A stretch of DNA of 64,000 nt. Source: a virus (taxonomy: Duplodnaviria; Caudoviricetes). The number at the start of each line of letters is the position of its first letter. Positions within the stretch are counted from its first letter, which is position 1. Below the pieces are notes generated by a model. The model did not search any database and was not told where the DNA came from. It saw nothing but the letters and a program-made list of their open reading frames with translations. Location: IMG/VR virus record IMGVR_UViG_3300037249_001405, positions 64,001 through 128,000 of that record. One strand, given 5' to 3'. Positions 1 to 64,000 of the stretch are shown in pieces. The position numbers and the translations under genes are program-made.

Positions 1-1265
1 GGATTTTTATCAAAATCAGGAATATCTCCGTAAACAGTTTTCTTTCCTATATGTGCGTGGGCTCTTGCTATCTCTATATCTTTTTCAGTTTTTTCAAGGT
101 TAATCACAACATTCTCAAGTGACTTCGGATCCGACATAACATATTTATTAAGTACATTCTCAGCAGCTGTATCATCGAGAACTTTCTTTAATTCTTGGAT
201 ATTTTTTGCTGTAAATCCCCAATCACTAGCAGCCTTTGGATCAGAAACAAGTTTAGCAATAGTATCTTTTATATTATCACATTTATAATAACCAGAACAT
301 TCCTGTAAGAATCTCGTAAATAATTCTTCTTTATTCTTTACGCCCAAGTTCTTTAGCGTTATATCTAATTTTTTCTTTGGATCTGTTATATTTTTAGTTT
401 CCTCTAGAATTTTAGATTTAATAGCATCTAACTTGTCAGGCGATCCTCCAGTTAATGGATAGATATGACCTAAGAATTTATCTAATCCATCCTTTTGAGA
501 TAATATATCATTTAAGAACCTTTCCTCAGCCACTTCCTGCAACTTCATATAGCGTCCCATTTCATCAAAGCTTAAAGATACTGTTTTACCTTTAAACTTA
601 AAGCTTTCTGGAACGTCTGTAGTAACAGGATCATTAGTTAAGATATCCTTTATTAAATTCTGATCTTTATATAATAAGTCTATTTTGGTATTTAAATTAG
701 AAATTTCTTCAGACAATTCATTCTCTGATACTTTTACTACTTTTTCTAGGGATTCCCTATAGTCACTGATTAATTTCATTAATTCTTTATCATTAGTCAA
801 TTTACTATTGTTATTACCTAAGAAATCTCTAGCTTTCTCTAGATTTTGCCTATAAGATTCACCCTCGTTGATTCTGTCTAGCAATTCTTTTTGCTGCTTC
901 TCGCTTAACATAGTTTCTATGTATTCCTCAAGAGCGGCTTTACTATTTTCGAAATTTTTCTTAATTCCTTTAGGGAATTCGGGTCCATCAATATATCGAT
1001 CAATAAGGTCATTCTCACTATTTCTGGCTAATTTAGTTAATCTATCCTTTTCTTCCCTACCGGTAGGAGAATGTTCAATTAACCAACCAGCGAATCTGTT
1101 ATTAGAAGGATTATCTTTATAACTACTTATATATTCATCACATTCTCTCTTTAAATCCTCCATCCATTTTGGATGATTTTTATGAGAATCGTAAGCCTTC
1201 TTAAATGATTCATACAAGCTTAATCCTTCATCTTCACTGTAATATTTAGTTCTATATAGAATCAT
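1..1265 (-). CDS. Large helical protein with N-terminal MILYRTKYYS leader (runs off window edge)
   Basis: Manually read ORF from ATG 1265, open to base 1 (MILYRTKYYSEDEGLSLYESF...); absent from ORF track because no stop in window. Confidence 0.85.
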   Translation of the reverse strand, partial: MILYRTKYYSEDEGLSLYESFKKAYDSHKNHPKWMEDLKRECDEYISSYKDNPSNNRFAGWLIEHSPTGREEKDRLTKLARNSENDLIDRYIDGPEFPKGIKKNFENSKAALEEYIETMLSEKQQKELLDRINEGESYRQNLEKARDFLGNNNSKLTNDKELMKLISDYRESLEKVVKVSENELSEEISNLNTKIDLLYKDQNLIKDILTNDPVTTDVPESFKFKGKTVSLSFDEMGRYMKLQEVAEERFLNDILSQKDGLDKFLGHIYPLTGGSPDKLDAIKSKILEETKNITDPKKKLDITLKNLGVKNKEELFTRFLQECSGYYKCDNIKDTIAKLVSDPKAASDWGFTAKNIQELKKVLDDTAAENVLNKYVMSDPKSLENVVINLEKTEKDIEIARAHAHIGKKTVYGDIPDFDKN

Positions 1266-1324
1266 TTTCTTTTAAAAAAATTAATTGTTATAACACAAAT
1301 AAGAATAATGTTATGATTATGAAG

Positions 1325-1378
1325 AAAAAAGAATAACATAAGGTTTTTTTTATTTTACCTTATGTTATTCTTTTTTTA
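1325..1378. terminator. Intrinsic terminator (bidirectional-type)
   Basis: aagaataacataagg / ccttatgttattctt inverted repeat flanked by A and T runs. Confidence 0.75.
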
Positions 1379-1939
1379 TTTATAATTGAGTAGGTTAATA
1401 TAATTAGCCTCTTCAATTGTAAAGGTCATTTCCCACTCGAAATAACCTCCTTGTATTAGAATACCATTTTCATAATATTCTACAATATACCGCTCTTTGT
1501 CGGTATTTTGAGGTACAGATAGAATAATTCCGTTAATGATATCCTTGCCTTTACCCCGAATGAGAAAAACTTTATCGCCAACATCAAATTTATTTGATAA
1601 TTCTAGTAAATAATCTTCCTCTCGCCTTATTCTTCCAGGAAATTGCTTCTTTTTACTTTTTCTTTTTTTCAGAAGGTATTTCATTTCCTGGAAAGTGTGA
1701 CTAATGTCACTAAGTTTTCTGTAACAATAAGAAAAGGAATCCCATGTTACTTCAAACCATACTGAGTCACCAAAGGTTGGATCCCCATCGGTTCTTTGAA
1801 ATATTTTCCCTTTGGGAATATATTTCGTGACGACCTCAATTGGATCGTAAAAAGATTTCATACGTCCTATCGTATAAATTTGATCACCTTCAGAGAAGGT
1901 TTTATAGGAACTGAATCTTTTTAATGTATTTTTATTCAT
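1376..1939 (-). CDS. Hypothetical protein
   Basis: 187-aa ORF in co-oriented gene run. Confidence 0.75.
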   Translation of the reverse strand: MNKNTLKRFSSYKTFSEGDQIYTIGRMKSFYDPIEVVTKYIPKGKIFQRTDGDPTFGDSVWFEVTWDSFSYCYRKLSDISHTFQEMKYLLKKRKSKKKQFPGRIRREEDYLLELSNKFDVGDKVFLIRGKGKDIINGIILSVPQNTDKERYIVEYYENGILIQGGYFEWEMTFTIEEANYINLLNYK

Positions 1940-1960
1940 TTCTTTGAATTATCTTTATAA

Positions 1961-3067
1961 TTAAAAAACCCCTTCATAAGAACTCCACGGAAGGTGGAGG
2001 GGATTAGTTATACATATGGAATTAAGAGCTTCCCTGAGTTCTTTCTTTTCCCAGATAGCTGCTTTAATTTCCGGAAGTGTTATTTCATAAGAGTCATCAA
2101 AGGATTTGTCCCCAAAATCCTTTATTAAACCGATTTTTTTATGAGACAATACACCACTGCAGAAGACAAAGCCAAGATTCTCCAACTGATGAAGAGTATC
2201 TCTACAATCATCTTCATCATCGTAAGACCAGCTTTCCTCTGGAACATCATTAAACCATGATATAATTTTATCATCATTTCTATCATTGTTTAATATTTTA
2301 GCTTCAAAAGAATCCAAATTTCTGTAAATCGGGCCTTCTTTTGTTACTATTTCTAACATAATCCAATGTGCAATCCAAGGTTGATTACAACAATTCTCAA
2401 TTATGTACTTAATCCTCTGGGCTTCTTCTTCCCACGTGGATGCCGTAGAAGGATATTCCCAATTCTTAGTACTCCATACACAATTATTCAGGTAATAAAT
2501 GTTTATTACCCACTTAGGTGAAGGCGAGTTTGCCTCGCCAGATAATGGTGGATGAAGTGAATTAGGTATATCCAAGAACATTAATGCTTCACTCATTTTA
2601 TTTTCCGGGTCGAACATAATGCTCTTTATATCAGGAAGAGTGGGCTTTTCTTCGTAAATAACCCACTCATTTTTATCATTGGAATATTCACTTGAGAGAA
2701 TGTAAAAACTATTTTTACCTTTTTCAAGTTTTATACCGAAAGGGGATAAGGTCCTAACCCAATCCTCTATAGTTAAACCAGATGGTTTATATTTCTTTAT
2801 CGCAGAAATATAACTATCATAGAACGAATCCTTTATATCATCTTCATCACTAAAGTCTGGTATTGTTTCGGAATCTGCTCTCATGTAAGTGATCCAACCG
2901 CCCTCATTTAAGATTTCAAAATAGCAATCATGTAGGTTATGCCCACATGCTTGTAGTGCCAATTGATGCTTGAATAAAGTTCTATCAGACCAGCCATGCC
3001 GAGGATGTTTTTCAGACCATACAAGGTCATTTCCAATATAAACATTTGGCTTTACATAATTACTCAT
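1961..3067 (-). CDS. Hypothetical protein
   Basis: 368-aa ORF, start overlaps upstream stop. Confidence 0.85.
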   Translation of the reverse strand: MSNYVKPNVYIGNDLVWSEKHPRHGWSDRTLFKHQLALQACGHNLHDCYFEILNEGGWITYMRADSETIPDFSDEDDIKDSFYDSYISAIKKYKPSGLTIEDWVRTLSPFGIKLEKGKNSFYILSSEYSNDKNEWVIYEEKPTLPDIKSIMFDPENKMSEALMFLDIPNSLHPPLSGEANSPSPKWVINIYYLNNCVWSTKNWEYPSTASTWEEEAQRIKYIIENCCNQPWIAHWIMLEIVTKEGPIYRNLDSFEAKILNNDRNDDKIISWFNDVPEESWSYDDEDDCRDTLHQLENLGFVFCSGVLSHKKIGLIKDFGDKSFDDSYEITLPEIKAAIWEKKELREALNSICITNPLHLPWSSYEGVF

Positions 3068-4482
3068 TAATCAATAAATTCTTTATGAGTTAATAAGTAA
3101 TTATCCATTTCTGGCGTATTATTCCATTTATAAATTTCATATTTCATAAATGAGTATTTGTTGTGTCCGATTTCAGCCGAGAATTTACACAATAGCAAAT
3201 TACGAACGAAAAAGTGAACACCAAGTCTTAGTCCACCCCTTTTGAAATCATAAGTAGGTGAATAAGCTATCGGTTTATAACGGTAAACATGAGGTCCAAA
3301 AACAGACACCGGTTTACCATCCCTAAATGCTTTTACGTAATCACCGATGGGCGGATATTTCCATACTTTGCCCTTTGTATCAACAATTACTGTAAACTGC
3401 CAATCCTTATTTGGCCTAGTGGTTCTACAACCTTTCAGCTCTATTGGTTTAGCATTTAAATCCTCTCGATTCCAATAATTACCCTCCTGATTGGCACCTG
3501 GATTTACAACAATTGCGTTGAAATCTGAGTAATCCCAGATAGGTAACTGTACTGGATCAAGATCGGGGGTTAATATATTATTAATACTCAAGTATTCTTT
3601 TTGAGTTAATAATGGAACTGAATATTTTGAAGCTTTTTCATAATATTCAAGAACAAGAGCATTCTGCTCCTCCTCGCATTTTTTCGCTTCACTCTTAATT
3701 GACTCAAGAATGAAGTTAATACCCTCAATACCTCCATTTATTTCGATAAGGTATTTTGAGAATTTCGGATCTAGTATAACAGTTCCGCTGTTAATACCTG
3801 GACCTGGTATTCCGTGTAAACTAAATTCCTTCTCTGAGGAGTTATAATAGTCTACCTTGGAAAATCTCTCTTTCCACCACCAGGAATCATTTCCGAATAG
3901 AAGAGGACGGGTTTCAGTCTCAGTACATTTGAGATCATCCCAGAGACAATTTTTTATCCAGAGATAACTCCTTTTATTGCTGAGTTCCATCCATTTTTCA
4001 ACTAAGCTAACTAATTCAATATCATTAGTTGCATCCTTGAATAATTCTCTCGATCTTCGATTGCCGTCAGGCAATGGTCTCATATCAAAGAGAATTGGAG
4101 AGTAATAAACTCTATAATCTGATTCAGGAAGATTACTAAATCTGGTCATAGAACTGATACAGTGATCAGCATGGGGATCACCATTTCTCCTCTCTATCTC
4201 AGAAGCTGGATAAACAGAATCGGAGTATTTACTACTCTTAACGAATCTATTTATCTTTGTGACATTCTTGAGTCCACAAAACTCAAGGTTATCCGCATGC
4301 CATTCCTCACCGTTCCAGGTAAGAACCATATTGCCTAACTTAACTGATACAGGCTTTCTCGAAGAGTAAATCACTGTATCGTCAAAATAGGTTACATAAA
4401 CCTGAAGGTCGAATTCCCAGCCCTTTGGCTTAGAGAGCCTAACCTTCATATCAGTTGGCTTAAAATCATCATTGTTTGCCAT
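3067..4482 (-). CDS. Hypothetical protein
   Basis: Long ORF; start moved to MANNDD (4482) because upstream codons lie in the conserved leader element. Confidence 0.85.
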   Translation of the reverse strand: MANNDDFKPTDMKVRLSKPKGWEFDLQVYVTYFDDTVIYSSRKPVSVKLGNMVLTWNGEEWHADNLEFCGLKNVTKINRFVKSSKYSDSVYPASEIERRNGDPHADHCISSMTRFSNLPESDYRVYYSPILFDMRPLPDGNRRSRELFKDATNDIELVSLVEKWMELSNKRSYLWIKNCLWDDLKCTETETRPLLFGNDSWWWKERFSKVDYYNSSEKEFSLHGIPGPGINSGTVILDPKFSKYLIEINGGIEGINFILESIKSEAKKCEEEQNALVLEYYEKASKYSVPLLTQKEYLSINNILTPDLDPVQLPIWDYSDFNAIVVNPGANQEGNYWNREDLNAKPIELKGCRTTRPNKDWQFTVIVDTKGKVWKYPPIGDYVKAFRDGKPVSVFGPHVYRYKPIAYSPTYDFKRGGLRLGVHFFVRNLLLCKFSAEIGHNKYSFMKYEIYKWNNTPEMDNYLLTHKEFID

Positions 4483-4504
4483 AATAATATTTATATTTAA
4501 TGTT

Positions 4505-4578
4505 ATTAATATCATGAAAAATAAAAAGAAGAGAATATAAACTTTAATCGTTTATATTCTCCTCAATTATAAGAGTTA
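4505..4578 (-). promoter_or_regulatory. Promoter-hairpin-U-tract leader, copy 1
   Basis: TAACTCTTATAATTG-AGGAGAATATAAAC/GTTTATATTCTCTTC-TTTTTATTTTTCATGATATTAATAAC. Confidence 0.8.
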
Positions 4579-4585
4579 CAAGGAA

Positions 4586-5407
4586 TCACACCTCTATGGG
4601 ATCCCCTAACCACACTTCGTAATTTTTAGGGTTACGAGATCTAGTGAATACCACTTTACCTATAGAATTCTCACCAATGCCATCAGAAATCATTCCAAAG
4701 AATTTCCTTTCAATGGCTGTTTTCAGTGTTTCTTTCTTAGGGTAACTATGCATATCCACTATTTCAGTGTTAATAGGAATAATCGAAGTAAAACATACGG
4801 AATACCATCCGTCATCAAATATTACCGACATTTTTACTTCTTTTTCATTAAAACCCTCTTGGATTTTAGTATAATTTAAATCAAATTCATTTTCTACTTG
4901 ATCTGATTGTGGTTCTCTTTTTAGCCAATCCCACTGACCAAGTAAATTCTCAATTCCTTTAAAATCTTTCGGGTTGAAATTATGCATCCAAACAGAACAA
5001 CCCTTCTCATCTATAAGTTTCAAAGGAATCTTATATTTTAGTGTATAATCACTTGATCGTAGATCTTTTAGTAGTGATATAAATTTATTTTCATTAAATG
5101 GTTCTACCCTAACTAATGAAAATTTGAATCTATCTGGTGTATAAGTCATTCTATCACCATCAATAGATAATACTACTTTTTCATCCCTATCCCATATAGA
5201 GACCTTACCATTGCCGGAAGCAATAATCTTAAAATCTTTTAGATCATCCTCCGTAGCCTTTTCAAGAACCAGTTTAAAGTTCTCTACAGAGATAGGTGAA
5301 ATAGGAAGAGTATAATCAACCAAATCAGGCATGTGATTATAACCCATTTCATCGACTACATAATATAAGTAATCGATCATTGCTTGTTTACCGTATTGTT
5401 CTGCCAT
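4586..5407 (-). CDS. Hypothetical protein
   Basis: 273-aa ORF in operon. Confidence 0.8.
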   Translation of the reverse strand: MAEQYGKQAMIDYLYYVVDEMGYNHMPDLVDYTLPISPISVENFKLVLEKATEDDLKDFKIIASGNGKVSIWDRDEKVVLSIDGDRMTYTPDRFKFSLVRVEPFNENKFISLLKDLRSSDYTLKYKIPLKLIDEKGCSVWMHNFNPKDFKGIENLLGQWDWLKREPQSDQVENEFDLNYTKIQEGFNEKEVKMSVIFDDGWYSVCFTSIIPINTEIVDMHSYPKKETLKTAIERKFFGMISDGIGENSIGKVVFTRSRNPKNYEVWLGDPIEV

Positions 5408-5409
5408 TT

Positions 5410-6129
5410 CTATAATATTATTTCGTTATTTCCAATACTTCCTACTATTTTGTTGTTAACAAACATAGTTGAACCGGAAAATCTAGGAACATCATCTAAT
5501 CCTAAGTGTTTCATAAAAATATATTTTGCTGGTACGAATTTAGTCATCCAAGTAAATTTATTTTTACACAAATAGAATGTATAACCATCCTTATACATTT
5601 CATCAGAATTTATATAGACTATTAATAAATCCTTTTTTGCAAGTCTAGATGATCCACATAGTGTTGTACCTTTGTCTATTGCCGTTGAAATATCATCAGT
5701 TAAATAAACAAATGGTTCATTCTTTTTAGGAATAATATTAAACTCCTTCGGTGTTTCTGAATTTTTTACATAGGAATAGAGAACCTGAGGTGGTTTGAAT
5801 TGAGTAGAATTAAGAAGTATCGGAAGAGTGTGTCCCGAATTTGCTCGAATTTTTGTACCATATCTATCAAATGAAATAAATTTTTTATCATCAACATCAT
5901 TCTCTGATATAATACGAACTATGTCCTTCCCTGAAATTGAGGATTCCTCACCACCGTTTTGTATACCTAAGACTTTAACAAAATCTTCATTTTCATTTAA
6001 AGATTTCGCTAGTTGGTTGATATCTACCCAACCATTCTCGTCTATAGGAACATCGAAACGACTATAAATATCATGTCGCAGGATGCCTACTATACACCTA
6101 AAAAGATCATGTTCAGATATTTGCAGCAT
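5410..6129 (-). CDS. Degenerate Tpt1/KptA RNA 2'-phosphotransferase paralog
   Basis: LRH, GWV, IRANSGH retained; HGT and R..VHLS motifs of the NAD lobe replaced (LYSYV, PFVYLT). Confidence 0.8.
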   Translation of the reverse strand: MLQISEHDLFRCIVGILRHDIYSRFDVPIDENGWVDINQLAKSLNENEDFVKVLGIQNGGEESSISGKDIVRIISENDVDDKKFISFDRYGTKIRANSGHTLPILLNSTQFKPPQVLYSYVKNSETPKEFNIIPKKNEPFVYLTDDISTAIDKGTTLCGSSRLAKKDLLIVYINSDEMYKDGYTFYLCKNKFTWMTKFVPAKYIFMKHLGLDDVPRFSGSTMFVNNKIVGSIGNNEIIL

Positions 6130-6664
6130 TTTCTACTAACCAATTAATAGTCATTCGAAGATCATGGTAAGTGAAGGTATCAGTGTCATCTTCCCTTACG
6201 CTATTGATATCATTAAGTATCAATTCAAATGGGATAGAGTCATCAATATCTTCAGTTCTGAAACAAACACTTGGGGTATCGAAATACTCGGTTTCAAGTG
6301 GTGTTTCATAAGTTCTAGGATTGGCACACTCTAGTTCTCTCTTACACTCAAAATCCACTAGTGGAGAATGAACTTCAGAACATATAATTCCAAAAAGAGG
6401 AATCCTAGGTCCAGACTCAAACTCAAACCTGACAAATTCAGATTTATCCGTGTAGAAATTTTGTGGCGGTTCTGCGTCAAATGTTTCATCTATTGTGAAA
6501 CACTCCCAAGATTTTAGTTTTCCAAGTACAAATCTTCTTTCCCCATTATCTGGTTCTAATCCATCCCAGCCATTAATAGCATAATCGAAGTCTTGTACTA
6601 CAACCAGTTTACCTACTGGATCTATTTTTTCGAGATACTCTCGAATTTTTTTATTTTTAATCAT
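6113..6664 (-). CDS. Hypothetical protein
   Basis: ORF between the two Tpt1 genes; start adjusted to MIKNKK. Confidence 0.75.
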   Translation of the reverse strand: MIKNKKIREYLEKIDPVGKLVVVQDFDYAINGWDGLEPDNGERRFVLGKLKSWECFTIDETFDAEPPQNFYTDKSEFVRFEFESGPRIPLFGIICSEVHSPLVDFECKRELECANPRTYETPLETEYFDTPSVCFRTEDIDDSIPFELILNDINSVREDDTDTFTYHDLRMTINWLVENAANI

Positions 6665-6669
6665 TTTTA

Positions 6670-7224
6670 TTACTTTACTGACAAGAAGTATTTTGTAGGT
6701 ACCTCTTCTGTAAGCCAAACATTATTTGCTGATAAGTAAAATTTAAAGCCATCTTTATACATTCGTTCTGCAGAGATATAGATGACTTTTGGATCTCCAT
6801 GTCTTTTACCAACTTTAATAGCTGTTTCTTCATCACTAGATAAATGAACATAGAGTCTGGACTTTGGTTTTATACCCTGTTTCATTATGGATTCGAGATA
6901 TTTTACTCCCGTTCCATGAAACAGTATAGTTGGTGGTGGACATTCTATCATAAAAACTTTAATTCCCGGTATAGAATGTCCTTGATTAGCTCGGATTCTT
7001 GTTCCGTCTGGACTATAAGAATATCTTTTCTTATCATCCGTTTCAACTATTCTATCTAAAGTCTCCTTATCAATAAAATAGACAGATTCTGAGTTAATCT
7101 TGTTTATTAAATCATCAACTAGAGCCCAACCACCATCCATTTCAAGAGTAAGTCCAATCTCTTCCGGATGATGTCTGAGAATAAATGCTATATACTTAGA
7201 TAGCTCTGTAATATCGCTGGACAT
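6670..7224 (-). CDS. kptA: RNA 2'-phosphotransferase Tpt1/KptA
   Basis: Canonical motifs ILRHHP, GW, DDKKRY, IRANQGHS, LFHGT, SRLYVHLS, GKRHG. Confidence 0.95.
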   Translation of the reverse strand: MSSDITELSKYIAFILRHHPEEIGLTLEMDGGWALVDDLINKINSESVYFIDKETLDRIVETDDKKRYSYSPDGTRIRANQGHSIPGIKVFMIECPPPTILFHGTGVKYLESIMKQGIKPKSRLYVHLSSDEETAIKVGKRHGDPKVIYISAERMYKDGFKFYLSANNVWLTEEVPTKYFLSVK

Positions 7225-7311
7225 AAATAAATATGTTTAAATTAAAAAAGAGGTATATGGATTATTTTTCCAGATACCTCTCTCATCTTCCTACTTACTG
7301 GTTCTCAGATT

Positions 7312-7485
7312 TTAACCGAAAAACCAGACAAAGAATGGAATATCGCAAACCAGTGACCATATAATGCACTTGATCATATACTTAGTATCAACTTTTTTGC
7401 CATTGAATCCCCTAGCCCAAAAAAACAGGGCAAGCAATATGATCGGAAATGCGATCAACCAAACAATTTTTAAGAATGTCATCAT
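7312..7485 (-). CDS. Small two-TM membrane protein (57 aa)
   Basis: Manually read MMTFLKIVWLIAFPIILLALFFW...; preceded by promoter motif AAAATCTTATGATTGA. Confidence 0.65.
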   Translation of the reverse strand: MMTFLKIVWLIAFPIILLALFFWARGFNGKKVDTKYMIKCIIWSLVCDIPFFVWFFG

Positions 7486-7559
7486 TTTTTAAATTATTAA
7501 TTAAGTTAGATAAAAATTATTTTTCATCAATCATAAGATTTTCAAGATTTTAAAAAATT

Positions 7560-9608
7560 CTACTTTAAGCCTTTAATAAAATATCCTAATTCTCTTTTCT
7601 TTGTTACGGGATTGGTTAATCGTTGATTATCTACAGCAAAATAATTCTGTATATCAGCAGCTTTTGGTGCTGAGTTATAACCAACCCTCTGATAAATGTT
7701 TCTTAACTTTTCCTTTATTGAGGATAGTGTATAGAAAGTGTTTAATTGGAATTCTTTTTGAATCTCTGTTTTAACATCACCCGATTCAATCATTCTTATT
7801 TTATTAAGTTCATCCATTAATAAACCTTTCTGATAACCGAGGGATTTTATTTTATCGATTCCCAATCTATTCAAACAATTTCTATACTCAACAGGAACAA
7901 AACTTATAAAGTAACTATTGTACTTCTGATAAATTGATGGCTCTCTCGTGATAAACTCATAGAATAATTTCATTCTTCTGACAAAATTACCATCCTGTTC
8001 AAATTCCTCTTTGAATCTGGAAATTGCTTCTACATCTGAAGTTACTTCTATGGGAATGTTTAATGGATCTGGTCCAATTTTTCTTATAAAAACATTCTCC
8101 TGATAATCAGGTCTTGTTATCTCCCAAGCTCGTAACTCAGATAATCTCACTAAAACATTTTCCACAACAGAATTAGATTTTTTAGAGAATGAAGCATAAT
8201 CGTTTTTATACCTCTTGCTTTTAGTCCATGTTAGCATAAATTCCGAAGCTAATGTTGGATCTATCTTATTAAAATTTTCTATAATCTTTTGAGTCTGTGC
8301 CCGCATTGATTTTACATGTTCATCAAAACTTGCTTGATCCATATAAAATCCATCAGATCTTTTATGATAGAAAAACATTATCTCGTTTCTAAAAACATTT
8401 TCTGGTGATCTTTGCCTACCAATAATTTGTGGAAGATCTAATGAAATATCTACAGTTAATGATTGTTTATTTAAATCAGAAAATATAAAAGTCATAGCAT
8501 TATCAGAATAAAAGTCTGCACCTATATAAGAAGTTCTTGTACAGAATGTAAACATTTTATTTTGTGACTTATCAATAGGAACAGTACCTATTGAATAACC
8601 AATCTTCTTTAATCTTTTCTTATTAAATTCACTATTAGCACAGAGAATATTAACTTTATCTGGACTTAGTTTAGTTTTCTTTAATACATCACATATTACA
8701 TTTACTGAATTAACAAAGAAAACCGCTTCTTTGGACACATGTTCTACTCCATCTAAAGTTACTTTTGTTGGGAAAATATTATTTATATAGTTATTTATTA
8801 TATTAATAATATCTCCTCTTATAGATTCCGTTAGTCTTCTCGTTAAATTAACAGGTTCTATTAAGGATTTATCCCAGATTAGTTTATATATAGTCATATC
8901 TTTAAAAAAATCCAATTTATCCAAATATCTCTCCATCATAGGAGTAGCTGATATGAACAAGAATTTATTTAAAGGTAGACTACTCATTACTTCCAATACA
9001 CTTAGTTCTACTTCCGGTTTGAATGTACTATCAGTAAAAATAGACTGAAATTCATCCACAACTATAGTAAATCTTGATATATCAACTCCTAAAGCATCTA
9101 CAACATGCTTAAAAGAATCATAAGTTACTATAATTTTAGGTACAAAATTGGGATCATTGGAATTAATTGATAACCATTGTCTTAAATCAGATTTTAATTG
9201 GAAGAGATAAATAGGTAATGATGACTTTTTATCCTTTATAACTAACTGTTTATTAGATACTAACTCTTTTTCTAATTCAATAAAACTTAAATTAGTTTCT
9301 TCTTCCTGAGTTATTTTAAGAGTAGTATCAGGTTCTTCATCATAACCTAAACATACTTCCTTTTCATTCTTAAAATAAAATAATGGTCTACCTCTCTGCG
9401 AGAGGTTGTGTTGATCTGCTTTATTATCCAATAATACTCTTCTTGGACTTAATAGTATTATTGGTTCATTATTGTTTAAACAGAATTCTGTCAAACCACA
9501 ACCACATACTGTTTTATCAATAATACAACTTATGGTTGGTAAGTTAAATCCTACCCAATCACTAATGAATTTTGTTCCTTGCGGAACGTTTACTTCTATT
9601 ACTTTCAT
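7560..9608 (-). CDS. SF2 (DExD/H-like) helicase / origin-binding-like protein
   Basis: Walker A variant KTVCGCGLT, TYDS, VVDEFQ (motif II), ISATP (motif III), QIIGRQR (motif VI). Confidence 0.8.
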   Translation of the reverse strand: MKVIEVNVPQGTKFISDWVGFNLPTISCIIDKTVCGCGLTEFCLNNNEPIILLSPRRVLLDNKADQHNLSQRGRPLFYFKNEKEVCLGYDEEPDTTLKITQEEETNLSFIELEKELVSNKQLVIKDKKSSLPIYLFQLKSDLRQWLSINSNDPNFVPKIIVTYDSFKHVVDALGVDISRFTIVVDEFQSIFTDSTFKPEVELSVLEVMSSLPLNKFLFISATPMMERYLDKLDFFKDMTIYKLIWDKSLIEPVNLTRRLTESIRGDIINIINNYINNIFPTKVTLDGVEHVSKEAVFFVNSVNVICDVLKKTKLSPDKVNILCANSEFNKKRLKKIGYSIGTVPIDKSQNKMFTFCTRTSYIGADFYSDNAMTFIFSDLNKQSLTVDISLDLPQIIGRQRSPENVFRNEIMFFYHKRSDGFYMDQASFDEHVKSMRAQTQKIIENFNKIDPTLASEFMLTWTKSKRYKNDYASFSKKSNSVVENVLVRLSELRAWEITRPDYQENVFIRKIGPDPLNIPIEVTSDVEAISRFKEEFEQDGNFVRRMKLFYEFITREPSIYQKYNSYFISFVPVEYRNCLNRLGIDKIKSLGYQKGLLMDELNKIRMIESGDVKTEIQKEFQLNTFYTLSSIKEKLRNIYQRVGYNSAPKAADIQNYFAVDNQRLTNPVTKKRELGYFIKGLK

Positions 9609-10057
9609 ATTATATGGTGTTTTTTATTTGTCATAAAAAATTAAGTGGTCTTACCTAAGGATCAGAGAATCTATACTACCTGTCACTTTTTTTTAAAAGT
9701 TGCCTCTTATAGTATAAAACGGAAAAATAGGTAAAAAATATGACATCTATAAGGTTATTGATATATTAAAACAGAGAACCGTTAGGTTCGTTAATATAAA
9801 AATTTCAAAATTCAAAGCATACAATTACAATAATTGAAAGAAACGAATTTGGGTTAAATCCTCAGATTCCTTGGTAGGACTCGGGGCATAAAAATCGATA
9901 TAATAAGATATAGGTATATTTCAAGTTAAAGATATTTTTAGAGGGACATATAGTTCCGCTTTTTGCCGTTTTCTGCCATTTTGTCACTTTTTTCAATTCC
10001 GTAAAATCCTAATGTCTGAAAAGAAAGTAAAAAAAAAAACACATTAATATAGATATT

Positions 10058-10573
10058 ATGGAAAATATATTGAAAATTACTGCAATAAAATCTAATGGTA
10101 ATCTCTACAAATCCCGATATGGGAAAGACGATAAAGATCTTGAACGAAGAGTTCCTAAAGAGGATTTAGAGTATGGAAATAACTGGTATCTACACGGTGA
10201 ACTTGAGAAAAAGATAGGGTTCGATAGAGGTTTTATTACGAATCTTACATCTTTTGGACATTGTGAAAGATACCTTAATAAGTGTTATTTGGTTGATAGT
10301 ATAGGTATAGGTCATAAAGCGACTCTCGATAAGAATAAAGTCTGTTTTAATAGACTGAAACTAAATGGGATAGTACCTGTAGACGTAGAAGGTATTAGAG
10401 AACGCTGTTTGGGGTTTTTCTGGACAGTTGACGAAGAACATTTCGATTTTTTCTATGATGGTAGACGAAATTGGACTAAATGGGATCAGAAAGGTTTAAT
10501 AATACTCGAAAGTGATAAAGAAGCTTTTGATCCTTGTTATGAGCTCTATTTTTCTAAATCTTATTTTATTTAA
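10058..10573 (+). CDS. Hypothetical protein
   Basis: 171-aa ORF after promoter motif at ~10003. Confidence 0.8.
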   Translation: MENILKITAIKSNGNLYKSRYGKDDKDLERRVPKEDLEYGNNWYLHGELEKKIGFDRGFITNLTSFGHCERYLNKCYLVDSIGIGHKATLDKNKVCFNRLKLNGIVPVDVEGIRERCLGFFWTVDEEHFDFFYDGRRNWTKWDQKGLIILESDKEAFDPCYELYFSKSYFI

Positions 10574-10574
10574 A

Positions 10575-11198
10575 ATGATAAATCCTTTAGAAACAGAATA
10601 CAGTGGAGTAGAAGATTCGCTTTTTGATAAACAGCTTTCTCTTTGGTATAATATACTAGAAGAAGAACGAAAAAAGCTCCCAGATTTTAATAATAGGGAT
10701 AAAATGGAGTGTTATAATAGATTATTTTATGCACAATCTATATATAATAACTCAAAAATCTTCTATACAATGCATACAGCACATCTGGATTTGTATATTA
10801 GTACTATACTTCATGCTCGTTATCCAGGTGATAGTTTCAGTTATTTCAATGTTCATTACGACTCAGAGCTGAGGGATTATGTTATTGAAAGAGTAGGTAA
10901 AAATACTCTTAAGAGATTCTTTAATACTATAAATGGGTATGTTTTACCTGTATCCGATGGTTACTATGAAAGTTTCTTATGGAAAAGGCAGGTAATTTAT
11001 AATAAAATGAGAAATAATTTCAAGATGAGACATAAAGTATGTTCGAAATTATTTGGAAATAAGCTTGGAAATTTTTTAAGCAAGGCTATTACGTATGCTG
11101 AAGTCTTTGTTAGAACTAAGCTAACTAATATACCCTGGTATCAAAAAGTTTCCTGGAAAAGATCTATTAATTTTGTATTTAATTTTAATGCAAAATGA
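10575..11198 (+). CDS. Hypothetical protein (C-terminus similar to 11765..12271)
   Basis: Start adjusted to MINPLE; shares SK(L/I)FG.K.G..(L/I)S..IT..E segment. Confidence 0.75.
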   Translation: MINPLETEYSGVEDSLFDKQLSLWYNILEEERKKLPDFNNRDKMECYNRLFYAQSIYNNSKIFYTMHTAHLDLYISTILHARYPGDSFSYFNVHYDSELRDYVIERVGKNTLKRFFNTINGYVLPVSDGYYESFLWKRQVIYNKMRNNFKMRHKVCSKLFGNKLGNFLSKAITYAEVFVRTKLTNIPWYQKVSWKRSINFVFNFNAK

Positions 11199-11668
11199 TA
11201 ACCCTTAATAAAAATTCTAAAATAAAATCATTATCTGATGATTTTTTTAAGAATATAAAAAGAGTGGGTGATTCTGATATTATATATTATGATGGTCCAC
11301 TTTTATCATTGTATAAACTGGACGATAAATATTATCTATTCTACTGGGCTGATGTCACAGAAAATAGACAATACAATACTTGGATTGTTATATCCGACAA
11401 TGATAACAAGAAGTTATTGACTCATATCATAAATTTCATGGAAAATTTATGTTCTTTAAATGAGATAATGCTTTTTCCTAGTAGACAAATATATTTGGTA
11501 GATATAGATCACAATTTAAATTATCATAACACCGTTATGATAAATAATGTTTTATCTTTACCAGAAGTTTATATTCCATCAGAAAAATATTCATTTTTTG
11601 ATGAAAAATTATCTGACTCTGGTAAGGATTACGTAAACTACCTTAAAGAGTTAGTTAAAAAGGCCTAG
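11195..11668 (+). CDS. Hypothetical protein (YYDGPLLS...YLFYWAD motif)
   Basis: 157-aa ORF with ATGA overlap. Confidence 0.8.
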   Translation: MITLNKNSKIKSLSDDFFKNIKRVGDSDIIYYDGPLLSLYKLDDKYYLFYWADVTENRQYNTWIVISDNDNKKLLTHIINFMENLCSLNEIMLFPSRQIYLVDIDHNLNYHNTVMINNVLSLPEVYIPSEKYSFFDEKLSDSGKDYVNYLKELVKKA

Positions 11669-11672
11669 CCTC

Positions 11673-11748
11673 AAACCCTTCTTATTGAAGAGGTGTATCA
11701 GAGTAAATCTCTTACACCTCTTCATTTATTTTTCGTGATATTATTAAC
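11673..11748 (+). promoter_or_regulatory. Promoter-hairpin-U-tract leader, copy 2
   Basis: AAACCCTTCTTATTG; stem GAAGAGGTGTA/TACACCTCTTC; ATTTATTTTTCGTGATATTATTAAC. Confidence 0.75.
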
Positions 11749-11764
11749 AATAAAAACTAATAAA

Positions 11765-12271
11765 ATGAATGAATGGACCGGAGAACTACCGGATTTCTTG
11801 AAAGGATATCAGCCATCTCCTTTTATCGAAAAGAGAATACGAGAGGAGATAAATGCTGGAAGATTTGATAGGGCAAATAAATTGATCTTGTTATCTGCTT
11901 TTTATTCTGGTTACGTGAAAACACCAGAACCCGAACAGCAAGATCAAAGCGACGATTATGATTATAATAATTGCATCAATTACTATGATCTAATTTACAA
12001 AAAAGAAATAGATCGTTTTATTTCTTACGAAGGAGATAAAACATGGTTAGTTACCGCTTCAAATGGAAAAATAGATTTGAATACTGAAGATCCAAAAGAG
12101 GTTGAGATTATTAATGATGACGTGAAAGACGGATATATTGATGTTCGTCGTAAAAACAGAATTAAGAAACTCTCTAAGATTTTTGGTAGAAAAGTTGGTA
12201 AAGTTATTAGTAACTTTATTACTTTCATTGAAAGGTCACTATTTAAAGATTATAGAAAAAGCAATGAATAG
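11765..12271 (+). CDS. Hypothetical protein
   Basis: Start adjusted to MNEWTG downstream of leader. Confidence 0.8.
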   Translation: MNEWTGELPDFLKGYQPSPFIEKRIREEINAGRFDRANKLILLSAFYSGYVKTPEPEQQDQSDDYDYNNCINYYDLIYKKEIDRFISYEGDKTWLVTASNGKIDLNTEDPKEVEIINDDVKDGYIDVRRKNRIKKLSKIFGRKVGKVISNFITFIERSLFKDYRKSNE

Positions 12272-13433
12272 AACCGTAGAAATAAAAAATGCTGGTTTAA
12301 TTAAATCAGCTAAAATTGATATTAAGAAAATAAATATCATAATCGGAAGTTGTATGAAATCAGAGGTAATGCAACTTCTCTACAGACTATTATATCTCGA
12401 AAAAAAGATATGTAGCATTTATAGTTTAAATGAAGATTGTACAAATGATAATGCAATTTCATTTATTTCTACTGAATTAAGGAATAACTATTCTCATTTT
12501 CTTCAGTTAATACAGAGTCCGCTGAAAATAAAATCAGATGGATATATAAAATATACATCAGATTGGTTGGAATATACTATTTACCAAGATAAGATTGAGA
12601 TAGATAGATTTAAGTGGGATTTAGATTTACCTGATTATCTTTGGTATAATTCTGATCCGTATTTTTCAATTGATAGAGACAAGACTCTCGATCCTAAATT
12701 TCCAACTGAATGGTTGGATATTGAGGAACCATCTTTTGCTTTTGAGAAAAGAATGCAGAGTATTGTTTCTGAGATTGTTGAATTAGCTCCACCAAGCGAG
12801 GAGAATTATATAAGAATAATGTCCTTGAGAGATCATGGATATTCGAGTCTTTTTCTTGTAAAAGAAAAAGATGATTTGAGACAATTTTTGCTTCAAGTTA
12901 TAAAGTATCCAGAAGAGAAAGAAAGTGTAAAGGACTACACTTTAAACGGAGAATTTCGTTTAGAACAACAATTACCACACCAACTTCTACCCTTGAAGAG
13001 TGATGGTTTGAGATATTTAATTCCAATTGTTTTGACGATAGAGAAGAGAATATCTGATGAAATTGTTGACTCGGTCTTTATAGAAGAGCCAGAATTGGGA
13101 TTATTTCCTCCAATTGCAAATCTATTAATTAAAAATTTAATAGACGACATCACACTTAGAGAGAGTGAATCTAAAGATCCTGAAGATGTTGAGCTAAACT
13201 GGAGGCCTACGCTATTTATGACTACTAATTCTGAACTAGTTATAAATAGTGTATTAGAGGATTCTGGTACTGAATTAACAAAATTACCTAAAGGTTCCGT
13301 TAATATTGTAACCATACAAAGGGATGAAACAGCACCGTTAGACTTTTTATGTAATTCAATATCGGAAGAGTCCATTGATGATATTTACAATAATGGACTA
13401 GATTGTTTTTATAACATAAATTCTCTTGACTGA
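12264..13433 (+). CDS. AAA_15/AAA_21-type ABC ATPase-like protein, degenerate active site
   Basis: IKNAGLIKSAKIDIKKINIIIG N-terminus, SDG signature, FIEEPELGLFP Walker B/D-loop, TTNS; Walker A truncated (GSCMKS). Confidence 0.75.
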   Translation: MNRTVEIKNAGLIKSAKIDIKKINIIIGSCMKSEVMQLLYRLLYLEKKICSIYSLNEDCTNDNAISFISTELRNNYSHFLQLIQSPLKIKSDGYIKYTSDWLEYTIYQDKIEIDRFKWDLDLPDYLWYNSDPYFSIDRDKTLDPKFPTEWLDIEEPSFAFEKRMQSIVSEIVELAPPSEENYIRIMSLRDHGYSSLFLVKEKDDLRQFLLQVIKYPEEKESVKDYTLNGEFRLEQQLPHQLLPLKSDGLRYLIPIVLTIEKRISDEIVDSVFIEEPELGLFPPIANLLIKNLIDDITLRESESKDPEDVELNWRPTLFMTTNSELVINSVLEDSGTELTKLPKGSVNIVTIQRDETAPLDFLCNSISEESIDDIYNNGLDCFYNINSLD

Positions 13434-13435
13434 AA

Positions 13436-13801
13436 ATGGAAGATTTTGATATATATGATGATGCAACACCCGATAAGCCTTTTATAATTGATTATCAAAG
13501 CAGGGTGTGGGGAGGGGAAGAGGTTCCCGGTGATAAACCAATTGAAGTAGATCCCATAAAGCTAAATACCGAGTGGATTAAAGCGGTAGACAGGACTAAA
13601 GATTCTATCTCATTTATGTCTTATATAAGAGATAATCTTATGAAGTGTATTAATGGACAGTTTCCTGGGTACGATCCAGGTCAACTCCCCTCATATATGC
13701 TCATCAAGAAGTCGTTCAGGACTCATCATCCAAGTGGGGAAGTTTTTTCTAAATTATCAAAACGGTATCCAATTCAACCGGATACTGATTCAAAAGACTA
13801 A
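13436..13801 (+). CDS. Hypothetical protein
   Basis: 121-aa ORF in operon. Confidence 0.7.
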   Translation: MEDFDIYDDATPDKPFIIDYQSRVWGGEEVPGDKPIEVDPIKLNTEWIKAVDRTKDSISFMSYIRDNLMKCINGQFPGYDPGQLPSYMLIKKSFRTHHPSGEVFSKLSKRYPIQPDTDSKD

Positions 13802-13873
13802 AACTCTTAAAGATGAAGAAGATATAAACTCGATTTATATCTTCTTCTTTTATTTTTCATGATATTAATTAAC
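13800..13873 (+). promoter_or_regulatory. Promoter-hairpin-U-tract leader, copy 3
   Basis: AAAACTCTTAAAGATG; 14-bp stem GAAGAAGATATAAA/TTTATATCTTCTTC; TTTTATTTTTCATGATATTAATTAAC. Confidence 0.8.
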
Positions 13874-13899
13874 AATTATTTTTAAATTAAATTATTATT

Positions 13900-16674
13900 A
13901 TGGCAACAGATCTTTTTACGAAGGTTCGCGACAGAGTCAATGCGAACTTTCAAGAAATGGTCAGCCGAGGTGATGCTATTTTCATGGCACCTCCGGCTGG
14001 AGAGAAACTTTTTGTAAGTTATCTCAACGCATTCGGTGGTCTCGTACCGACGAATCGTTCCCTGATTTTCAGAGGCTACAACACCCATGCTTGCATGGCG
14101 TGTAGCAAATTTATCAACCATTTCGGCTTTATAACCTCTTTGGAAAAGACCGATAATGGTTTTACGAGGCATACTCTCTGGGAGAATATGTCTTTTACAA
14201 CAGGAACCGAGTATGAAGCTCCGATATCGACCCTTGACAAAATAGTTAGGGAGTCGAATATCCAGTCATACTTCAAGCCCTCCGAAGGTTGGCTTCAGAA
14301 GGATGACATAAAGGCCACAAGAACAAAGGCCGGAAATTACGTAATTGGCACGCCAGAGGAGAATCTCCTTGATCACTTCGATGGTGATACCTCTAAGTAT
14401 TTCCGCCATTATGTTGATGGTCATGAGGGTAAAGTTACACCGCTTCGTCTCACTGACAAGGGTGAACTTGAACTCGACATAACCGGTGAGAAAATCCAGG
14501 CTATAGTTAAAAGAAGTGATACTGAAGAATACACCTTCCAGCACTTTTACATCAACGTACCGAAAAGTTACGTTGTTGCTGGTAAGGATGCTTCATGGAC
14601 AACGGAACTTCACAACGCTTATTCATCGCATATCAATGCGATGAAAGAGGTGTTCGGTTCTGATAAGCAACTTGTTACCAAGGATGCTTGGGACAAAATG
14701 GAAGAACTTTTCAATGAGAAGCGTTTGCTTCTTAAGGATGAAAAGCTCTGGCTTGTAGAGCTAGGCAAGAAGGTATTCAATGAGACTCGGGATTTGACTC
14801 CTGAGCAATTGAATGACTACTTGAACTACCTTTGCTTCCAGTGTACGTGTACCGTAGATGAGTATGGTAGAACGAAAGCATCTTTCATAGGCATAAAGAA
14901 AGACGTTATTTTCGGTGGCTTCTTGCAGCCTTATTCAGGAACCGGAATGATTCGGGAAAAGGATGAGGATGGCAACGACATCGAAATAGAAGGTTCGAAA
15001 ATGAAGGGTAACGAGTTGTATGCAATAGCTCGTTACAATACAATGGCTGATCCAGCCAACCGTGGGATGAAGTCGGAAAAGGCTCTTACCGCTATGGACA
15101 TCTTCAACTTTGAGAAAGGGTTGAAAGATGGTGACTGGGAGAAGTCACTTCACCGCCGTTTTGCATCAAAAGAAGATATCGATAAATCTGAGATCTTCTA
15201 CGATGCAGAAAAAGAGTCTGAATCTGGTACTGTGCTTGACTCAAACAAGTCAACCGCATTTAAGCTGTTTGAGGAAATGAAGCAATTTAAACCTAGTCTG
15301 GTTAGCAAAACTGTAACAGGCAATGGTAGTAGCTTCATTCCGTTTAATCAGTTCGACGAGTGTGAGACAATCACAATCGAACAATTGTTTAAGGATAAAA
15401 TGCCCAAGAGCAAGAACATGAATATTTTCTTGACCTCTCTTCATGAAGGTAATGTGGCTATTTTGACCACAGCCGATGACCCGAAGGCGAAGAATATTCT
15501 CAGGTGGAACAATCCTTTCGCTATTGTAACGAAGGATGGTACATCTTATAAATCTTCAAAGCTTGTTCAGAAAGCTGCGATGAGTGGTTCGTATGTTTAC
15601 GCCCCATTCTCCTTCTCAGTTTTATGGCACACAAACTGTGACTGGGATGGTCACGTAAGAGAATATGGACCAAACGGAAGCTTCCATCTCTACTACGCCT
15701 CTTCATCAGGTAGAGGCAGAACCCGTATTGATCTACTGAATCAGTTGCGTTTACGCGGAGGGTTCAAGACACCTTCTGGTACATATTACTCCTATAAAGA
15801 GTACGTACAGAAGTGTGTTGCAAATGGACAAATGGATGAACTTAATCAGATGATGTCTGATTGGTTTGAAGTCTGTCCTAAATCACCCACCAAATGGGTT
15901 CAGGACCAAGACCGTACTGAAAACATGGCAGGAGAGGAACTCGTCGTAGAGAACTTCTTCAACCTCAATTCAACGGACACAATACCTGAAGGAACACTTT
16001 ATATCTTCTTTGCTAATGTCTATAATGACAACGGCAATTATCCAGATAATATAAAGGCTCAAATTACCATTAATGGTAAAACCACTGAGTTCGAATCTAA
16101 TGGTGATTTCCGGGACGGTAATAATGTTATTGTTGCCGCAGTAATTGCGGAAGGCAATAACAAATTCAAGCTCATCACCGGTAATGAGTTATTGTCTGAT
16201 ACTAAGTATGAAATAAAAGGTATGGGCAATAGAACAATTAAGTCTTTGCTCCCAAGCTATGTAAAAATAGCAGAAGTAACAAAGACTACAACACCTGAAG
16301 ACTCTCGAGTTATATGGGGTTGTCCATGTGGTACTTTCTATCCTGTGGAGGCAGCGTTTAAATCGCCTAACCACTGGCAGAAGCCTACAGTAGGTGATTT
16401 GAGTTATTTCTTCGCAATTCAGAATATGAGATGCGATCAAGAAATAAAATCTTACACCCAGGATTCACTCTCCAAAGAGTTCACACTCTCGCTTGGAAAG
16501 CGATTCACTCAGTATCTGGCTACGTTACCGTCTATGGTATTGAAAGCAGATCCTAATCAACCTCAATTGGCCGGCTTGGTTTACAACACTGCAGCATCTG
16601 ATGTTGCTGTTGTAAAGTTGGGTATGCCAGATGGCAGCGATAAAGTTTACAGGGTTACCTTCGGTAACGTGTAG
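13900..16674 (+). CDS. Large conserved phage protein (N-terminal HxCxxC; internal YfaP/DUF2135-like segment)
   Basis: 924 aa; HACMACSKFI, WHTNCDWDGHVRE, VVENFF, FKSPNHW motifs recalled from a widespread phage hypothetical family. Confidence 0.7.
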   Translation: MATDLFTKVRDRVNANFQEMVSRGDAIFMAPPAGEKLFVSYLNAFGGLVPTNRSLIFRGYNTHACMACSKFINHFGFITSLEKTDNGFTRHTLWENMSFTTGTEYEAPISTLDKIVRESNIQSYFKPSEGWLQKDDIKATRTKAGNYVIGTPEENLLDHFDGDTSKYFRHYVDGHEGKVTPLRLTDKGELELDITGEKIQAIVKRSDTEEYTFQHFYINVPKSYVVAGKDASWTTELHNAYSSHINAMKEVFGSDKQLVTKDAWDKMEELFNEKRLLLKDEKLWLVELGKKVFNETRDLTPEQLNDYLNYLCFQCTCTVDEYGRTKASFIGIKKDVIFGGFLQPYSGTGMIREKDEDGNDIEIEGSKMKGNELYAIARYNTMADPANRGMKSEKALTAMDIFNFEKGLKDGDWEKSLHRRFASKEDIDKSEIFYDAEKESESGTVLDSNKSTAFKLFEEMKQFKPSLVSKTVTGNGSSFIPFNQFDECETITIEQLFKDKMPKSKNMNIFLTSLHEGNVAILTTADDPKAKNILRWNNPFAIVTKDGTSYKSSKLVQKAAMSGSYVYAPFSFSVLWHTNCDWDGHVREYGPNGSFHLYYASSSGRGRTRIDLLNQLRLRGGFKTPSGTYYSYKEYVQKCVANGQMDELNQMMSDWFEVCPKSPTKWVQDQDRTENMAGEELVVENFFNLNSTDTIPEGTLYIFFANVYNDNGNYPDNIKAQITINGKTTEFESNGDFRDGNNVIVAAVIAEGNNKFKLITGNELLSDTKYEIKGMGNRTIKSLLPSYVKIAEVTKTTTPEDSRVIWGCPCGTFYPVEAAFKSPNHWQKPTVGDLSYFFAIQNMRCDQEIKSYTQDSLSKEFTLSLGKRFTQYLATLPSMVLKADPNQPQLAGLVYNTAASDVAVVKLGMPDGSDKVYRVTFGNV

Positions 16675-16767
16675 ACTTTTAATAATAAAAAAAAAACAGA
16701 TAGGGGCTATCTAAAAGCTTGATAGCCTCTATTTTGATATAAAAAACTATAAAAAATATACACAAAA

Positions 16768-17361
16768 ATGGAAAGAACTGAAAAAAACCTTCAGCGCCTC
16801 ACGGCGCTTGCATCACAAAATGTAATTGCAGCTGCAGAGTTTGCAGGTCTCCTATTTAGGGGTATTGACAACGAATGTCTTACCTTTAAAATGGCAGATC
16901 TTTGGAAATATGCTCGTAAGGCATCTTATGAGCCTATTGAGGAAAACAAGGTTGGCGCTAACACGTCAATCCTCGCAAAACTTCTCAAGCAGGAGAAGGC
17001 AATTCTTGACAAAATGAATTGTCAACCCGCTGAGAACAACGATAATGATGACCTTGAGGGTTTTGTAATTATCAACAATACCAACAAGAAAGTTACAGTT
17101 GAGGATCTCCAGAAAGCCTTTGAATTGAAGGAACAGGAGCTTCGAGTTTCTGTACTTCAATGGCTTAAGTCTTGGGTTATACCTTACAAAACTCAGGAAC
17201 GTCAAGAGATTGATAATGCTGAGAAGGCAGCTCAGGAGAAAATCTCTAAGCAGATTCGTAAAGATCGTCTTCTCGCCGAGAAGGAGAGAAGGGATGCTGC
17301 GAAAGATATGGCATTGACTGACGAGGAGTTGGACAAAGCTCTCGCAGAGTGTGATGAGTAA
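16768..17361 (+). CDS. Coiled-coil partner protein of the 924-aa protein
   Basis: 197 aa; ADLW motif and C-terminal LTDEELDKAL. Confidence 0.75.
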   Translation: MERTEKNLQRLTALASQNVIAAAEFAGLLFRGIDNECLTFKMADLWKYARKASYEPIEENKVGANTSILAKLLKQEKAILDKMNCQPAENNDNDDLEGFVIINNTNKKVTVEDLQKAFELKEQELRVSVLQWLKSWVIPYKTQERQEIDNAEKAAQEKISKQIRKDRLLAEKERRDAAKDMALTDEELDKALAECDE

Positions 17362-17438
17362 TATCACCGCATAATAAAATATACCTAACTAATAACAAAA
17401 AAAAATTAGTTAGGTATATTTACTTTTTATTCCGTTTG

Positions 17439-17510
17439 AAAACCTTATCTTGGAGGAGATATAAACAGAATAAGTTTATATTTCTCTTTTATTTTTCTAG
17501 ATAATTTAAC
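17439..17510 (+). promoter_or_regulatory. Promoter-hairpin-U-tract leader, copy 4
   Basis: AAAACCTTATCTTG; GAGGAGATATAAAC-AGAATAA-GTTTATATTTCTCT; TTTATTTTTCTAGAT. Confidence 0.8.
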
Positions 17511-17530
17511 TTTTTAATTTATTTTTTATT

Positions 17531-18850
17531 ATGGCACTAAAAAAATTTTCGGACCTTTCTGAGTCCGAATTTGAATCAATCTTCAAAACACCTGAAGATT
17601 GCATGAATTATCTCTGCTATTTGCAGATTAATTCATTAGTAAGTTCTAAATCAAAATGCCCAGATTGTGGGAAAGAACTTACTTTCGACCATTTGAAGAT
17701 CGTAAAATCCTCAAATGGTCGCCCAATTGTTGTTCATCGTCACAAAAATGGCGCTGAATGGGGACAAGCTTTGTGCGGACATAGATTTGAAAGCTCAAAG
17801 CTGATGTTCTCTTTTACCGATACAATAACTAAAAAAACTCGGGAAAGGGATGAAAAGGGTGAACCTATTTCCAAAACAGAAACGGTCACCTTCAAACCAT
17901 TTGATCTTAAACTTGATAACCGAATTCTCGGTATGTTTAAGATCACTTGGGCAATTGTAAGTGATAAAATTTTCACTAATATTCTTATCAGGAATACTAA
18001 GTCTGAAAATTGGACTGCTTACAATAAAAGAGTAGATTTGGTAATCCGAAATTATTGGGTTAATTCCGTTAGAAATAATGGTGAACCCGATGGAATTTCC
18101 AGATTAGAATTTATCAACTATCTCACAACAATCTTTGCTACTGTAAAGAAATTTGGTAAAGATTTTATGGGAGTAGTTAAGTCAGATCTAATTACTCCTT
18201 CTCAGAAAGAAGAAGATGCTCCTATCTATTCCTCTGATGTAGAAGTATACTCGGAGGAGGATGGAGAGGAGATTCGGGAAACAAATACACCTGCTACTCA
18301 GAGTGGTGAAGGTGATGTTGCTCCTGAGAATGAATCAACTGAGACCAAAAAGAGGGTGTATCCTGTTGGGACCTCTTTTATGGTTAGGTCTATTTATTGT
18401 AAGATATATGATGAAATAGACAAAAATCCTAACCAGCGTGATATACTACTCTACAAAGGATACCTTGCTGCAGCGGCACAAAGGTACGCTGAAGGAGACA
18501 AGCAATCCTATAATAGGGTCCTTCATGAAATGCCTGGATTCGATAATTTTGACCACGTAAAGGACGTGTGTGAAAATTGTCTTAACATTATTAATTCACC
18601 ACTTTTGGGAGCAAAGTCTCTTTGCAATCCGAATATTAAATCGGAAGAGGAAGAATCACCCTCTGGTGAATGCAAGTTGATTTTGTCCACTGAATTGGAT
18701 GAAATTTATGAGAAATCCCCCAAAAAAGATTTCAATTTGTCTGAATATTTCTGGACGATCAAGGATTTTATTCAGATTGTCAAGGAATCTTTAGGATACA
18801 ATCTTACTGAACAAATAGTTTGTAAGTACTTCGAAAGTAAATTGAAATAA
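17531..18850 (+). CDS. Protein with N-terminal IS1595-type zinc-ribbon-like domain
   Basis: FKTPEDCMNYL...KCPDCG...LCGHRF; no DDE domain seen. Confidence 0.65.
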   Translation: MALKKFSDLSESEFESIFKTPEDCMNYLCYLQINSLVSSKSKCPDCGKELTFDHLKIVKSSNGRPIVVHRHKNGAEWGQALCGHRFESSKLMFSFTDTITKKTRERDEKGEPISKTETVTFKPFDLKLDNRILGMFKITWAIVSDKIFTNILIRNTKSENWTAYNKRVDLVIRNYWVNSVRNNGEPDGISRLEFINYLTTIFATVKKFGKDFMGVVKSDLITPSQKEEDAPIYSSDVEVYSEEDGEEIRETNTPATQSGEGDVAPENESTETKKRVYPVGTSFMVRSIYCKIYDEIDKNPNQRDILLYKGYLAAAAQRYAEGDKQSYNRVLHEMPGFDNFDHVKDVCENCLNIINSPLLGAKSLCNPNIKSEEEESPSGECKLILSTELDEIYEKSPKKDFNLSEYFWTIKDFIQIVKESLGYNLTEQIVCKYFESKLK

Positions 18851-18996
18851 CTTACAAACACTCAATATATAAAATAAACCATCTTTTTAGGTGGTTTATT
18901 TTTTTTTTATTCCAAAAATCCTCCCCCTCAAATTCTTACTAGAGAATAATTTTCATATAAAAATAGAATTAATAATTAAAAATATAAATTTCAAAA

Positions 18997-21903
18997 ATGG
19001 AAAAAGACAACGACGCAGCAGCAATGGACTTTTTGAAAGATCTTACTAAATTTTTCTCAAAAATTGGTCCCGGTTCTAAACTTTCAGCTGAGGAAAGAGA
19101 GGCTGAGTTTCAGAATTTTGCGAAAGATCAAATGTCTTCATGGTCTGAAGAGCAGAGAGAGAATTTTAGAGGTAGGCTCAAGAAGAAATTCTTATCCGAG
19201 GAGTTCAGTGAGAACTTAACTGATAATTCATCTAGAGTAATTAAAAGACTGAATGCTTTAGGTGATAGTTTTATAAGTGTTCCATCGCTTATTTATGATA
19301 TATTCAAAAATGCTGGTGGGTCACTTTTAGATGCTTCTCCTATATTGGCTCAGGCAATATCTACAAAGTCTCAGCAAGATTTCGAGGAGTTCTATAAGAA
19401 ACTCAATGATTTAACAGCGAAACAATCTGATCTTTATGATAGCTTGGATCCTGCTAATAAACTTTATATGCTATTTACATCTATTTCGTTTATTCAAGAT
19501 TCGATTAGTGATGTAATTAGGGCATCCTTGTCTACCCTTAACACTAAATTTCAACCAAATGGTGATGCTGAAATGACTGCCGCATTATCTTCAATGGTTA
19601 GTGCATTGGGTAATCATAAGTTTACTACAGAAGATCTTTTGCTTGCGGTTATCAATAAAATAGTTCATTCAGTTGCGAATAAAACTGTTAATATAGCTAT
19701 TGACGTTGATTTGATCAAGGCTCTTCATGACTTTGGATTGACAGATAAAGTCATTCTAGAGGCCTGGAGAAGGGATTTCTTTAATAGAATTTCAGAAGAG
19801 GCTAAAGAATACATACCAGAAAATATGCCTCAACCACCTTCATTCGAAAGAATTACAGAGAAGGAGTTTGTAGAAGCTGGTAATGATGGATCCAGAAAAG
19901 TGGTTAACAAAAAGAAAGTTGACGTTAATCCGTCTGGTGAAAAGAAATCTGCTACGCCATATTTGGATAGATTTGGCGTTGATCTTTGTGAAAAAGCTCG
20001 AAAGGGTGAGGTAGATCCACTTATTGGTCGTACTGAAGAGATTAACGACATGTTCAGGATACTTTGCAACAGAAAGAAAAAATCCGTTGCATTAGTAGGT
20101 AAGGCAGGTTGTGGTAAAACTTCTTTAGTGGAGGAACTAGCAAGACTTATTGTAAGCGGTAAAGTTCCAGATAAGCTAAAGAATGTCAGGTTAGTTTCTA
20201 TTCCTATCTTCAGTATAAAAGCTGGGGCAAGTCTTCGTGGTGAACTTGAGGGTAGGTTAGAAGGAATTATAAAGGAAGTTCTATCTTCAGGACAGAAGAT
20301 AATCCTTTATATGGATGAGATGCATCAATTTGGTTCTGGTGTTGATGGTAATACTATATCAGATGTACTAAAGCCGTATCTCGCTAATGGTTCTATTACC
20401 TTAATTGGTTCTACAACTGATTCAGAGTTTAGAAGATATATTGAGAATGATAGAGCTATGGTAAGAAGATTTAGCAAGATCATTATAGAGGAACCATCAA
20501 TTGATGAAACTATTGAGATTCTCAAGAAATCTATGGATAATTATTCAACTTACCATAAAGTTCAATATCCAGAGGATGTAATTGAATTTGCTGTTAAAAC
20601 AAGTTCAAGATATCTTCATGATAATGCTAATCCTGATCTTTCTTTGAATATTCTTGATAGGGCAGGTTCAGCTTGCGAGCTTTCACATAAGACTGCTCAT
20701 AACAAAGTTAAAAAGCAGATTAAAGCTTATGAGAAAGAATTAAAGGATCTAACTGGAAAAAGAACTACTTTAGTTTTTGAATCAGCTAATGATCCTAATA
20801 AGCTTGTTGAGATTAATGCAATCCAACCAAGAATAGAAGAATTGGAAAAGGATATAGCTAACCTCAAAAATCCACAGAAGGCTGATAGAACAACATGGCC
20901 TGCTGTTACGATTAAAGACGTAGCCACTGTTATATCAGATGCAGCTAATGTTCCAATTGATATTATACTTGAGCCTGAAATCGATAAGTTGGCAAAACTT
21001 AAAGAGGTAATAGGTAAGGTAGTAATAGGACAAGATCAGGCTGTCGATACAATGGCAAGAGCTTTGTGTAGGTCTTACCTCGGACTTAGAAATCCGAAAA
21101 GACCAGTAGCTTCTTTCATGTTTATCGGACCTACTGGTGTTGGTAAAACTGAATTGGCTAAGAAAACAGCTGAAATTGTTTTCGGAACTGAGGAAGCATT
21201 CTTGAGAATTGATGGTGGTGAGTATAGCCAACCTCATACAGACACAAAGCTTCTTGGTGCTCCCCCTTCATTCGTTGGTTTTGGTACAACTCCACCTGTG
21301 TTTGAGAAGATTAGAAAAAGACCATATACTTTGGTGTTGGTAGATGAGGTGGAAAAAATTCATCCTGATATCGTGAACAAAGTATTCTTGTCTATCCTTG
21401 ATGAAGGTACTGTTACTATGTCTGATCAAACAGTTATCGATATGAGAAACTGTGTCATTGTATTTACAGGTAACATTGGATCTACTTCAGCTAATAAAGT
21501 TTCATTCAACCTCAACCAGAATGAAGAGGAAAAAGCTGAGGCTGTTAAAAAGGGTTACATGAGTGCAATGAAAGCATATTTCAGACCAGAATTTTTGGGT
21601 AGGCTTACTGAGGTTGTTTGCTTTAATCAGCTCAACTCAGAGCAAATGCATTCTATTCTCGAACTTGAAATTGAGAAGTTTAAGGATAGAACTGGAAAGT
21701 CTTTGACTTTGACAGATGCTTTAAAGGATTATCTTATATCTAAAGTAGACTTTAAACTCGGGGCTAGAAATCTTGGTGTCGTAATTCAAAAGGAGATCGA
21801 AGATAAAATAGCTGACGCTATTCTTGATAATAAGAAGCTCTATAAGAAAACAGCTATAGAGGCTGATTACAAGGATGGTAATGTAAAACTAAATTTCAAA
21901 TAG
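18997..21903 (+). CDS. Clp/Hsp100 AAA+ ATPase (ClpB/ClpC-like) with atypical N-domain
   Basis: DPLIGR, GKAGCGKT, LYMDEMH, RRF, GQDQA, GPTGVGKT, LLGAPPSFVG, DEVEK, RPEFLGR, GARNL. Confidence 0.95.
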   Translation: MEKDNDAAAMDFLKDLTKFFSKIGPGSKLSAEEREAEFQNFAKDQMSSWSEEQRENFRGRLKKKFLSEEFSENLTDNSSRVIKRLNALGDSFISVPSLIYDIFKNAGGSLLDASPILAQAISTKSQQDFEEFYKKLNDLTAKQSDLYDSLDPANKLYMLFTSISFIQDSISDVIRASLSTLNTKFQPNGDAEMTAALSSMVSALGNHKFTTEDLLLAVINKIVHSVANKTVNIAIDVDLIKALHDFGLTDKVILEAWRRDFFNRISEEAKEYIPENMPQPPSFERITEKEFVEAGNDGSRKVVNKKKVDVNPSGEKKSATPYLDRFGVDLCEKARKGEVDPLIGRTEEINDMFRILCNRKKKSVALVGKAGCGKTSLVEELARLIVSGKVPDKLKNVRLVSIPIFSIKAGASLRGELEGRLEGIIKEVLSSGQKIILYMDEMHQFGSGVDGNTISDVLKPYLANGSITLIGSTTDSEFRRYIENDRAMVRRFSKIIIEEPSIDETIEILKKSMDNYSTYHKVQYPEDVIEFAVKTSSRYLHDNANPDLSLNILDRAGSACELSHKTAHNKVKKQIKAYEKELKDLTGKRTTLVFESANDPNKLVEINAIQPRIEELEKDIANLKNPQKADRTTWPAVTIKDVATVISDAANVPIDIILEPEIDKLAKLKEVIGKVVIGQDQAVDTMARALCRSYLGLRNPKRPVASFMFIGPTGVGKTELAKKTAEIVFGTEEAFLRIDGGEYSQPHTDTKLLGAPPSFVGFGTTPPVFEKIRKRPYTLVLVDEVEKIHPDIVNKVFLSILDEGTVTMSDQTVIDMRNCVIVFTGNIGSTSANKVSFNLNQNEEEKAEAVKKGYMSAMKAYFRPEFLGRLTEVVCFNQLNSEQMHSILELEIEKFKDRTGKSLTLTDALKDYLISKVDFKLGARNLGVVIQKEIEDKIADAILDNKKLYKKTAIEADYKDGNVKLNFK

Positions 21904-21964
21904 AATATTACTAATTATTGAAAGTGGGGGCTATTGCCTCTACTTTCATTTTTATTATTATAAA

Positions 21965-22879
21965 ATGGAAAAGACTTATAAACAATCTGTTGTATTCCAT
22001 AATTATCCCTATGGAATGTACATTAAGCTTTACCGGGGAGGATTTGATAGAAAAAATAAAAAGGGAATGGATCCCTGTTATAGAAGTTCGACCCCTGTAA
22101 ATGATATAGTTATTGGCAGAACCCTCGACGACCACTATCCAATAAAGCGAGGAATAATACTCTCATCAATGAATAAATATGATAACTCTATCACTAAAGA
22201 ATGGTTTATTAGGGTTGGAAAATTTTTCTTTGGAGAAGATTTTGAAGAAAAAATGGCTGATATCAAAGAGGATGAGTTTATTGCGGTTGATGGAGAATGG
22301 ATGCTGGTTTTTTCTCACTGCAATGATTTAGTATTGTACAGAAAAGAAGATGATAACTTTATACCTAAAAAGGTAACTAAAGAATGTACGGAATATTCTA
22401 AATTTTACAAAACTTGGAATAATATGTATGGGTTCCATTGCCGTAAAAATGAAAAAGGGAAATACACTGTAAAAGGTTATGATTTTGGCAAAGTAGATTT
22501 TGTATTAACTTCTCCTCCTTCACACTATAGAGATTTCTTACCTGAGTACGGTAAGACTGTTGAAATGAAGAGTATGTCTGAACCTTGGGAAGATTATGTC
22601 GATAGGTTATATGAACTTCCACCAATAGATCTTGGAAAATCTTGGGATTATACCGAGGAAGAGAAGTCCAAGTTTAAGGAGGAAGCAGATAAGATTATTC
22701 ACAAAAGAAAAGAGGAAGATAAAAAGTTGGAGGAGAGAAAACATACACCAGGATACTGTGAATTGTGTGGAGAACCTGCTGACTATGTAATTGACCCTTA
22801 TGACGCTGATATCTATAATATTACTGTATATAGATGGTTATGTCCAGATTGTCTGAGATCTATTGCCGGTGATATTTAA
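21965..22879 (+). CDS. Hypothetical protein with C-terminal CxxC...CxxC zinc finger
   Basis: CELC...CPDC at C-terminus. Confidence 0.75.
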   Translation: MEKTYKQSVVFHNYPYGMYIKLYRGGFDRKNKKGMDPCYRSSTPVNDIVIGRTLDDHYPIKRGIILSSMNKYDNSITKEWFIRVGKFFFGEDFEEKMADIKEDEFIAVDGEWMLVFSHCNDLVLYRKEDDNFIPKKVTKECTEYSKFYKTWNNMYGFHCRKNEKGKYTVKGYDFGKVDFVLTSPPSHYRDFLPEYGKTVEMKSMSEPWEDYVDRLYELPPIDLGKSWDYTEEEKSKFKEEADKIIHKRKEEDKKLEERKHTPGYCELCGEPADYVIDPYDADIYNITVYRWLCPDCLRSIAGDI

Positions 22880-22980
22880 GAGAAAAAAAAGAAATACATA
22901 CATTTCATTTAAGATTTGTATGTATTTCTTTTCTATTTTAATTCTCTAAAACGTAAAAATAGGGCATCTAGAAAGCACCC

Positions 22981-22997
22981 AAATTCTAATAGATGAA
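22981..22997 (+). promoter_or_regulatory. Phage promoter motif upstream of tRNA cluster
   Basis: AAATTCTAATAGATGAA matches recurrent AAAWYCTWA-N4-TGA motif. Confidence 0.65.
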
Positions 22998-23020
22998 CAT
23001 AAAAAAACGTAATTTAAAAT

Positions 23021-23101
23021 GCGGGTGTGACGGAATTGGTAGACGTAGCACGTTTAGAGCGTGCCGCCAAAAGCGTGGGGGTTCGAGTCCCTTCACCCGT
23101 A
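23021..23101 (+). tRNA. trnL: tRNA-Leu(TAG)
   Basis: Cloverleaf, anticodon arm GCACG-TTTAGAG-CGTGC, long variable arm. Confidence 0.95.
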
Positions 23102-23226
23102 CGATGAGCCGACGGTATTCCGGCCAGGATGTTATCGAATAAGTCAAATTTCCCTTGATACCAGGGTGACATATTGGAAAGACAATAAAAAGCTGGGATG
23201 GCGGAACTGGTCGACGCGGCGGACTT

Positions 23227-23979
23227 AGTTCAACTCCGTTTTACAATTTTTTGGAACATAATTCTTTACTGTGATATTAATTTAAAAAGAAATCACATGA
23301 AAAAGAAGAATTATACTGACGAAGAATTTGTGGAAGCGGTACAAAAATCCAAATCATATTCTGGTGTTTGTAAATTTATAGGTCTATCTCCTAAAGGAGG
23401 TAACTTAAGAACTGTAAAGAACAAAATTCAGATAATGGGTTTGGATACAAGTCATTTTACTTTTGGTAGGTGGAATAAAGGATTAACAAGTGAGGATCAT
23501 AGCTCAATAAAGAAAAAACCTTTAAACGAGATTTTTAAAGAGAATTCTGGATGGAGTTCTCATAATATTAGATTGAAGCTATTCAGAGAGAAACTAAAAG
23601 AAGAGAAGTGTGAACAATGCGGTAGAACCGAATGGAATGGAGAAAAGATTCCACTAGAGTTACACCATATAAATGGTATTCATACTGATAATCAATTAAG
23701 TAATCTCAAAATCCTTTGTCCGAATTGCCATGCTCTTCTTGGATTTGACACCAAGTTTGGTAAATATAAAGTAAAAGAACGAGGTTTGAGTGCACCTGTG
23801 GTAACACAGGATGTAGAAGTGGGCTAATTCGGTGAAGGTGACGGCCTTTAAACGTCAATAACGCCGAGCTAAGTCGATGTATTTTATACATCGTAAATGT
23901 GTAGAGACTATACACCCACCACCCTACTTCTTTCAAGAAGGGGTGAAGACATAGTCCAAGCGGAAAAGATTTCCGTATG
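23227..23979 (+). mobile_element. Group I intron (IC3-like) in tRNA-Leu(UAA) anticodon
   Basis: Exon ends in U, intron ends in G; IGS TTTGAG; P3 GTGGG/CCCAC, P4 TTCGGTG/CGCCGAG, P7 GACTA/TAGTC in GTAGAGACTA and GAAGACATAGTCC. Confidence 0.92.
23297..23827 (+). CDS. Intron-encoded HNH homing endonuclease
   Basis: CEQCG...LELHHING...DNQLSNLKILCPNCH; true start MKKKNY at 23297. Confidence 0.92.
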   Translation: MKKKNYTDEEFVEAVQKSKSYSGVCKFIGLSPKGGNLRTVKNKIQIMGLDTSHFTFGRWNKGLTSEDHSSIKKKPLNEIFKENSGWSSHNIRLKLFREKLKEEKCEQCGRTEWNGEKIPLELHHINGIHTDNQLSNLKILCPNCHALLGFDTKFGKYKVKERGLSAPVVTQDVEVG

Positions 23980-24048
23980 AAAATCCGCTGGGCAGTAATG
24001 CCCTTGGGGGTTCGAATCCCCCTCCCAGTACCCAGGTGCGAATACTAA

Positions 24049-24222
24049 GATGACTCCCAGACGTTTGGGTCATCGGATGAGTCGGCAGAGATATGGCGCC
24101 GTATCTCGACTCTTATGGGCAACCCCCCGACTGTACCACATGCCGAGTAGGTACATCGCTACTATTTGCTTTAGTCTGGAAGTGGGTAGTAGTTCCTAGC
24201 GGGAAAAGATAAAATAGCTAGG
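24049..24222 (+). ncRNA. Putative structured RNA in tRNA spacer
   Basis: GC-rich tandem hairpins GATGAC/GTCATC, GAGTCG/CGACTC, TGTACC/GGTACA, CCTAGC/GCTAGG; no ORF. Confidence 0.5.
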
Positions 24223-24235
24223 ATTTTTTTTTAAC

Positions 24236-24309
24236 GGTGCGTTAGTTCAGCTGGCTAGAATGCCTGCCTGTCACGCAGGAGGTCACGGGTTCGATCCCCG
24301 TACGTACCG
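24236..24309 (+). tRNA. trnD: tRNA-Asp(GTC)
   Basis: CCTGC-CTGTCAC-GCAGG anticodon arm. Confidence 0.95.
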
Positions 24310-24316
24310 CTATTTT

Positions 24317-24390
24317 GGGGACATAACTCAGTGGTCCAGAGTGCCTCCCTTACAAGGAGGAAGTCGGTGGTTCGACTCCACCTGTCCCCA
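24317..24390 (+). tRNA. trnV: tRNA-Val(TAC)
   Basis: CCTCC-CTTACAA-GGAGG. Confidence 0.95.
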
Positions 24391-24408
24391 CAAAATTCTC
24401 TCTCACCT

Positions 24409-24541
24409 AGGTGGTTGGCGTAATCGGTAGCCGCGCGGGGCCAACATCTCTCTGAGATCTGAACTCTGTGCCCTCGTCCTCCTTTCAGGCGACTGAATTT
24501 AGGGTAAGTAGGGCGTACAGGTTCGAATCCTGAACTGCCTA
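24409..24541 (+). ncRNA. tRNA-like RNA with expanded anticodon and variable arms
   Basis: Acceptor AGGTGGT/ACTGCCT, D arm, T arm CAGG-TTCGAAT-CCTG, ~80-nt structured middle without 7-nt anticodon loop. Confidence 0.7.
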
Positions 24542-24677
24542 GCGGAGAATTTTTTTTAAGAAATAAGAATAACTAATCAAATACGATTAGTTATTTTTTT
24601 TTTATTTCTTTCAAGTATTTCAGGAGTTCCCTTGAAATTCTAAATAATGATTAATAATAATTAAAAATAATATTAAT

Positions 24678-24872
24678 ATGGACGAATTTGTAATAGTAAC
24701 ATGGTCTGATAACATTCAGTTCTTCCTGGAACAGGAAGGTTTTAAAGAAAATGCCTATCTAATTAATGATGAGAAAGGTCTCGATGACTTTGGTTCAAGT
24801 GCTTACTTTGTAAGAAAAAGTTGGTATTTAGAAAACGAACCAAAACTATTAAAGGCACCAGAAGGATTGTAA
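24678..24872 (+). CDS. Small hypothetical protein
   Basis: 64 aa after promoter motif at ~24635. Confidence 0.7.
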   Translation: MDEFVIVTWSDNIQFFLEQEGFKENAYLINDEKGLDDFGSSAYFVRKSWYLENEPKLLKAPEGL

Positions 24873-24888
24873 AATAATAAACAAGAAA

Positions 24889-25419
24889 ATGACAGTATTA
24901 ACTAGTTTATATCACGTATCCTTGTATATTCTTAATCACAGTCCATACGGCAAAAATGAGCCAATGGAATTAGGATTGTTTTCAAGAATATTATTCGATG
25001 CTAATGCATCACAGATATACTCATATGCTTCTGTAATCATCAAAGATTACTGGGAAATTAATGAAGAGAAGGATATGATATTTCCTAAATCTTTTGAAAA
25101 GATGATCTCTTCCGATAAGTATAAAATATGGATAGAAGGGGATAAAATCCGTACCGATCAGGATGCCAACCTAGATTATTTATCAGAAATAACTAAAGAA
25201 ACTCTTGATAATCATCTAAGACTTCCTGCTGGATGTAGTTGGACTATCGAAACTTGGTATAGAGTTAAAATGAGTCCATCTTTTAAAAATTCTAATATAT
25301 TTGAGGATAAAAAGAAAATAACCCCTCCAAATATTTTGGAGTATGTTTATAATAATGTTAAATCTTGCGTAGAGGAACAGTTTTTCCTCGACCAATCATG
25401 TGGTAATTATTATAATTAA
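24889..25419 (+). CDS. Hypothetical protein
   Basis: 176-aa ORF. Confidence 0.75.
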   Translation: MTVLTSLYHVSLYILNHSPYGKNEPMELGLFSRILFDANASQIYSYASVIIKDYWEINEEKDMIFPKSFEKMISSDKYKIWIEGDKIRTDQDANLDYLSEITKETLDNHLRLPAGCSWTIETWYRVKMSPSFKNSNIFEDKKKITPPNILEYVYNNVKSCVEEQFFLDQSCGNYYN

Positions 25420-25433
25420 TAATACAAATAAAA

Positions 25434-25835
25434 ATGACACAGGAAGAAAAGGAATTACTCTTAAAAGACCTTTGTGCAAGATTGCCTTATGGGGTTATAC
25501 TTGACATTGATACGACAGATTGGAAAGCACCACAAGGTCATATAAAAGTAAAAATTGAAGGTGTTGGCATACTATACAGTGATCTGTCTCTAACTGTTAA
25601 TGGCTCCTATTATGGCAACAAATATAAGCCGTATCTTCGTTCAATGGCGAGTATGACCGAAGAAGAGTACAAAGAATATATGAGTATAGATAATAGAGCT
25701 TATTCTTGTCCGATAGATTATGCACATATTCCTGCTCAAGAGAGAATAGATTGGCTCAATGCTCATCACTTCGATTTTAGGGGTCTCATTGAGAGGAACT
25801 TGGCCTTAGAAGCACCAGAAGGTATGTACAATTAA
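25434..25835 (+). CDS. Conserved Bacteroidales-phage-type hypothetical protein
   Basis: LLLKDLCARLPYGV...KPYLRSM...DWLNAHHFDFRGLIE..LALEAPEGMY. Confidence 0.8.
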   Translation: MTQEEKELLLKDLCARLPYGVILDIDTTDWKAPQGHIKVKIEGVGILYSDLSLTVNGSYYGNKYKPYLRSMASMTEEEYKEYMSIDNRAYSCPIDYAHIPAQERIDWLNAHHFDFRGLIERNLALEAPEGMYN

Positions 25836-25847
25836 AAACTAAATAAT

Positions 25848-26231
25848 ATGGAAATTACTGAAGATTACGTAAGTTTTGAAATAGCAAAACTTCTTAAAGA
25901 AAAAGGATTTGATATAAGATGTAATACGTACTACATATCAGATAATGAGATTGCAGCATTACCTATTACAAGAGATTTTAATAATCACGGTATTTACTTA
26001 TCCGCTCCAACTCTTCAAATGGTAATGAAGTGGTTGAGGGAAGTTCATGGATTATTTATATCCATTGATAATGATGACCTTGGCTATAATTGGCAAATAA
26101 TGAATGTCGATATTAGGTCAGATAACGGTGATCCTACTTATCTGACAGATTCCTATGCTGGTTATAAATCTTATGAAGATACTGTAGAAGCAGCACTTAA
26201 ATATTCTCTTTCAGAAAAAATTAATCTATGA
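25848..26231 (+). CDS. Conserved Bacteroidales-phage-type hypothetical protein
   Basis: [17 protein letters not shown]...[16 protein letters not shown]. Confidence 0.8.
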
Positions 26232-26584
26232 ACTACAAAGAATTAATAGAGTTAATTGATAATCAACATTTCACTGATTGCGGTGAAGCTAAAGATTACA
26301 TACTTAGTAATAAATATGCTGAACCGTATTCACCAAAATTTAATCCTTTCGGAAGTTATTACTTTACATTTGATGGGGTTAACTTGGTATTGTTAAAAGA
26401 ATCTGGTCAGGTTAAACTAGCTAAAGTAATTGCCTTGAGTGAGATCAAGAAGTTACGTGAGGTTACTGGGCGTGGAATGATGGACTGTAAAAAAGCATTA
26501 GTTAAATCGGATGGAGATTTCGACGAAGCCATCAAAATTCTTGAAACGATACCTAAAATACTCATATATAGAGTGAATGAATAG
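26228..26584 (+). CDS. Protein with EF-Ts N-terminal (UBA-like) domain
   Basis: [33 protein letters not shown] matches the EF-Ts N-domain signature. Confidence 0.85.
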
Positions 26585-26683
26585 GAAGAATAAAATAATT
26601 AACTAGTAATATATTAAATTTACTGGTTAATTATTTTTTTTTTCTTACAAAAATCTTGATAATAGATTAAAATGTAGATAATT

Positions 26684-27595
26684 ATGATATTATATAGAAC
26701 AAAAAATTATGGAGTAGCGGATAGCGTTCGAAAGGCAAAGGGTGAATATTTAGATAAACTCTTTAAGGAAGCAAAGGAGAGGATAAAAGATACTGAATTA
26801 GCAAAAAAGAGATTAAGGGATAAAGAGGAATGGAAGAAGTGTTTAAATAATGAACGAAGAGATATTGATAAACACTACAAATCGGTTATTGATGATTCTT
26901 TAGAAGGTTTAGACTTTAGTGTGGTAAAGCGTAATATAGAAAAAGAGTCACATCAACCTTCAGATGAAGTAATATCAAGGATTTATGACAAGTATAAAAA
27001 TAAAGCTGATAATTTAGGTATTGATATCGTTATTGATTCGAACTTTAAGAGTTCTGGTAGGTATGATCCAGAACTAAAACAAATTATTCTAAAGAATCCA
27101 AAATCACTCACACTCATTCACGAATTAGAGCATGCGATTCAAGATAGAAATGAGAAAAAGTTTAGATATCTTCCAGGATTTGGTACTGGAATTGCTAAAA
27201 AAGATTACATGAGGCTTTATAATGGCAGGGAAAATGTTCATAAATATATCAAGTCTGTAGCATCAGAAGATGGAGCTATTATTGCGAAAACTAAAAAACT
27301 TTATTTAGAACCAGATGTCCCAGTTGATTATGTATTTGCTCAACACAACACTCCTTATATGCAACACATGAGAGCCCCGTTAGGTGATACAAACTTAATG
27401 AAGAATTATGCTGATATTTACTACAAGAACTGGATTGATCCTGAATTATATGGCAAAATAAAAGAGAATGCTAAAAAGATAGGTATTGATCTAGAAAAGA
27501 AGAGTAAAGTAGATAGAACACCAGGAACACCAGATGTAATAGAGAGAGTAAAAGAGTGGAATCTTGAAAAATTTGGTCATTCAAATATAAATTAG
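26684..27595 (+). CDS. HExxH metallopeptidase-like protein with MILYRTKNYG leader
   Basis: SGRYDPELKQIIL...TLIHELEHAIQD. Confidence 0.75.
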   Translation: MILYRTKNYGVADSVRKAKGEYLDKLFKEAKERIKDTELAKKRLRDKEEWKKCLNNERRDIDKHYKSVIDDSLEGLDFSVVKRNIEKESHQPSDEVISRIYDKYKNKADNLGIDIVIDSNFKSSGRYDPELKQIILKNPKSLTLIHELEHAIQDRNEKKFRYLPGFGTGIAKKDYMRLYNGRENVHKYIKSVASEDGAIIAKTKKLYLEPDVPVDYVFAQHNTPYMQHMRAPLGDTNLMKNYADIYYKNWIDPELYGKIKENAKKIGIDLEKKSKVDRTPGTPDVIERVKEWNLEKFGHSNIN

Positions 27596-27658
27596 GAAGA
27601 AATTTCCCCTCAAAATTCTTAGTATTGATTAAGAGGTTGTCGAATCGTAAGTCGACAC

Positions 27659-27731
27659 ACAGGAGTAGTTCAGTTGGTAGAACGCTAGTCTCCAAAACTA
27701 GTGGTCGGTGGTTCGAGTCCATCTTCCTGTG
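27659..27731 (+). tRNA. trnW: tRNA-Trp(CCA)
   Basis: CTAGT-CTCCAAA-ACTAG. Confidence 0.95.
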
Positions 27732-27898
27732 CTTTTTGATGATGGATATGTTCCGTTTGATAAAAAGATGCTAGGGTTGGGTTTTTGGGTGAGTCTTTCC
27801 CTCTTCGATGACATAGATCTAGAACGTTGATAAAATTGAAAGACAAACCAGACTGCAGAGACGAGTTCTGTTGGCGCTCAGGAAAGTACTGGGGAAAT

Positions 27899-27972
27899 GC
27901 GGGAGTAGCTCAATTGGCTAGAGTATCTGCCTTCCAAGCAGAGGGTTGCGGGTTCGAAACCCGTCTCCCGCT
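27899..27972 (+). tRNA. trnG: tRNA-Gly(TCC)
   Basis: TCTGC-CTTCCAA-GCAGA. Confidence 0.95.
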
Positions 27973-28022
27973 CTTTTTTACTATTAATTATTAATTATTA
28001 ACTATTAATTTAAAAACACATT

Positions 28023-28274
28023 ATGACATCAGCTATAGCTTTCATTATGGGGATTTTCCTCATATGGTATGTAACAGACTCGATGAAAGAGACTAAGAAT
28101 CTCTATGAGATTCTTCTTTCGACAGAAAAGAATGAAGAGGTAAAGAGCCAACTAAAGGATCTTTATGAGAAATCAAAGAGAACTAATAAGAAGTATTTGA
28201 TTATTTTCGCTATTCTTCTTGCTATTTCTGTTGCTGTTTCCGTTACTGATTTAATTGCAATAATCAGCAAATAA
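28023..28274 (+). CDS. Small two-TM membrane protein
   Basis: Hydrophobic N- and C-terminal helices. Confidence 0.75.
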   Translation: MTSAIAFIMGIFLIWYVTDSMKETKNLYEILLSTEKNEEVKSQLKDLYEKSKRTNKKYLIIFAILLAISVAVSVTDLIAIISK

Positions 28275-28333
28275 TGTTATATGGTGGGTGGGGAAACCTG
28301 CTCACCATTTTTATTTCATCAAATTAATTAATT

Positions 28334-28660
28334 ATGAACTATAAAGAGAATGATGAGAAAAGACGATATTATGAAGATTTGCTAAGAAAGCGTATTGATA
28401 TCGTTCAAAGAAGAAAGATTGGGCTTATGGATCTTGTTGACCGACTTCAAAAAGAGGCTGGAATAACGAGAGGAGATGCTCTTGTACATGAAGTTTATAA
28501 AGGAACAGATAAAATTTGGGATAAATTATCTGAAAAATCCTTAGAAAAGTTCCTTCAATATCAAGAAGCTTTAATAGATCTCGAAAATGAGACTAATAAA
28601 CTCAACAAATTAAACGAAATATTAAATAATCTTCTTGAAGAAAGAAATACAAATGACTAA
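28334..28660 (+). CDS. Hypothetical coiled-coil protein
   Basis: 108-aa ORF. Confidence 0.75.
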   Translation: MNYKENDEKRRYYEDLLRKRIDIVQRRKIGLMDLVDRLQKEAGITRGDALVHEVYKGTDKIWDKLSEKSLEKFLQYQEALIDLENETNKLNKLNEILNNLLEERNTND

Positions 28661-29162
28661 AGAGGAAAAGATCAAGGAACTAGAGGCAGAAATGAACGAG
28701 CACTATGACAAGGCCTGGAGTTTACGCGATAAAATTGAAAAGCTTAGATTAAGTGATATTAATTTTGAGGGTAAATTCGTAGCTAGATCTGATGGTTATG
28801 GTGCCCCATTTAACGATTTTATGATAGTAAGTAGTCAACAGCTTACTGAAGTAAGAGGTAAAAAAGAGGTTTGTTTAACCGGTTTAGCATTCTATATGAT
28901 GGATGGCGGTTATACGGACAGTATTGATCTATTCTTTAGAGGCGAGCATACCTGGTGGATTCCTCTGGAAGATATTCTTGACCTAGAAACCAATAAAAAG
29001 TTGAAAGAAATTGATAAAGAGACTTATTTAAAGGCTGTAGGTGAGTATATAAAATCCATTCCAGCTTTCATAGATAAATGGATTAACGTTTACATTAAAA
29101 ATTACGTAGAAAATGACGGAGGAGAATCTAGCCAAACTGAAGGAAAAGCTTCAAGCTTGTAA
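28653..29162 (+). CDS. Hypothetical protein (tandem paralog A)
   Basis: INFEGK...DFMIV...VCLTGLAFY...FFRG..TWW. Confidence 0.8.
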   Translation: MTKEEKIKELEAEMNEHYDKAWSLRDKIEKLRLSDINFEGKFVARSDGYGAPFNDFMIVSSQQLTEVRGKKEVCLTGLAFYMMDGGYTDSIDLFFRGEHTWWIPLEDILDLETNKKLKEIDKETYLKAVGEYIKSIPAFIDKWINVYIKNYVENDGGESSQTEGKASSL

Positions 29163-29556
29163 TGAACAAGCTGCTCGTTTAAAAGCTGATATAGAAAAGA
29201 ATGAGCTAAAAGGAATTAATTATGAGGGTAAGATTCTTTTTAGAAAAGATGGTACTGGAAATGATTATATGATCGTGAAACGCCAATGTAAAGATGGCGA
29301 TAAAGTTTGTCTTTCTGGTTTAAACTTCTATATTAATAATTCCACAAAAGAATTAGAAAGTGCTGAGGTATTTTTTAAAGGGTGGATGACTTGGTGGTAT
29401 GATCTAAACGAATTTCTTAATCTAGAAAAAGATAAAAATCATAAAGTTTTAGATAAAATAACTTTTATGAGTGAAATAAAGGGGTATCTAAAAACCCTTG
29501 AAATCTTTATAAATGATTGGATTGAAAGATTTATTTCAGAAAATGAAATAAATTAA
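29113..29556 (+). CDS. Hypothetical protein (tandem paralog B)
   Basis: INYEGK...DYMIV...VCLSGLNFY...FFKG..TWW. Confidence 0.8.
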   Translation: MTEENLAKLKEKLQACNEQAARLKADIEKNELKGINYEGKILFRKDGTGNDYMIVKRQCKDGDKVCLSGLNFYINNSTKELESAEVFFKGWMTWWYDLNEFLNLEKDKNHKVLDKITFMSEIKGYLKTLEIFINDWIERFISENEIN

Positions 29557-29595
29557 TCTAATCATTTCTAGATCATATTAACGATTTCTGTTAAT

Positions 29596-29667
29596 TGACC
29601 TGTGGTGTAACGGTTAGCACCCGAGATTTTGGTTCTCGTAGTGGGGGTTCGAATCCCTCCAGGTCAA
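29596..29667 (+). tRNA. trnQ: tRNA-Gln(TTG)
   Basis: CGAGA-TTTTGGT-TCTCG. Confidence 0.95.
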
Positions 29668-29679
29668 CGCTTACCGTGA

Positions 29680-29828
29680 GGCTGCGTAGCGCAATTTGGA
29701 TTAGCTTGAGGGATAAAAGTTAATCTGGAGGCCTCCAAACGAATGGTATAGTGGATGCTATACCGCCTGCTAGTATGAAGTAGGTTGTAGTCATCAGTCC
29801 CAAGAATCCGAGATCATACTATCGGGTT
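29680..29828 (+). ncRNA. Putative multibranch RNA with loop-loop complementarity
   Basis: Closing GGCTGCG/TGTAGTC, three internal hairpins, loop AGTATGA complementary to TCATACT in downstream hairpin loop. Confidence 0.6.
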
Positions 29829-29842
29829 CATTTAAAATATAA

Positions 29843-29916
29843 TCTGTTATAGCTCAGTGGATAGAGCGACTCTCAATTACTGAGAGAAGACGTGGACTCA
29901 ATCTCCTCTAACAGAA
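29843..29916 (+). pseudogene. Degenerate tRNA-like element (nominal anticodon TTA)
   Basis: Acceptor TCTGTTA/TAACAGA and canonical D arm, but non-canonical anticodon loop (AATTACT) and T loop (CTCAATC). Confidence 0.6.
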
Positions 29917-29926
29917 CAAATAAATT

Positions 29927-30000
29927 GCCGATGTAGCTCAGCTGGCCAGAGCGGCTGATTTGTAATCAGCGGGTCGTGGGTTCGAATCCCTCCGTCGGCT
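29927..30000 (+). tRNA. trnT: tRNA-Thr(TGT)
   Basis: GCTGA-TTTGTAA-TCAGC. Confidence 0.95.
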
Positions 30001-30041
30001 CTTTCAATACATTTTTTAACAATTAATAAAAACATATACAT

Positions 30042-30116
30042 GACAGGGTGGCTGAGAGGCCCAAAGCAACGGTCTGCAAAACCGTACAACCGTGGGTTCG
30101 AATCCCACCCCTGTCT
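30042..30116 (+). tRNA. trnC: tRNA-Cys(GCA)
   Basis: ACGGT-CTGCAAA-ACCGT. Confidence 0.95.
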
Positions 30117-30124
30117 CATTTATA

Positions 30125-30337
30125 AATCACTACAAGTGGGTTTGTCATACCCTGCAATTATCTCTTCCCTAATAAGCCAGTTCTCAAATTCTAGAAAAGT
30201 ATGCTAGCGCATACATCGGGCTATGGGGGAGTCTTCTCATAAGCTAAATAGAAACTGCAGAAATTCTATTTAGTGAAACAGGAGAACAGTAAGGTCATAG
30301 GTAAAGAGAATACAGTATGATCTAAGAAGTAGTGATT
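30125..30337 (+). ncRNA. Putative ~210-nt rod-shaped structured RNA
   Basis: Nested pairs AATCACTAC/GTAGTGATT, TCATAC/GTATGA, TCTCTT/AAGAGA, GTTCTC/GAGAAC ending in three hairpins. Confidence 0.6.
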
Positions 30338-30354
30338 TTTTAGGAAATAAAAAC

Positions 30355-30428
<74 letters not shown>

Positions 30429-30441
30429 CGAATATTAAAAC

Positions 30442-30515
30442 GGGAATGTAGCTCAGTTGGTTAGAGCAATTGACTGTTAATCAATAGGCCGTGGGTTCGA
30501 ATCCCTCCTTTCCCG
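30442..30515 (+). tRNA. trnN: tRNA-Asn(GTT)
   Basis: ATTGA-CTGTTAA-TCAAT. Confidence 0.93.
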
Positions 30516-30549
30516 CAAAATTCTAATTTATAAAGGTGAAGCTCTTAAT

Positions 30550-30634
30550 GGGGAAGCGGCTACGATGGTGGAGTGGCGGCGGTCTGTAAAACCGTTACAT
30601 TGATACGCAGTAGGTTCGAATCCTACCTTCCCCA
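30550..30634 (+). tRNA. trnY: tRNA-Tyr(GTA)
   Basis: GCGGT-CTGTAAA-ACCGT, long variable arm. Confidence 0.93.
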
Positions 30635-30671
30635 CACATAATGTGTGATTTGTTTTATAATTTTTTGGTAA

Positions 30672-30744
30672 GCGCCAGTAACTCAGTTGGCTAGAGTACG
30701 AACTTTTAATATCGGAGTCCCGAGTTCGAATCTCGGCTGGCGCA
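30672..30744 (+). tRNA. trnK: tRNA-Lys(TTT), irregular anticodon stem
   Basis: Loop CTTTTAA; stem CGAA/TATCG pairs only with a bulge. Confidence 0.85.
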
Positions 30745-30761
30745 CTTTTTTATTTATTTTT

Positions 30762-30849
30762 GGAGGGTTGGCAGAGTGGACGAATGCAGCGGTTTGCTAA
30801 ACCGTCGACCGCGAAGAGCGGTCCACAGGTTCGAATCCTGTACCCTCCG
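30762..30849 (+). tRNA. trnS: tRNA-Ser(GCT)
   Basis: GCGGT-TTGCTAA-ACCGT, long variable arm. Confidence 0.95.
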
Positions 30850-30880
30850 CAAAAATTAATTAACTAAAAACACAAACAAA

Positions 30881-31075
30881 ATGACACAGGAAGAAAAATT
30901 GTTACTTGCTCTCTTGGGCGCTATGGCTCCCAAGAAGAAAACATTTTTCGACCACGTAGATACTGTGGTCGATAAGTGCGAGAATGCTATAACTAGCATT
31001 CCAGACAAATGCTCAAATGTAGCAGACAAGATCGAAGATACGGTAGATGATATCGTAGACTTCTTCACAATTTAG
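30881..31075 (+). CDS. Small acidic protein within tRNA cluster
   Basis: 64 aa, A-rich leader, repeated DK motif. Confidence 0.6.
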   Translation: MTQEEKLLLALLGAMAPKKKTFFDHVDTVVDKCENAITSIPDKCSNVADKIEDTVDDIVDFFTI

Positions 31076-31088
31076 GCACATCTTTACA

Positions 31089-31161
31089 GGGCCCGTACCT
31101 CAATGGTCAGAGGGACTGACTCATAATCAGGCGGCTACAGGTTCAAGTCCTGTCGGGCCCA
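31089..31161 (+). tRNA. tRNA(CAT), probably Ile2
   Basis: GGGCCCG acceptor, ACTGA-CTCATAA-TCAG typical of Ile2-type CAT tRNAs. Confidence 0.85.
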
Positions 31162-31167
31162 CAAAAG

Positions 31168-31277
31168 ACACACTTGTTGATGCGTAATCCGAAAGGAGAT
31201 AAACATCCGGGGGTTCGAATCCCTCTCCTGCCTGAATGGGCAGGTTGGCAGAGCGGTTGATTGCAATGCAGGTGTGT
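31168..31277 (+). ncRNA. Circularly permuted tRNA-Ser-like RNA (YrlA/Y-RNA-like topology)
   Basis: Order: variable arm, T arm GGGGG-TTCGAAT-CCCTC, acceptor closed by loop CCTGCCT-GAAT-GGGCAGG, D arm, terminal stem ACACACTTG/CAGGTGTGT. Confidence 0.8.
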
Positions 31278-31298
31278 ATTTTTCAATGAAATTTTAAA

Positions 31299-31379
31299 GT
31301 GTATACAAGAGACGCAGGAGTTGTAACCCACCCGATAGCCTGGGTAGCTCAGATTTCATTAAAGAGCGCTTGTATATGC
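31299..31379 (+). ncRNA. Second, more degenerate permuted tRNA-like RNA
   Basis: 11-bp terminal stem GTGTATACAAG/CTTGTATATGC, closed hairpin ACCCG/TGGGT, then AGCTC...GAGCG D arm. Confidence 0.55.
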
Positions 31380-31502
31380 GTATGTAAGGAGTAATATGTT
31401 CTCTAGCGGAAGGCAAAGGCGATGATGGGGCTATTATGGAATCACCTTACTAAAAATATTTTAGGTTATTTGGACCAAGAAACCACCTTTCTTGGTCAAT
31501 TT

Positions 31503-31576
31503 GGGTCCGGTAGCTCAGCTGGTAGAGCGTCTGATTGAAGATCAGAAGGTCACTGGTTCAAATCCAGTCCGACCCA
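31503..31576 (+). tRNA. trnF: tRNA-Phe(GAA), acceptor stem with one bulge
   Basis: TCTGA-TTGAAGA-TCAGA. Confidence 0.88.
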
Positions 31577-31662
31577 CTTTTCGTTTTATACTACTAGGTT
31601 ATATAGTTTGTCAGGATTGGGGGACTATATGTAATTACTTCTCCGGAGAGTCCCTAGTAATT

Positions 31663-31735
31663 GGGGAGGTAGCACTGGTGGTCAGTGCACTGGACTGAAA
31701 ATCCAGCCAAGAAGGTTCGACTCCTTCCCTTCCCA
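31663..31735 (+). tRNA. trnF: tRNA-Phe(GAA)
   Basis: CTGGA-CTGAAAA-TCCAG. Confidence 0.93.
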
Positions 31736-31854
31736 CAATTAATTACTAATCATTAATGATTAGTAATTTTTTTTTGCTCATGAAATATGTTGTTATGAAA
31801 ATAAAAACCTAAATAAGTGATTAAATTTTACTCACATTAGTGAATAAGATTACT

Positions 31855-32121
31855 ATGAATGAAATTAATAATTAGATTACAAAAGCCGGTAAAATTCTTA
31901 CGAAAGATGAAATAGTATTATTTTTCGTTGGTTATATCGTCTTGAATTATATTAAAGATAGAGGGATTAACGTAATGGAAACTATAGCTTTATATTTTAA
32001 AGCAATTAAATCTGTCTTTGAAGAAGGAGGACTGAATGCTTGGTTATTACTGATATTCTTTGGATTAGTAATAGGCCTTGCTGTTTGGTTTTTAATTTGG
32101 CTCTTCTTTAAGAAAGATTAA
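31855..32121 (+). pseudogene. Membrane-protein ORF interrupted by in-frame TAG at codon 7
   Basis: MNEINN*ITKAGKILTKDEIVLFFVGYIVL...LAVWFLIWLFFKKD*; promoter motif at ~31804. Confidence 0.5.
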
Positions 32122-32322
32122 AGATAAACAAATACTTGATAGCCCGAGGAAGTCTGGGAATTCGGGGTAATAGAGCAGTCAAGTGGAATGACATAGTGAC
32201 TAAATTGAAGTGCCAGTTTTTAGAATTGGATATACCAGATGATAGCGAAGGTCACTCGATTCTTGAATAAATTATCAAGTATTAGTTTTTTAAATAAAAC
32301 ACACTATAAAATTAAAATAATT

Positions 32323-32502
32323 ATGGTATATACATCGGTATATCAAGCCTCTCAAAATCTAAACAATGTAATAAAAGATATTTTGAGCAGCGGTTACCCT
32401 ATCTATCTCACTGTAAATGGGAATGAGGTAACTTTAAACAATAAAAATACAAAAATAGAGGTCGGAAGTGAAGAAGACCTTGAAATTAACATAAAAGAGT
32501 AA
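32323..32502 (+). CDS. Small hypothetical protein
   Basis: Start adjusted to MVYTSV. Confidence 0.6.
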   Translation: MVYTSVYQASQNLNNVIKDILSSGYPIYLTVNGNEVTLNNKNTKIEVGSEEDLEINIKE

Positions 32503-32515
32503 AAAAAAATACAAT

Positions 32516-33226
32516 GACGTGCTGGTAAGGGAAAGATCTAAAAAATCCAACCCCAAATACGGCATCTTGAATTAACGGAATGTGGGTACGGCCTGGCGTA
32601 GGCTCCTTTATAAAAGCTGTACACTAAGACCTGACGGGGTAACTAATAAATCAAATATATGTAGACTTATCTCTCACACCTAGTGCAGGGTAGCGTGAGA
32701 ACTTATCTAGTCTCCGTGAGAATGTAAGTCCCAGCCCTACACTGGAGTGGAGCTGTTCTATAACCCGGGTTATAGGTGATATTACTAATCACGTAAGTTG
32801 ATTTTTTATTATTTCGGAGATCTCAATAAATTTATGACTAAATATAATCTCGAAAGGGTTTCCAACAATCTCAAAAAAGATTGTAAGTGAATAAAAGGCG
32901 ATGTCGGTTGTAATTAATCATGCCGAGATACCCCATTTTGAATCCAGGAGAATAAGAGATTGTATTGTATTGATCATAATAAGTTCAGTAGAGTCTATAA
33001 AGCTCGAGATTACTTGCTGATTATTGAGATTCGTGTCTATTTCGCTTACTCGTGTAGTTAGTGAAAGTCACTTATTCAGTAAAAGTGTCGGGTGGCTATC
33101 ACGGTAAATAACAGGTCCTAAATGGAATGTCTGATACCGATAAAAAATAAAGGAAAGTTATTTGCGCGATTACCCCTTTATTTGGTAGTCCCTGTATTTG
33201 GTGCTAATAACACATATCAGCATGTC
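32516..33226 (+). ncRNA. Large (~710 nt) structured ncRNA of uncertain class
   Basis: ORF-free; 12-bp terminal helix GACGTGCTGGTA/TATCAGCATGTC, further long-range helices; abuts tRNA-Arg. Confidence 0.75.
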
Positions 33227-33244
33227 TGCGTATTTATTATAAAA

Positions 33245-33318
33245 GGTCCCTTAGCTCAGCTGGATAGAGCAACAGCCTTCTAAGCTGTGGGTCGAAGGTT
33301 CGAATCCTTCAGGGATCA
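33245..33318 (+). tRNA. trnR: tRNA-Arg(TCT)
   Basis: ACAGC-CTTCTAA-GCTGT. Confidence 0.95.
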
Positions 33319-33398
33319 CTAGGATTGTCATTTTTTGCTAGAAGCATGAATCATTTTTGTCATGCTTCTAGTTTTTATTTTTACACACAATTAATATT

Positions 33399-35225
33399 AT
33401 GGAAAATAATCAAAATCAATTAAATCTATTTCAAAAGTTATTCGGTATTTTTATGTCTGGTGTTAATAGCCGTATACCAATTAGAAGTAATATTTATAAT
33501 AGAAAAGGTTATTCAGCTATTGGCTCTACCGGTAATAAATTATTTGAGGTAGATAGAAAGTCACCGTTATTAGGTAATGCTAATGCATCTAATTTAATTT
33601 CGGGTTATTATGAAAGGGTACTTGAATTGAAGGGTTATCAATTGCTTGATATAACGAAGTTAGCTACAAACTTCTTTTCTGATTATATCGTGAACTTTTT
33701 ATCTGATGAAGGTGGTGGTAGTCAGATTGTTTCTATTATGAACGAAGATGGTACTAATAACCAGCAAGTAACTGATCGTATCAATCAAATTTTAACAAAA
33801 GATATTAAAATATTTGATTATATTAGAAATCATATACAGGATTTTGTATTCTATGGCCAATACTATTCTATGCTTGTTTCAAGTAGAGATGAGACCGGAC
33901 ACACAAAGTTTAGAATAGAAGAGTTGGTTGACCCTGTATCTGTTATTCAGAAGAAAAAAAGAAAAACGGATGGAAGTGGTGAGATGGAAGAGTTATATTT
34001 AGCTAAGGGTGAAGGTGGTATTATTGTAGAAATACCTAAGAAAGAAATCATATATTTAGCTAACCATGATCTTCGACTCTTGAATGACCTCGCAGACAAA
34101 GTGGAGTATAATAGTGGTCTTAGAGCGAGAAAAGATAAGAATGATCCACTGACTAGCTTCTTGAAACCGGAGTCTAGTAACGGTAAACCTAAACACTATA
34201 CTCCTAATTTTCAAGACAATAAGAAGATTATTTTAAAGGATGGAGTATCAGTAATAGATCCAAAAGAAGGTAAAGCCAATAGAGACAGAGTACTCATCAA
34301 AGAATCCTATACTACATCAGAGCCACTATTCTACTCTTTACTATTGAAGGTAAAGGAGTTAGTTATTAAGGAGTTGCTAGTATCGTTGATTTCTTTACGT
34401 GATTTGTCTAGTGTTCAGATATTCTTGTTACAATTTGATAAGAATATTCCTCTAGAAGCTGCAACTGAACTCTGTAAAAGGGCAGCTAAATTGACTAATA
34501 ATACAAATGATTTAGCTAGTTTCTTGACATCTCAGTTTGATGTTATATCATTTATTGAGAATACTTTAACTCAAGGTACTAAATTTGTACCTGATTACGG
34601 CGGATCTTTATCTGCAAAAAACCCTATGCTTCCGCTTGATAAGTTAAGTGACAAGTATATAGAAATTATGCAAACATTGGATCAATGTAGGGCAGCTATA
34701 TTAGGTCCACTAGGTTTGCCTGTTACGTTAACAGATTCTACATCTGGCTCAAAATGGCAAGTATTGCAGCAATCTGAACGTGCTAATTCAAGAGTTGCTA
34801 GTTTCTTAGATGGTATAAAGAGTTCTGTTACTGATTTAATATGTAATCTTTATGAAATCATTTACTCAGATAAATTAGATCCTAGTTTAGTTAAGTTACA
34901 TATTAGTGAAAAGACTTCAGTTGAATATAACAACCAGATTAACCAATCAGAATCTATTAACGGTCTTCTTCAGAGCATTAATAATATCCTTCAGGGAGCA
35001 TTACAAATGCTTGATATGGGAGCTCCTTATCTTGATCCAAAGAATTATCTGACTTACATTCAGAATTTGATTAGAGATATTGACCCGAATACGGAGAGTA
35101 TAATTAATGAAAAATCTATTGAACTATACTTGCAAGTGGTTAATGCTAAACTTGCTCAACAGTTTGAACAGTATGGACTAGATCCTTCAATACTTCAACA
35201 AGACGATAATCAACAACAGCAATAA
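33399..35225 (+). CDS. Possible portal protein
   Basis: 608 aa; helical layout with FVFYGQYY and ILGPLGLPVTL segments reminiscent of portal folds; weak by-eye match. Confidence 0.45.
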   Translation: MENNQNQLNLFQKLFGIFMSGVNSRIPIRSNIYNRKGYSAIGSTGNKLFEVDRKSPLLGNANASNLISGYYERVLELKGYQLLDITKLATNFFSDYIVNFLSDEGGGSQIVSIMNEDGTNNQQVTDRINQILTKDIKIFDYIRNHIQDFVFYGQYYSMLVSSRDETGHTKFRIEELVDPVSVIQKKKRKTDGSGEMEELYLAKGEGGIIVEIPKKEIIYLANHDLRLLNDLADKVEYNSGLRARKDKNDPLTSFLKPESSNGKPKHYTPNFQDNKKIILKDGVSVIDPKEGKANRDRVLIKESYTTSEPLFYSLLLKVKELVIKELLVSLISLRDLSSVQIFLLQFDKNIPLEAATELCKRAAKLTNNTNDLASFLTSQFDVISFIENTLTQGTKFVPDYGGSLSAKNPMLPLDKLSDKYIEIMQTLDQCRAAILGPLGLPVTLTDSTSGSKWQVLQQSERANSRVASFLDGIKSSVTDLICNLYEIIYSDKLDPSLVKLHISEKTSVEYNNQINQSESINGLLQSINNILQGALQMLDMGAPYLDPKNYLTYIQNLIRDIDPNTESIINEKSIELYLQVVNAKLAQQFEQYGLDPSILQQDDNQQQQ

Positions 35226-35271
35226 AAAAAGAATTAGATAAGATTTAAATCTTATCTAATTCTTTTAATTT

Positions 35272-37596
35272 TTATTTCTCAAAATCAAATCCGTATAATT
35301 CGTTTTCTTTTATATCGAATTTGTCAATCCAATCTAACTCTGTTTCTTTAAATACGCCATTAGTTTTGTATCCTTTATAAAGAACGGATGCTGTCCAATT
35401 GAAGATTACGTCATAAACTTCATTAACATCATCTTGATTCTTAAAGAATTCTTCTGCGAAAGCGGTAGGTAATGTGTTTATAACAATACCCCTTAATTCG
35501 TATTTATCGGCTATCTTTTCTAGTGTCTGATTTAATTTGCTTATTACGTTGAAGAAGCTTTGTGTATCAGATTGAACCATATCCGTTAATACTTTTGCAT
35601 AATCTGAATTAAAGCAACCAGATGTGTAGTTCAGACTTTCGTAACACATATTCACGATGTAATCAAACGATATGTTAGACAAATCACCAAAGATTAAATT
35701 TAGAAACTGTAGTGTTTGTGTAGTGTAATTATAAAAATCCGTGCTTTGACTTATTTTTGATTGTTTAAACTTAGTTGTGGGTGAAGGCGGATTTTTTGTT
35801 AGATTATCTAATATAGCTTTTAGGTCTTTTATATTAGATATTCCTGAAATCTGATATTGAGAAGTTGCTGAATTAAGCCTCTCCGTTACAGCGAGAGTTC
35901 TGAAGAATATCATACTTGTTGCTATGTGAATAGTATTCTTTAAAGAATTTAAAATAGCTTTCTTTATATCTGGGTTTTTATTATAAACCTCAGGTGTAAC
36001 CCAAGCTAATAATGGTAAACCATAGCTACAAAATGGCTTTAATCTTCTATTTATATTAATAGTGCTATCTTCAGATATTTTAAATTCTTGTCCGTTATTG
36101 CGAAATTCTTCAATAGTTTTTTCAGTAATTTTATTAAAGAAATCATCGATTACAAAATCACTTCCATCAAATAATTCACCTAAATCAATCAATGGAAGTT
36201 GAGGTTCCATTTCTGAATTGAGAATAGTTATAAGTGATGATGAATGTATTGAGTAATGACCGCTCTCATCCAAATCTTTTTGATAGAAATAATTAGGATG
36301 AAGGGTGTTTTGACATTTCTTATTAATTACATCAATTAATTCTGGTATAAACGTATCGGTTACGTAATTAACAAACTTGTCTTTTGTATTTAACTTATCT
36401 TCTTCTATTGCGTAAATTCCAGAATTATTATTGTCAAATTTAGCTAATTGACCTAAATTATAAAATATATGAACGGCTGTTTTTTTAGATAAACCACAAC
36501 CAGATCCTCCAGAAGCAATCGTTCTAGATTTTCTATTAGTCATTGATTCTGGTAATCTATAAAGAATAGAAGTACCTAATGCACAACTATTTTTATCCCC
36601 GTATTTGTAGCCACTCTTTTCATCAAAAACAAAATCAGGTTTATCCTTAACAATTACTTTTCCTAGATAAACAGCTTGAGCTTCAGCATTAAAGCCTTTT
36701 GGATCTTTAACGTAAGAACCGGTTATTTTTGATGGTATGGTATATATATGACCTATAACTAAATCATCTAGGTTTGTTATAAAATTACTTCTATCTAATA
36801 TTCTTTCACTCTTTTTTAGTATTCTACTAAAGTCAGAAATTTTAGACAATCTTTTAAATTCAGATTCACTAATGACACTATAGTAATAATCTTTCAGATT
36901 AAAAAGAGTTAATTGAGTTTCTCTATATCTATCATGAACGTATACAGCAGATGCTGAGACGTTAGACTTTTTATAGAATCTAAAACTTTCTGTGCATTTT
37001 CCACCTGAAATTAACGACGTATTATAAATTACATCATTAATATTACAAGAGCTAAATATTACAGCGGATTTTCTCTTTATTCCATTAGATATTGTTGTAT
37101 CTAAATCTTTTAGATCATTACAATCAATTTCTAGTAATAAAGCCTCTTCCATCCACGTCTCATATAAATATTCTTTATTAAAATTCGGAATATTTAATTT
37201 AATATTTTCATTTTTAATTTCTTTTACTGTTAGCAAATCTGGTAAATTAGAATTCTTTTTAAGAAATTCTTTTCCATTAATACTAACGTAAGTCACACCA
37301 CAGCCTCTAAGAAGAATTGAAATAATTTTTTCTATATTCTTACTTAAGTTAGAGTACTGTACTTCATCCATTATTAATCCGGGAGTATAATAAATATTAT
37401 CTCTATCATTAGATGGATGAGTCAGGGAAAAACCTGAAAAAATATTCTTTTTATTGGAAACCCCGTTTTTGTTATCACACATGATTTCTATAACTTTATC
37501 AAACCAAAGATCTGATATAGTTACGTAATATAATTTACTGGGGAACATGTCAAATTCCCCAGTAATCGTATTTGTTAACTTAGAAATTCTGCGCAT
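35272..37596 (-). CDS. Large hypothetical protein (GHxY paralog family)
   Basis: 774 aa; LVIGHIY...YLGKV...LIDLGE. Confidence 0.85.
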   Translation of the reverse strand: MRRISKLTNTITGEFDMFPSKLYYVTISDLWFDKVIEIMCDNKNGVSNKKNIFSGFSLTHPSNDRDNIYYTPGLIMDEVQYSNLSKNIEKIISILLRGCGVTYVSINGKEFLKKNSNLPDLLTVKEIKNENIKLNIPNFNKEYLYETWMEEALLLEIDCNDLKDLDTTISNGIKRKSAVIFSSCNINDVIYNTSLISGGKCTESFRFYKKSNVSASAVYVHDRYRETQLTLFNLKDYYYSVISESEFKRLSKISDFSRILKKSERILDRSNFITNLDDLVIGHIYTIPSKITGSYVKDPKGFNAEAQAVYLGKVIVKDKPDFVFDEKSGYKYGDKNSCALGTSILYRLPESMTNRKSRTIASGGSGCGLSKKTAVHIFYNLGQLAKFDNNNSGIYAIEEDKLNTKDKFVNYVTDTFIPELIDVINKKCQNTLHPNYFYQKDLDESGHYSIHSSSLITILNSEMEPQLPLIDLGELFDGSDFVIDDFFNKITEKTIEEFRNNGQEFKISEDSTININRRLKPFCSYGLPLLAWVTPEVYNKNPDIKKAILNSLKNTIHIATSMIFFRTLAVTERLNSATSQYQISGISNIKDLKAILDNLTKNPPSPTTKFKQSKISQSTDFYNYTTQTLQFLNLIFGDLSNISFDYIVNMCYESLNYTSGCFNSDYAKVLTDMVQSDTQSFFNVISKLNQTLEKIADKYELRGIVINTLPTAFAEEFFKNQDDVNEVYDVIFNWTASVLYKGYKTNGVFKETELDWIDKFDIKENELYGFDFEK

Positions 37597-39551
37597 TTTT
37601 TAAAATCAGATTCAGTTATTTTATATTTTTTAATGGTATCAAAAATACCATTATTTCTATATACTATATCGTCTTTCTGTGCTCCCTTACTTAGTTCATC
37701 GATGATGAGTCCTTTAAGGGTTTTCTTGCATGAGTAAATGTCTGAATTACCAGGCATTGTTGCCCAGAATATTTGAAGAGAGTCATTTAACCTTTTAAGT
37801 AATCCATCTTTAATTGATGTATACTCAGGTGCAAATACATTCTTATTAAATCTAGTTGTGTATTTACTGTTAACGATATAGTTAGAACAATCTATACAGT
37901 AAAGATATAGAACTTTTAATATTAAATCCGTTAAATTAGATTTGAGGTTATCAAAAGTAATTGGATCTAATTGATTTAATTCTTCTTCGCTGAAAAGATT
38001 ATAAGAATCAAGATTAACTACTCCAGATCCGCAATATCCGTAAATTGGACTTCCATCAGGTGCTGCTACGTATTGATTAAGTCTCTTAAAAGTAATTTCT
38101 CTATCCTTACCCTCAACTTTGAGCATAATATTTTTCATAAATTTCTTTACAGGAGACTCTATTTTAACATATTCACCTAAATCAGTTATTTCAGTATAAA
38201 TGTGATATCCAGTAGGTTTAGCTTTATCAGTTACAGTTTTCTTGAATCTTTCACTCTGATCCAATTGTAAATCGAATGAATGATTCTTCTTATCACTAGT
38301 TAATTCAGTTGCTGGTAGAACTATATACCTTGCATATGCATTACTATTACCTTTAATAGTTGAAAAAACTTCCGCTAAATGATCTGCGTATTCTTCTTCA
38401 GTCACTGAGCCACCAGACTCAACAATTGATTTTAATAGTAAATTATCATCTGGAATATAACTTCTGTTTACCAGTGAGAAAACATCTACTGGACAATTAA
38501 CACACATGCATGCCGACATACCGGGTCTGTATGTTGAAACCCCACCCAATCTTGCTGATAAAGTTTTATCTTTAGTCCATTCGTTTATTTCAGGCATATC
38601 GTAAATATCAGTAAATAAACCGCTTCTCATTAAACTATAATGTGTTGTTAGAGTATATCTTCCTAAGTCTATTCTACCAAGATATAATAGATCATTAAAA
38701 CCCATTCCATAGTAATAACTAGTACCTCTGAGCAATGAATAAGAAGACTTTTCCTGAAATCTATATATGTGTCCAGGTTTGTACTCTTCACCAGCTAAGA
38801 CCTTATTAGAACTATTTTTCCCAAGCTTTACAGCTAGTCTAAGCGTTGTATCCTTCTCTGATTGGAAATAGCTTTCAGGAATAAATTCTACTCTAGAACT
38901 AATATACAGCGAGGGACTACCAACATTACTCACCGTAGGAGATATTATTCTCACTGATTCTGAACTTTGTCCATATATTAATGGCTTTTTGAATGTACTC
39001 AAAAAACAGTTAAGAAAATTCATCTTTACAAGAGTCACTATATAAACGTTAGGATAATCTTGTAAATCATATTCACATTTCGCAAATATTTTATCCCTAA
39101 GTTCAGGGTGCGATAGCTGAACAATGTAATAATCTTCACTAGAACATGAAGACCCACCAGAGTCTGGAGAATCACAGCCAGTACTATAAACATCCTGTCT
39201 AGTTAGTATTTCTTCTATACGCCAACCCTCATTTTTTAGGTCAATAGTTTGTAGATTATTACAGCTAGACCTAACTAATTGCACTATTAAATTATTACTA
39301 CTTGTAGTCTTTTTCTTTACTAGTTCAAAAAATGATTTATCAACAGGATTAATATAAATACAAATCATATCATCCTTTTTAATAAATACATTATCGCTAT
39401 TTCTTAACGACAAACTAGTTTTTTCCAAGAAAGCACTCATCTCTCTCTTCCTATCAGATATGTAATCTTCTAGGACTTTTTTAGTCGCTGGAACAGAAAC
39501 TGTTACAGTTTCTGGTATAAATGATGTTCCACTTGTAAGTTCTGATATCAT
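37575..39551 (-). CDS. Large hypothetical protein (GHxY paralog family)
   Basis: YKPGHIY...YLGRI...ITDLGE; start adjusted to MISELT. Confidence 0.85.
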   Translation of the reverse strand: MISELTSGTSFIPETVTVSVPATKKVLEDYISDRKREMSAFLEKTSLSLRNSDNVFIKKDDMICIYINPVDKSFFELVKKKTTSSNNLIVQLVRSSCNNLQTIDLKNEGWRIEEILTRQDVYSTGCDSPDSGGSSCSSEDYYIVQLSHPELRDKIFAKCEYDLQDYPNVYIVTLVKMNFLNCFLSTFKKPLIYGQSSESVRIISPTVSNVGSPSLYISSRVEFIPESYFQSEKDTTLRLAVKLGKNSSNKVLAGEEYKPGHIYRFQEKSSYSLLRGTSYYYGMGFNDLLYLGRIDLGRYTLTTHYSLMRSGLFTDIYDMPEINEWTKDKTLSARLGGVSTYRPGMSACMCVNCPVDVFSLVNRSYIPDDNLLLKSIVESGGSVTEEEYADHLAEVFSTIKGNSNAYARYIVLPATELTSDKKNHSFDLQLDQSERFKKTVTDKAKPTGYHIYTEITDLGEYVKIESPVKKFMKNIMLKVEGKDREITFKRLNQYVAAPDGSPIYGYCGSGVVNLDSYNLFSEEELNQLDPITFDNLKSNLTDLILKVLYLYCIDCSNYIVNSKYTTRFNKNVFAPEYTSIKDGLLKRLNDSLQIFWATMPGNSDIYSCKKTLKGLIIDELSKGAQKDDIVYRNNGIFDTIKKYKITESDFKKCAEFLS

Positions 39552-39647
39552 ACTTATATAATTTATCTTTGCTAAAACGTTATTTATCAACTGTAAGAAT
39601 TTCAAGCTCTAATTAATAACAAACTAAATATTTAAATACTTGATAAT

Positions 39648-39968
39648 ATGGCTGTTATGACAAAAAAAGAATTAAGAGAGGATATTAAAACCTTTCTTAA
39701 ATTATTAGGGAAGAGAATAGCGGTAATTTTTAATACAGCATTCTTGTTTTACATTATGACGGATATATTTAATATTATATCCACAAGAGGTAATCTTAGT
39801 TTCCAGGATTTCTTTACAAATCCGGAGAAAGGAAAGTATTGGCTATTAACGATTATTTTTAGTGTACTTTCCGGTTATTTTCATCCAGAGAGATTCAAAT
39901 CAATTGATTGGTTTTGGATTATTATATTCTGGATTTTAACATTAACCGGATTCTGCATTGTTTATTAA
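39648..39968 (+). CDS. Three-TM membrane protein
   Basis: Three hydrophobic segments in 106 aa. Confidence 0.75.
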   Translation: MAVMTKKELREDIKTFLKLLGKRIAVIFNTAFLFYIMTDIFNIISTRGNLSFQDFFTNPEKGKYWLLTIIFSVLSGYFHPERFKSIDWFWIIIFWILTLTGFCIVY

Positions 39969-39986
39969 AGAGTATAAAAAGCCGTT

Positions 39987-40059
39987 AAATCCTTAATTAA
40001 GAGAAGATATAAACAGAATAAGTTTATATCTTCTTTTTATTTTTCAAAATATTAATAAC
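39987..40059 (+). promoter_or_regulatory. Promoter-hairpin-U-tract leader, copy 5
   Basis: AAATCCTTAATTAAG; AGAAGATATAAAC-AGAATAA-GTTTATATCTTCT; TTTTATTTTTC. Confidence 0.8.
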
Positions 40060-40082
40060 TTTTAATTTAATCTATATTTATT

Positions 40083-41066
40083 ATGGCATATCTCAACCAT
40101 ATGCTTGCCGTATTCCCGGAGGAAATAGCCAAGCAAAATAAGTCAAGGAACTTTAGTAAGCTTCCCAGACAAATTAGTCTATTCAAAATGGTCAAAGTTA
40201 TGACCAATGGACAGACTGGTAGTTACTCAAAAATGAGTAAATACCAAAGGAACGCTTTTAAATCGTTCCTCACGAGAATGAGAGAAGCATTTGGATCAGA
40301 CGTTAAGTTTGATGGTAAACGCTATTTTCTCTTTTCAAGAGAAATCACAGCTGATGAATGGATTAAAGCCACAAAGGCTGATGTACCATTCTATGGTCGT
40401 GGTTCAAGGAATTATGGAGAGCCAGCTCTTCGTGATTCTATTAATAGAATTCTCGACTATGTAATCGAGAATGACGAGAGTGTAATAACTATTGATCAAC
40501 TCAATCTTATTACACTTGGAACAAACTGTGCTTCACTCATAAATGATCATGGAATGAAGTATGGTAAAGAAAGCTTTCAAACTTTCCAAGTTTTGTTTGA
40601 CAAACTCGGTTTGAAAGCTACTGTAAAAGAAACAAAACCCATTTTTGCAGAATCTCTGGTAGAAGAAATGCCGGAGTATTACAAAAGGGATTGGTCTTCC
40701 TTTACATCGACTCAGTTGATCCTTGAGTACAAGGACATTGAGCAAGTAAAGAAAGCGAAGGAAAACCTCAAAGGAATGAAAATTCTCGGAGGTTATTTTC
40801 GCAAGAAAATTGTAATGTCAGCCGAAGACGGCAAGAACATTACAATTGACGTAACTGCTAAAATGGTAAGGGAGGCTACAGATAAAGCTGAACTTATCTG
40901 TCACGATGTGGATGCAGTTAAGCAGGTTTTGATAGAGAATATGATCTACCAAAATACATTCAAACTTGCTGAACAAGTAAAAGATAAGCTTGAGAAGAAA
41001 ATCAAGCAGTTCGAAAAGCAGCAAGAAGAACTCGAAAAATATATTACAGCCGTTACTAATTCATAA
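40083..41066 (+). CDS. Hypothetical protein, C-terminal coiled coil
   Basis: 327-aa ORF. Confidence 0.85.
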   Translation: MAYLNHMLAVFPEEIAKQNKSRNFSKLPRQISLFKMVKVMTNGQTGSYSKMSKYQRNAFKSFLTRMREAFGSDVKFDGKRYFLFSREITADEWIKATKADVPFYGRGSRNYGEPALRDSINRILDYVIENDESVITIDQLNLITLGTNCASLINDHGMKYGKESFQTFQVLFDKLGLKATVKETKPIFAESLVEEMPEYYKRDWSSFTSTQLILEYKDIEQVKKAKENLKGMKILGGYFRKKIVMSAEDGKNITIDVTAKMVREATDKAELICHDVDAVKQVLIENMIYQNTFKLAEQVKDKLEKKIKQFEKQQEELEKYITAVTNS

Positions 41067-41142
41067 CGGCTGTAATTCAAAATAAAAAAAAAAAGAAAGA
41101 CGAAATTTTATAATCGTCTTTCTTTTTTTTATTCATTATAAA

Positions 41143-41403
41143 CTACTTCTTTTTCTTTTTTGGAATAGGAGTAGTTCTTTTTTGTGTTGTATTAATTCTA
41201 CGAACAATACGTCCTTGTGATAAATCATATGCGGAGATTGATACTTCAACTTTATCACCTACCGTTACATTTATCTTGGCATTAGTCATTCTACCAGATA
41301 CTGTACAGGTGCATTCATGTCCGTTTGCTAATTGAACCTGAAATTTACCGTAACCATGTGTAGCAACAACCTCACCCTCTTTTATTATCTCGGTATTTTT
41401 CAT
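41143..41403 (-). CDS. infA: Translation initiation factor IF-1
   Basis: EGEVV...FQVQLANGH...SGRM...GDKVEVSISAYDLSQGRIVRR. Confidence 0.93.
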   Translation of the reverse strand: MKNTEIIKEGEVVATHGYGKFQVQLANGHECTCTVSGRMTNAKINVTVGDKVEVSISAYDLSQGRIVRRINTTQKRTTPIPKKKKK

Positions 41404-43217
41404 TTCTGTTCGGATTTTTTCTCCTCAGTTGGTTGATTGTTATCAACATCAATTGAGATTTGTGTCTTATAGAATTTTCTACTGAGAATATTTGCTTTTA
41501 ATGTATCTGAAATATTCTCCTTTCCAAGATAATTCTTAATGTCGTTATAAGTAATTACCATATTTGCTCTAATTATCTTACCAGATGTAGCCTTATCATA
41601 CGGATTCTTAACTATATTGTAGTTTTGAACTCCTATACCATTAAATATAATAGCATTATTTACCATTTCACCAATTACTTTTGCGAGTTCGTCACCGTAA
41701 GTAATATTAGTGTCACTAGGTAATTCAACGCCGTTTTTGAATACATCTTCATCTACTTTTATATTGCAAGTGATAGGTGTATTTGAAATATAAGGTATAT
41801 TAGAGTAATTAACATAACGATCGTAATTCTCCCAGTTAGCAAATATAAAGGATGTTTGATCCTTTACTTCACTCTTAACTTTTGTAAACAAATCATTAAA
41901 GTTAACAATATGTGAATTTAGATAACTTAATGCTGTTTCATAAGAGTTACTATGCTTTAGAAGTCTGCTAATAAATAGAGCAGATTTCTTAATCACAGAA
42001 ATAGACTCTATCGGGAGATCATATGAAATTGATGGATTTAGTAGATCAGGATCGAATAGTATAAATTCCTTCAACCTTTCTTCAAGAACCCTCTTAAGTA
42101 ATTCAGTAATTTCTGGAACTACGTCTTCAGTTGTGGGATTCTTCAGTGAAGATAGGTATAACAAATTCTCAACTACATCTCCATACTGACCGGATTCGCA
42201 GTTTAGAATTGAAGGAACGGATTCCCTATGCTTAAATTCACCAAATCCAAACGCTTTGACTGTATTCTCAGCTAATTTATTTAGGTCAAGGGGATTATTG
42301 TTAATCTCATCTTCACTAAATACTTTATCTACTTCAAAAGCAGGATATACTTCAGTTGTAGGAATCATCTGAATTGAATAATCATTGAGATCATCATATA
42401 CATCGATGAACCTATCATTCAGTGACTTAAAGTCTGGACAGTTATCCTTTATTGTGAAATAAACACTACAAAAATCCGAAGTAATAGAATCGAAAGTTAC
42501 ATAAGGGTTATTGGTATTGTTTAAAATATCAACAACTGATTTTACGAAACTACATTCATTATTTGGTTTCTTTGTAGCCTTTTCTGCATCTAAACCTTCT
42601 TTAAGAAGTTTATCAGCATCCTCACCTATATCATATTTACCTATAATAGTAAACTGATTACCAAGTGAATCAACGTATTTATGACCCAGCTTCCAACTCT
42701 TTGTTCTCTTGGAACCAAAAGCTGCGGCTGTAGAAAATATCATATACTTACTTCCGTTTTTTAGAGCGGATTTGTATACATCGCCAAGATCTCTATTCAA
42801 GAAAAATGGGACTCCTATGCATTTTTGATTAAATGCTATACAAACCCCACTATAACTATCATCGGATTGTCTCGTAGATAATCTAGACAATTCCGATAAA
42901 CAATTATAAAAATATGTAGATGATCTTGTATCAATAAAATCAAATATACACTCTAACCAAGCTCCTTTACCAATATTGCTTGATGAAATTAAGTATTTAT
43001 CGCCATCAATTTTAAACTTAATGTTAAAATTTGCTATTGTCTTTGTACTCGTCGAGGAAAGACAATTTTTTACACCATTACCTTTCAGATTATCACAATA
43101 GGCTTTAGTTACCTTTGGAATATCCCAATCTGGCGTAATTACAACTTTATTATCAGGTCCTATATATACTACAAGACTCTGTGGTACAAACAAATCGTTC
43201 TTTAATTCGTTAATCAT
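41400..43217 (-). CDS. Large hypothetical protein (GHxY paralog family, distant)
   Basis: 605 aa; WKLGHKY...IIGKY. Confidence 0.8.
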   Translation of the reverse strand: MINELKNDLFVPQSLVVYIGPDNKVVITPDWDIPKVTKAYCDNLKGNGVKNCLSSTSTKTIANFNIKFKIDGDKYLISSSNIGKGAWLECIFDFIDTRSSTYFYNCLSELSRLSTRQSDDSYSGVCIAFNQKCIGVPFFLNRDLGDVYKSALKNGSKYMIFSTAAAFGSKRTKSWKLGHKYVDSLGNQFTIIGKYDIGEDADKLLKEGLDAEKATKKPNNECSFVKSVVDILNNTNNPYVTFDSITSDFCSVYFTIKDNCPDFKSLNDRFIDVYDDLNDYSIQMIPTTEVYPAFEVDKVFSEDEINNNPLDLNKLAENTVKAFGFGEFKHRESVPSILNCESGQYGDVVENLLYLSSLKNPTTEDVVPEITELLKRVLEERLKEFILFDPDLLNPSISYDLPIESISVIKKSALFISRLLKHSNSYETALSYLNSHIVNFNDLFTKVKSEVKDQTSFIFANWENYDRYVNYSNIPYISNTPITCNIKVDEDVFKNGVELPSDTNITYGDELAKVIGEMVNNAIIFNGIGVQNYNIVKNPYDKATSGKIIRANMVITYNDIKNYLGKENISDTLKANILSRKFYKTQISIDVDNNQPTEEKKSEQK

Positions 43218-43768
43218 AACTTTTTATTTAGTTCGTTTGTTATTTTTATTTTGCTTTTTACTGAGTTAAATTTAAATTTGGTACATCCCTTTAATACCTC
43301 TATAGCCAAAGTTCGTCCTCTTTCTAAGGATACTTTTAAATCATTTACTACTTCTGGAAATCGATTTTTTATTTCATCAACCCCAAGATTCATTGTATTG
43401 TCCTTTTGGAGAATCTTATCTACCTCAGAATCAATATCTTCCTCCTCTATGAGAGTTACGAGGGCTTGGTCATACTTTCTTTGTTTTACGTTAGGATTTA
43501 ATAATCCCCTACAAATAAACAAATGACCATTACTTATTTTAACCGCCTCACTCAATTGGGGAATTTCCAGACATTCCCTATTAAATCGAATTTCTACAAA
43601 TTCTTCTAAAGAATTACATACTTCTTTATCTACTATATTAGAAGTGCGGGTAGCCGAGACAAAACCCTGTTCATAATCAGGTAGTGTTGTATTTACTCGG
43701 CTAGCCGCAGCTTTCAATGCCGCAACTAATTCGCTGCTTAGCTTACTTGGATCCTTTCGTCTTCCCAT
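43214..43768 (-). CDS. Hypothetical protein
   Basis: 184-aa ORF in operon. Confidence 0.8.
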   Translation of the reverse strand: MGRRKDPSKLSSELVAALKAAASRVNTTLPDYEQGFVSATRTSNIVDKEVCNSLEEFVEIRFNRECLEIPQLSEAVKISNGHLFICRGLLNPNVKQRKYDQALVTLIEEEDIDSEVDKILQKDNTMNLGVDEIKNRFPEVVNDLKVSLERGRTLAIEVLKGCTKFKFNSVKSKIKITNELNKKL

Positions 43769-43770
43769 AT

Positions 43771-44448
43771 TTACAAAGTTTCTATTACAGGGTTTAGTCC
43801 TAATATGTTTTTAATAAACACTACTTTATTTACAATAACATTCATGTCGTATGGTGTTATTGTAAATTCTTTCAACAGAATTCTGTTATTATCTTTAACA
43901 GTGAAGTCAATCTTTTGGTCAGAGTATAGACTATTTTCTATTACATAATCACCGTCTCCTATTGAAGGATTATTTATATATAACATATTATAGGAATAGT
44001 CTAATTTGCCTGAAATAAGAACTCTAGATTTATGAGAAACATTATGAATGAATTTGGTTGCAGTAGGTTTCTTAAATACCCTCCAATTACCAAGATATAG
44101 TTGTTTATCACTATTCTCTACTAATTGTTGCCTAATATCATTCTCCTGGTCTTTAAATCTATTTTCAAGATAAAATCCATTAATTAAATCGATTTTATCC
44201 GTTGATCGAGAACCATACCTACTGTATTCTCTTGTATTTTTAAAAAGAGATACTGGGATATTCTCATTATTTATTTCTAGCATTAAATAATTAATGCCAT
44301 TTGAAAGATCTCGTATAGATACTGAACCGGTTGGAACAGTTGATTTAATCACTGCAAATTCAGTGTTTAGTAAAACCACACTACGATCCTTCAAAGAATC
44401 TTTAATCTCTTTACGATATATATCGAATGTTATTGGAAATATTTTCAT
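43771..44448 (-). CDS. Hypothetical protein
   Basis: 225-aa ORF in operon. Confidence 0.8.
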   Translation of the reverse strand: MKIFPITFDIYRKEIKDSLKDRSVVLLNTEFAVIKSTVPTGSVSIRDLSNGINYLMLEINNENIPVSLFKNTREYSRYGSRSTDKIDLINGFYLENRFKDQENDIRQQLVENSDKQLYLGNWRVFKKPTATKFIHNVSHKSRVLISGKLDYSYNMLYINNPSIGDGDYVIENSLYSDQKIDFTVKDNNRILLKEFTITPYDMNVIVNKVVFIKNILGLNPVIETL

Positions 44449-44451
44449 TTG

Positions 44452-46176
44452 TTATTCACAAGTGCAATAGTTAATATAAACAGGATTAGAATAAATTAGT
44501 CTATCAATCCAATCATTACCCATAGCTTTTTGACAGCAATCAAGTACTGTACAAATAAAGTTATGTTCATCATCCTCTAATGAATTTTTATATTTGTTCA
44601 TTAGTGGAAGTAATTCGGAGAATTTGAACCAGTAATACTGAATACCATTTACTTCAACTTTTTCAAAGTACTTAGTATTAGTTACATCAGCTAATTTGGC
44701 TAATTCTGGAAATTTTCCACCAAAAACAGTACCCAAATCAGTTAAATAAGTATCTAATGCTCCTTGAATTCCGGATGAAATTTCTGGATCATCTACTTTA
44801 CCTGAATCAATATCCTCTAAAGTTATATTTCTCATACTATAAGCGCGAGCTTCATCTTTTAGGGAAAGAATGATACTCTTCATTAAATCCTTTCTCTTCT
44901 GTTCGTCGTCACTTACAGCCGTAATTCTATTAACAAGAATATATCTTCCGTCAAAACTGTTGATAGAACTTGTCTTTACAGAACAAGAGAAGTATACTTT
45001 ACTGCCGTCGAATCTAACACCGAAATTATAAGATCTATCTTTACAATCAATGTTTTTGTATCGAGTCTCTATTACAGGACAGTTCAATGTATAATCGAAT
45101 ACTGTTACTGGACTATTAACCCAACCTTCTACATCTAACTGATAATCAAATATTGTTAATCCAGTATCTTTATCTATAGTTTTTATAAATTCTGAATCAA
45201 CTGATCTTGTCATATTAAATGAGTTTTCAGCTACGTCAGAGAATAAAGAAACCTCAGAAGAGAGTTGAGCCCTAATCAATTTAGCATCACTAGGAGATGT
45301 TTTACCCATATAATCTTTTATTAACATGTCACAGGTTAGTGTTACATTCTCATCAGCAACTTTATCTAACACTATACCATGTTTAACAAGACTATCGTAA
45401 ACCTCACGATTACTACCTTCTGATACTGGGTAAATTTCTGAATACTGTCCTAAAATGAAATCTGCTAACGTTTCATCATTTTCTAGTACATTCTTTTCCA
45501 TGTAATCAGAATTACTTGCAGATACTGAATCAACTACAATAAAATCATCCGTATCTAATCTACGTTCCTTTATCATAGTTTCATAATAACTATCACCATC
45601 TCCTGGATCTATTAAACCTGCATTAACTAGCGTTTTAAATATTACATCAGGGTCAATTGTATTAATAGATAGAAAAGTATCAACTACTCTATCAAAAGTA
45701 AATACAACATCATCAAGACGAAAATATCTCAATAACAATAATCTAAGAGGCTTAACAGATTCTACATAATACTTAATCAATAATCTCTTGGATTCCTCTA
45801 ATTCCTTTTTGTTATGAAATTTGAAGATTCTTGCAAGATATATTGAATTACTGTATGGATTTACGTCGTAAATCAAAAGAGATAATGCATAATTAATTTT
45901 CTCAATGATTGTATAATGATCACTGGAAAAGTAAAATCCTCTCTTACTATCATAATCATCCTCATTAGCATTATTAACATAGAGTACATTATTTATTACT
46001 CTACATTCAAGCTGTGGATAATCATGGATATCTAATTTATCCGGTAGTTTCCTTTGAGAAAGAATGCATACGTGGTCAGAAGAAGAATTACCATGTCTGG
46101 TTCTCCATCTAACCTTCATACCCGGTATATACTCAATACCAAGCTCCTTTAAGTAATTTTTAATAATATTTATCAT
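44452..46176 (-). CDS. Hypothetical protein
   Basis: 574-aa ORF. Confidence 0.85.
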   Translation of the reverse strand: MINIIKNYLKELGIEYIPGMKVRWRTRHGNSSSDHVCILSQRKLPDKLDIHDYPQLECRVINNVLYVNNANEDDYDSKRGFYFSSDHYTIIEKINYALSLLIYDVNPYSNSIYLARIFKFHNKKELEESKRLLIKYYVESVKPLRLLLLRYFRLDDVVFTFDRVVDTFLSINTIDPDVIFKTLVNAGLIDPGDGDSYYETMIKERRLDTDDFIVVDSVSASNSDYMEKNVLENDETLADFILGQYSEIYPVSEGSNREVYDSLVKHGIVLDKVADENVTLTCDMLIKDYMGKTSPSDAKLIRAQLSSEVSLFSDVAENSFNMTRSVDSEFIKTIDKDTGLTIFDYQLDVEGWVNSPVTVFDYTLNCPVIETRYKNIDCKDRSYNFGVRFDGSKVYFSCSVKTSSINSFDGRYILVNRITAVSDDEQKRKDLMKSIILSLKDEARAYSMRNITLEDIDSGKVDDPEISSGIQGALDTYLTDLGTVFGGKFPELAKLADVTNTKYFEKVEVNGIQYYWFKFSELLPLMNKYKNSLEDDEHNFICTVLDCCQKAMGNDWIDRLIYSNPVYINYCTCE

Positions 46177-46431
46177 AATTTTGGAATTTTTTACTGGTTT
46201 ATACCATTTGTAAGAAAATCAAGGTTTCCTGTTATCAATAACTGAAAGCCTTATTAATGAAAGCTAAATTTTTAATAAAAAACTAAAGAACATTAAGATA
46301 AACAACATCTTTTTGTTCTTTTAATTTTTCTACTAAAAATTTACCGCATTTTCCTCTAGTATACGTTAGAGATTGTTAAACGATACTTGGTGACTATACC
46401 ATCAATTATCATCAAAAAACTACTTCTTATT

Positions 46432-48276
46432 ATGGCAAAAAAAAGCCAGAAAACGGAGTTAAAGTTCTCCGAACAATTAAAAACTATTAGAAGGGTTTTT
46501 GGACCATATTTCTTCGGCTTAGGCTGGAAGATCTGGGGTCCAGTACTCCTTCTGTTCGGACTGTCTTTTTATGGGCAGTTCTGGACAATAGTCCGTGGTT
46601 ACCTCCTGGACTTTGTGACGGGAGGTAAAGGACCATTTGCAACGGTGGCTGCGATAGTCATCGGGATAATGGTTCTCACAATGGCAAAAGAGATCACTGA
46701 AATCTCTACTGAGGTAAAACTCAGTAAAGAAATGAGGTGGTCAATTGAGCTATTCAAAAACAAGACCACGGACAAGATCCTAAAAGCTCTTCCTGAGATC
46801 TTCCAAAAATTCAGCTACGCTGATATTTGGGAGCGCTTGAAGAGCGTGTCTGAGATAAATAACTTTGTGGGTGAAGTTCCACGAGTTATTTGTCGAATAA
46901 TCAGAGGAATTATCGCAATAGCATTCATATGCATTGTCGCAAGCCCCTGGTTTGTATTGATATTCGTCATAGAGGCAGTATTCATCTACTACCGTTTCTC
47001 TTGGTACACACCAAGGGAGATTGTCTATGACAATAGACACAAGGACTGGAGCAACACCAAGCACCAGGCCTTGAAGGACACAATTGAACGGTACAAAGAG
47101 ATCCACTTGAATGGGTCTTATAAAGAGACCGTAGACTTTAATCTCAGAAATGCTCTATGGAGTTGGAAAGCCTCCAACGTAGAGAGCATAGCAGAGGCAA
47201 AGTTTTGGTTTCTTACAGGAGCCGTTCTTGTGCTACTAAAGTACTCATTTTACCTGTTCACGTTTTATCTTCTTTCAGAAGGAGCTATTACGGCAGGTAA
47301 TGTTTACGAGATCTTCACATTCCGCAAGGATGCAGAGGACCTCGTATGGGCACTAAAATATGTTTTCACTAAAGTGGTGCCCAAGTACGCTAATACTGCA
47401 ACCCGAGTAGAACAACTTACAGGACTCGGTGAGCAGTATTACGGCTCAGAGAACAAAGATCCTAACTTTGTAGGTCTCAGTCTTAGGAACGTCTACAGTT
47501 CCTATAAAGATCCTAATGACAAAGATAAAAGGGTTGAAGTTCTAAAAGGCGTGAACCTTGAATTTAGAACCGGTCACGTCTATGCAATAGTCGGCAGGTC
47601 TGGCTGTGGTAAATCAACCACTTCAGAGATTATTTGTCGACTGCAGGAGCCTGACCAAGGAGAGATCATCCTTATTAAGAAGGATGGTACAGAGGTCCCT
47701 ATTAAGGAGATCTCAAGAGACCAGATTCCTTCTCATGTAGGAATGGTTCTCCAGACCACACAGCCCCTAAGTGGGTCTTTTGCAGACCAATTTAAATGGA
47801 TCAAAGGCTACTCAAAAGTCAAAATGATCCAGTGCTGCAAAAAGGCCCAACTCCACGACTTTATCATGAGTCTGGAGGACGGGTACGACACCCAGATCGG
47901 TGATCGTGGTCTGAAACTCTCAGGTGGCCAGCGTCAGCGGCTTGCTATTGCTTTGGCTTTGATGCAGAATCCCTGGATTCTCATCCTAGACGAGGCCACA
48001 AGCGCACAGGACGCAAGGACTCAGAAGGAGATCTTCCAATCTCTTACAGAGAACGGAGTATTTGATGGCAAGATTGTCATATTGATAGCTCATAGGCTGT
48101 CAACTGTGACAAACGCTGATAAAATATTCGTACTCGGAGAGGGAGGAACGATTCTTGAAGAGGGTACCTCAACAGAACTCTTCCGTCGTGGTGGTTATTA
48201 CCACGATATGGTGGAAGACGAGGTAGGAGCCCTCAAGGACCTCTTCATTGAAGAGTATAATAAGAAAATGCGGTAG
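46432..48276 (+). CDS. ABC exporter, fused permease + ATPase (MsbA/Atm1-like)
   Basis: N-terminal TM helices; GRSGCGKS, LSGGQRQR, ILDEATSA, IAHRLST; start adjusted to MAKKSQ. Confidence 0.95.
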   Translation: MAKKSQKTELKFSEQLKTIRRVFGPYFFGLGWKIWGPVLLLFGLSFYGQFWTIVRGYLLDFVTGGKGPFATVAAIVIGIMVLTMAKEITEISTEVKLSKEMRWSIELFKNKTTDKILKALPEIFQKFSYADIWERLKSVSEINNFVGEVPRVICRIIRGIIAIAFICIVASPWFVLIFVIEAVFIYYRFSWYTPREIVYDNRHKDWSNTKHQALKDTIERYKEIHLNGSYKETVDFNLRNALWSWKASNVESIAEAKFWFLTGAVLVLLKYSFYLFTFYLLSEGAITAGNVYEIFTFRKDAEDLVWALKYVFTKVVPKYANTATRVEQLTGLGEQYYGSENKDPNFVGLSLRNVYSSYKDPNDKDKRVEVLKGVNLEFRTGHVYAIVGRSGCGKSTTSEIICRLQEPDQGEIILIKKDGTEVPIKEISRDQIPSHVGMVLQTTQPLSGSFADQFKWIKGYSKVKMIQCCKKAQLHDFIMSLEDGYDTQIGDRGLKLSGGQRQRLAIALALMQNPWILILDEATSAQDARTQKEIFQSLTENGVFDGKIVILIAHRLSTVTNADKIFVLGEGGTILEEGTSTELFRRGGYYHDMVEDEVGALKDLFIEEYNKKMR

Positions 48277-48280
48277 AATT

Positions 48281-48327
48281 CACCCCCGGCAAGCTTTTAT
48301 GCTGCCGGGGGTGTTTTTTTTTTTTTG
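48281..48327 (+). terminator. Intrinsic terminator
   Basis: CACCCCCGGCA...TGCCGGGGGTG followed by long T run. Confidence 0.9.
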
Positions 48328-48444
48328 TTCTTGAAATAATACTTTTGCTCATATTTTCCTATTCAATCCTTATGATTGAGCTTAAGGGATTAGAGCTATT
48401 TAAAGTTAATCCTATTATTGTTTAATTTTCCTAAAAAATAAAGA

Positions 48445-49176
48445 ATGGAAAATACAAATCAAAAGATGGATAGTTTGTACGGTAAAATCTATCCTTTCTA
48501 TCTTGAAAATAACCGTCTATCTAATTACCTCGTATACCAGGTTTATTCACCCGGTATCGATAATTCTACTAATCCTTATTTATCACTTAAGTTGATTAGT
48601 GAAAATCTTCCCTTTAACAGCAAGAAGGATAAGATGCCGACAAGAGAAGAACTTATGGCTTATAAGTTCAACGACTTGAAGATCTTCAATTACAGCGTTA
48701 AAGATAACGAATCATCAACAGGAGTCGAACTAGATAACGCAGCGATGGACTCTGTTAGTGAAATGCTAAAGAAATTTAAAGCGGAGTCTGCATCCGACTT
48801 TAAAATTTATCAAGATAAACCGGGAGAATTTCCGAGGTTTACCTTTAATAAATATACTAACGATCCTCAAAAGAGCGTTATTATATATCTCAGAAATTCA
48901 ATTAGATGGACTAAATACAAATTTGCGCCGGGTAGTTTAATAGATGTACTTTGGACTCCTGAGACATTTGTAGTATTTAAGATAGAGGGTACGGATACGG
49001 AGATGTGGCTAACTCCGCAATCAATGTACAAACTCAGTGATTTTGATCTAAAAAATCCTATGTCCGTCAAGAATATTAACTTCACGTCAGAGATTTTCTC
49101 TAGAGAGAAATCTAAAATTAGTGACTTTAATAATGCTATAAAGTTGCTTGAATGGAAATCTTTTGATAGGAAGTAA
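48445..49176 (+). CDS. Hypothetical protein
   Basis: 243-aa ORF. Confidence 0.8.
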   Translation: MENTNQKMDSLYGKIYPFYLENNRLSNYLVYQVYSPGIDNSTNPYLSLKLISENLPFNSKKDKMPTREELMAYKFNDLKIFNYSVKDNESSTGVELDNAAMDSVSEMLKKFKAESASDFKIYQDKPGEFPRFTFNKYTNDPQKSVIIYLRNSIRWTKYKFAPGSLIDVLWTPETFVVFKIEGTDTEMWLTPQSMYKLSDFDLKNPMSVKNINFTSEIFSREKSKISDFNNAIKLLEWKSFDRK

Positions 49177-49242
49177 ATTACAAGCTAAAAAAAAATAGAA
49201 GAACTTATTTAAATAAGTTCTTCTATTTTTTATTCTTCTTTC

Positions 49243-51540
49243 TTAATCTAAATTATTTTCAAATTTAGAAAGAAGTCTCATAAACCAATTCTTTTCCTGT
49301 TTCTCAGGTTCAGATTTAGCTTTCTTCTTGAGAATATCCAAGTAAGTGTCGTCAGACTTGTTTCTACTTTCAAGCTTCTCACGTACTTCCTTTATAAACT
49401 CATCCCCTAATTTCGAATTTTCACTGGTAAAGTCCAATATACATCGTTCCAATTCCTTTTCAGTATAAGAACCTTTTTCAGCAAGATGACTAGCAATCCA
49501 AGCAATCATAGAAGAGTATTTATCTATTTTCTCTTCTACATATTTCTTGATTTCTACTACATTCTCCTGAATCTTGTTCATTATCTCAGGATCATCGAAT
49601 CCAAGTGGAACACCATCAGGTCTTTCCCCTCTACCAAATGCTATAGGAGTTAAATAACCTTCTTTAAAATACGCATAGGAAATTTCATTCCAAATCGTTT
49701 TTATATCACTACTACTTCCAAGAGAACATAATTCTTTTGGAAGTACTTTTCTTTCTGCTATCCAACCACCCATAGCGATTTTAATATCAGAAATAGTTGA
49801 GTCAATATTAGACAAACATCTTCTTTTAATGTCATCAATATTTCTCATACAGAAACCTCCACCATCTGCAGATGAGGTAGTTATAATGCTAGATGGGAGT
49901 TTACCTGTTTCAAGAGCAGTCATTACAGCATGACCTAACTCATGAACAGCTTTTAGATATCTGTTAGGGTCATTCTTAGGGTTTCTTAATTTACCTAAAC
50001 AGAGTGGATAAGTAATATCTTTCTCTCTAAAATTACCCTGATCATCCGTAATCTTAATGTGAATAGTTGCACTATCACATTTAAACTCTGGATCATCTGA
50101 ATTAAGCTCTATATCAGCCTTATTAAACTTCCAATTAAGATTGCTTTCTCTTAGACCGTTTATTTCTCCGAAAACAAACCCGAAGGCTGAGACGGTAGAA
50201 AGAACTGGTCTAATTCCTTGTGTTGGAAATACTCCTTCATAATAAAGAAGATCAAGGATATTAGGTGAATAATTAATCACCATATTGGAGCTAACAGAGA
50301 AACAAGCTACATCATTTTCCCAGTATCTCTTAATGATCTGTTTAAAAGTATCTTTAGAGAATGCTGGATATATGATATAGTTATTACCAAACCTAGCTAA
50401 TTGTTCTGACCTGAATCTTGTCAAAAGAGCATGCTTAACATCATTTACATTAACGTCCTTTGTAAGTCTGTGAAATACATCAGCATCTACATCAGGATCC
50501 AAATCCTTTGACATACTAAAAGCTTCATCAAGGTTACCAATCAAGAAAATGACTGATTTTCTGAAGCTGATATGATGTGGAGAATTTATAAACTCAATTA
50601 TTTTGCTAAGAGTTTCGCAATACTCCTTTAATGTCTGCTTTCTAGTTATTGATGTTAAAAACTGTTCAACTTTGTTAGGAGTTGATAACTCATTAAGGGC
50701 GGATCTCATATCTTCCCTAACTCTAAATGGAGCCATTGAAAGAGTTATAGTATCTTCATCATCTGGATCTGCGTTTGGGACGATTTCAAATGTAAGATCT
50801 ATTATTCTTTCAAATGATTTTTCAGAATCTTGATAAAAAGAGTTTAACTCACCAATAGGTTTAAATTCTTTTTCCTCATTGCTGTCTGGTTTAGATAAAA
50901 TAGATAAACTTTTTCTTTGATCTGAAACAAATTTTAACTTTATTAATGTATCAACAACACCTTTGTCTGTTGTTAATGCATTCTCAACAATTGCATCAGG
51001 ATGATAAGGAAGTACATACTTCGTTAATACTTGAAGACATTTTTCGTAACGTGCCTTATCACTAGCTCCTGTAGGAATATAGTCCACATAACCGTTATCA
51101 ATAATCTTATAAAGTTCATTGAATTCCGAGTCTTGTTCGTTACCATCCTCATTCTTTGTTCTAAGTTGCTGAATTTCATCAATTATCAGAATTGAATCCT
51201 CAGGGACATCGGTTATTGATTTAAAATTATCCCAATCAGCAAAACCTAAGCTTTGAAGAAGTACCTTAGCTGGCCTTGTATCATGACTTGATTTTGTACT
51301 AACTCCAATAGGTACGTTTGTAGTACGATCCTGTAGGTTTAGTAATTCAATCATTCTTGTAATGACGGAAGTCTTACCTACACCTGTCATACCAAAAATA
51401 GGTACAACAATAGGTCTGACAATATTATCATTCCAAGAAGCCATTATATTGATGAGTTTATCAATTATTTCATCAATACCAATAAATTCTGATTTTAATT
51501 GAGCACTTACTTGCTCTAATTTGGCTTTTGGTATATTCAT
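49243..51540 (-). CDS. Soluble AAA+ ATPase fused to M41 (FtsH-type) peptidase
   Basis: GMTGVGKT, IIDEIQ; AVHELGHAV, MGGWIAE, GSSSDI; no TM segment. Confidence 0.88.
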   Translation of the reverse strand: MNIPKAKLEQVSAQLKSEFIGIDEIIDKLINIMASWNDNIVRPIVVPIFGMTGVGKTSVITRMIELLNLQDRTTNVPIGVSTKSSHDTRPAKVLLQSLGFADWDNFKSITDVPEDSILIIDEIQQLRTKNEDGNEQDSEFNELYKIIDNGYVDYIPTGASDKARYEKCLQVLTKYVLPYHPDAIVENALTTDKGVVDTLIKLKFVSDQRKSLSILSKPDSNEEKEFKPIGELNSFYQDSEKSFERIIDLTFEIVPNADPDDEDTITLSMAPFRVREDMRSALNELSTPNKVEQFLTSITRKQTLKEYCETLSKIIEFINSPHHISFRKSVIFLIGNLDEAFSMSKDLDPDVDADVFHRLTKDVNVNDVKHALLTRFRSEQLARFGNNYIIYPAFSKDTFKQIIKRYWENDVACFSVSSNMVINYSPNILDLLYYEGVFPTQGIRPVLSTVSAFGFVFGEINGLRESNLNWKFNKADIELNSDDPEFKCDSATIHIKITDDQGNFREKDITYPLCLGKLRNPKNDPNRYLKAVHELGHAVMTALETGKLPSSIITTSSADGGGFCMRNIDDIKRRCLSNIDSTISDIKIAMGGWIAERKVLPKELCSLGSSSDIKTIWNEISYAYFKEGYLTPIAFGRGERPDGVPLGFDDPEIMNKIQENVVEIKKYVEEKIDKYSSMIAWIASHLAEKGSYTEKELERCILDFTSENSKLGDEFIKEVREKLESRNKSDDTYLDILKKKAKSEPEKQEKNWFMRLLSKFENNLD

Positions 51541-51555
51541 AATATTTATGTAATA

Positions 51556-51972
51556 TTAAACTAAGTTCCTGAAAAGATCCATAACATCGTTTCTTAATTC
51601 TGCTCCTGTTATGAATGTTATTGTGTATTGTCCTGGAAATAGTTCGTTATTTGTAGGTAGCTGACAAAGATCTGTACCACCCACATTGATAGATCTACTT
51701 TCCGTGACAATATAAGGATTGTCTTCTTTATTCGTTTTTACCATAGTAAACTTATAAGAAGGTCCTTTTATTACTATTCCTGTTTTATCTTCATTTGTTT
51801 TATTTTGTTCAGATATATAATGATACTCTACCTGAACCTGATCTTTTGCTTCTGTAATAAATCTTTGAAGATAAAATGCCTCTATATTCAAATCATCTCT
51901 TTTAGAATATTCTACGATTTTTTCGTAGAGAGGCTCCCCTGAACTTAAAAATAGATTAAATTTTTCTGACAT
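51556..51972 (-). CDS. Hypothetical protein
   Basis: 138-aa ORF. Confidence 0.75.
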   Translation of the reverse strand: MSEKFNLFLSSGEPLYEKIVEYSKRDDLNIEAFYLQRFITEAKDQVQVEYHYISEQNKTNEDKTGIVIKGPSYKFTMVKTNKEDNPYIVTESRSINVGGTDLCQLPTNNELFPGQYTITFITGAELRNDVMDLFRNLV

Positions 51973-52085
51973 TTTTTATACTTTTTATTCTTTTATTAGA
52001 TTTTTAAGGGTTATTCTTCTAATTTATTAAATTTCGATAAAACCGTTAAATACTTATTATTGAAAATTTAATTAATAAAAATAAA

Positions 52086-52460
52086 ATGTATAAATTAAAA
52101 ATACCAAAAATAGAAGAGGACAAGGTTGAACTTTATTATGAGGACAAACTTGTTGGATACGTTAATTTAGTACAAGCATTAACTATCAGGAATGATATAA
52201 AAAAATATATCAGAAAAACTGGAGATAGATCTGTATTAGATAAAATCTATCTAGTAGGTCACGAATATTCAATTCACAATAATATGGGTAAAAATAAAAT
52301 AAAAATTACTCTAAATGATAATTGTGACTTTAGCACTACCTGCTGGGAATTTGGTCAAGCAGGTAGACTATCATATGAATTTATTCAATTAGAAAAAGAG
52401 GATAGAAAATGCGCAACCTCAAAGCCATCATCGAAGCCAACGACAACGGCGAAACCTTGA
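52086..52460 (+). CDS. Hypothetical protein
   Basis: 124 aa after promoter motif at ~52048. Confidence 0.75.
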   Translation: MYKLKIPKIEEDKVELYYEDKLVGYVNLVQALTIRNDIKKYIRKTGDRSVLDKIYLVGHEYSIHNNMGKNKIKITLNDNCDFSTTCWEFGQAGRLSYEFIQLEKEDRKCATSKPSSKPTTTAKP

Positions 52461-52645
52461 CAGATGATGAATTACTAGTTCTTATGGATTATCTCTGTAA
52501 GACTAATGAACTAGCTCTTAAAAAATCTCTTCTACTTCCTCAACTTTTTAACGAAGAGGATTTAGATAGACAACGAAAATCACTAGAACTTCTTTTAGAT
52601 TTGAAAAACAATTTAATAAGAAAAAGAAATGAAACTAAGAACTAA
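52409..52645 (+). CDS. Hypothetical protein
   Basis: 78-aa ORF in operon. Confidence 0.65.
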   Translation: MRNLKAIIEANDNGETLTDDELLVLMDYLCKTNELALKKSLLLPQLFNEEDLDRQRKSLELLLDLKNNLIRKRNETKN

Positions 52646-52865
52646 ATTTATGAGGATGTCCGGTTTTGGTCATCTTTGTTTATTGCCCCATATAGATATT
52701 TCGATGAGCTATTCAATGCCTACTATAATATTTGAGTGGTGGGTATTTAGATTTGATCTCGAAATCTGGGCTAAATTACCAAACTGGATGATGAAAATTT
52801 GGGATGTAATAACTCTTAATATACTCGATTATAAGTCAAAGAATGAAGATGAAGAAGATGATTAG
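52629..52865 (+). CDS. Hypothetical protein
   Basis: 78-aa ORF in operon. Confidence 0.65.
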   Translation: MKLRTKFMRMSGFGHLCLLPHIDISMSYSMPTIIFEWWVFRFDLEIWAKLPNWMMKIWDVITLNILDYKSKNEDEEDD

Positions 52866-53355
52866 TATTGATTCTGCTCGAGTAATTAGGCGTGGTAAAG
52901 AGATGCTTGATCTATATAGGTGCGTATTTAAAGAGCCAATTATTGATAGAGTTCGTTTGCTTAATTTCTCTGGGTTCTATACATGGGCTGTAATAACTAA
53001 TAAACTCAAAAATTTTAGCGAAAAGCTAGAAAATGATGAAGATTGCATAGACTTTATCAGAGATATAGAAATAGGAATGCGTATTTATTACGAGACTGAT
53101 ATAACACCTCAGTTCTTAGAGGATACTTATGATCTTCTCTTATGTTTCCCCTATACTCCGTGGTCAATGTTGGGAATGTTGACTAGGGATTATAACCAAA
53201 GCCAGACATATGGGTCTTCTACTATAGAAGCCGTTAGAAATAGGTGGATGGAATTTGATATTCATGATGAAACTGATTCAGATAGTTATACTAAAGCTGT
53301 TGTAAAAATAAAACTTTATTACGCTGAGACATTTAAAGACTATCTGAAGAAGTAA
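52843..53355 (+). CDS. Hypothetical protein
   Basis: 170-aa ORF followed by terminator. Confidence 0.75.
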   Translation: MKMKKMISIDSARVIRRGKEMLDLYRCVFKEPIIDRVRLLNFSGFYTWAVITNKLKNFSEKLENDEDCIDFIRDIEIGMRIYYETDITPQFLEDTYDLLLCFPYTPWSMLGMLTRDYNQSQTYGSSTIEAVRNRWMEFDIHDETDSDSYTKAVVKIKLYYAETFKDYLKK

Positions 53356-53522
53356 AAAAAAAATAGATAATGATACGTAAAAAATATCATTATCTATTTT
53401 TCATTTTGCACTAAATATAATCAGTTAGCATAAAATGAAATTTATCATTTTCGAAGTAGATTTGACCACAATCAGTGTAGTTGGTAAATCCAGCTTCTCG
53501 ATATAGATCGATTGTAATAGGA

Positions 53523-54590
53523 CTAATACTTAACATCAACTGATTCATTAAAGTTAAATAATTCCTTCTCTCCCCAGATATGCTCTGGTTCAAGTTCATC
53601 ATCATATCCTAAGTCATTTACAAAGGATGTGTTGTATGAATATTTGTTGAAGTAAGCATTTCTCTTAATAAGTTTACAAGACTCATTAAGCTTAGTAATT
53701 ACCTCAGCAGGTATGTGCTTCGGTATAACAGTAGTCTTAGCCGAGAGTTCCTCAAGCTTATTTTTCTTTTCAATAAGCATTTCGAGAAGCTCGTTGGCTG
53801 AGTATTTGTTGTTATACTTTATTTCTTTAAGCCAATTAGCATCAATACCTTCTCGATTGATTCTTAAAGGTATGATTGATCCGGCTTTTTCAGATTCCTC
53901 AATACACTGGATGCAGGTATTATAGACCCTAAATGCATGTTGAACATGCTTCGGATTTTTTACCTCTCCAGTTTTGAGATCCATGTCACTTTTTACAACC
54001 TCACCAACCCATTGTTTAGTTTTTGAGTTGTAAGAAATGAATCCCTTCGTGTTATTGAAGGTATCTTTTGAAATGAATTTCTCCGGATGAACAAAGATCC
54101 ACCAAAGATAAATACTCGGAGTCCTTTTCATCTCATTAACAAAGTAGGGTAAGTGAGCGACTTGACCTCTTTTTCGGTTATTGTCGTAGTACTCTACTTT
54201 ATTAAGGATAGCTGACCTGTCAGTTGGATTATCAAGCTTAACAATGTCGTCGAACTTGATAATATCAGTAGGATCAGTTATTGGATTACGATAAACGCCT
54301 CCTGCAAGTAGTACGTGTATCATCTCAACTGCATCCCAGTTTCCCTTGGAGAGCAGTTCACGGAAACGATCAAGACCATAAGATACGTGATCATTTCCAG
54401 CTAAGGATGCCTTATCCTGGGTTAGTTCAGGATAATCCATCCATTCTGGATTAAAATGGATACTTTTAGTATCAGTATCCGAATCTTCTCTGCTAGTTCC
54501 TTGTGTCCTGGAACCAGCTTCCAAAATTGCTACCGCATTACCCCACACATTTTTGTGGAATTCTGCAGTAGTTTTGTATTCTACAGTCAT
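53523..54590 (-). CDS. Pol-beta-superfamily nucleotidyltransferase (RlaP/YcgL-like)
   Basis: GSRTQGTSREDSDTD motif; C-terminal KHVQHAFRV...WLKEIK. Confidence 0.8.
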   Translation of the reverse strand: MTVEYKTTAEFHKNVWGNAVAILEAGSRTQGTSREDSDTDTKSIHFNPEWMDYPELTQDKASLAGNDHVSYGLDRFRELLSKGNWDAVEMIHVLLAGGVYRNPITDPTDIIKFDDIVKLDNPTDRSAILNKVEYYDNNRKRGQVAHLPYFVNEMKRTPSIYLWWIFVHPEKFISKDTFNNTKGFISYNSKTKQWVGEVVKSDMDLKTGEVKNPKHVQHAFRVYNTCIQCIEESEKAGSIIPLRINREGIDANWLKEIKYNNKYSANELLEMLIEKKNKLEELSAKTTVIPKHIPAEVITKLNESCKLIKRNAYFNKYSYNTSFVNDLGYDDELEPEHIWGEKELFNFNESVDVKY

Positions 54591-54610
54591 AATGTATAGT
54601 TTTTTAAGTG

Positions 54611-54686
54611 TTAATAAATTGTGAAAAATAAAAAGAAGGGAATATAAACAGTTAAGTTTATATTCCCTTCAGTATTAAGGGTTTAA
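54611..54686 (-). promoter_or_regulatory. Promoter-hairpin-U-tract leader, copy 6
   Basis: AAACCCTTAATACTG; GAAGGGAATATAAAC/GTTTATATTCCCTTC; TTTTTATTTTTC. Confidence 0.8.
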
Positions 54687-55157
54687 AGGGTCAGTTACAG
54701 GTAATTCACTACGTAACCAACAAACAACACCCTCAATATTCCAGCCACCAGGACCAAAAACTTCTGCATCTGATCTTGGATCGGGTCTATGAGCTATTAC
54801 GGGTTTAGCTAAACCATTAGGATATACCAGCATAGCTACAACTTCAACATCATAGTCAGGTAATTCCTCATCACCTAAAGCACTAATCCACCGAATGGAT
54901 TTTGCTTTTTTAATTTTTCTTTTATGGATTTCATACATAATCCAAATTACTAAAAGAATAATTGGTGATAATATTAATGTAATAGAACTTATTACAAAGA
55001 ATACTATACTACCTATAAATACTGTATAAGTAGTATTAATAAACGATTTCGGTTTAAACGAATAATCATCACTTATCTGTATTTCGTCATCTTCGAAATC
55101 TTTTAATTGGAAATTAAATAAGTCAAGTAATGTTTCTGTTCCCATTTTACTACTCAT
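54675..55157 (-). CDS. Membrane protein with small C-terminal phage domain
   Basis: Long hydrophobic stretch, then WIS...LP...W motif. Confidence 0.7.
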   Translation of the reverse strand: MSSKMGTETLLDLFNFQLKDFEDDEIQISDDYSFKPKSFINTTYTVFIGSIVFFVISSITLILSPIILLVIWIMYEIHKRKIKKAKSIRWISALGDEELPDYDVEVVAMLVYPNGLAKPVIAHRPDPRSDAEVFGPGGWNIEGVVCWLRSELPVTDPLNP

Positions 55158-55752
55158 TTAATAATTCAATAAAATGATTTTCCATGTTAAAAAGAATTCT
55201 AATATCTTCATTTCTTTCTCCATTTTTGAGAAAGTTTATAGTAGACCTTAGACAATCTTCATTATATCCCTCGGTTGGAATATAAACTAGCTTTGCTTGA
55301 ATAACTCCATCATATAATAAAAAGAGTATATAAACGCCAGGAATAAGCTTATCTGCTCTATTGGATAAATATACCCTCTTAAAACAGAACTTATCTCCAT
55401 TTTCTTTCCTCATATCCTGACGAAGGATCCAAGCAAAATTACAATAAGCTTGAGCTAATTCGGCAGGAGACCGGAATAATCTAAAGCTATCACTTCTTCG
55501 CGTAATTTTCATGCGGTGAGTATGTCTCTGTTCTCCGCCCTCAGCAATAAAAATATTATCACCAAGAGAAATATTTGACCATGAGAACAGCAAACAAGCT
55601 GCGAATTGATTAACCTCATCACTCGTAATAAATGTATTGGAGTATGAACTTCCATTCAATTCTAGCGTAAATACCTCAGATACAGTATGAGATAACCCTG
55701 GTATTTTCTGAAATATCTCAGAGTCGATAGTATAAATGTATCTACCTGTCAT
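55150..55752 (-). CDS. Hypothetical protein
   Basis: 200-aa ORF. Confidence 0.8.
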   Translation of the reverse strand: MTGRYIYTIDSEIFQKIPGLSHTVSEVFTLELNGSSYSNTFITSDEVNQFAACLLFSWSNISLGDNIFIAEGGEQRHTHRMKITRRSDSFRLFRSPAELAQAYCNFAWILRQDMRKENGDKFCFKRVYLSNRADKLIPGVYILFLLYDGVIQAKLVYIPTEGYNEDCLRSTINFLKNGERNEDIRILFNMENHFIELLNE

Positions 55753-55770
55753 TTTTTGTAGTTTTATAAT

Positions 55771-55844
55771 TAATTAATATCTAGAAAAATAAAATGAAGA
55801 GAATATAATAAATTATTTATATTCTCTCCTATATTTAGGATTTT
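55771..55844 (-). promoter_or_regulatory. Promoter-hairpin-U-tract leader, copy 7
   Basis: AAAATCCTAAATATAG; GAGAGAATATAA/TTATATTCTCTT; ATTTTATTTTTCTAGATATTAAT. Confidence 0.8.
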
Positions 55845-55857
55845 AAGGGAGCAAAAA

Positions 55858-56662
55858 AAAACAACCCTGAGACTGTCGGGTTGTAATGAGTTCATTCACC
55901 AAGGTTGGCCTCGGTACGTCACACGCATATTTCTACACGTAGAGCTCAATGGCAGTTTGATAAGGTTCAAACCTAAACCTTTACTTTCATGCTAATAATT
56001 TCACCTTTCGCACCTAGTCGCCCTGGAAAGGCGTGCAGGAGATCCCTCCCCTTACCATGATGTTAATCCGCTACTCTTCAGCTACTTTCCTTGCGGTACT
56101 CGTAACTGCCCCCATTTTGCAGAGGGATAAGCCATTTTTCGCATAAAAGTGTGGTCACACTTTTGCTTTTTAAAGGAAATTCATTAATTTTCTTTTTTGT
56201 GTTTCCGGAAATAGCCATCCGGTAGCGGCAGTGAGAGTGTGGTGACCACTTTTTGTAGTTCTCTCCCTTTTGAGGAAAGCCCACTACGACACTCTCTAAG
56301 ACGACCTTTTGCATCAGTCATCTCTTTAACAGCATCTTATCAAGTTTGGTTAGTTTACTTGATCTCAACTGTTAATGATACACGCACTTGGTTGCTTATG
56401 CCTCGTACATAGTATCTCCGTGATTGTAAGAGCTATTTCTAACTCTTGCTCCCATTTCAGGAAGCTACACCCATCTTTTCGAACTCTTTGGGGATTCGAA
56501 CCTTCCCCAGATGAATGCAGTCATCATCGTTCCCTTCAATAGCTAGCTATTTTCATAACTAGTGGTGATCCTTGCCGGGGCCACCATTTATGCCCATTGC
56601 TGGGTTTATCCTTTGATTCAGTCGCTGAGGGCACGGCTGCCAGAATGTTTCCACTCTGGTAA
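55858..56662 (-). ncRNA. Probable GOLLD RNA (~800 nt)
   Basis: Dense hairpins, no credible ORF, downstream of tRNAs; AAAAGCAAAAGTGT...GCAGTTACGAGTACCGCAAGGAAAGTAGC...GAGTAG and 3' GTCTCAG recalled as GOLLD-like. Confidence 0.7.
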
Positions 56663-56797
56663 ATTTTTTGTAGTTTTATTTTTTTATTCTCTTTTAAGAA
56701 ATATAGGCCTTTTGAACCGACCTTTTTTCTTTTCAAGAAAAAGAAAACCCACTCGTCTCTGCGCTAACAGACTACGAGTGGGAAAAACTACTTCGTG

Positions 56798-56870
<73 letters not shown>

Positions 56871-56898
56871 ATATTTATTTTTTTTTTTATTTCTTTAG

Positions 56899-56971
56899 TC
56901 GGGGTGGCCAGGCTCGAACTGACGACCTCAGCGTCCCAAACGCCGCGCGCTACCAACTGCGCTACACCCCG
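56899..56971 (-). tRNA. trnP: tRNA-Pro(TGG)
   Basis: CGGCG-TTTGGGA-CGCTG. Confidence 0.95.
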
Positions 56972-57005
56972 AAATAAATATTTATTAAATAGTTTTCTTT
57001 ATTGT

Positions 57006-57022
57006 GTCGTATATAAGGATTT
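57006..57022 (-). promoter_or_regulatory. Promoter motif for tRNA-Pro/tRNA-Met/GOLLD unit
   Basis: CCAAAATCCTTATATACGA. Confidence 0.6.
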
Positions 57023-57079
57023 TGGTCCTTTTTAACCTCCCTATTTTTATTTTTGATAAAATAAAAAAAGAAGAAGATT

Positions 57080-58105
57080 TTACTCTCCTTCTTTATAATT
57101 CAAAAATTTATTTCTTTCTTCTCTTCTTCTTTCGTTTTCTTCCTTTATTCTATCGCCCTTTCTCTTAGCTCTTAATCCACTAGCTAAATATCCGAAACCG
57201 CTAGCTGCTGTATTAGCTGCTATATCCAGATTTCTATTGCTAGCATAAGTATTATAAGCAGCCTTTAAAGATTCCTTGCCTTGTTTCAAATATTTATCAC
57301 TAGCTCCAAGACCTTTCAACAATTTCATAGCTTCTTTTGAAGCTACTTTTTCATGATGAGTTCTTACAAAAGGTAATGCTATACCGAGAGCAGGTGCTAT
57401 TAAACTAGCCTTTCTTAATTTAACATCACCAGTATCTTCATCTACTTTAAATCCAGTAGCACCTGTAGCAACGCCAGGTATCATATGCATTCCAACTCTA
57501 GCTGCTATTTTTCCTGTTGAATCTTTCCCATCTCTACCTACCCTAAAAATATCTTTATGACCTGCCCTTTGAGTAATTTTAGGAAGTAATCCTGCTCTAT
57601 CTTTTTCTATGTTATAATGACCGAATTCATGGGCAACAACAGCGGCTGATGCATTTCTGCCTTCAGCAATCTTATATGGTTTTCCTCCAAATTTTTCCTG
57701 TTTGTAATCATCTATTGCTTTCTTTATATAATTTTCTGGAGGATTATCTATACCTGATTTTTTACATTCATTAATCAGGTGCTCTCTTAACTCCTTTTCA
57801 TTAAACCTACTAAAAACGGATTGATCACTATTTAGTCTACGAGTATGATGGAGTTCATCTATGGAATTTATTTTATCATTTAATTTCTCCCATAATTTTC
57901 TATCCTCTGGGGATTTTCTTAGATCAGTGTCTAATTTTGTAATCTTTTCTACTAACTTTTTATTTCTTGATCTATCAAATGTATCGGCTGCAAGGGCAGC
58001 ACTACCAGCTCCAAGTCCAGATAGACCATAAGTTAGTGTATTAGAACCTAAATCACTCTTCTTTTTATCCTCATCAGAATAATATCTTGTTAATCTAAAT
58101 ATCAT
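57080..58105 (-). CDS. HExxH metallopeptidase-like protein with MIFRLTRYYS leader
   Basis: VVAHEFGH, downstream HHEKVASKEA; glycine-rich hydrophobic segments. Confidence 0.8.
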   Translation of the reverse strand: MIFRLTRYYSDEDKKKSDLGSNTLTYGLSGLGAGSAALAADTFDRSRNKKLVEKITKLDTDLRKSPEDRKLWEKLNDKINSIDELHHTRRLNSDQSVFSRFNEKELREHLINECKKSGIDNPPENYIKKAIDDYKQEKFGGKPYKIAEGRNASAAVVAHEFGHYNIEKDRAGLLPKITQRAGHKDIFRVGRDGKDSTGKIAARVGMHMIPGVATGATGFKVDEDTGDVKLRKASLIAPALGIALPFVRTHHEKVASKEAMKLLKGLGASDKYLKQGKESLKAAYNTYASNRNLDIAANTAASGFGYLASGLRAKRKGDRIKEENERRREERNKFLNYKEGE

Positions 58106-58157
58106 AATCTATATAATTTTATTATATACAAAAATAAGAAAAATGAAGAAAAAAAAA

Positions 58158-58497
58158 TAGACCCCACCATTGCGTTGGAGTCTATTTCCGGGTAAATTGT
58201 GTTCTGTTTTATGGTATTTATCGGTTTCTTACTCACCTGATATAAAACAGCAACCTAAGCGGGATTCCCATTGCTAGCATCCGATATAGCCTGCTACAGA
58301 ACCTATTACTACACATCAGAATCAGCAAATACCAGCCAGTCCTTTCTGTGATTTTACTTAGGCATGCAGAACTACCTATAGACTACTCACCTTTCGGCTT
58401 CTTTGTATGTTTTACAATTCTGTCCCTATAGCGACCTCTTAAACCAATAACGTTAGCCTAGACTCCCTACCATTTTTCTAGGCAATATTACTGGAAA
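58158..58497 (-). ncRNA. Putative ~330-nt structured RNA ending in terminator
   Basis: ORF-free; GCCTAGA/TCTAGGC, GCCTAAG/CTTAGGT, CTGTTTTAT/ATAAAACAG helices. Confidence 0.55.
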
Positions 58498-58515
58498 CAT
58501 TAAAATTTTTAGTGA

Positions 58516-58734
58516 TTAAAATTCTTTATCTCCGATCTTAATTACGTAGCCCAATGAGTGAATAAGCTTGAAATACGTGTTTACTGTTGGGCATATTTTC
58601 TGGTTTTCAATCCTAGAAATGTAAGATTTATTACCTACTCCAGCCCTTTTAGCTAATTCCTCCTGAGTTACGTTTTTGTCCTCTCTTGCTTTTTTGAGAA
58701 CAGATCCATAATTTTGATCTGTAATAGTTGTCAT
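58516..58734 (-). CDS. XRE-family HTH regulator
   Basis: LKKAREDKNVTQEELAKRAGV...YISRIEN. Confidence 0.92.
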   Translation of the reverse strand: MTTITDQNYGSVLKKAREDKNVTQEELAKRAGVGNKSYISRIENQKICPTVNTYFKLIHSLGYVIKIGDKEF

Positions 58735-58752
58735 TTTTTTTTTATTAATTTA

Positions 58753-59112
58753 TTAGTTAATAAATTTTATGCCGTAAGCACAGCCTTTTTTAACAAGTTC
58801 AAACTGACCTTGAATAACACCAAAGCTCATATTCTTCACAACATTATCAAAGTCTGAGAATAATACGTCATAACTGAATTCGTTTTTATCTTTAAAAACG
58901 AATTGAATCCCTGATGTTGATCTCTTATTTACATAATCAAATTTTAAAGTGAGATTTAAGATACTACCAACGGGTAAGTAAGTAGTATCTTTCTCTCGTT
59001 CTGCATCAGTTTTCTTGTCATAGTATCCAAGATTGAGTAGTTTGTCCATGCTCGATCTGAATTCTACTATTTGACCTTTATAAACTCTAACTGTGTACGG
59101 ACTGTACGACAT
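58753..59112 (-). CDS. Hypothetical protein
   Basis: 119-aa ORF. Confidence 0.75.
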   Translation of the reverse strand: MSYSPYTVRVYKGQIVEFRSSMDKLLNLGYYDKKTDAEREKDTTYLPVGSILNLTLKFDYVNKRSTSGIQFVFKDKNEFSYDVLFSDFDNVVKNMSFGVIQGQFELVKKGCAYGIKFIN

Positions 59113-59716
59113 CTATGTTAAGTTTTAAAAGTTCATCAGCATCAATATAGTCAATCATAAAGTTTTCAGCCGTTTTAAGGTCTGAGTCTGAAAATTGACC
59201 GGGAAAACCAGAAGCATCACCAATCATAATCATATTTTGATTAGGAATTAGATGCTTACCAGTTTTTTCAACATACATAGCAAGACATTTCTGAAGCATG
59301 CCTGTGTTAGGTTTTCTACAGGGATCTTCCTTATCTTCTGTTGCTGAGTATTCACCATAAACATGAATCTTCAACCTGATTGAAATCATATTACAAATGG
59401 TTTCAAGTTTCTTTTTAAATTCCTCTTCCTTTACGAATCCTCGCGGAATACCGCCTTGATTGGATACGATAAAAAGGTAAATAGGATCAAAAATTTCTGC
59501 GATCTTATCAACAACGTCTTCTCTTAAAACCCAATCATCTACATTCTTTGGAAATACGTTACCTGATTTGGTTTTGATGAGTGTACCATCGAGATCAGCA
59601 AAAACTATTGTTCTCCTCAAATAGTCAAGAGGATTGTTGTACTTAATCAATCTACCACCATCATCAAATACTAAGCCATCGAAGGGGTGGATCATATCAT
59701 GCTTTATGTGTATCAT
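59087..59716 (-). CDS. HAD-IIIA polynucleotide 3'-phosphatase (PNKP phosphatase-like)
   Basis: DLDGTLIKTKSG..FP...DDW, SNQGG, RKPNTGM, IGDASG...SDSD. Confidence 0.92.
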   Translation of the reverse strand: MIHIKHDMIHPFDGLVFDDGGRLIKYNNPLDYLRRTIVFADLDGTLIKTKSGNVFPKNVDDWVLREDVVDKIAEIFDPIYLFIVSNQGGIPRGFVKEEEFKKKLETICNMISIRLKIHVYGEYSATEDKEDPCRKPNTGMLQKCLAMYVEKTGKHLIPNQNMIMIGDASGFPGQFSDSDLKTAENFMIDYIDADELLKLNIDVVQSVHS

Positions 59717-59719
59717 AAT

Positions 59720-60469
59720 TTATAATTTAACTACTTTAGTATTATTAGTATCTTTTTTGACTATGAATCTTTGAAGAATCATATCCTTTGTAATATCTGG
59801 ATCGGTTATTGGAAGTATGTTTAGCTTAACATCTTTTCCATAACTTGCATCCAAGAAACTCTCCTCACCTGTTTTGTTAGTGAATTTAGGTTGAGGGCTA
59901 GTGTAAATACAGCTGTCATCTGGTGCTATGATTGTAGGATCTTTTAAGATAACTGTTGTATTGTTGTTATTATCTTTATCAGTTCTTACAAACTCACCAA
60001 CAGCAAATGTCCTTCCTATAAAAACATTACTAGCTGTATTCATTAGAATGAGTGTTCCTGGTTTTATGTTTGAGAAGAAGTGATTATTAAATTCATTTAA
60101 ATCAGACTGTTCTTGTAATTCCTCTGTTTCTTCTTGCTCCTTTTCTTCTTCACCGTGAGTATCCCAAGAAGAATCTGTCATAGTTACACCTATTTCAGCA
60201 TAGAAATCCGCTTCAGCCTTCAGTGCATCTATTTCTGAATCTGGAATCCAAAAATCAGATTCACAATCTTCATCGTTATTTGGACAACAGGAATCGATTA
60301 TTTTATATAACCAATTAGGTGTCCAATCCATAACACAACTTACCTTACCATTGTAATAGCTCCATTCAGCAGCTACCCAATAGTTAGATCCGCTTTGGCC
60401 ATTACGAACATCTGGATCTTCTTGTTTAATCACACAGAATTTCCTTGGATACTTTCTGTTAATTGCCAT
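59720..60469 (-). CDS. Hypothetical protein
   Basis: 249-aa ORF. Confidence 0.8.
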   Translation of the reverse strand: MAINRKYPRKFCVIKQEDPDVRNGQSGSNYWVAAEWSYYNGKVSCVMDWTPNWLYKIIDSCCPNNDEDCESDFWIPDSEIDALKAEADFYAEIGVTMTDSSWDTHGEEEKEQEETEELQEQSDLNEFNNHFFSNIKPGTLILMNTASNVFIGRTFAVGEFVRTDKDNNNNTTVILKDPTIIAPDDSCIYTSPQPKFTNKTGEESFLDASYGKDVKLNILPITDPDITKDMILQRFIVKKDTNNTKVVKL

Positions 60470-60608
60470 TTTCTATTTTGGTATTATTATTAGTGTTATT
60501 TTCCTTTTGACTATCACCTGGACAGGCATAAGGGAGAATCATTATTGCCAACAAGAATAAAATTCCTGGTATGCAATATGTCCAATTGTTTCTAAGCCAG
60601 CTTCTCAT
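60459..60608 (-). CDS. Small single-TM or lipoprotein-like peptide (49 aa)
   Basis: Manually read MRSWLRNNWTYCIPGILFLLAIMILPYACPG...; fills operon gap exactly. Confidence 0.6.
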   Translation of the reverse strand: MRSWLRNNWTYCIPGILFLLAIMILPYACPGDSQKENNTNNNTKIENGN

Positions 60609-60610
60609 AA

Positions 60611-61144
60611 TTATTCCTTAAAGAAATCAATACATTTAAGGTTAATTTGTTTAAGAATCTCTTTGTATTCAAGATTTTTCCAGCTATTTCTTATTGAATC
60701 TAAATTAACCCTATGTAGCTTTTCATCGCTGTCTAAATAGAATAATTTTAATTCTACAACGGAATGAGGATAGCCATCATCTGAACAATCAGCCATTAAT
60801 CCTTTTTCACTCAAATATAGTACAATAAGTCCTGTAGATGATTCAAGATATTCTTCAGTAGCTTCTATTCCCCACTCTACTATTTCGGAGGATTCTTCAT
60901 CCGGACCATCATGTTCAGTTAAGTAATTACCGAACACTTCAGCTTTACCATCGAATCCTTTGAATGAAGGTGGAGTTGTTACAAAAGCTAATACGTTAAG
61001 TAACGTATCATCATTAAAGAATTCCTCTTCTGTCATAATAATTGGCTTAGAAGAGAAATCAGCGTCATTCATATCCCACATTATATGTCCGAAAACATGA
61101 CAACATAGTCTATGTGCGCTTTTTAAAAATTTTTCTTTTTCCAT
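60611..61144 (-). CDS. Hypothetical protein
   Basis: Start adjusted to MEKEKF. Confidence 0.75.
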   Translation of the reverse strand: MEKEKFLKSAHRLCCHVFGHIMWDMNDADFSSKPIIMTEEEFFNDDTLLNVLAFVTTPPSFKGFDGKAEVFGNYLTEHDGPDEESSEIVEWGIEATEEYLESSTGLIVLYLSEKGLMADCSDDGYPHSVVELKLFYLDSDEKLHRVNLDSIRNSWKNLEYKEILKQINLKCIDFFKE

Positions 61145-61167
61145 TTTATTTTTTTTTCTTATTGTTA

Positions 61168-61938
61168 TTAACAAGTATAGAAGTAATAGAAACTGTCGCA
61201 GGGAAATGAGAATAGGTCATCAACCTCTGAAGGCTCTAAATTTCGTATCTTATCAAATTTCGAATCTGAATAGTCAGTTCCGGAATCACCCCACAAACAT
61301 TCATCACGCATTGTGAATACGGCATACTTAAATGATCTTAATGTTATCATTTGAATTTTCGATAAGTTCGATATATTTACCTTATCCTCTACTCCATATC
61401 CATCTGTTTTCTTCTTAAAAGTATCTTTTAAGTTATACAGTAACTTAAGAAAACTATTAAGTAACTTAAAATATTTGAGAGATTGATTTGTTATTGAATT
61501 CTCATCAATTAATTCTTTTGAAGCCCATTCCTCAATTGAATTAAGATTTTTCCAAATATCAAAACTTAAAAATCCACGTAAACAACCGAAGATTTTTACT
61601 TCTCTTGCACAACTACCAAGTATAGAATTGATAGAAGTAATTATCTCTCCTTCACCTTTTCCGTTAAAGCAAGAAGGGTATGAGCCATAATTAAAGAAAT
61701 TCTCGTCTATTTTTGATAATTTTCCACAATCAATTACAGCTTCGTTAACTAAGAAATCATTATATCTCATTAATGTATCTGGATCAATTACTAAATTATT
61801 CTCTGTTAGTAATTCATCTGTAACTCTCTGAAGAGATTCAAATGTTTTATTAATCTCCTCTGGAGTTTTTATCTTATCACTGTTATTGATAGTTTCATCA
61901 AATACTGTGATGAAATTTTTTACTTTATCTTCTGCCAT
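61168..61938 (-). CDS. Hypothetical protein
   Basis: Start adjusted to MAEDKV downstream of leader. Confidence 0.8.
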   Translation of the reverse strand: MAEDKVKNFITVFDETINNSDKIKTPEEINKTFESLQRVTDELLTENNLVIDPDTLMRYNDFLVNEAVIDCGKLSKIDENFFNYGSYPSCFNGKGEGEIITSINSILGSCAREVKIFGCLRGFLSFDIWKNLNSIEEWASKELIDENSITNQSLKYFKLLNSFLKLLYNLKDTFKKKTDGYGVEDKVNISNLSKIQMITLRSFKYAVFTMRDECLWGDSGTDYSDSKFDKIRNLEPSEVDDLFSFPCDSFYYFYTC

Positions 61939-61954
61939 AATAATTTTTCTTGTT

Positions 61955-62031
61955 ATTATTAATATCATGAAAAATAAAAAATGAGTAATAATGCTTTTAT
62001 ACATTATTACTCATCTCAATTTCTAGGTTTT
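61955..62031 (-). promoter_or_regulatory. Promoter-hairpin-U-tract leader, copy 8
   Basis: AAAAACCTAGAAATTG; ATGAGTAATAATG/CATTATTACTCAT; TTTTTATTTTTCATGATATTAATAA. Confidence 0.8.
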
Positions 62032-62040
62032 TAGACTTTA

Positions 62041-62553
62041 TTATAGTTTTGTTATTGTTGCATTTTTCCAAAGATTACCCCTTTTTCTTACACCGGTTAA
62101 GATATCAATAGATCTCTTATAACGTTTATTCATACAATCATGAATTACGTATTTTCCAGTAAAAGAAGGGTTATTCGGTATATTAATAAAAACTGAATCC
62201 CCATATCTAAATGGACCTCCATTACTTTTAAGCATATCTTGTGATATCGCTATAAACTTAATAGAATCTCTATTTAGTGCTACAGTATCAATATGAGTTC
62301 CATCTGCTGTTATTAAAGGATTTCCCCAACACTGTTTGGGGTCTACTCTATAAATCGTAGCATACATTAATTTTATTGTGTTTTCATTGATGTAATGTTC
62401 TGCTAGAATTTCCTTTGGCTTTTCTTTTACCTTTCTTGATGTTATTACTGTCACTGATTCTGTTACTGACTGAATTTCTACTAAGAGATTTTTCTCATCC
62501 ACAATTGATCCTTGAAAAAATAACAAGAACAAAATTAATAAAAGTTTTCTCAT
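62041..62553 (-). CDS. 3D-domain (MltA-like) cell-wall protein with signal peptide
   Basis: MRKLLLILFLLFF; ITADG...IAISQD...YGD...HDCMNKRY..SIDIL. Confidence 0.85.
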   Translation of the reverse strand: MRKLLLILFLLFFQGSIVDEKNLLVEIQSVTESVTVITSRKVKEKPKEILAEHYINENTIKLMYATIYRVDPKQCWGNPLITADGTHIDTVALNRDSIKFIAISQDMLKSNGGPFRYGDSVFINIPNNPSFTGKYVIHDCMNKRYKRSIDILTGVRKRGNLWKNATITKL

Positions 62554-62670
62554 ATTTTTAAAATTATAGGAGTAATTTTTTAAAGAGGACCCCATGCAAC
62601 CTCTAAAAATAAAGAAACACCTATAGTCTCTTTATAACGTACTATAGGTGTTTGTAACTTTTTTTAATAT

Positions 62671-63741
62671 CTAATAATTAAGCAGAACGTTTGTATCCAA
62701 AAAATCAATACTACAAGCATCCGCAATTGACTTATCTGTTGAACCATATCCATTAGCTCCACCATTTGCACCAAGAAATACAACATCACTCAGTGAATAA
62801 CGATTATTCGTAGCTGTAAATATTCTATTTATTTCTTGATGTATTAGGTTTGAGGTATAACGATGATCATTATTTGGGGTTAAAAGGAACTGGCAATATC
62901 GACTATCTGATATTGTATGTTTCATAAATGTCATAACACACATTCTCAAATAATCTATTACACAAGCCATATCTCTAGATTGGTCCGATGGTCTTTTCTC
63001 ATTCAAAGATGTACTACATACCCAACCTCTAACTATTTCATTAGGTACTAATACATAAATAACATCTGCAGTTATCTTACTCATCTTAAACAAAACTTCT
63101 TTTCTTACATAAACGTCTGTTAGATCAGAAGGGGTTCTATTAATATATGTTAATCTTCCGTTATTAAACGAGCTAAAACTACATATAATTGTATCAATGA
63201 GACTACAAAAGACTATTTTCTTTGGAATAGTCTGGATATTATTATTGGGTTTGGAATTATTTGCACCCCAACTGCCCCAACCACTACCTGTTGTTCCTGG
63301 ACTATTATTAAATGCATTAAAGGAGTTGTTATTTCCTCCCCAAGACCAACCAGCTGAATTGTTGTTATTGTTATTACCCCAACTACTATAATTATTGTTA
63401 TTGTTACTATTCCAAATTGAACTTGACGGTGGAATGTAACTATTATTCTGGTTGCTTGTAAATCCAAAACTTCCAGGATTCCAATTATTAGTTTGCTGTT
63501 GTTGTGCTGATGGTGGACCAAAAATAGATCCAGTAGAACCACTACCTGTTGCAGATGTAGGGTTACCAAACGGTAATGTTGCAGTGGGCATTTGTTGTTG
63601 CTTATTTAATTCATTTTCCTCCTCTAATTTATCATCCATTCCAGGTGATATATCTTCGAAATCAATAATATCGTCATCAGAATCATCTGTAGTATCAACT
63701 ACTGTTGTTGAGACTCCGAATTCGTCTTCGCTTCCGAGCAT
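62671..63741 (-). CDS. Inactive PNKP-phosphatase paralog with acidic and N/G/W-rich disordered N-terminus
   Basis: C-half aligns by eye with 59087..59716 but CSLID replaces ADLDG; WGNNNNNNSAGWSWGG repeats. Confidence 0.7.
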   Translation of the reverse strand: MLGSEDEFGVSTTVVDTTDDSDDDIIDFEDISPGMDDKLEEENELNKQQQMPTATLPFGNPTSATGSGSTGSIFGPPSAQQQQTNNWNPGSFGFTSNQNNSYIPPSSSIWNSNNNNNYSSWGNNNNNNSAGWSWGGNNNSFNAFNNSPGTTGSGWGSWGANNSKPNNNIQTIPKKIVFCSLIDTIICSFSSFNNGRLTYINRTPSDLTDVYVRKEVLFKMSKITADVIYVLVPNEIVRGWVCSTSLNEKRPSDQSRDMACVIDYLRMCVMTFMKHTISDSRYCQFLLTPNNDHRYTSNLIHQEINRIFTATNNRYSLSDVVFLGANGGANGYGSTDKSIADACSIDFLDTNVLLNY

Positions 63742-64000
63742 TTTTTCCTCTTGTAATAATCGTTAATATTTCCCAATCTATACTTTGTTTTAGATTTTCC
63801 AAAAATCTTCTGACAATCACTTAAAGTTTGTGAAAAATCCTCGTTATCCAGAGATTTAAGTACTATTTCTTTTAAGAAAGTATATTGTGTAAGTCCTTTA
63901 TCTAACCAGATGTTAATTCCATCTGAAAAAACAAAGTCAACCAAATCAGAATTAACTATATCATATATAGCAACACTGATTCCCTTCTTATTATCATAAG
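63699..64000 (-). CDS. Hypothetical protein (5'-truncated by window)
   Basis: Frame stays open to the window edge. Confidence 0.65.
   Translation of the reverse strand, partial: YDNKKGISVAIYDIVNSDLVDFVFSDGINIWLDKGLTQYTFLKEIVLKSLDNEDFSQTLSDCQKIFGKSKTKYRLGNINDYYKRKKCSEAKTNSESQQQ

Follow-up and report, generated by a model that had tools for sequence, protein, structure and literature searches.

Three genes dispersed across the 64,000-nucleotide window, the whole stretch analysed here (positions 64,001 to 128,000 of the IMG/VR virus record IMGVR_UViG_3300037249_001405), encode proteins that open with a similar short peptide. Candidate cargo gene 1 occupies 3..1265 on the minus strand and runs 594 nt past the window start, its full reading frame (genome 63406-65265) encoding 619 amino acids; candidate cargo gene 2 (26684..27595, plus strand) encodes 303 amino acids and candidate cargo gene 3 (57080..58105, minus strand) 341. 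Translation gave the N-termini MILYRTKYY/S, MILYRTKNY/G and MIFRLTRYY/S, respectively (slashes mark predicted cuts), confirming the common N-terminal peptide that an earlier reading of the letters, the sequence-only reading, had claimed for these frames. In each case, the ATG is the earliest start past an in-frame stop. The leader codons for residues 1-9 lie on the strand of their gene at 1239..1265, with the cut predicted after Y9, at 26684..26710 and at 58079..58105. Adjoining cargo gene 1, a 187-aa gene (1376..1939, minus strand) carries the double-motif leader MNKNTLKRF/SSYKTF/S and belongs to the same tagged set.

The leaders of cargo 1 and cargo 2 share 7 of the 9 residues after Met, which places them joint top among 25,878 gene pairs; the only other pair at this level likewise consists of two leader-bearing genes, and control 9-mers from protein interiors reached a maximum of 6 identical residues. 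The likeness between the two genes at the DNA level ends after ~30 nt, and synonymous codons differ at 4 of the 8 identical residues, indicating that the leader is conserved at the peptide level. The three proteins had further been described as dissimilar after the leader. This stands for cargo 1 against the other two, its resemblance to cargo 3 being limited to an 11-residue leader, but not for cargos 2 and 3, which share a remotely homologous zincin-like core detected by hhalign.

Direct folding revealed a hairpin and U-tract 40-60 nt 5′ of each of the three ATGs (z -2.5, -7.1 and -2.8). The first (1336..1365, minus strand) lies directly past the stop of the upstream gene and ~60 nt before the cargo 1 ATG; the second, a strong hairpin with an 18-bp stem followed by a U-run (26592..26637, plus strand; z -7.1), lies just past the stop of the upstream ORF and ~45 nt before the cargo 2 ATG; and the third (58153..58189, minus strand) precedes the cargo 3 ATG by ~45 nt. 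Of the proposal that each gene starts after a terminator with its own promoter-like motif, the terminator-like element was recovered at every gene, but a sigma-70 promoter scan around 26684, one of the three regions, returned a count no better than shuffles; the -10-like motifs in the stretches from hairpin to ATG were noted by eye. A consensus terminator scan around 26684 missed the AT-rich hairpin there, and direct folding was used instead.

Distribution of the leader and its motif

The leader can be described as 7-13 residues comprising Met, a hydrophobic/basic stretch and [KR]-x-[FY], followed by S, G, A or T. The phage, known from metagenomes only, appears to be a T4-related jumbo phage of roughly 375 kb, represented by a 210-kb contig that is 56% complete; its clade includes at least 80 IMG/VR loci, with contigs of up to 401 kb. 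A scan of the 210-kb contig with the narrower N-terminal pattern of the sequence-only reading matched, among real genes, these three only. With the broader motif, 26 of the 228 called genes carried a leader with P1 at residue 7-13, against ~5 expected, so that the N-terminal motif is commoner than chance. The internal controls stood at 2.0-2.7%, and the binomial p of 1.6e-12 is somewhat optimistic since the regular expression was derived from N-termini and later widened; the enrichment in scaffold, capsid and protease and the conservation across genomes are more independent tests. Most of these leader genes (18/26) lie at genome 28-66 kb, the same stretch as the protease, scaffold and capsid genes. 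We estimate from sequence that the tag is carried by about 25-30 otherwise unrelated proteins of this phage, which include several glycine-zipper proteins and, outside the window, a third tagged HExxH paralogue.

The same motif recurs within the head module. An 813-aa acidic protein adjoining the capsid gene, the putative scaffold, contains 17 copies (Poisson p 4e-9), and a Zn-ribbon protein adjacent to it contains 6. A 442-aa protease candidate carries 4 copies in the linker after its catalytic domain, and a 504-aa putative gp23-like capsid protein has 2 sites, at residues 39 and 63, within residues 1-65; T4 gp23 loses 65 residues. Twelve relatives, with capsid protein identities of 59-79%, retain the two capsid sites and the four protease-linker sites without change amid variable flanks; the scaffold orthologues keep 11-19 sites, and many head-module ORFs begin MIKFRQKEF/S or similar.

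The genes run from protease through core protein and scaffold to capsid protein, as do T4 genes 21-22-23. In the ESM Atlas, the 504-aa protein fell among Gp23 capsid proteins (0.98) and the 442-aa candidate among Peptidase_S77/S80 clusters (0.91-0.94). The hhalign match of the protease family to T4 gp21 was weak (E 0.006), with invariant H49 and S142 aligning with gp21 H85 and S140; these latter residues are reportedly the gp21 catalytic pair (said to be from Cheng et al. 2004), a numbering for which our literature search gave no confirmation. The C-terminus of the capsid protein matched an annotated capsid protein (2e-4); hhalign of the capsid protein with T4 gp23 was weak (E 0.017 over 45 columns). 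Pfam and PHROGs searches with ten large head-module proteins yielded nothing useful, own-genome searches of the contig for S77 (PF03420) and S78 (PF04586) gave no candidates, and the protease and capsid protein had no meaningful match in the PDB (as single sequences or 11-sequence profiles) or in per-member Pfam searches. Taken together, the language-model features, the weak hhalign match and the gene context hint that the 442-aa protein may be a gp21-type protease and the 504-aa protein a gp23-like capsid protein.

Architecture of the candidate cargo proteins

The body of cargo 1 is long and helical, with a glycine-zipper-like hydrophobic anchor near residues 460-480, and its leader is invariant in 9 homologues at 44-95% identity. 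Residue 501 carries a second motif, KFY/S, beyond which lies a 118-aa extension absent from the homologues. This internal motif is located exactly where the homologues end and the extra module starts.

The HExxH motifs claimed for the other two proteins were found in place, as IHELEH at residues 145-150 of the 26684 ORF and AHEFGH at 158-163 of the 58105 ORF. The predicted zincin-like core of cargo 2 consists of three strands and then a helix bearing H146-E147-x-x-H150, with an invariant E195; the protein also has a conserved internal [KR]-N-Y/[AG] at residue 242. Cargo 3 comprises, in order, the leader, an acidic/basic spacer, a Gly/Ala-rich hydrophobic segment, a predicted zincin domain, long C-terminal helices and a basic tail; none of H159, E160, G162, H163 and E252 varies among 31 sequences (17-95% identity). 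Over these homologues, as in those of cargo 2 (35-95% identity), the leader is invariant or nearly so; one cargo-3 homologue has exchanged the tag for a different one, which likewise ends in the motif, as KMF/G. In an AF2 model of cargo 3, residues 1-37 are disordered.

Comparison of the two zincin cores by hhalign (probability 92.9%, E 3.6e-7) identifies cargos 2 and 3, at the level of sequence, as remote homologues; both are probable zincins. Pfam and PHROGs searches with the three cargo proteins gave nothing above cut-off, cargo 3 itself scoring 16 bits against Pfam PF04298 (Zn_peptidase_2), for which the curated cut-off is 27, and 18 of its 31 relatives match this family (best E 4.4e-7). 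Structural comparison ranked ArdC and PprI/IrrE-type metalloprotease domains nearest to both HExxH cargos. Neither cargo 2 nor cargo 3 as a lone query recovered relatives among IMG/VR loci, tblastn of cargo 3 against cultured phages gave no match, blastn of the region against phages returned tRNA genes only, and a BFVD fold search with the cargo 3 model returned a single, uncharacterised match.

Interpretation and rival explanations

We consider that the leader is probably a T4-like capsid-loading signal that is later cut off, and we give this reading as a whole a probability of about 0.6. The T4-type reading is supported by the enrichment of the motif in the scaffold, capsid N-terminus and protease linker, by the T4 gene order, by the conserved leader and by its replacement with another tag on one homologue. 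Under this model, the leader would bring proteins into the assembling prohead core, and a phage gp21-type serine protease would remove it by cutting after the aromatic residue; through the same motif, the protease would dice the scaffold, trim the capsid protein and process itself. The three cargo genes would be dispersed, separately transcribed members of the set, encoding one helical glycine-zipper-anchored protein and two HExxH zincins, and the trimmed cargo would stay inside the capsid until it leaves along with the DNA. That the cargo is cleaved, packaged and ejected, and that it has peptidase activity, is our inference; where exactly the chain would be cut is placed by P3-x-P1 analogy, and the cargos may act as injected protease effectors. 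The case for targeting, over and above cleavage, is made solely by the motif's constant location at the N-termini of unrelated proteins. The predicted protease specificity, with an aromatic P1 in place of Glu, would be new, and to our knowledge there is no precedent for it in the S77/S80 family. Every sequence-level prediction of the capsid-targeting proposal that could be tested held; what had to be revised is that the tag extends beyond three proteins and that its motif is not [LI]-x-E.

The proteins could instead be packaged and trimmed as assembly, core or conduit-forming ejection proteins, their HExxH being structural or acting inside the head. We regard this as unlikely, though deserving serious attention: the HExxH and downstream Glu stay unchanged across families even at 17% identity, which argues for a working metal site, and the Zn_peptidase_2 matches among the cargo-3 relatives also count against a non-catalytic role. 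An improbable alternative is that some other enzyme, for instance a Prp-like protease of the host, processes the leader, which would then not be a packaging tag for the phage head protease. The leader does resemble the L27/80alpha type in being short, N-terminal, hydrophobic/basic and cut after Phe before a small residue (PMC5744158), and an aromatic P1 has no known case among gp21-type enzymes. Against this, the contig, which is 56% complete, contains no match to Prp PF04327, and Prp substrates are cut once, N-terminally, whereas here the motif occurs 17 times inside the scaffold and four times in the linker of the gp21-like protease, internal repeats being the pattern of prohead-protease dicing and autoprocessing (PMC5694885).

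That the leader stays uncleaved, either as a strand by which the N-terminus docks on a chaperone, scaffold or membrane, or as a translation-initiation feature, with the internal copies otherwise caused, appears very improbable. In 80alpha, the scaffold N-terminus is required for assembly and its cleavage is dispensable (PMC5744158), which lends this idea some footing; however, a feature at the RNA or DNA level is ruled out by the synonymous codon differences together with conservation in very divergent homologues, and, unless proteolysis takes place, it is difficult to account for a motif that never varies among relatives at the precise edge of the capsid propeptide and in the protease linker. 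That three AT-rich N-termini resemble one another by chance has a negligible likelihood: codons for I, L, Y, K, N and R are favoured in low-GC genomes, but the idea is refuted by the joint-top identity between leaders, the N-terminal enrichment and conservation in all homologue families.

Returning to the capsid-loading model, a bolder and rather doubtful extension is that, in a gut/rumen jumbo-phage clade with genomes of roughly 350-400 kb, a gp21-type protease was re-tuned from Glu-P1 to aromatic-P1 and co-evolved with a nine-residue tag on ~30 cargos, among them three zincin metalloproteases with ArdC/IrrE-like cores that would enter the host alongside the DNA and cut its defence or envelope proteins. 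If the model is true, genome sequences and the motif together predict which proteins a large clade of uncultured jumbo phages packages and probably injects. It would also mean that an enzyme with the herpesvirus/T4-type assemblin fold is able to change from Glu to Phe/Tyr at P1, and that dozens of substrates have changed with it. Zincins and glycine-zipper proteins bearing the tag would then be candidate early host-takeover or anti-defence factors, and the nine-residue tag, like the T4 CTS, could be used to bring foreign proteins into large capsids.

Comparison with known systems

The phage T4 capsid targeting sequence (CTS) was reportedly the subject of work by Mullaney and Black in 1996. These T4 peptides, 10-20 residues long, direct the IPs (IPI, IPII, IPIII), Alt, gp67 and gp68 into the core, and gp21 cuts them off (PMC5694885, PMC3012670). 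The leader described here is similarly a short N-terminal peptide, of T4-like length at 7-13 residues, on otherwise unrelated proteins, and ends in a cleavage motif predicted from sequence alone; as in T4, this motif also occurs in the capsid propeptide and is repeated in the scaffold, the gene for a candidate gp21-like protease lies a short way upstream of those for scaffold and capsid, and the cargo is diverse, T4 cargo including enzymes such as Alt. The two systems differ in that the motif is [KR]-x-[FY]/[SGTA] here and [LI]-x-E in T4, pointing to a CTS-like working with a different sequence family; in the number of tagged proteins, about 25-30 against ~6; in the scatter of several tagged genes to sites distant from the head module, each preceded by a hairpin/U-tract unit of its own; and in a cargo that here includes, among others, three zincin-like and several glycine-zipper proteins.

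The cleavage motif is A-x-E in SPN3US, compared with [LI]-x-E in T4 (PMC10052503), and the head and ejection proteins of phiKZ, 201phi2-1 and SPN3US carry propeptides cut by the S80 protease gp175/gp245 (PMC10052503, PMC5694885). These too are jumbo phages and process many of their internal head proteins, as predicted here, and multi-site propeptides, a preference for Ser at P1′ and loss of the C-terminal part of the protease by autocleavage are further traits that would be shared; in contrast, these phages use [A/S/G]-x-E, and most of their propeptides span 111-254 residues, compared with an aromatic P1 and 7-13 residues here. The substrates of Prp include ribosomal protein L27 and the capsid and scaffold proteins of phage 80alpha, each cut N-terminally at F/A (PMC5744158). 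Their leaders are likewise short, N-terminal, common to non-homologous proteins and cut after an aromatic and before a small residue, as predicted here, but that system employs a host cysteine protease and a single N-terminal cut, unlike the internal repeats in the present scaffold and protease. Finally, the two HExxH cargos share with PF04298 Zn_peptidase_2, the YugP-like putative neutral zinc metallopeptidases, the same HExxH, downstream Glu and flanking hydrophobic helices, and resemble more loosely, in these same elements, the zincin domains of the ImmA/IrrE, ArdC and SprT types.

A leader peptide shared by three dispersed genes

The sequence-only reading had proposed that three ORFs, starting at 1265(-), 26684(+) and 58105(-) and referred to here as cargos 1, 2 and 3, begin with a common peptide and are dissimilar afterwards. 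Translation of the three ORFs, the first of which extends beyond the window edge to a complete length of 619 aa, agreed with the stated N termini, and running the proposed pattern on the contig matched these three real genes only. Cargos 1 and 2 are identical at seven of the nine residues after Met, the joint maximum of 25,878 gene pairs; the second pair with this score likewise consists of two leader-bearing genes, and control 9-mers from protein interiors reached a maximum identity of six. Because likeness at the DNA level is confined to the first ~30 nt of coding sequence and synonymous codons differ at four of eight identical leader residues, what is conserved is the peptide and not a DNA or RNA element. 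The claimed dissimilarity held for cargos 1 and 3, whose leader is their only shared part, and failed for cargos 2 and 3, whose catalytic cores proved homologous by profile-profile comparison (92.9%, E 3.6e-7). Each gene had also been said to follow a terminator: a hairpin and then a U-run indeed lie 40-60 nt upstream of every ATG, the hairpin directly 3' of the preceding stop codon for two of the three genes, while TATAAT-like boxes between U-run and ATG are at most candidate promoters.

The window covers bases 64001-128000 of an IMG/VR virus record of 210,316 bp; GC content is 33.8%, and a CheckV completeness of 56% implies a genome of ~375 kb. No close cultured relative was found by blastn against 50,697 phage records, which returned tRNA gene matches only. 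Nineteen tRNA genes are predicted in the window, 17 in an array at 23021-33319 (+) and a Met/Pro pair at 56797-56971 (-), just downstream of cargo 3; at 30672-30745, ARAGORN reads a four-base anticodon, 'ttta', and gives no amino acid, and this gene may encode a tRNA-Lys whose loop is unusual or a tRNA resembling frameshift suppressors. Separately, a paralogous pair of large ORFs at window 7560-9608 (-) and genome (whole-record) 177628-179574 (+) have alike N termini, MKVIEVNVPQGTKFISDWVGFNLP and MNKTILDVPAGVRYISDWVDFDLP.

The tagged gene set and the cargo families

We broadened the pattern to [KR]-x-[FY]-[SGTA], requiring the aromatic residue to fall at position 7-13, and found it at the N terminus of 26 of 228 called genes, against chance expectations of 2.0% (internal windows) and 2.7% (sequence following an internal Met; binomial p 1.6e-12). 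Eighteen of these genes fall in the 28-66 kb stretch of the genome, directly preceding the window, and examples of leaders, with an arrow marking the predicted cut point, are MKLLRTKLF↓G, MKLYRTKLF↓T, MIILRTKHF↓G, MYVRRKVF↓S, MAIFRQKIF↓T and MARYRLKRKTF↓G. Among the 26 there are probably two or three spurious calls, such as an ORF over tRNA genes; with near-misses (MIVYITKYF↓N, MIFYKQKVY↓C, MIIYRTNLY↓G) counted in, the total is likely to be ~25-30. In many tagged proteins, for example those of L003:5432-5917 (-) and several head-module genes (genome 35862, 37591), the leader is followed at once by a hydrophobic stretch rich in Gly and Ala, or a glycine zipper is present (Pfam Gly-zipper_OmpA, E 4e-7), which suggests membrane-active ejection proteins.

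The cargo 1 leader, MILYR-x-KYY↓[SA], is unchanged in nine homologues of 44-95% identity. The body is helical, with a glycine-zipper-like hydrophobic segment near residues 460-480, and DUF883_C matches weakly in seven of nine family members. Homologues end at ...WKNKFE, whereas the protein of the window has ...WKNKFY↓S at this point and then runs on for another 118 residues (genome 63406-63759, L006:9406-9759, before the window start) that hold their own hydrophobic segment and are absent from all eight homologues. Since the homologues' end coincides with this motif copy, a second module appears joined exactly there, which is suggestive of gene fusion at a predicted cleavage site.

In the cargo 2 family, the leader, H146-E147-x-x-H150 and E195 are retained in eleven sequences of 35-93% identity. 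Confidence in the AF2 model is low (pLDDT 48), with a better core at residues 95-160 in which three strands precede the HExxH helix. An internal [KR]-N-Y↓[AG] at window 27406-27411 (residues 241-242) is nearly invariant in the family and could be a second processing site parting the zincin domain from a conserved 60-residue C-terminal part. Cargo 2 has a distant paralogue outside the window, a third tagged HExxH protein (MIIYRTNLY↓G..., HEAGH) encoded at genome 155347-156174 (-) (L008:11347-12174), whose leader was masked in the crude gene call by an in-frame GTG further upstream.

For cargo 3, an exhaustive HMMER search yielded 31 relatives, down to 17% identity, nearly all with the same leader type (MILRKVRYF↓S, MIILRHRLF↓S, MKLYRQILF↓S). 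H159, E160, G162, H163 and E252 are invariant; Pfam Zn_peptidase_2 matches 18 of the 31 (best E 4.4e-7), the window's own protein falling below the cut-off. In the AF2 model (pLDDT 75.8) residues 1-37 are disordered, and zincin neighbours are weak amid helical noise. One metagenomic homologue, P0025, bears in place of the nine-residue leader a longer, different tag, ...IYSKAFEEGVNYAIQKMF↓G, ending ...QKMF↓G. The same tag, with two motif copies inside it, also opens three small genes in the phage itself (35059, 48941, 62885), and the two tag types appear interchangeable.

The motif in head-module proteins and their relatives

A very acidic 813-aa protein (genome 42569-45010), the scaffold candidate, contains 17 motif copies against ~2.7 expected (Poisson p 4e-9), and the adjoining Zn-ribbon protein contains six. 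Four copies occur in a 442-aa protein (genome 45954-47282), all within a linker at residues 207-288, and two in a 504-aa protein (genome 41034-42548), ...AKMF↓S at 39 and ...QKTF↓SGYAETPLL at 63. In the ESM Atlas, the 504-aa protein falls among Gp23 major capsid proteins (score 0.98, 229 of 256 features in common) and the 442-aa protein among Peptidase_S77/S80 prohead proteases (0.91-0.94). T4 gp21, the prohead protease, matched a profile of 11 orthologues of the latter weakly (E 0.006), and the family's invariant H49 and S142 align on gp21 H85 and S140, which we take, from Cheng et al. 2004, to be the catalytic pair. The equivalent triad in SPN3US gp245 is H77-S153-D178 (PMC5694885). The C terminus of the capsid candidate matches an annotated coliphage capsid protein (2e-4), and the genes run in the order protease, core protein, scaffold, capsid protein, as in T4 (genes 21-22-23). 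Because conventional HMM and PDB sequence searches with the 442-aa and 504-aa proteins gave no match, both assignments are well motivated but not firm.

With the capsid protein as query, at least 80 IMG/VR loci were recovered (59-79% identity; contigs of up to 401 kb), and site conservation was judged in 12 diverse members. Neither capsid site varies, the protein being variable between them and highly conserved after the second. The four protease-linker sites form invariant islands of [RK]-x-[FY] followed by Ser or Thr within an otherwise unalignable linker, scaffold orthologues retain 11-19 sites, and many head-module ORFs of the relatives start with the same leader type.

A proposed address-and-cleavage tag and its known counterparts

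The evidence for the leader system is statistical and comparative. Its most economical reading generalises the earlier proposal: the leader would both address a protein and mark where it is cut, the enzyme being the gp21-type protease that the phage itself encodes, and the three genes would be dispersed members of a cargo set. We infer that the proteins are cut after the aromatic residue, incorporated into the prohead and ejected, with peptidase activity in the zincin-like members. Targeting beyond cleavage alone is suggested by a nine-residue peptide in a fixed N-terminal position on ~25 unrelated folds, for which a zymogen inhibitor role is unlikely, and by the modularity of the tag, swapped on one cargo 3 homologue and found at the fusion joint of cargo 1. 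Each of the three cargos holds at most one further motif copy, in contrast to the scaffold, so they would persist as large mature products, as cargo should.

The closest alternative is cleavage by a host Prp-type protease, which cuts alike between Phe and a small residue (PMC5744158); however, the contig encodes no Prp, and dicing of the scaffold at many sites, together with sites within the protease itself, is better explained by autoprocessing. The tagged proteins could instead be structural or conduit-forming ejection proteins and not enzymes; the glycine zippers speak for a membrane role and the invariance of the metal-site residues for catalysis, and one does not preclude the other. Docking without cleavage, a feature of the RNA, or chance would be poorly compatible with the synonymous codon differences, the leader enrichment, a pair identity beyond the control maximum, sites invariant across capsid and protease linker in 12 relatives, and a leader type kept in nearly all cargo 3 relatives.

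Under the tag reading, the system would be a scaled-up analogue of the T4 capsid targeting sequence. The conservation pattern of sites in the 12 relatives is that described for T4, and it also agrees with how the phiKZ and SPN3US proteases process their own C termini (PMC10052503). The motifs differ: the T4 protease cuts at [LI]-x-E and the SPN3US one at A-x-E with a preference for Ser at P1', whereas here [KR]-x-[FY] precedes Ser. Specific to this case are a predicted aromatic-P1 motif that goes together with a gp21-like protease, the large number of tagged genes, and three zincin-like proteins among their products.

Follow-up and report, generated by a model that had tools for sequence, protein, structure and literature searches.

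Comparative sequence analysis indicates that the window (the whole 64,000-nt stretch of DNA analysed here) encodes a real, conserved, folded non-coding RNA of ~710 nt that is part of a phage tRNA cluster. This RNA is very likely homologous to syntenic giant RNAs of related phages that mimic the GTPase-associated centre (GAC), the uL11 site of 23S rRNA. Comparison with these relatives shows, at the level of sequence and predicted fold, that the window RNA descends from phage RNAs copying the 23S GAC, that it has kept the four-way junction and lost the tertiary bases, that this state is derived, and that the molecule is under purifying selection. With moderate confidence, we interpret it as a giant derivative of a GAC mimic that has lost uL11 binding and works through its body. 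To our knowledge, few giant RNA classes of bacteria and phages have been described, and none has a clear function; the window RNA would be a giant RNA whose origin can be traced, to a free-standing copy of the factor-binding centre of the ribosome.

Genomic context and parts of the RNA

The window is part of a linear virus contig of 210 kb that is about 56% complete. Close relatives reach up to 304-354 kb, and the window phage is a rumen jumbo phage of ~350 kb; the sequencing runs containing the window stretch come from cattle, sheep and goat gut. Bacteroidales are a guess for the host made from the habitat alone, and a host search via an ABC transporter gave no host indication. Located at the end of a tRNA array, the RNA has a short ORF (32239-32502) on its 5' side and tRNA-Arg(UCU) on its 3' side. 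The tRNA is followed by a 608-aa gene, which has no family match and is therefore called portal-like by position only. The phage encodes about 19 tRNAs together with a GOLLD RNA, IF-1 and tRNA-like RNAs, and thus invests heavily in RNA near host translation. The parts of the RNA are as follows, in window coordinates, with the evidence in brackets.

32510-33232 (+): whole RNA, ORF-free, directly 5' of tRNA-Arg (fold, close relatives, RNA-library contigs)
32516-33226 (+): core, flanked by an A-rich outer stem, about 32507-12 with 33230-35 (consensus fold, relatives)
32516-32527 (+): terminal helix, 5' strand, in place of the top of 23S H42; a plain helix with no kink-turn (C-G to U-A and G-U to G-C in L111/L112)
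32529-32553 (+): H43-like hairpin of 25 nt, the length of 23S 1057-1081 (consensus fold, register to E. coli)
32554-32562 (+): insert-bearing helix, 5' strand, replacing the 1082-1090 junction strand (covarying equivalents in L025, L026 and L027)
32578-32632 (+): domain 1, a 7-bp stem (32586-92/32616-22) with an asymmetric A-rich internal loop, the signature of the giant subfamily (covariation, model R1)
32635-32816 (+): domain 2, multibranched, including the hairpin 32758-75 (consensus fold, relatives)
32820-33030 (+): domain 3, long and two-branched, with a hypervariable hairpin at about 32862-32888 (relatives, predicted fold)
33033-33071 (+): domain 4, a hairpin with a 5-nt loop (predicted equivalent in L022, L025, L027 and L113)
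33094-33190 (+): domain 5, a three-way junction with two hairpins and an A-rich linker between them (layout matches L022, L025, L027 and L072)
33192-33200 (+): insertion helix, 3' strand, terminating in the UUUG of the family (relatives)
33201-33213 (+): H44-like hairpin (register to E. coli, consensus fold)
33215-33226 (+): terminal helix, 3' strand (relatives)
33245-33319 (+): tRNA-Arg(UCU), the invariable downstream neighbour of every giant member

The insert in the window RNA comprises about 630 nt.

Fold, selection and transcription

A first-pass annotation, made from the sequence alone, had proposed a structured non-coding RNA of ~710 nt and unassigned class. This proposal is borne out, and the RNA belongs to a phage tRNA cluster and is outside Rfam. 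An Rfam scan of the locus and a BLAST search of the RNA against the INPHARED phages yielded no match. The fold of the region is more stable than that of shuffled sequences in two tests (z -3.85 and -2.98); z alone is modest evidence because a flanking control region reached values down to -2.2. Exact 7-mer complements number 39 in the RNA, compared with 20 on average and at most 38 in shuffles.

The window-type set consists of four distinct sequences, the window RNA, L071 (= L087), L111 and L112, the three relatives being 89-97% identical. Other exact-pattern matches (L020, L021, L122 and most of 33 metagenome matches) were rejected as chance, L087 being the only genuine one. Compensatory pairs among the four sequences are few (5 of the 216 pairs of the consensus fold), and most of the changes in helices preserve pairing. 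Among the window-type phages, the RNA diverges by 3-10% and the four-fold sites of the next gene by 15-24%; the RNA thus changes at half the synonymous rate or less, which argues for purifying selection.

All the complementary strings listed in the first-pass annotation are present in the sequence, and the helices that they were taken to form fared differently on comparison with relatives. The terminal helix (32516-27/33215-26) shows one compensatory and one consistent change with zero broken pairs, and the relatives also support the 10-bp insertion helix (32553-62/33192-201) and the helix 32820-29/33021-30. The majority of the nested helices are likewise preserved, the changes in them being consistent or compensatory. 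The pairing 32845-53/33004-12 is present and invariant in the four sequences, but shares a strand with an 11-bp helix (32841-51/32956-66) that matches the architecture of the relatives better. Two proposed crossing helices, GACCTG 32628-33/CAGGTC 33112-17 and GGGGTAA 32636-42/TTACCCC 33170-76, do cross, but the pseudoknot that they would form is unsupported: in the consensus fold every strand is paired with a nested partner instead, imposing either helix raises the folding energy by 3.2-8.5 kcal/mol (pair probability <0.005), one pair of the second is broken in L111/L112, and the related giant RNAs contain no such complementarity above chance. Similarly, the 18-nt palindrome at 32758-75 exists (palindromes of at least 18 nt arose in 3 of 300 shuffles), but the dimerisation assigned to it lacks support. 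Only its 7-bp stem is conserved and the central 4 nt vary (ACUG in L111, ACGC in L112), so that it appears to be an ordinary hairpin rather than a conserved dimer signal. No conserved kissing loops supporting multimers were found.

The RNA is covered by contigs of four RNA libraries (rumen metatranscriptomes), from four studies, which span 32434-33271. This coverage fits transcription and is no proof of it, being at the contig level and possibly including DNA. The RNA contigs of two studies start at 32513 and 32519, but those of the two others extend 80-120 nt further upstream, which makes the starts no more than a weak hint; the region 31808-32275 is uncovered by RNA contigs, a gap that proves nothing. 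A sigma-70-like promoter at 32486-32515, the best local match, was rejected as it does not stand out from shuffles (11 vs 8.4 sites).

A phage family of GAC-mimic RNAs

Five related phage lineages, with a neighbour protein 84-91% identical to that of the window, have an ORF-free RNA, 720-800 nt long, in the equivalent position immediately 5' of tRNA-Arg. The ends of these syntenic giants are a copy of the GAC split between positions 1090 and 1091, and their five-domain inserts, of 640-700 nt, are the largest among the members seen. A pattern made from the ends of the giants retrieved 43 viral loci from other samples, many of them amid tRNA genes. In the smaller members, the second half of the mimic follows 40-445 nt downstream, with the closing stem around both halves; this stem is present in every family member read. 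With the Rfam LSU model, a compact member aligns to H43/H44, and relatives match the E. coli GAC at 38-41 of 50 positions and keep its base triples (PMC2952862). The search patterns themselves account in part for the invariance of family positions 1068-1089 and 1091-1103, and given this bias we make no claim that the small members are more conserved than the giants.

Four inserts of 311-445 nt (L032, L058, L063 and L076) contain a near-exact sarcin-ricin loop hairpin; a copy of this loop is absent from the window RNA, its contig and the giants. Local alignment of the inserts with E. coli 23S, 16S and 5S rRNA gave no consistent excess over shuffles. Short words in domain 5 of the window RNA that match 23S 2448-2455 and 2456-2464 occur in no other giant lineage and are therefore taken as chance. 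On the viral contig of one member (L047:1687-2014), the GAC mimic has a complete class A RNase P RNA (264 bits) and a large tRNA array as neighbours.

The family is absent from Rfam 15, and the open-access literature searched contains neither a description nor a name for it. The family and the window RNA thus appear new relative to the published record found, provisionally so because the search was confined to open-access literature. Unannotated matches to the 5' half of the mimic are present in cultured phages, namely, Xanthomonas phage XaC1, Serratia phage BF, Cronobacter phage GAP32, Pseudomonas phage pf16, Erwinia phage pEa_SNUABM and others (the matching records include OR258281, KY630187, JN882285 and KU873925), which could serve as experimental systems. 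No homolog was found at the loci of distant relatives with a portal-like protein 54-61% identical to that of the window phage, and a complete, more distant relative of 353 kb has no mimic head, so that phages of the wider group can do without the element.

Homology of the window RNA to the syntenic giants

Six lineages have in common the site before tRNA-Arg and the portal-like gene, the length of the RNA, and a leader with an A-run and CAC that pairs with the 3' tail. In the stem of domain 1, five of the seven pairs change on both sides among relatives. A covariance model of this domain built from intact-head relatives only (R1) has its best match in the whole window at 32578-32632 (27.8 bits, E 8.5e-5; the next match scores 11.8 bits), and the window RNA, L071, L111 and L112 score 27.8-31.1 bits (E 5e-5 to 3e-4). 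With default filters, R1 misses L113 and L114, the stems of which are complementary by eye. Domains 2-5 match those of the giants in predicted layout and order; for domain 5, the MAFFT alignment was too poor for a model. The consensus fold contains a four-way head composed of the closing stem, a hairpin of H43 length, the insertion stem and the H44 hairpin. Neither BLAST nor an HMM of the intact giants that uses sequence only detected similarity to the window RNA, and the case for homology therefore consists of synteny, one covarying domain and predicted folds. The silence of the HMM is expected, given that the four-fold sites of the window phage and the phages of intact giants are already 47-59% different, and it still limits the proof.

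The other GAC-mimic RNAs of phages share with the window RNA the closing stem, H43, the insertion stem with its UUUG end, H44 and the location in a tRNA cluster. Compared with the non-syntenic mimics, the window RNA has an insert of about 630 nt (40-445 nt in theirs), no copy of the sarcin-ricin loop and a rewritten head. On these sequence features, it would belong to the GAC-mimic family by descent and fall outside it by functional signature.

The rewritten head

The window RNA resembles the 23S GAC (the top of H42, H43 and H44; E. coli 1051-1108) in the order of the helices, the length of H43 and the H44 loop. Unlike the GAC, it is free-standing and phage-encoded, has an insert of ~630 nt between 1090 and 1091, lacks Kt-42, and is without the triples, U1060/A1088 and A1067. 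In ungapped register with E. coli 1055-1104, the head is identical at 20 of 50 positions, compared with 37-45 in family members. Two H43 pairs are kept by compensation (1057-1081, A-U to G-C; 1064-1074, C-G to A-U); U1065, A1069, A1070, A1073 and A1077 are retained, and U1060, A1067, G1068, G1071 and C1072 are replaced. The H44-like hairpin keeps the loop U1094-A1098 along with C1100-A1103, and G1091-C1100, C1092-G1099 and G1093 are not kept in register. U1060 and A1088, a Hoogsteen pair in the GAC, are replaced by A1060 and C1088, and the strand of the 1082-1086 turn has become part of the insertion helix. Positions 1071 and 1072 are A, and 1091, 1092 and 1099 are changed, so that the triples G1071-G1091-C1100 and C1072-C1092-G1099, which hold H43 against H44 in the GAC (PMC2952862), are lost. 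At the thiostrepton site, formed by A1067 and A1095 (PMC1802607), the window head has U1067 and keeps A1095.

A model of H43 built from the small members (R2) matches every one of the 8 intact-type giants (37-58 bits) as well as E. coli 23S rRNA (43 bits), with no match in the window RNA, L071, L111 or L112. On an H43 PSSM the window RNA scores -35.8, E. coli 39.9 and the lowest well-registered family members 37-53. uL11 binding depends on the GAC tertiary fold (PMC6239185), and with both sides of the triples lost, the window copy probably no longer binds uL11. No intact mimic was found elsewhere in the contig, which is about 56% complete.

In a quick tree of the neighbour protein, the window clade is sister to L027/L072; the heads of the sister clade and the outgroups are intact, and the rewritten head is therefore derived. 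Another giant, L026:4947-5668, which lies on a different branch and is represented by one contig, lacks G1071/C1072 and A1095/A1096. Its sequence suggests an independent loss of the uL11 and thiostrepton loops, which implies that the head can be relaxed in giants. The syntenic series, with near-intact heads in L022, L025, L027 and L113, a partly deleted one in L026 and rewritten heads in the window clade, all on one body plan, provides natural controls for uL11 binding and for the role of the body.

A head that is still a ligand site, either GAC-like and binding uL11 via other contacts (the A-rich H43 loop on H44) or retargeted to another host or phage protein, appears unlikely, although it is the best of the alternatives. 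The preserved length of H43, U1065/A1073, A1069, A1070, A1077, U1094-A1098 and C1100-A1103 would fit such a role, as would the near-invariance of the head in the four window-type sequences. However, the head has lost both triples, U1060/A1088, A1067 and the 1082-1086 turn, L111 and L112 have lost one further loop base and L111 has gained one in H44, and no phage uL11 or bL12 gene was found in the incomplete contig.

A possible function in the body

Under the reading that we prefer, a derivative that has lost uL11 binding and works through its body, the window RNA would be transcribed together with the tRNA array and released by nucleases that process tRNAs, with RNase P freeing the 3' end at tRNA-Arg. 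Intact family members might capture host uL11 away from the ribosome, acting as a decoy or as a tether at the factor-binding site, which could blunt uL11-dependent steps, such as RelA activation, or distract ribosome-directed defences. In the window RNA, the head would act as an architectural clamp closing the molecule, and the selected function would reside in the body, given that the molecule is still conserved. By analogy with GOLLD and ROOL, the body may be a large RNA scaffold, self-assembling or protein-binding, a proposal to which we give slightly less than an even chance. Both head and body are conserved in the clade, and selection on the head sequence itself is possible. More tentatively still, a mimic could have gained an insert of ~650 nt and then, twice independently (in the window clade and in L026), dropped the uL11 surface with the architecture kept, so that a new class of giant phage RNA arose in which function passed to the body or to a head retargeted to a new partner, perhaps under pressure from host defences that recognise the mimic.

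It is improbable that the RNA is a decaying relic, merely a self-paired spacer that aids processing of the tRNA operon. Sequence turnover between lineages to the point of being unalignable and the headless 353-kb relative would suit a relic, but divergence at no more than half the synonymous rate, the prevalence of pairing-preserving changes in helices, and the maintenance of length and five domains in six lineages, far beyond the needs of a spacer, all argue against it.

Comparison with known RNA classes

Covariance-model searches found no match at the RNA locus to the ROOL model (RF03087), either at gathering or at E<=10 (the genome search produced no positive-control match), or to the conserved 3' domain of GOLLD (RF02032); neither Rfam models nor ARAGORN matched OLE, HEARO, RNase P, tmRNA or group I/II introns there. 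ROOL RNAs contain conserved pseudoknots and kissing loops that form a nanocage. Like GOLLD and ROOL, the window RNA is large, multi-domain, phage-encoded and tRNA-adjacent (PMC12286853), but it differs from both in the lack of a model match, in that no conserved pseudoknots or kissing loops were found, and in ancestry. The suggestion of the first-pass annotation that this is an unrelated ROOL-like RNA with pseudoknots, dimerising through the palindrome, is largely refuted and very improbable: size, phage origin and tRNA context resemble ROOL and GOLLD (PMC12286853) and complementary strings exist, but no ROOL, GOLLD, OLE, HEARO, RNase P or intron model matches, the palindrome centre is unconserved, the pseudoknots are disfavoured, and the RNA is apparently homologous to the GAC-mimic giants. 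The ancestry of the RNA, a derived member of a phage family that mimics the 23S GAC, had escaped that annotation.

The same annotation also counted two giant RNAs in the window, correctly so. The other one is a GOLLD-like RNA, the 3' domain of which lies at 55864-56296 (-), downstream of tRNA-Met (88 bits, E 3e-23, under the gathering score of 150); it is probably the first giant RNA of that annotation.

The rRNA-mimicking leaders of ribosomal-protein mRNAs (for example, uL1, uS8 and uS15; PMC10931766) embody the same principle, RNA mimicry of the rRNA site of a protein. Those leaders are cis-acting on the cognate operon, whereas the window RNA stands alone, is followed by a tRNA and has no ribosomal-protein gene nearby.

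Other RNAs and translation-related genes

The window contains several further elements related to translation. The phage IF-1 homolog is encoded at 41143-41403 (-), and a small protein with an EF-Ts N-terminal-like domain at 26228-26584 (+); the relative L022 carries an arginyl-tRNA synthetase gene. A group I intron (Rfam 23735-23976) with a gene for an HNH endonuclease (23198-23827) splits the tRNA-Leu-like gene at about 23176-24033 (+). A tRNA with an 8-nt anticodon loop lies at 30672-30745 (+), and its ortholog in L071 is a normal tRNA-Lys(UUU).

Downstream of tRNA-Gln, at 29668-29845 (+), there is a non-coding RNA that has no Rfam match, is 64-98% conserved in six relatives, and is covered by RNA contigs. 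It is followed by a tRNA-like sequence at 29843-29916 (+; 42 bits) that was missed by ARAGORN and by the whole-window scan. More folded non-coding stretches lie amid the tRNAs on the same strand (30120-30350, 24034-24230, 24395-24550 and 31165-31500), several of them conserved in relatives; the one at 24395-24550 resembles a tRNA with a large insertion. Outside the window, at C1:175624-176619 (-) of the same genome, about 900 nt of strongly folding non-coding sequence could represent a third large RNA.
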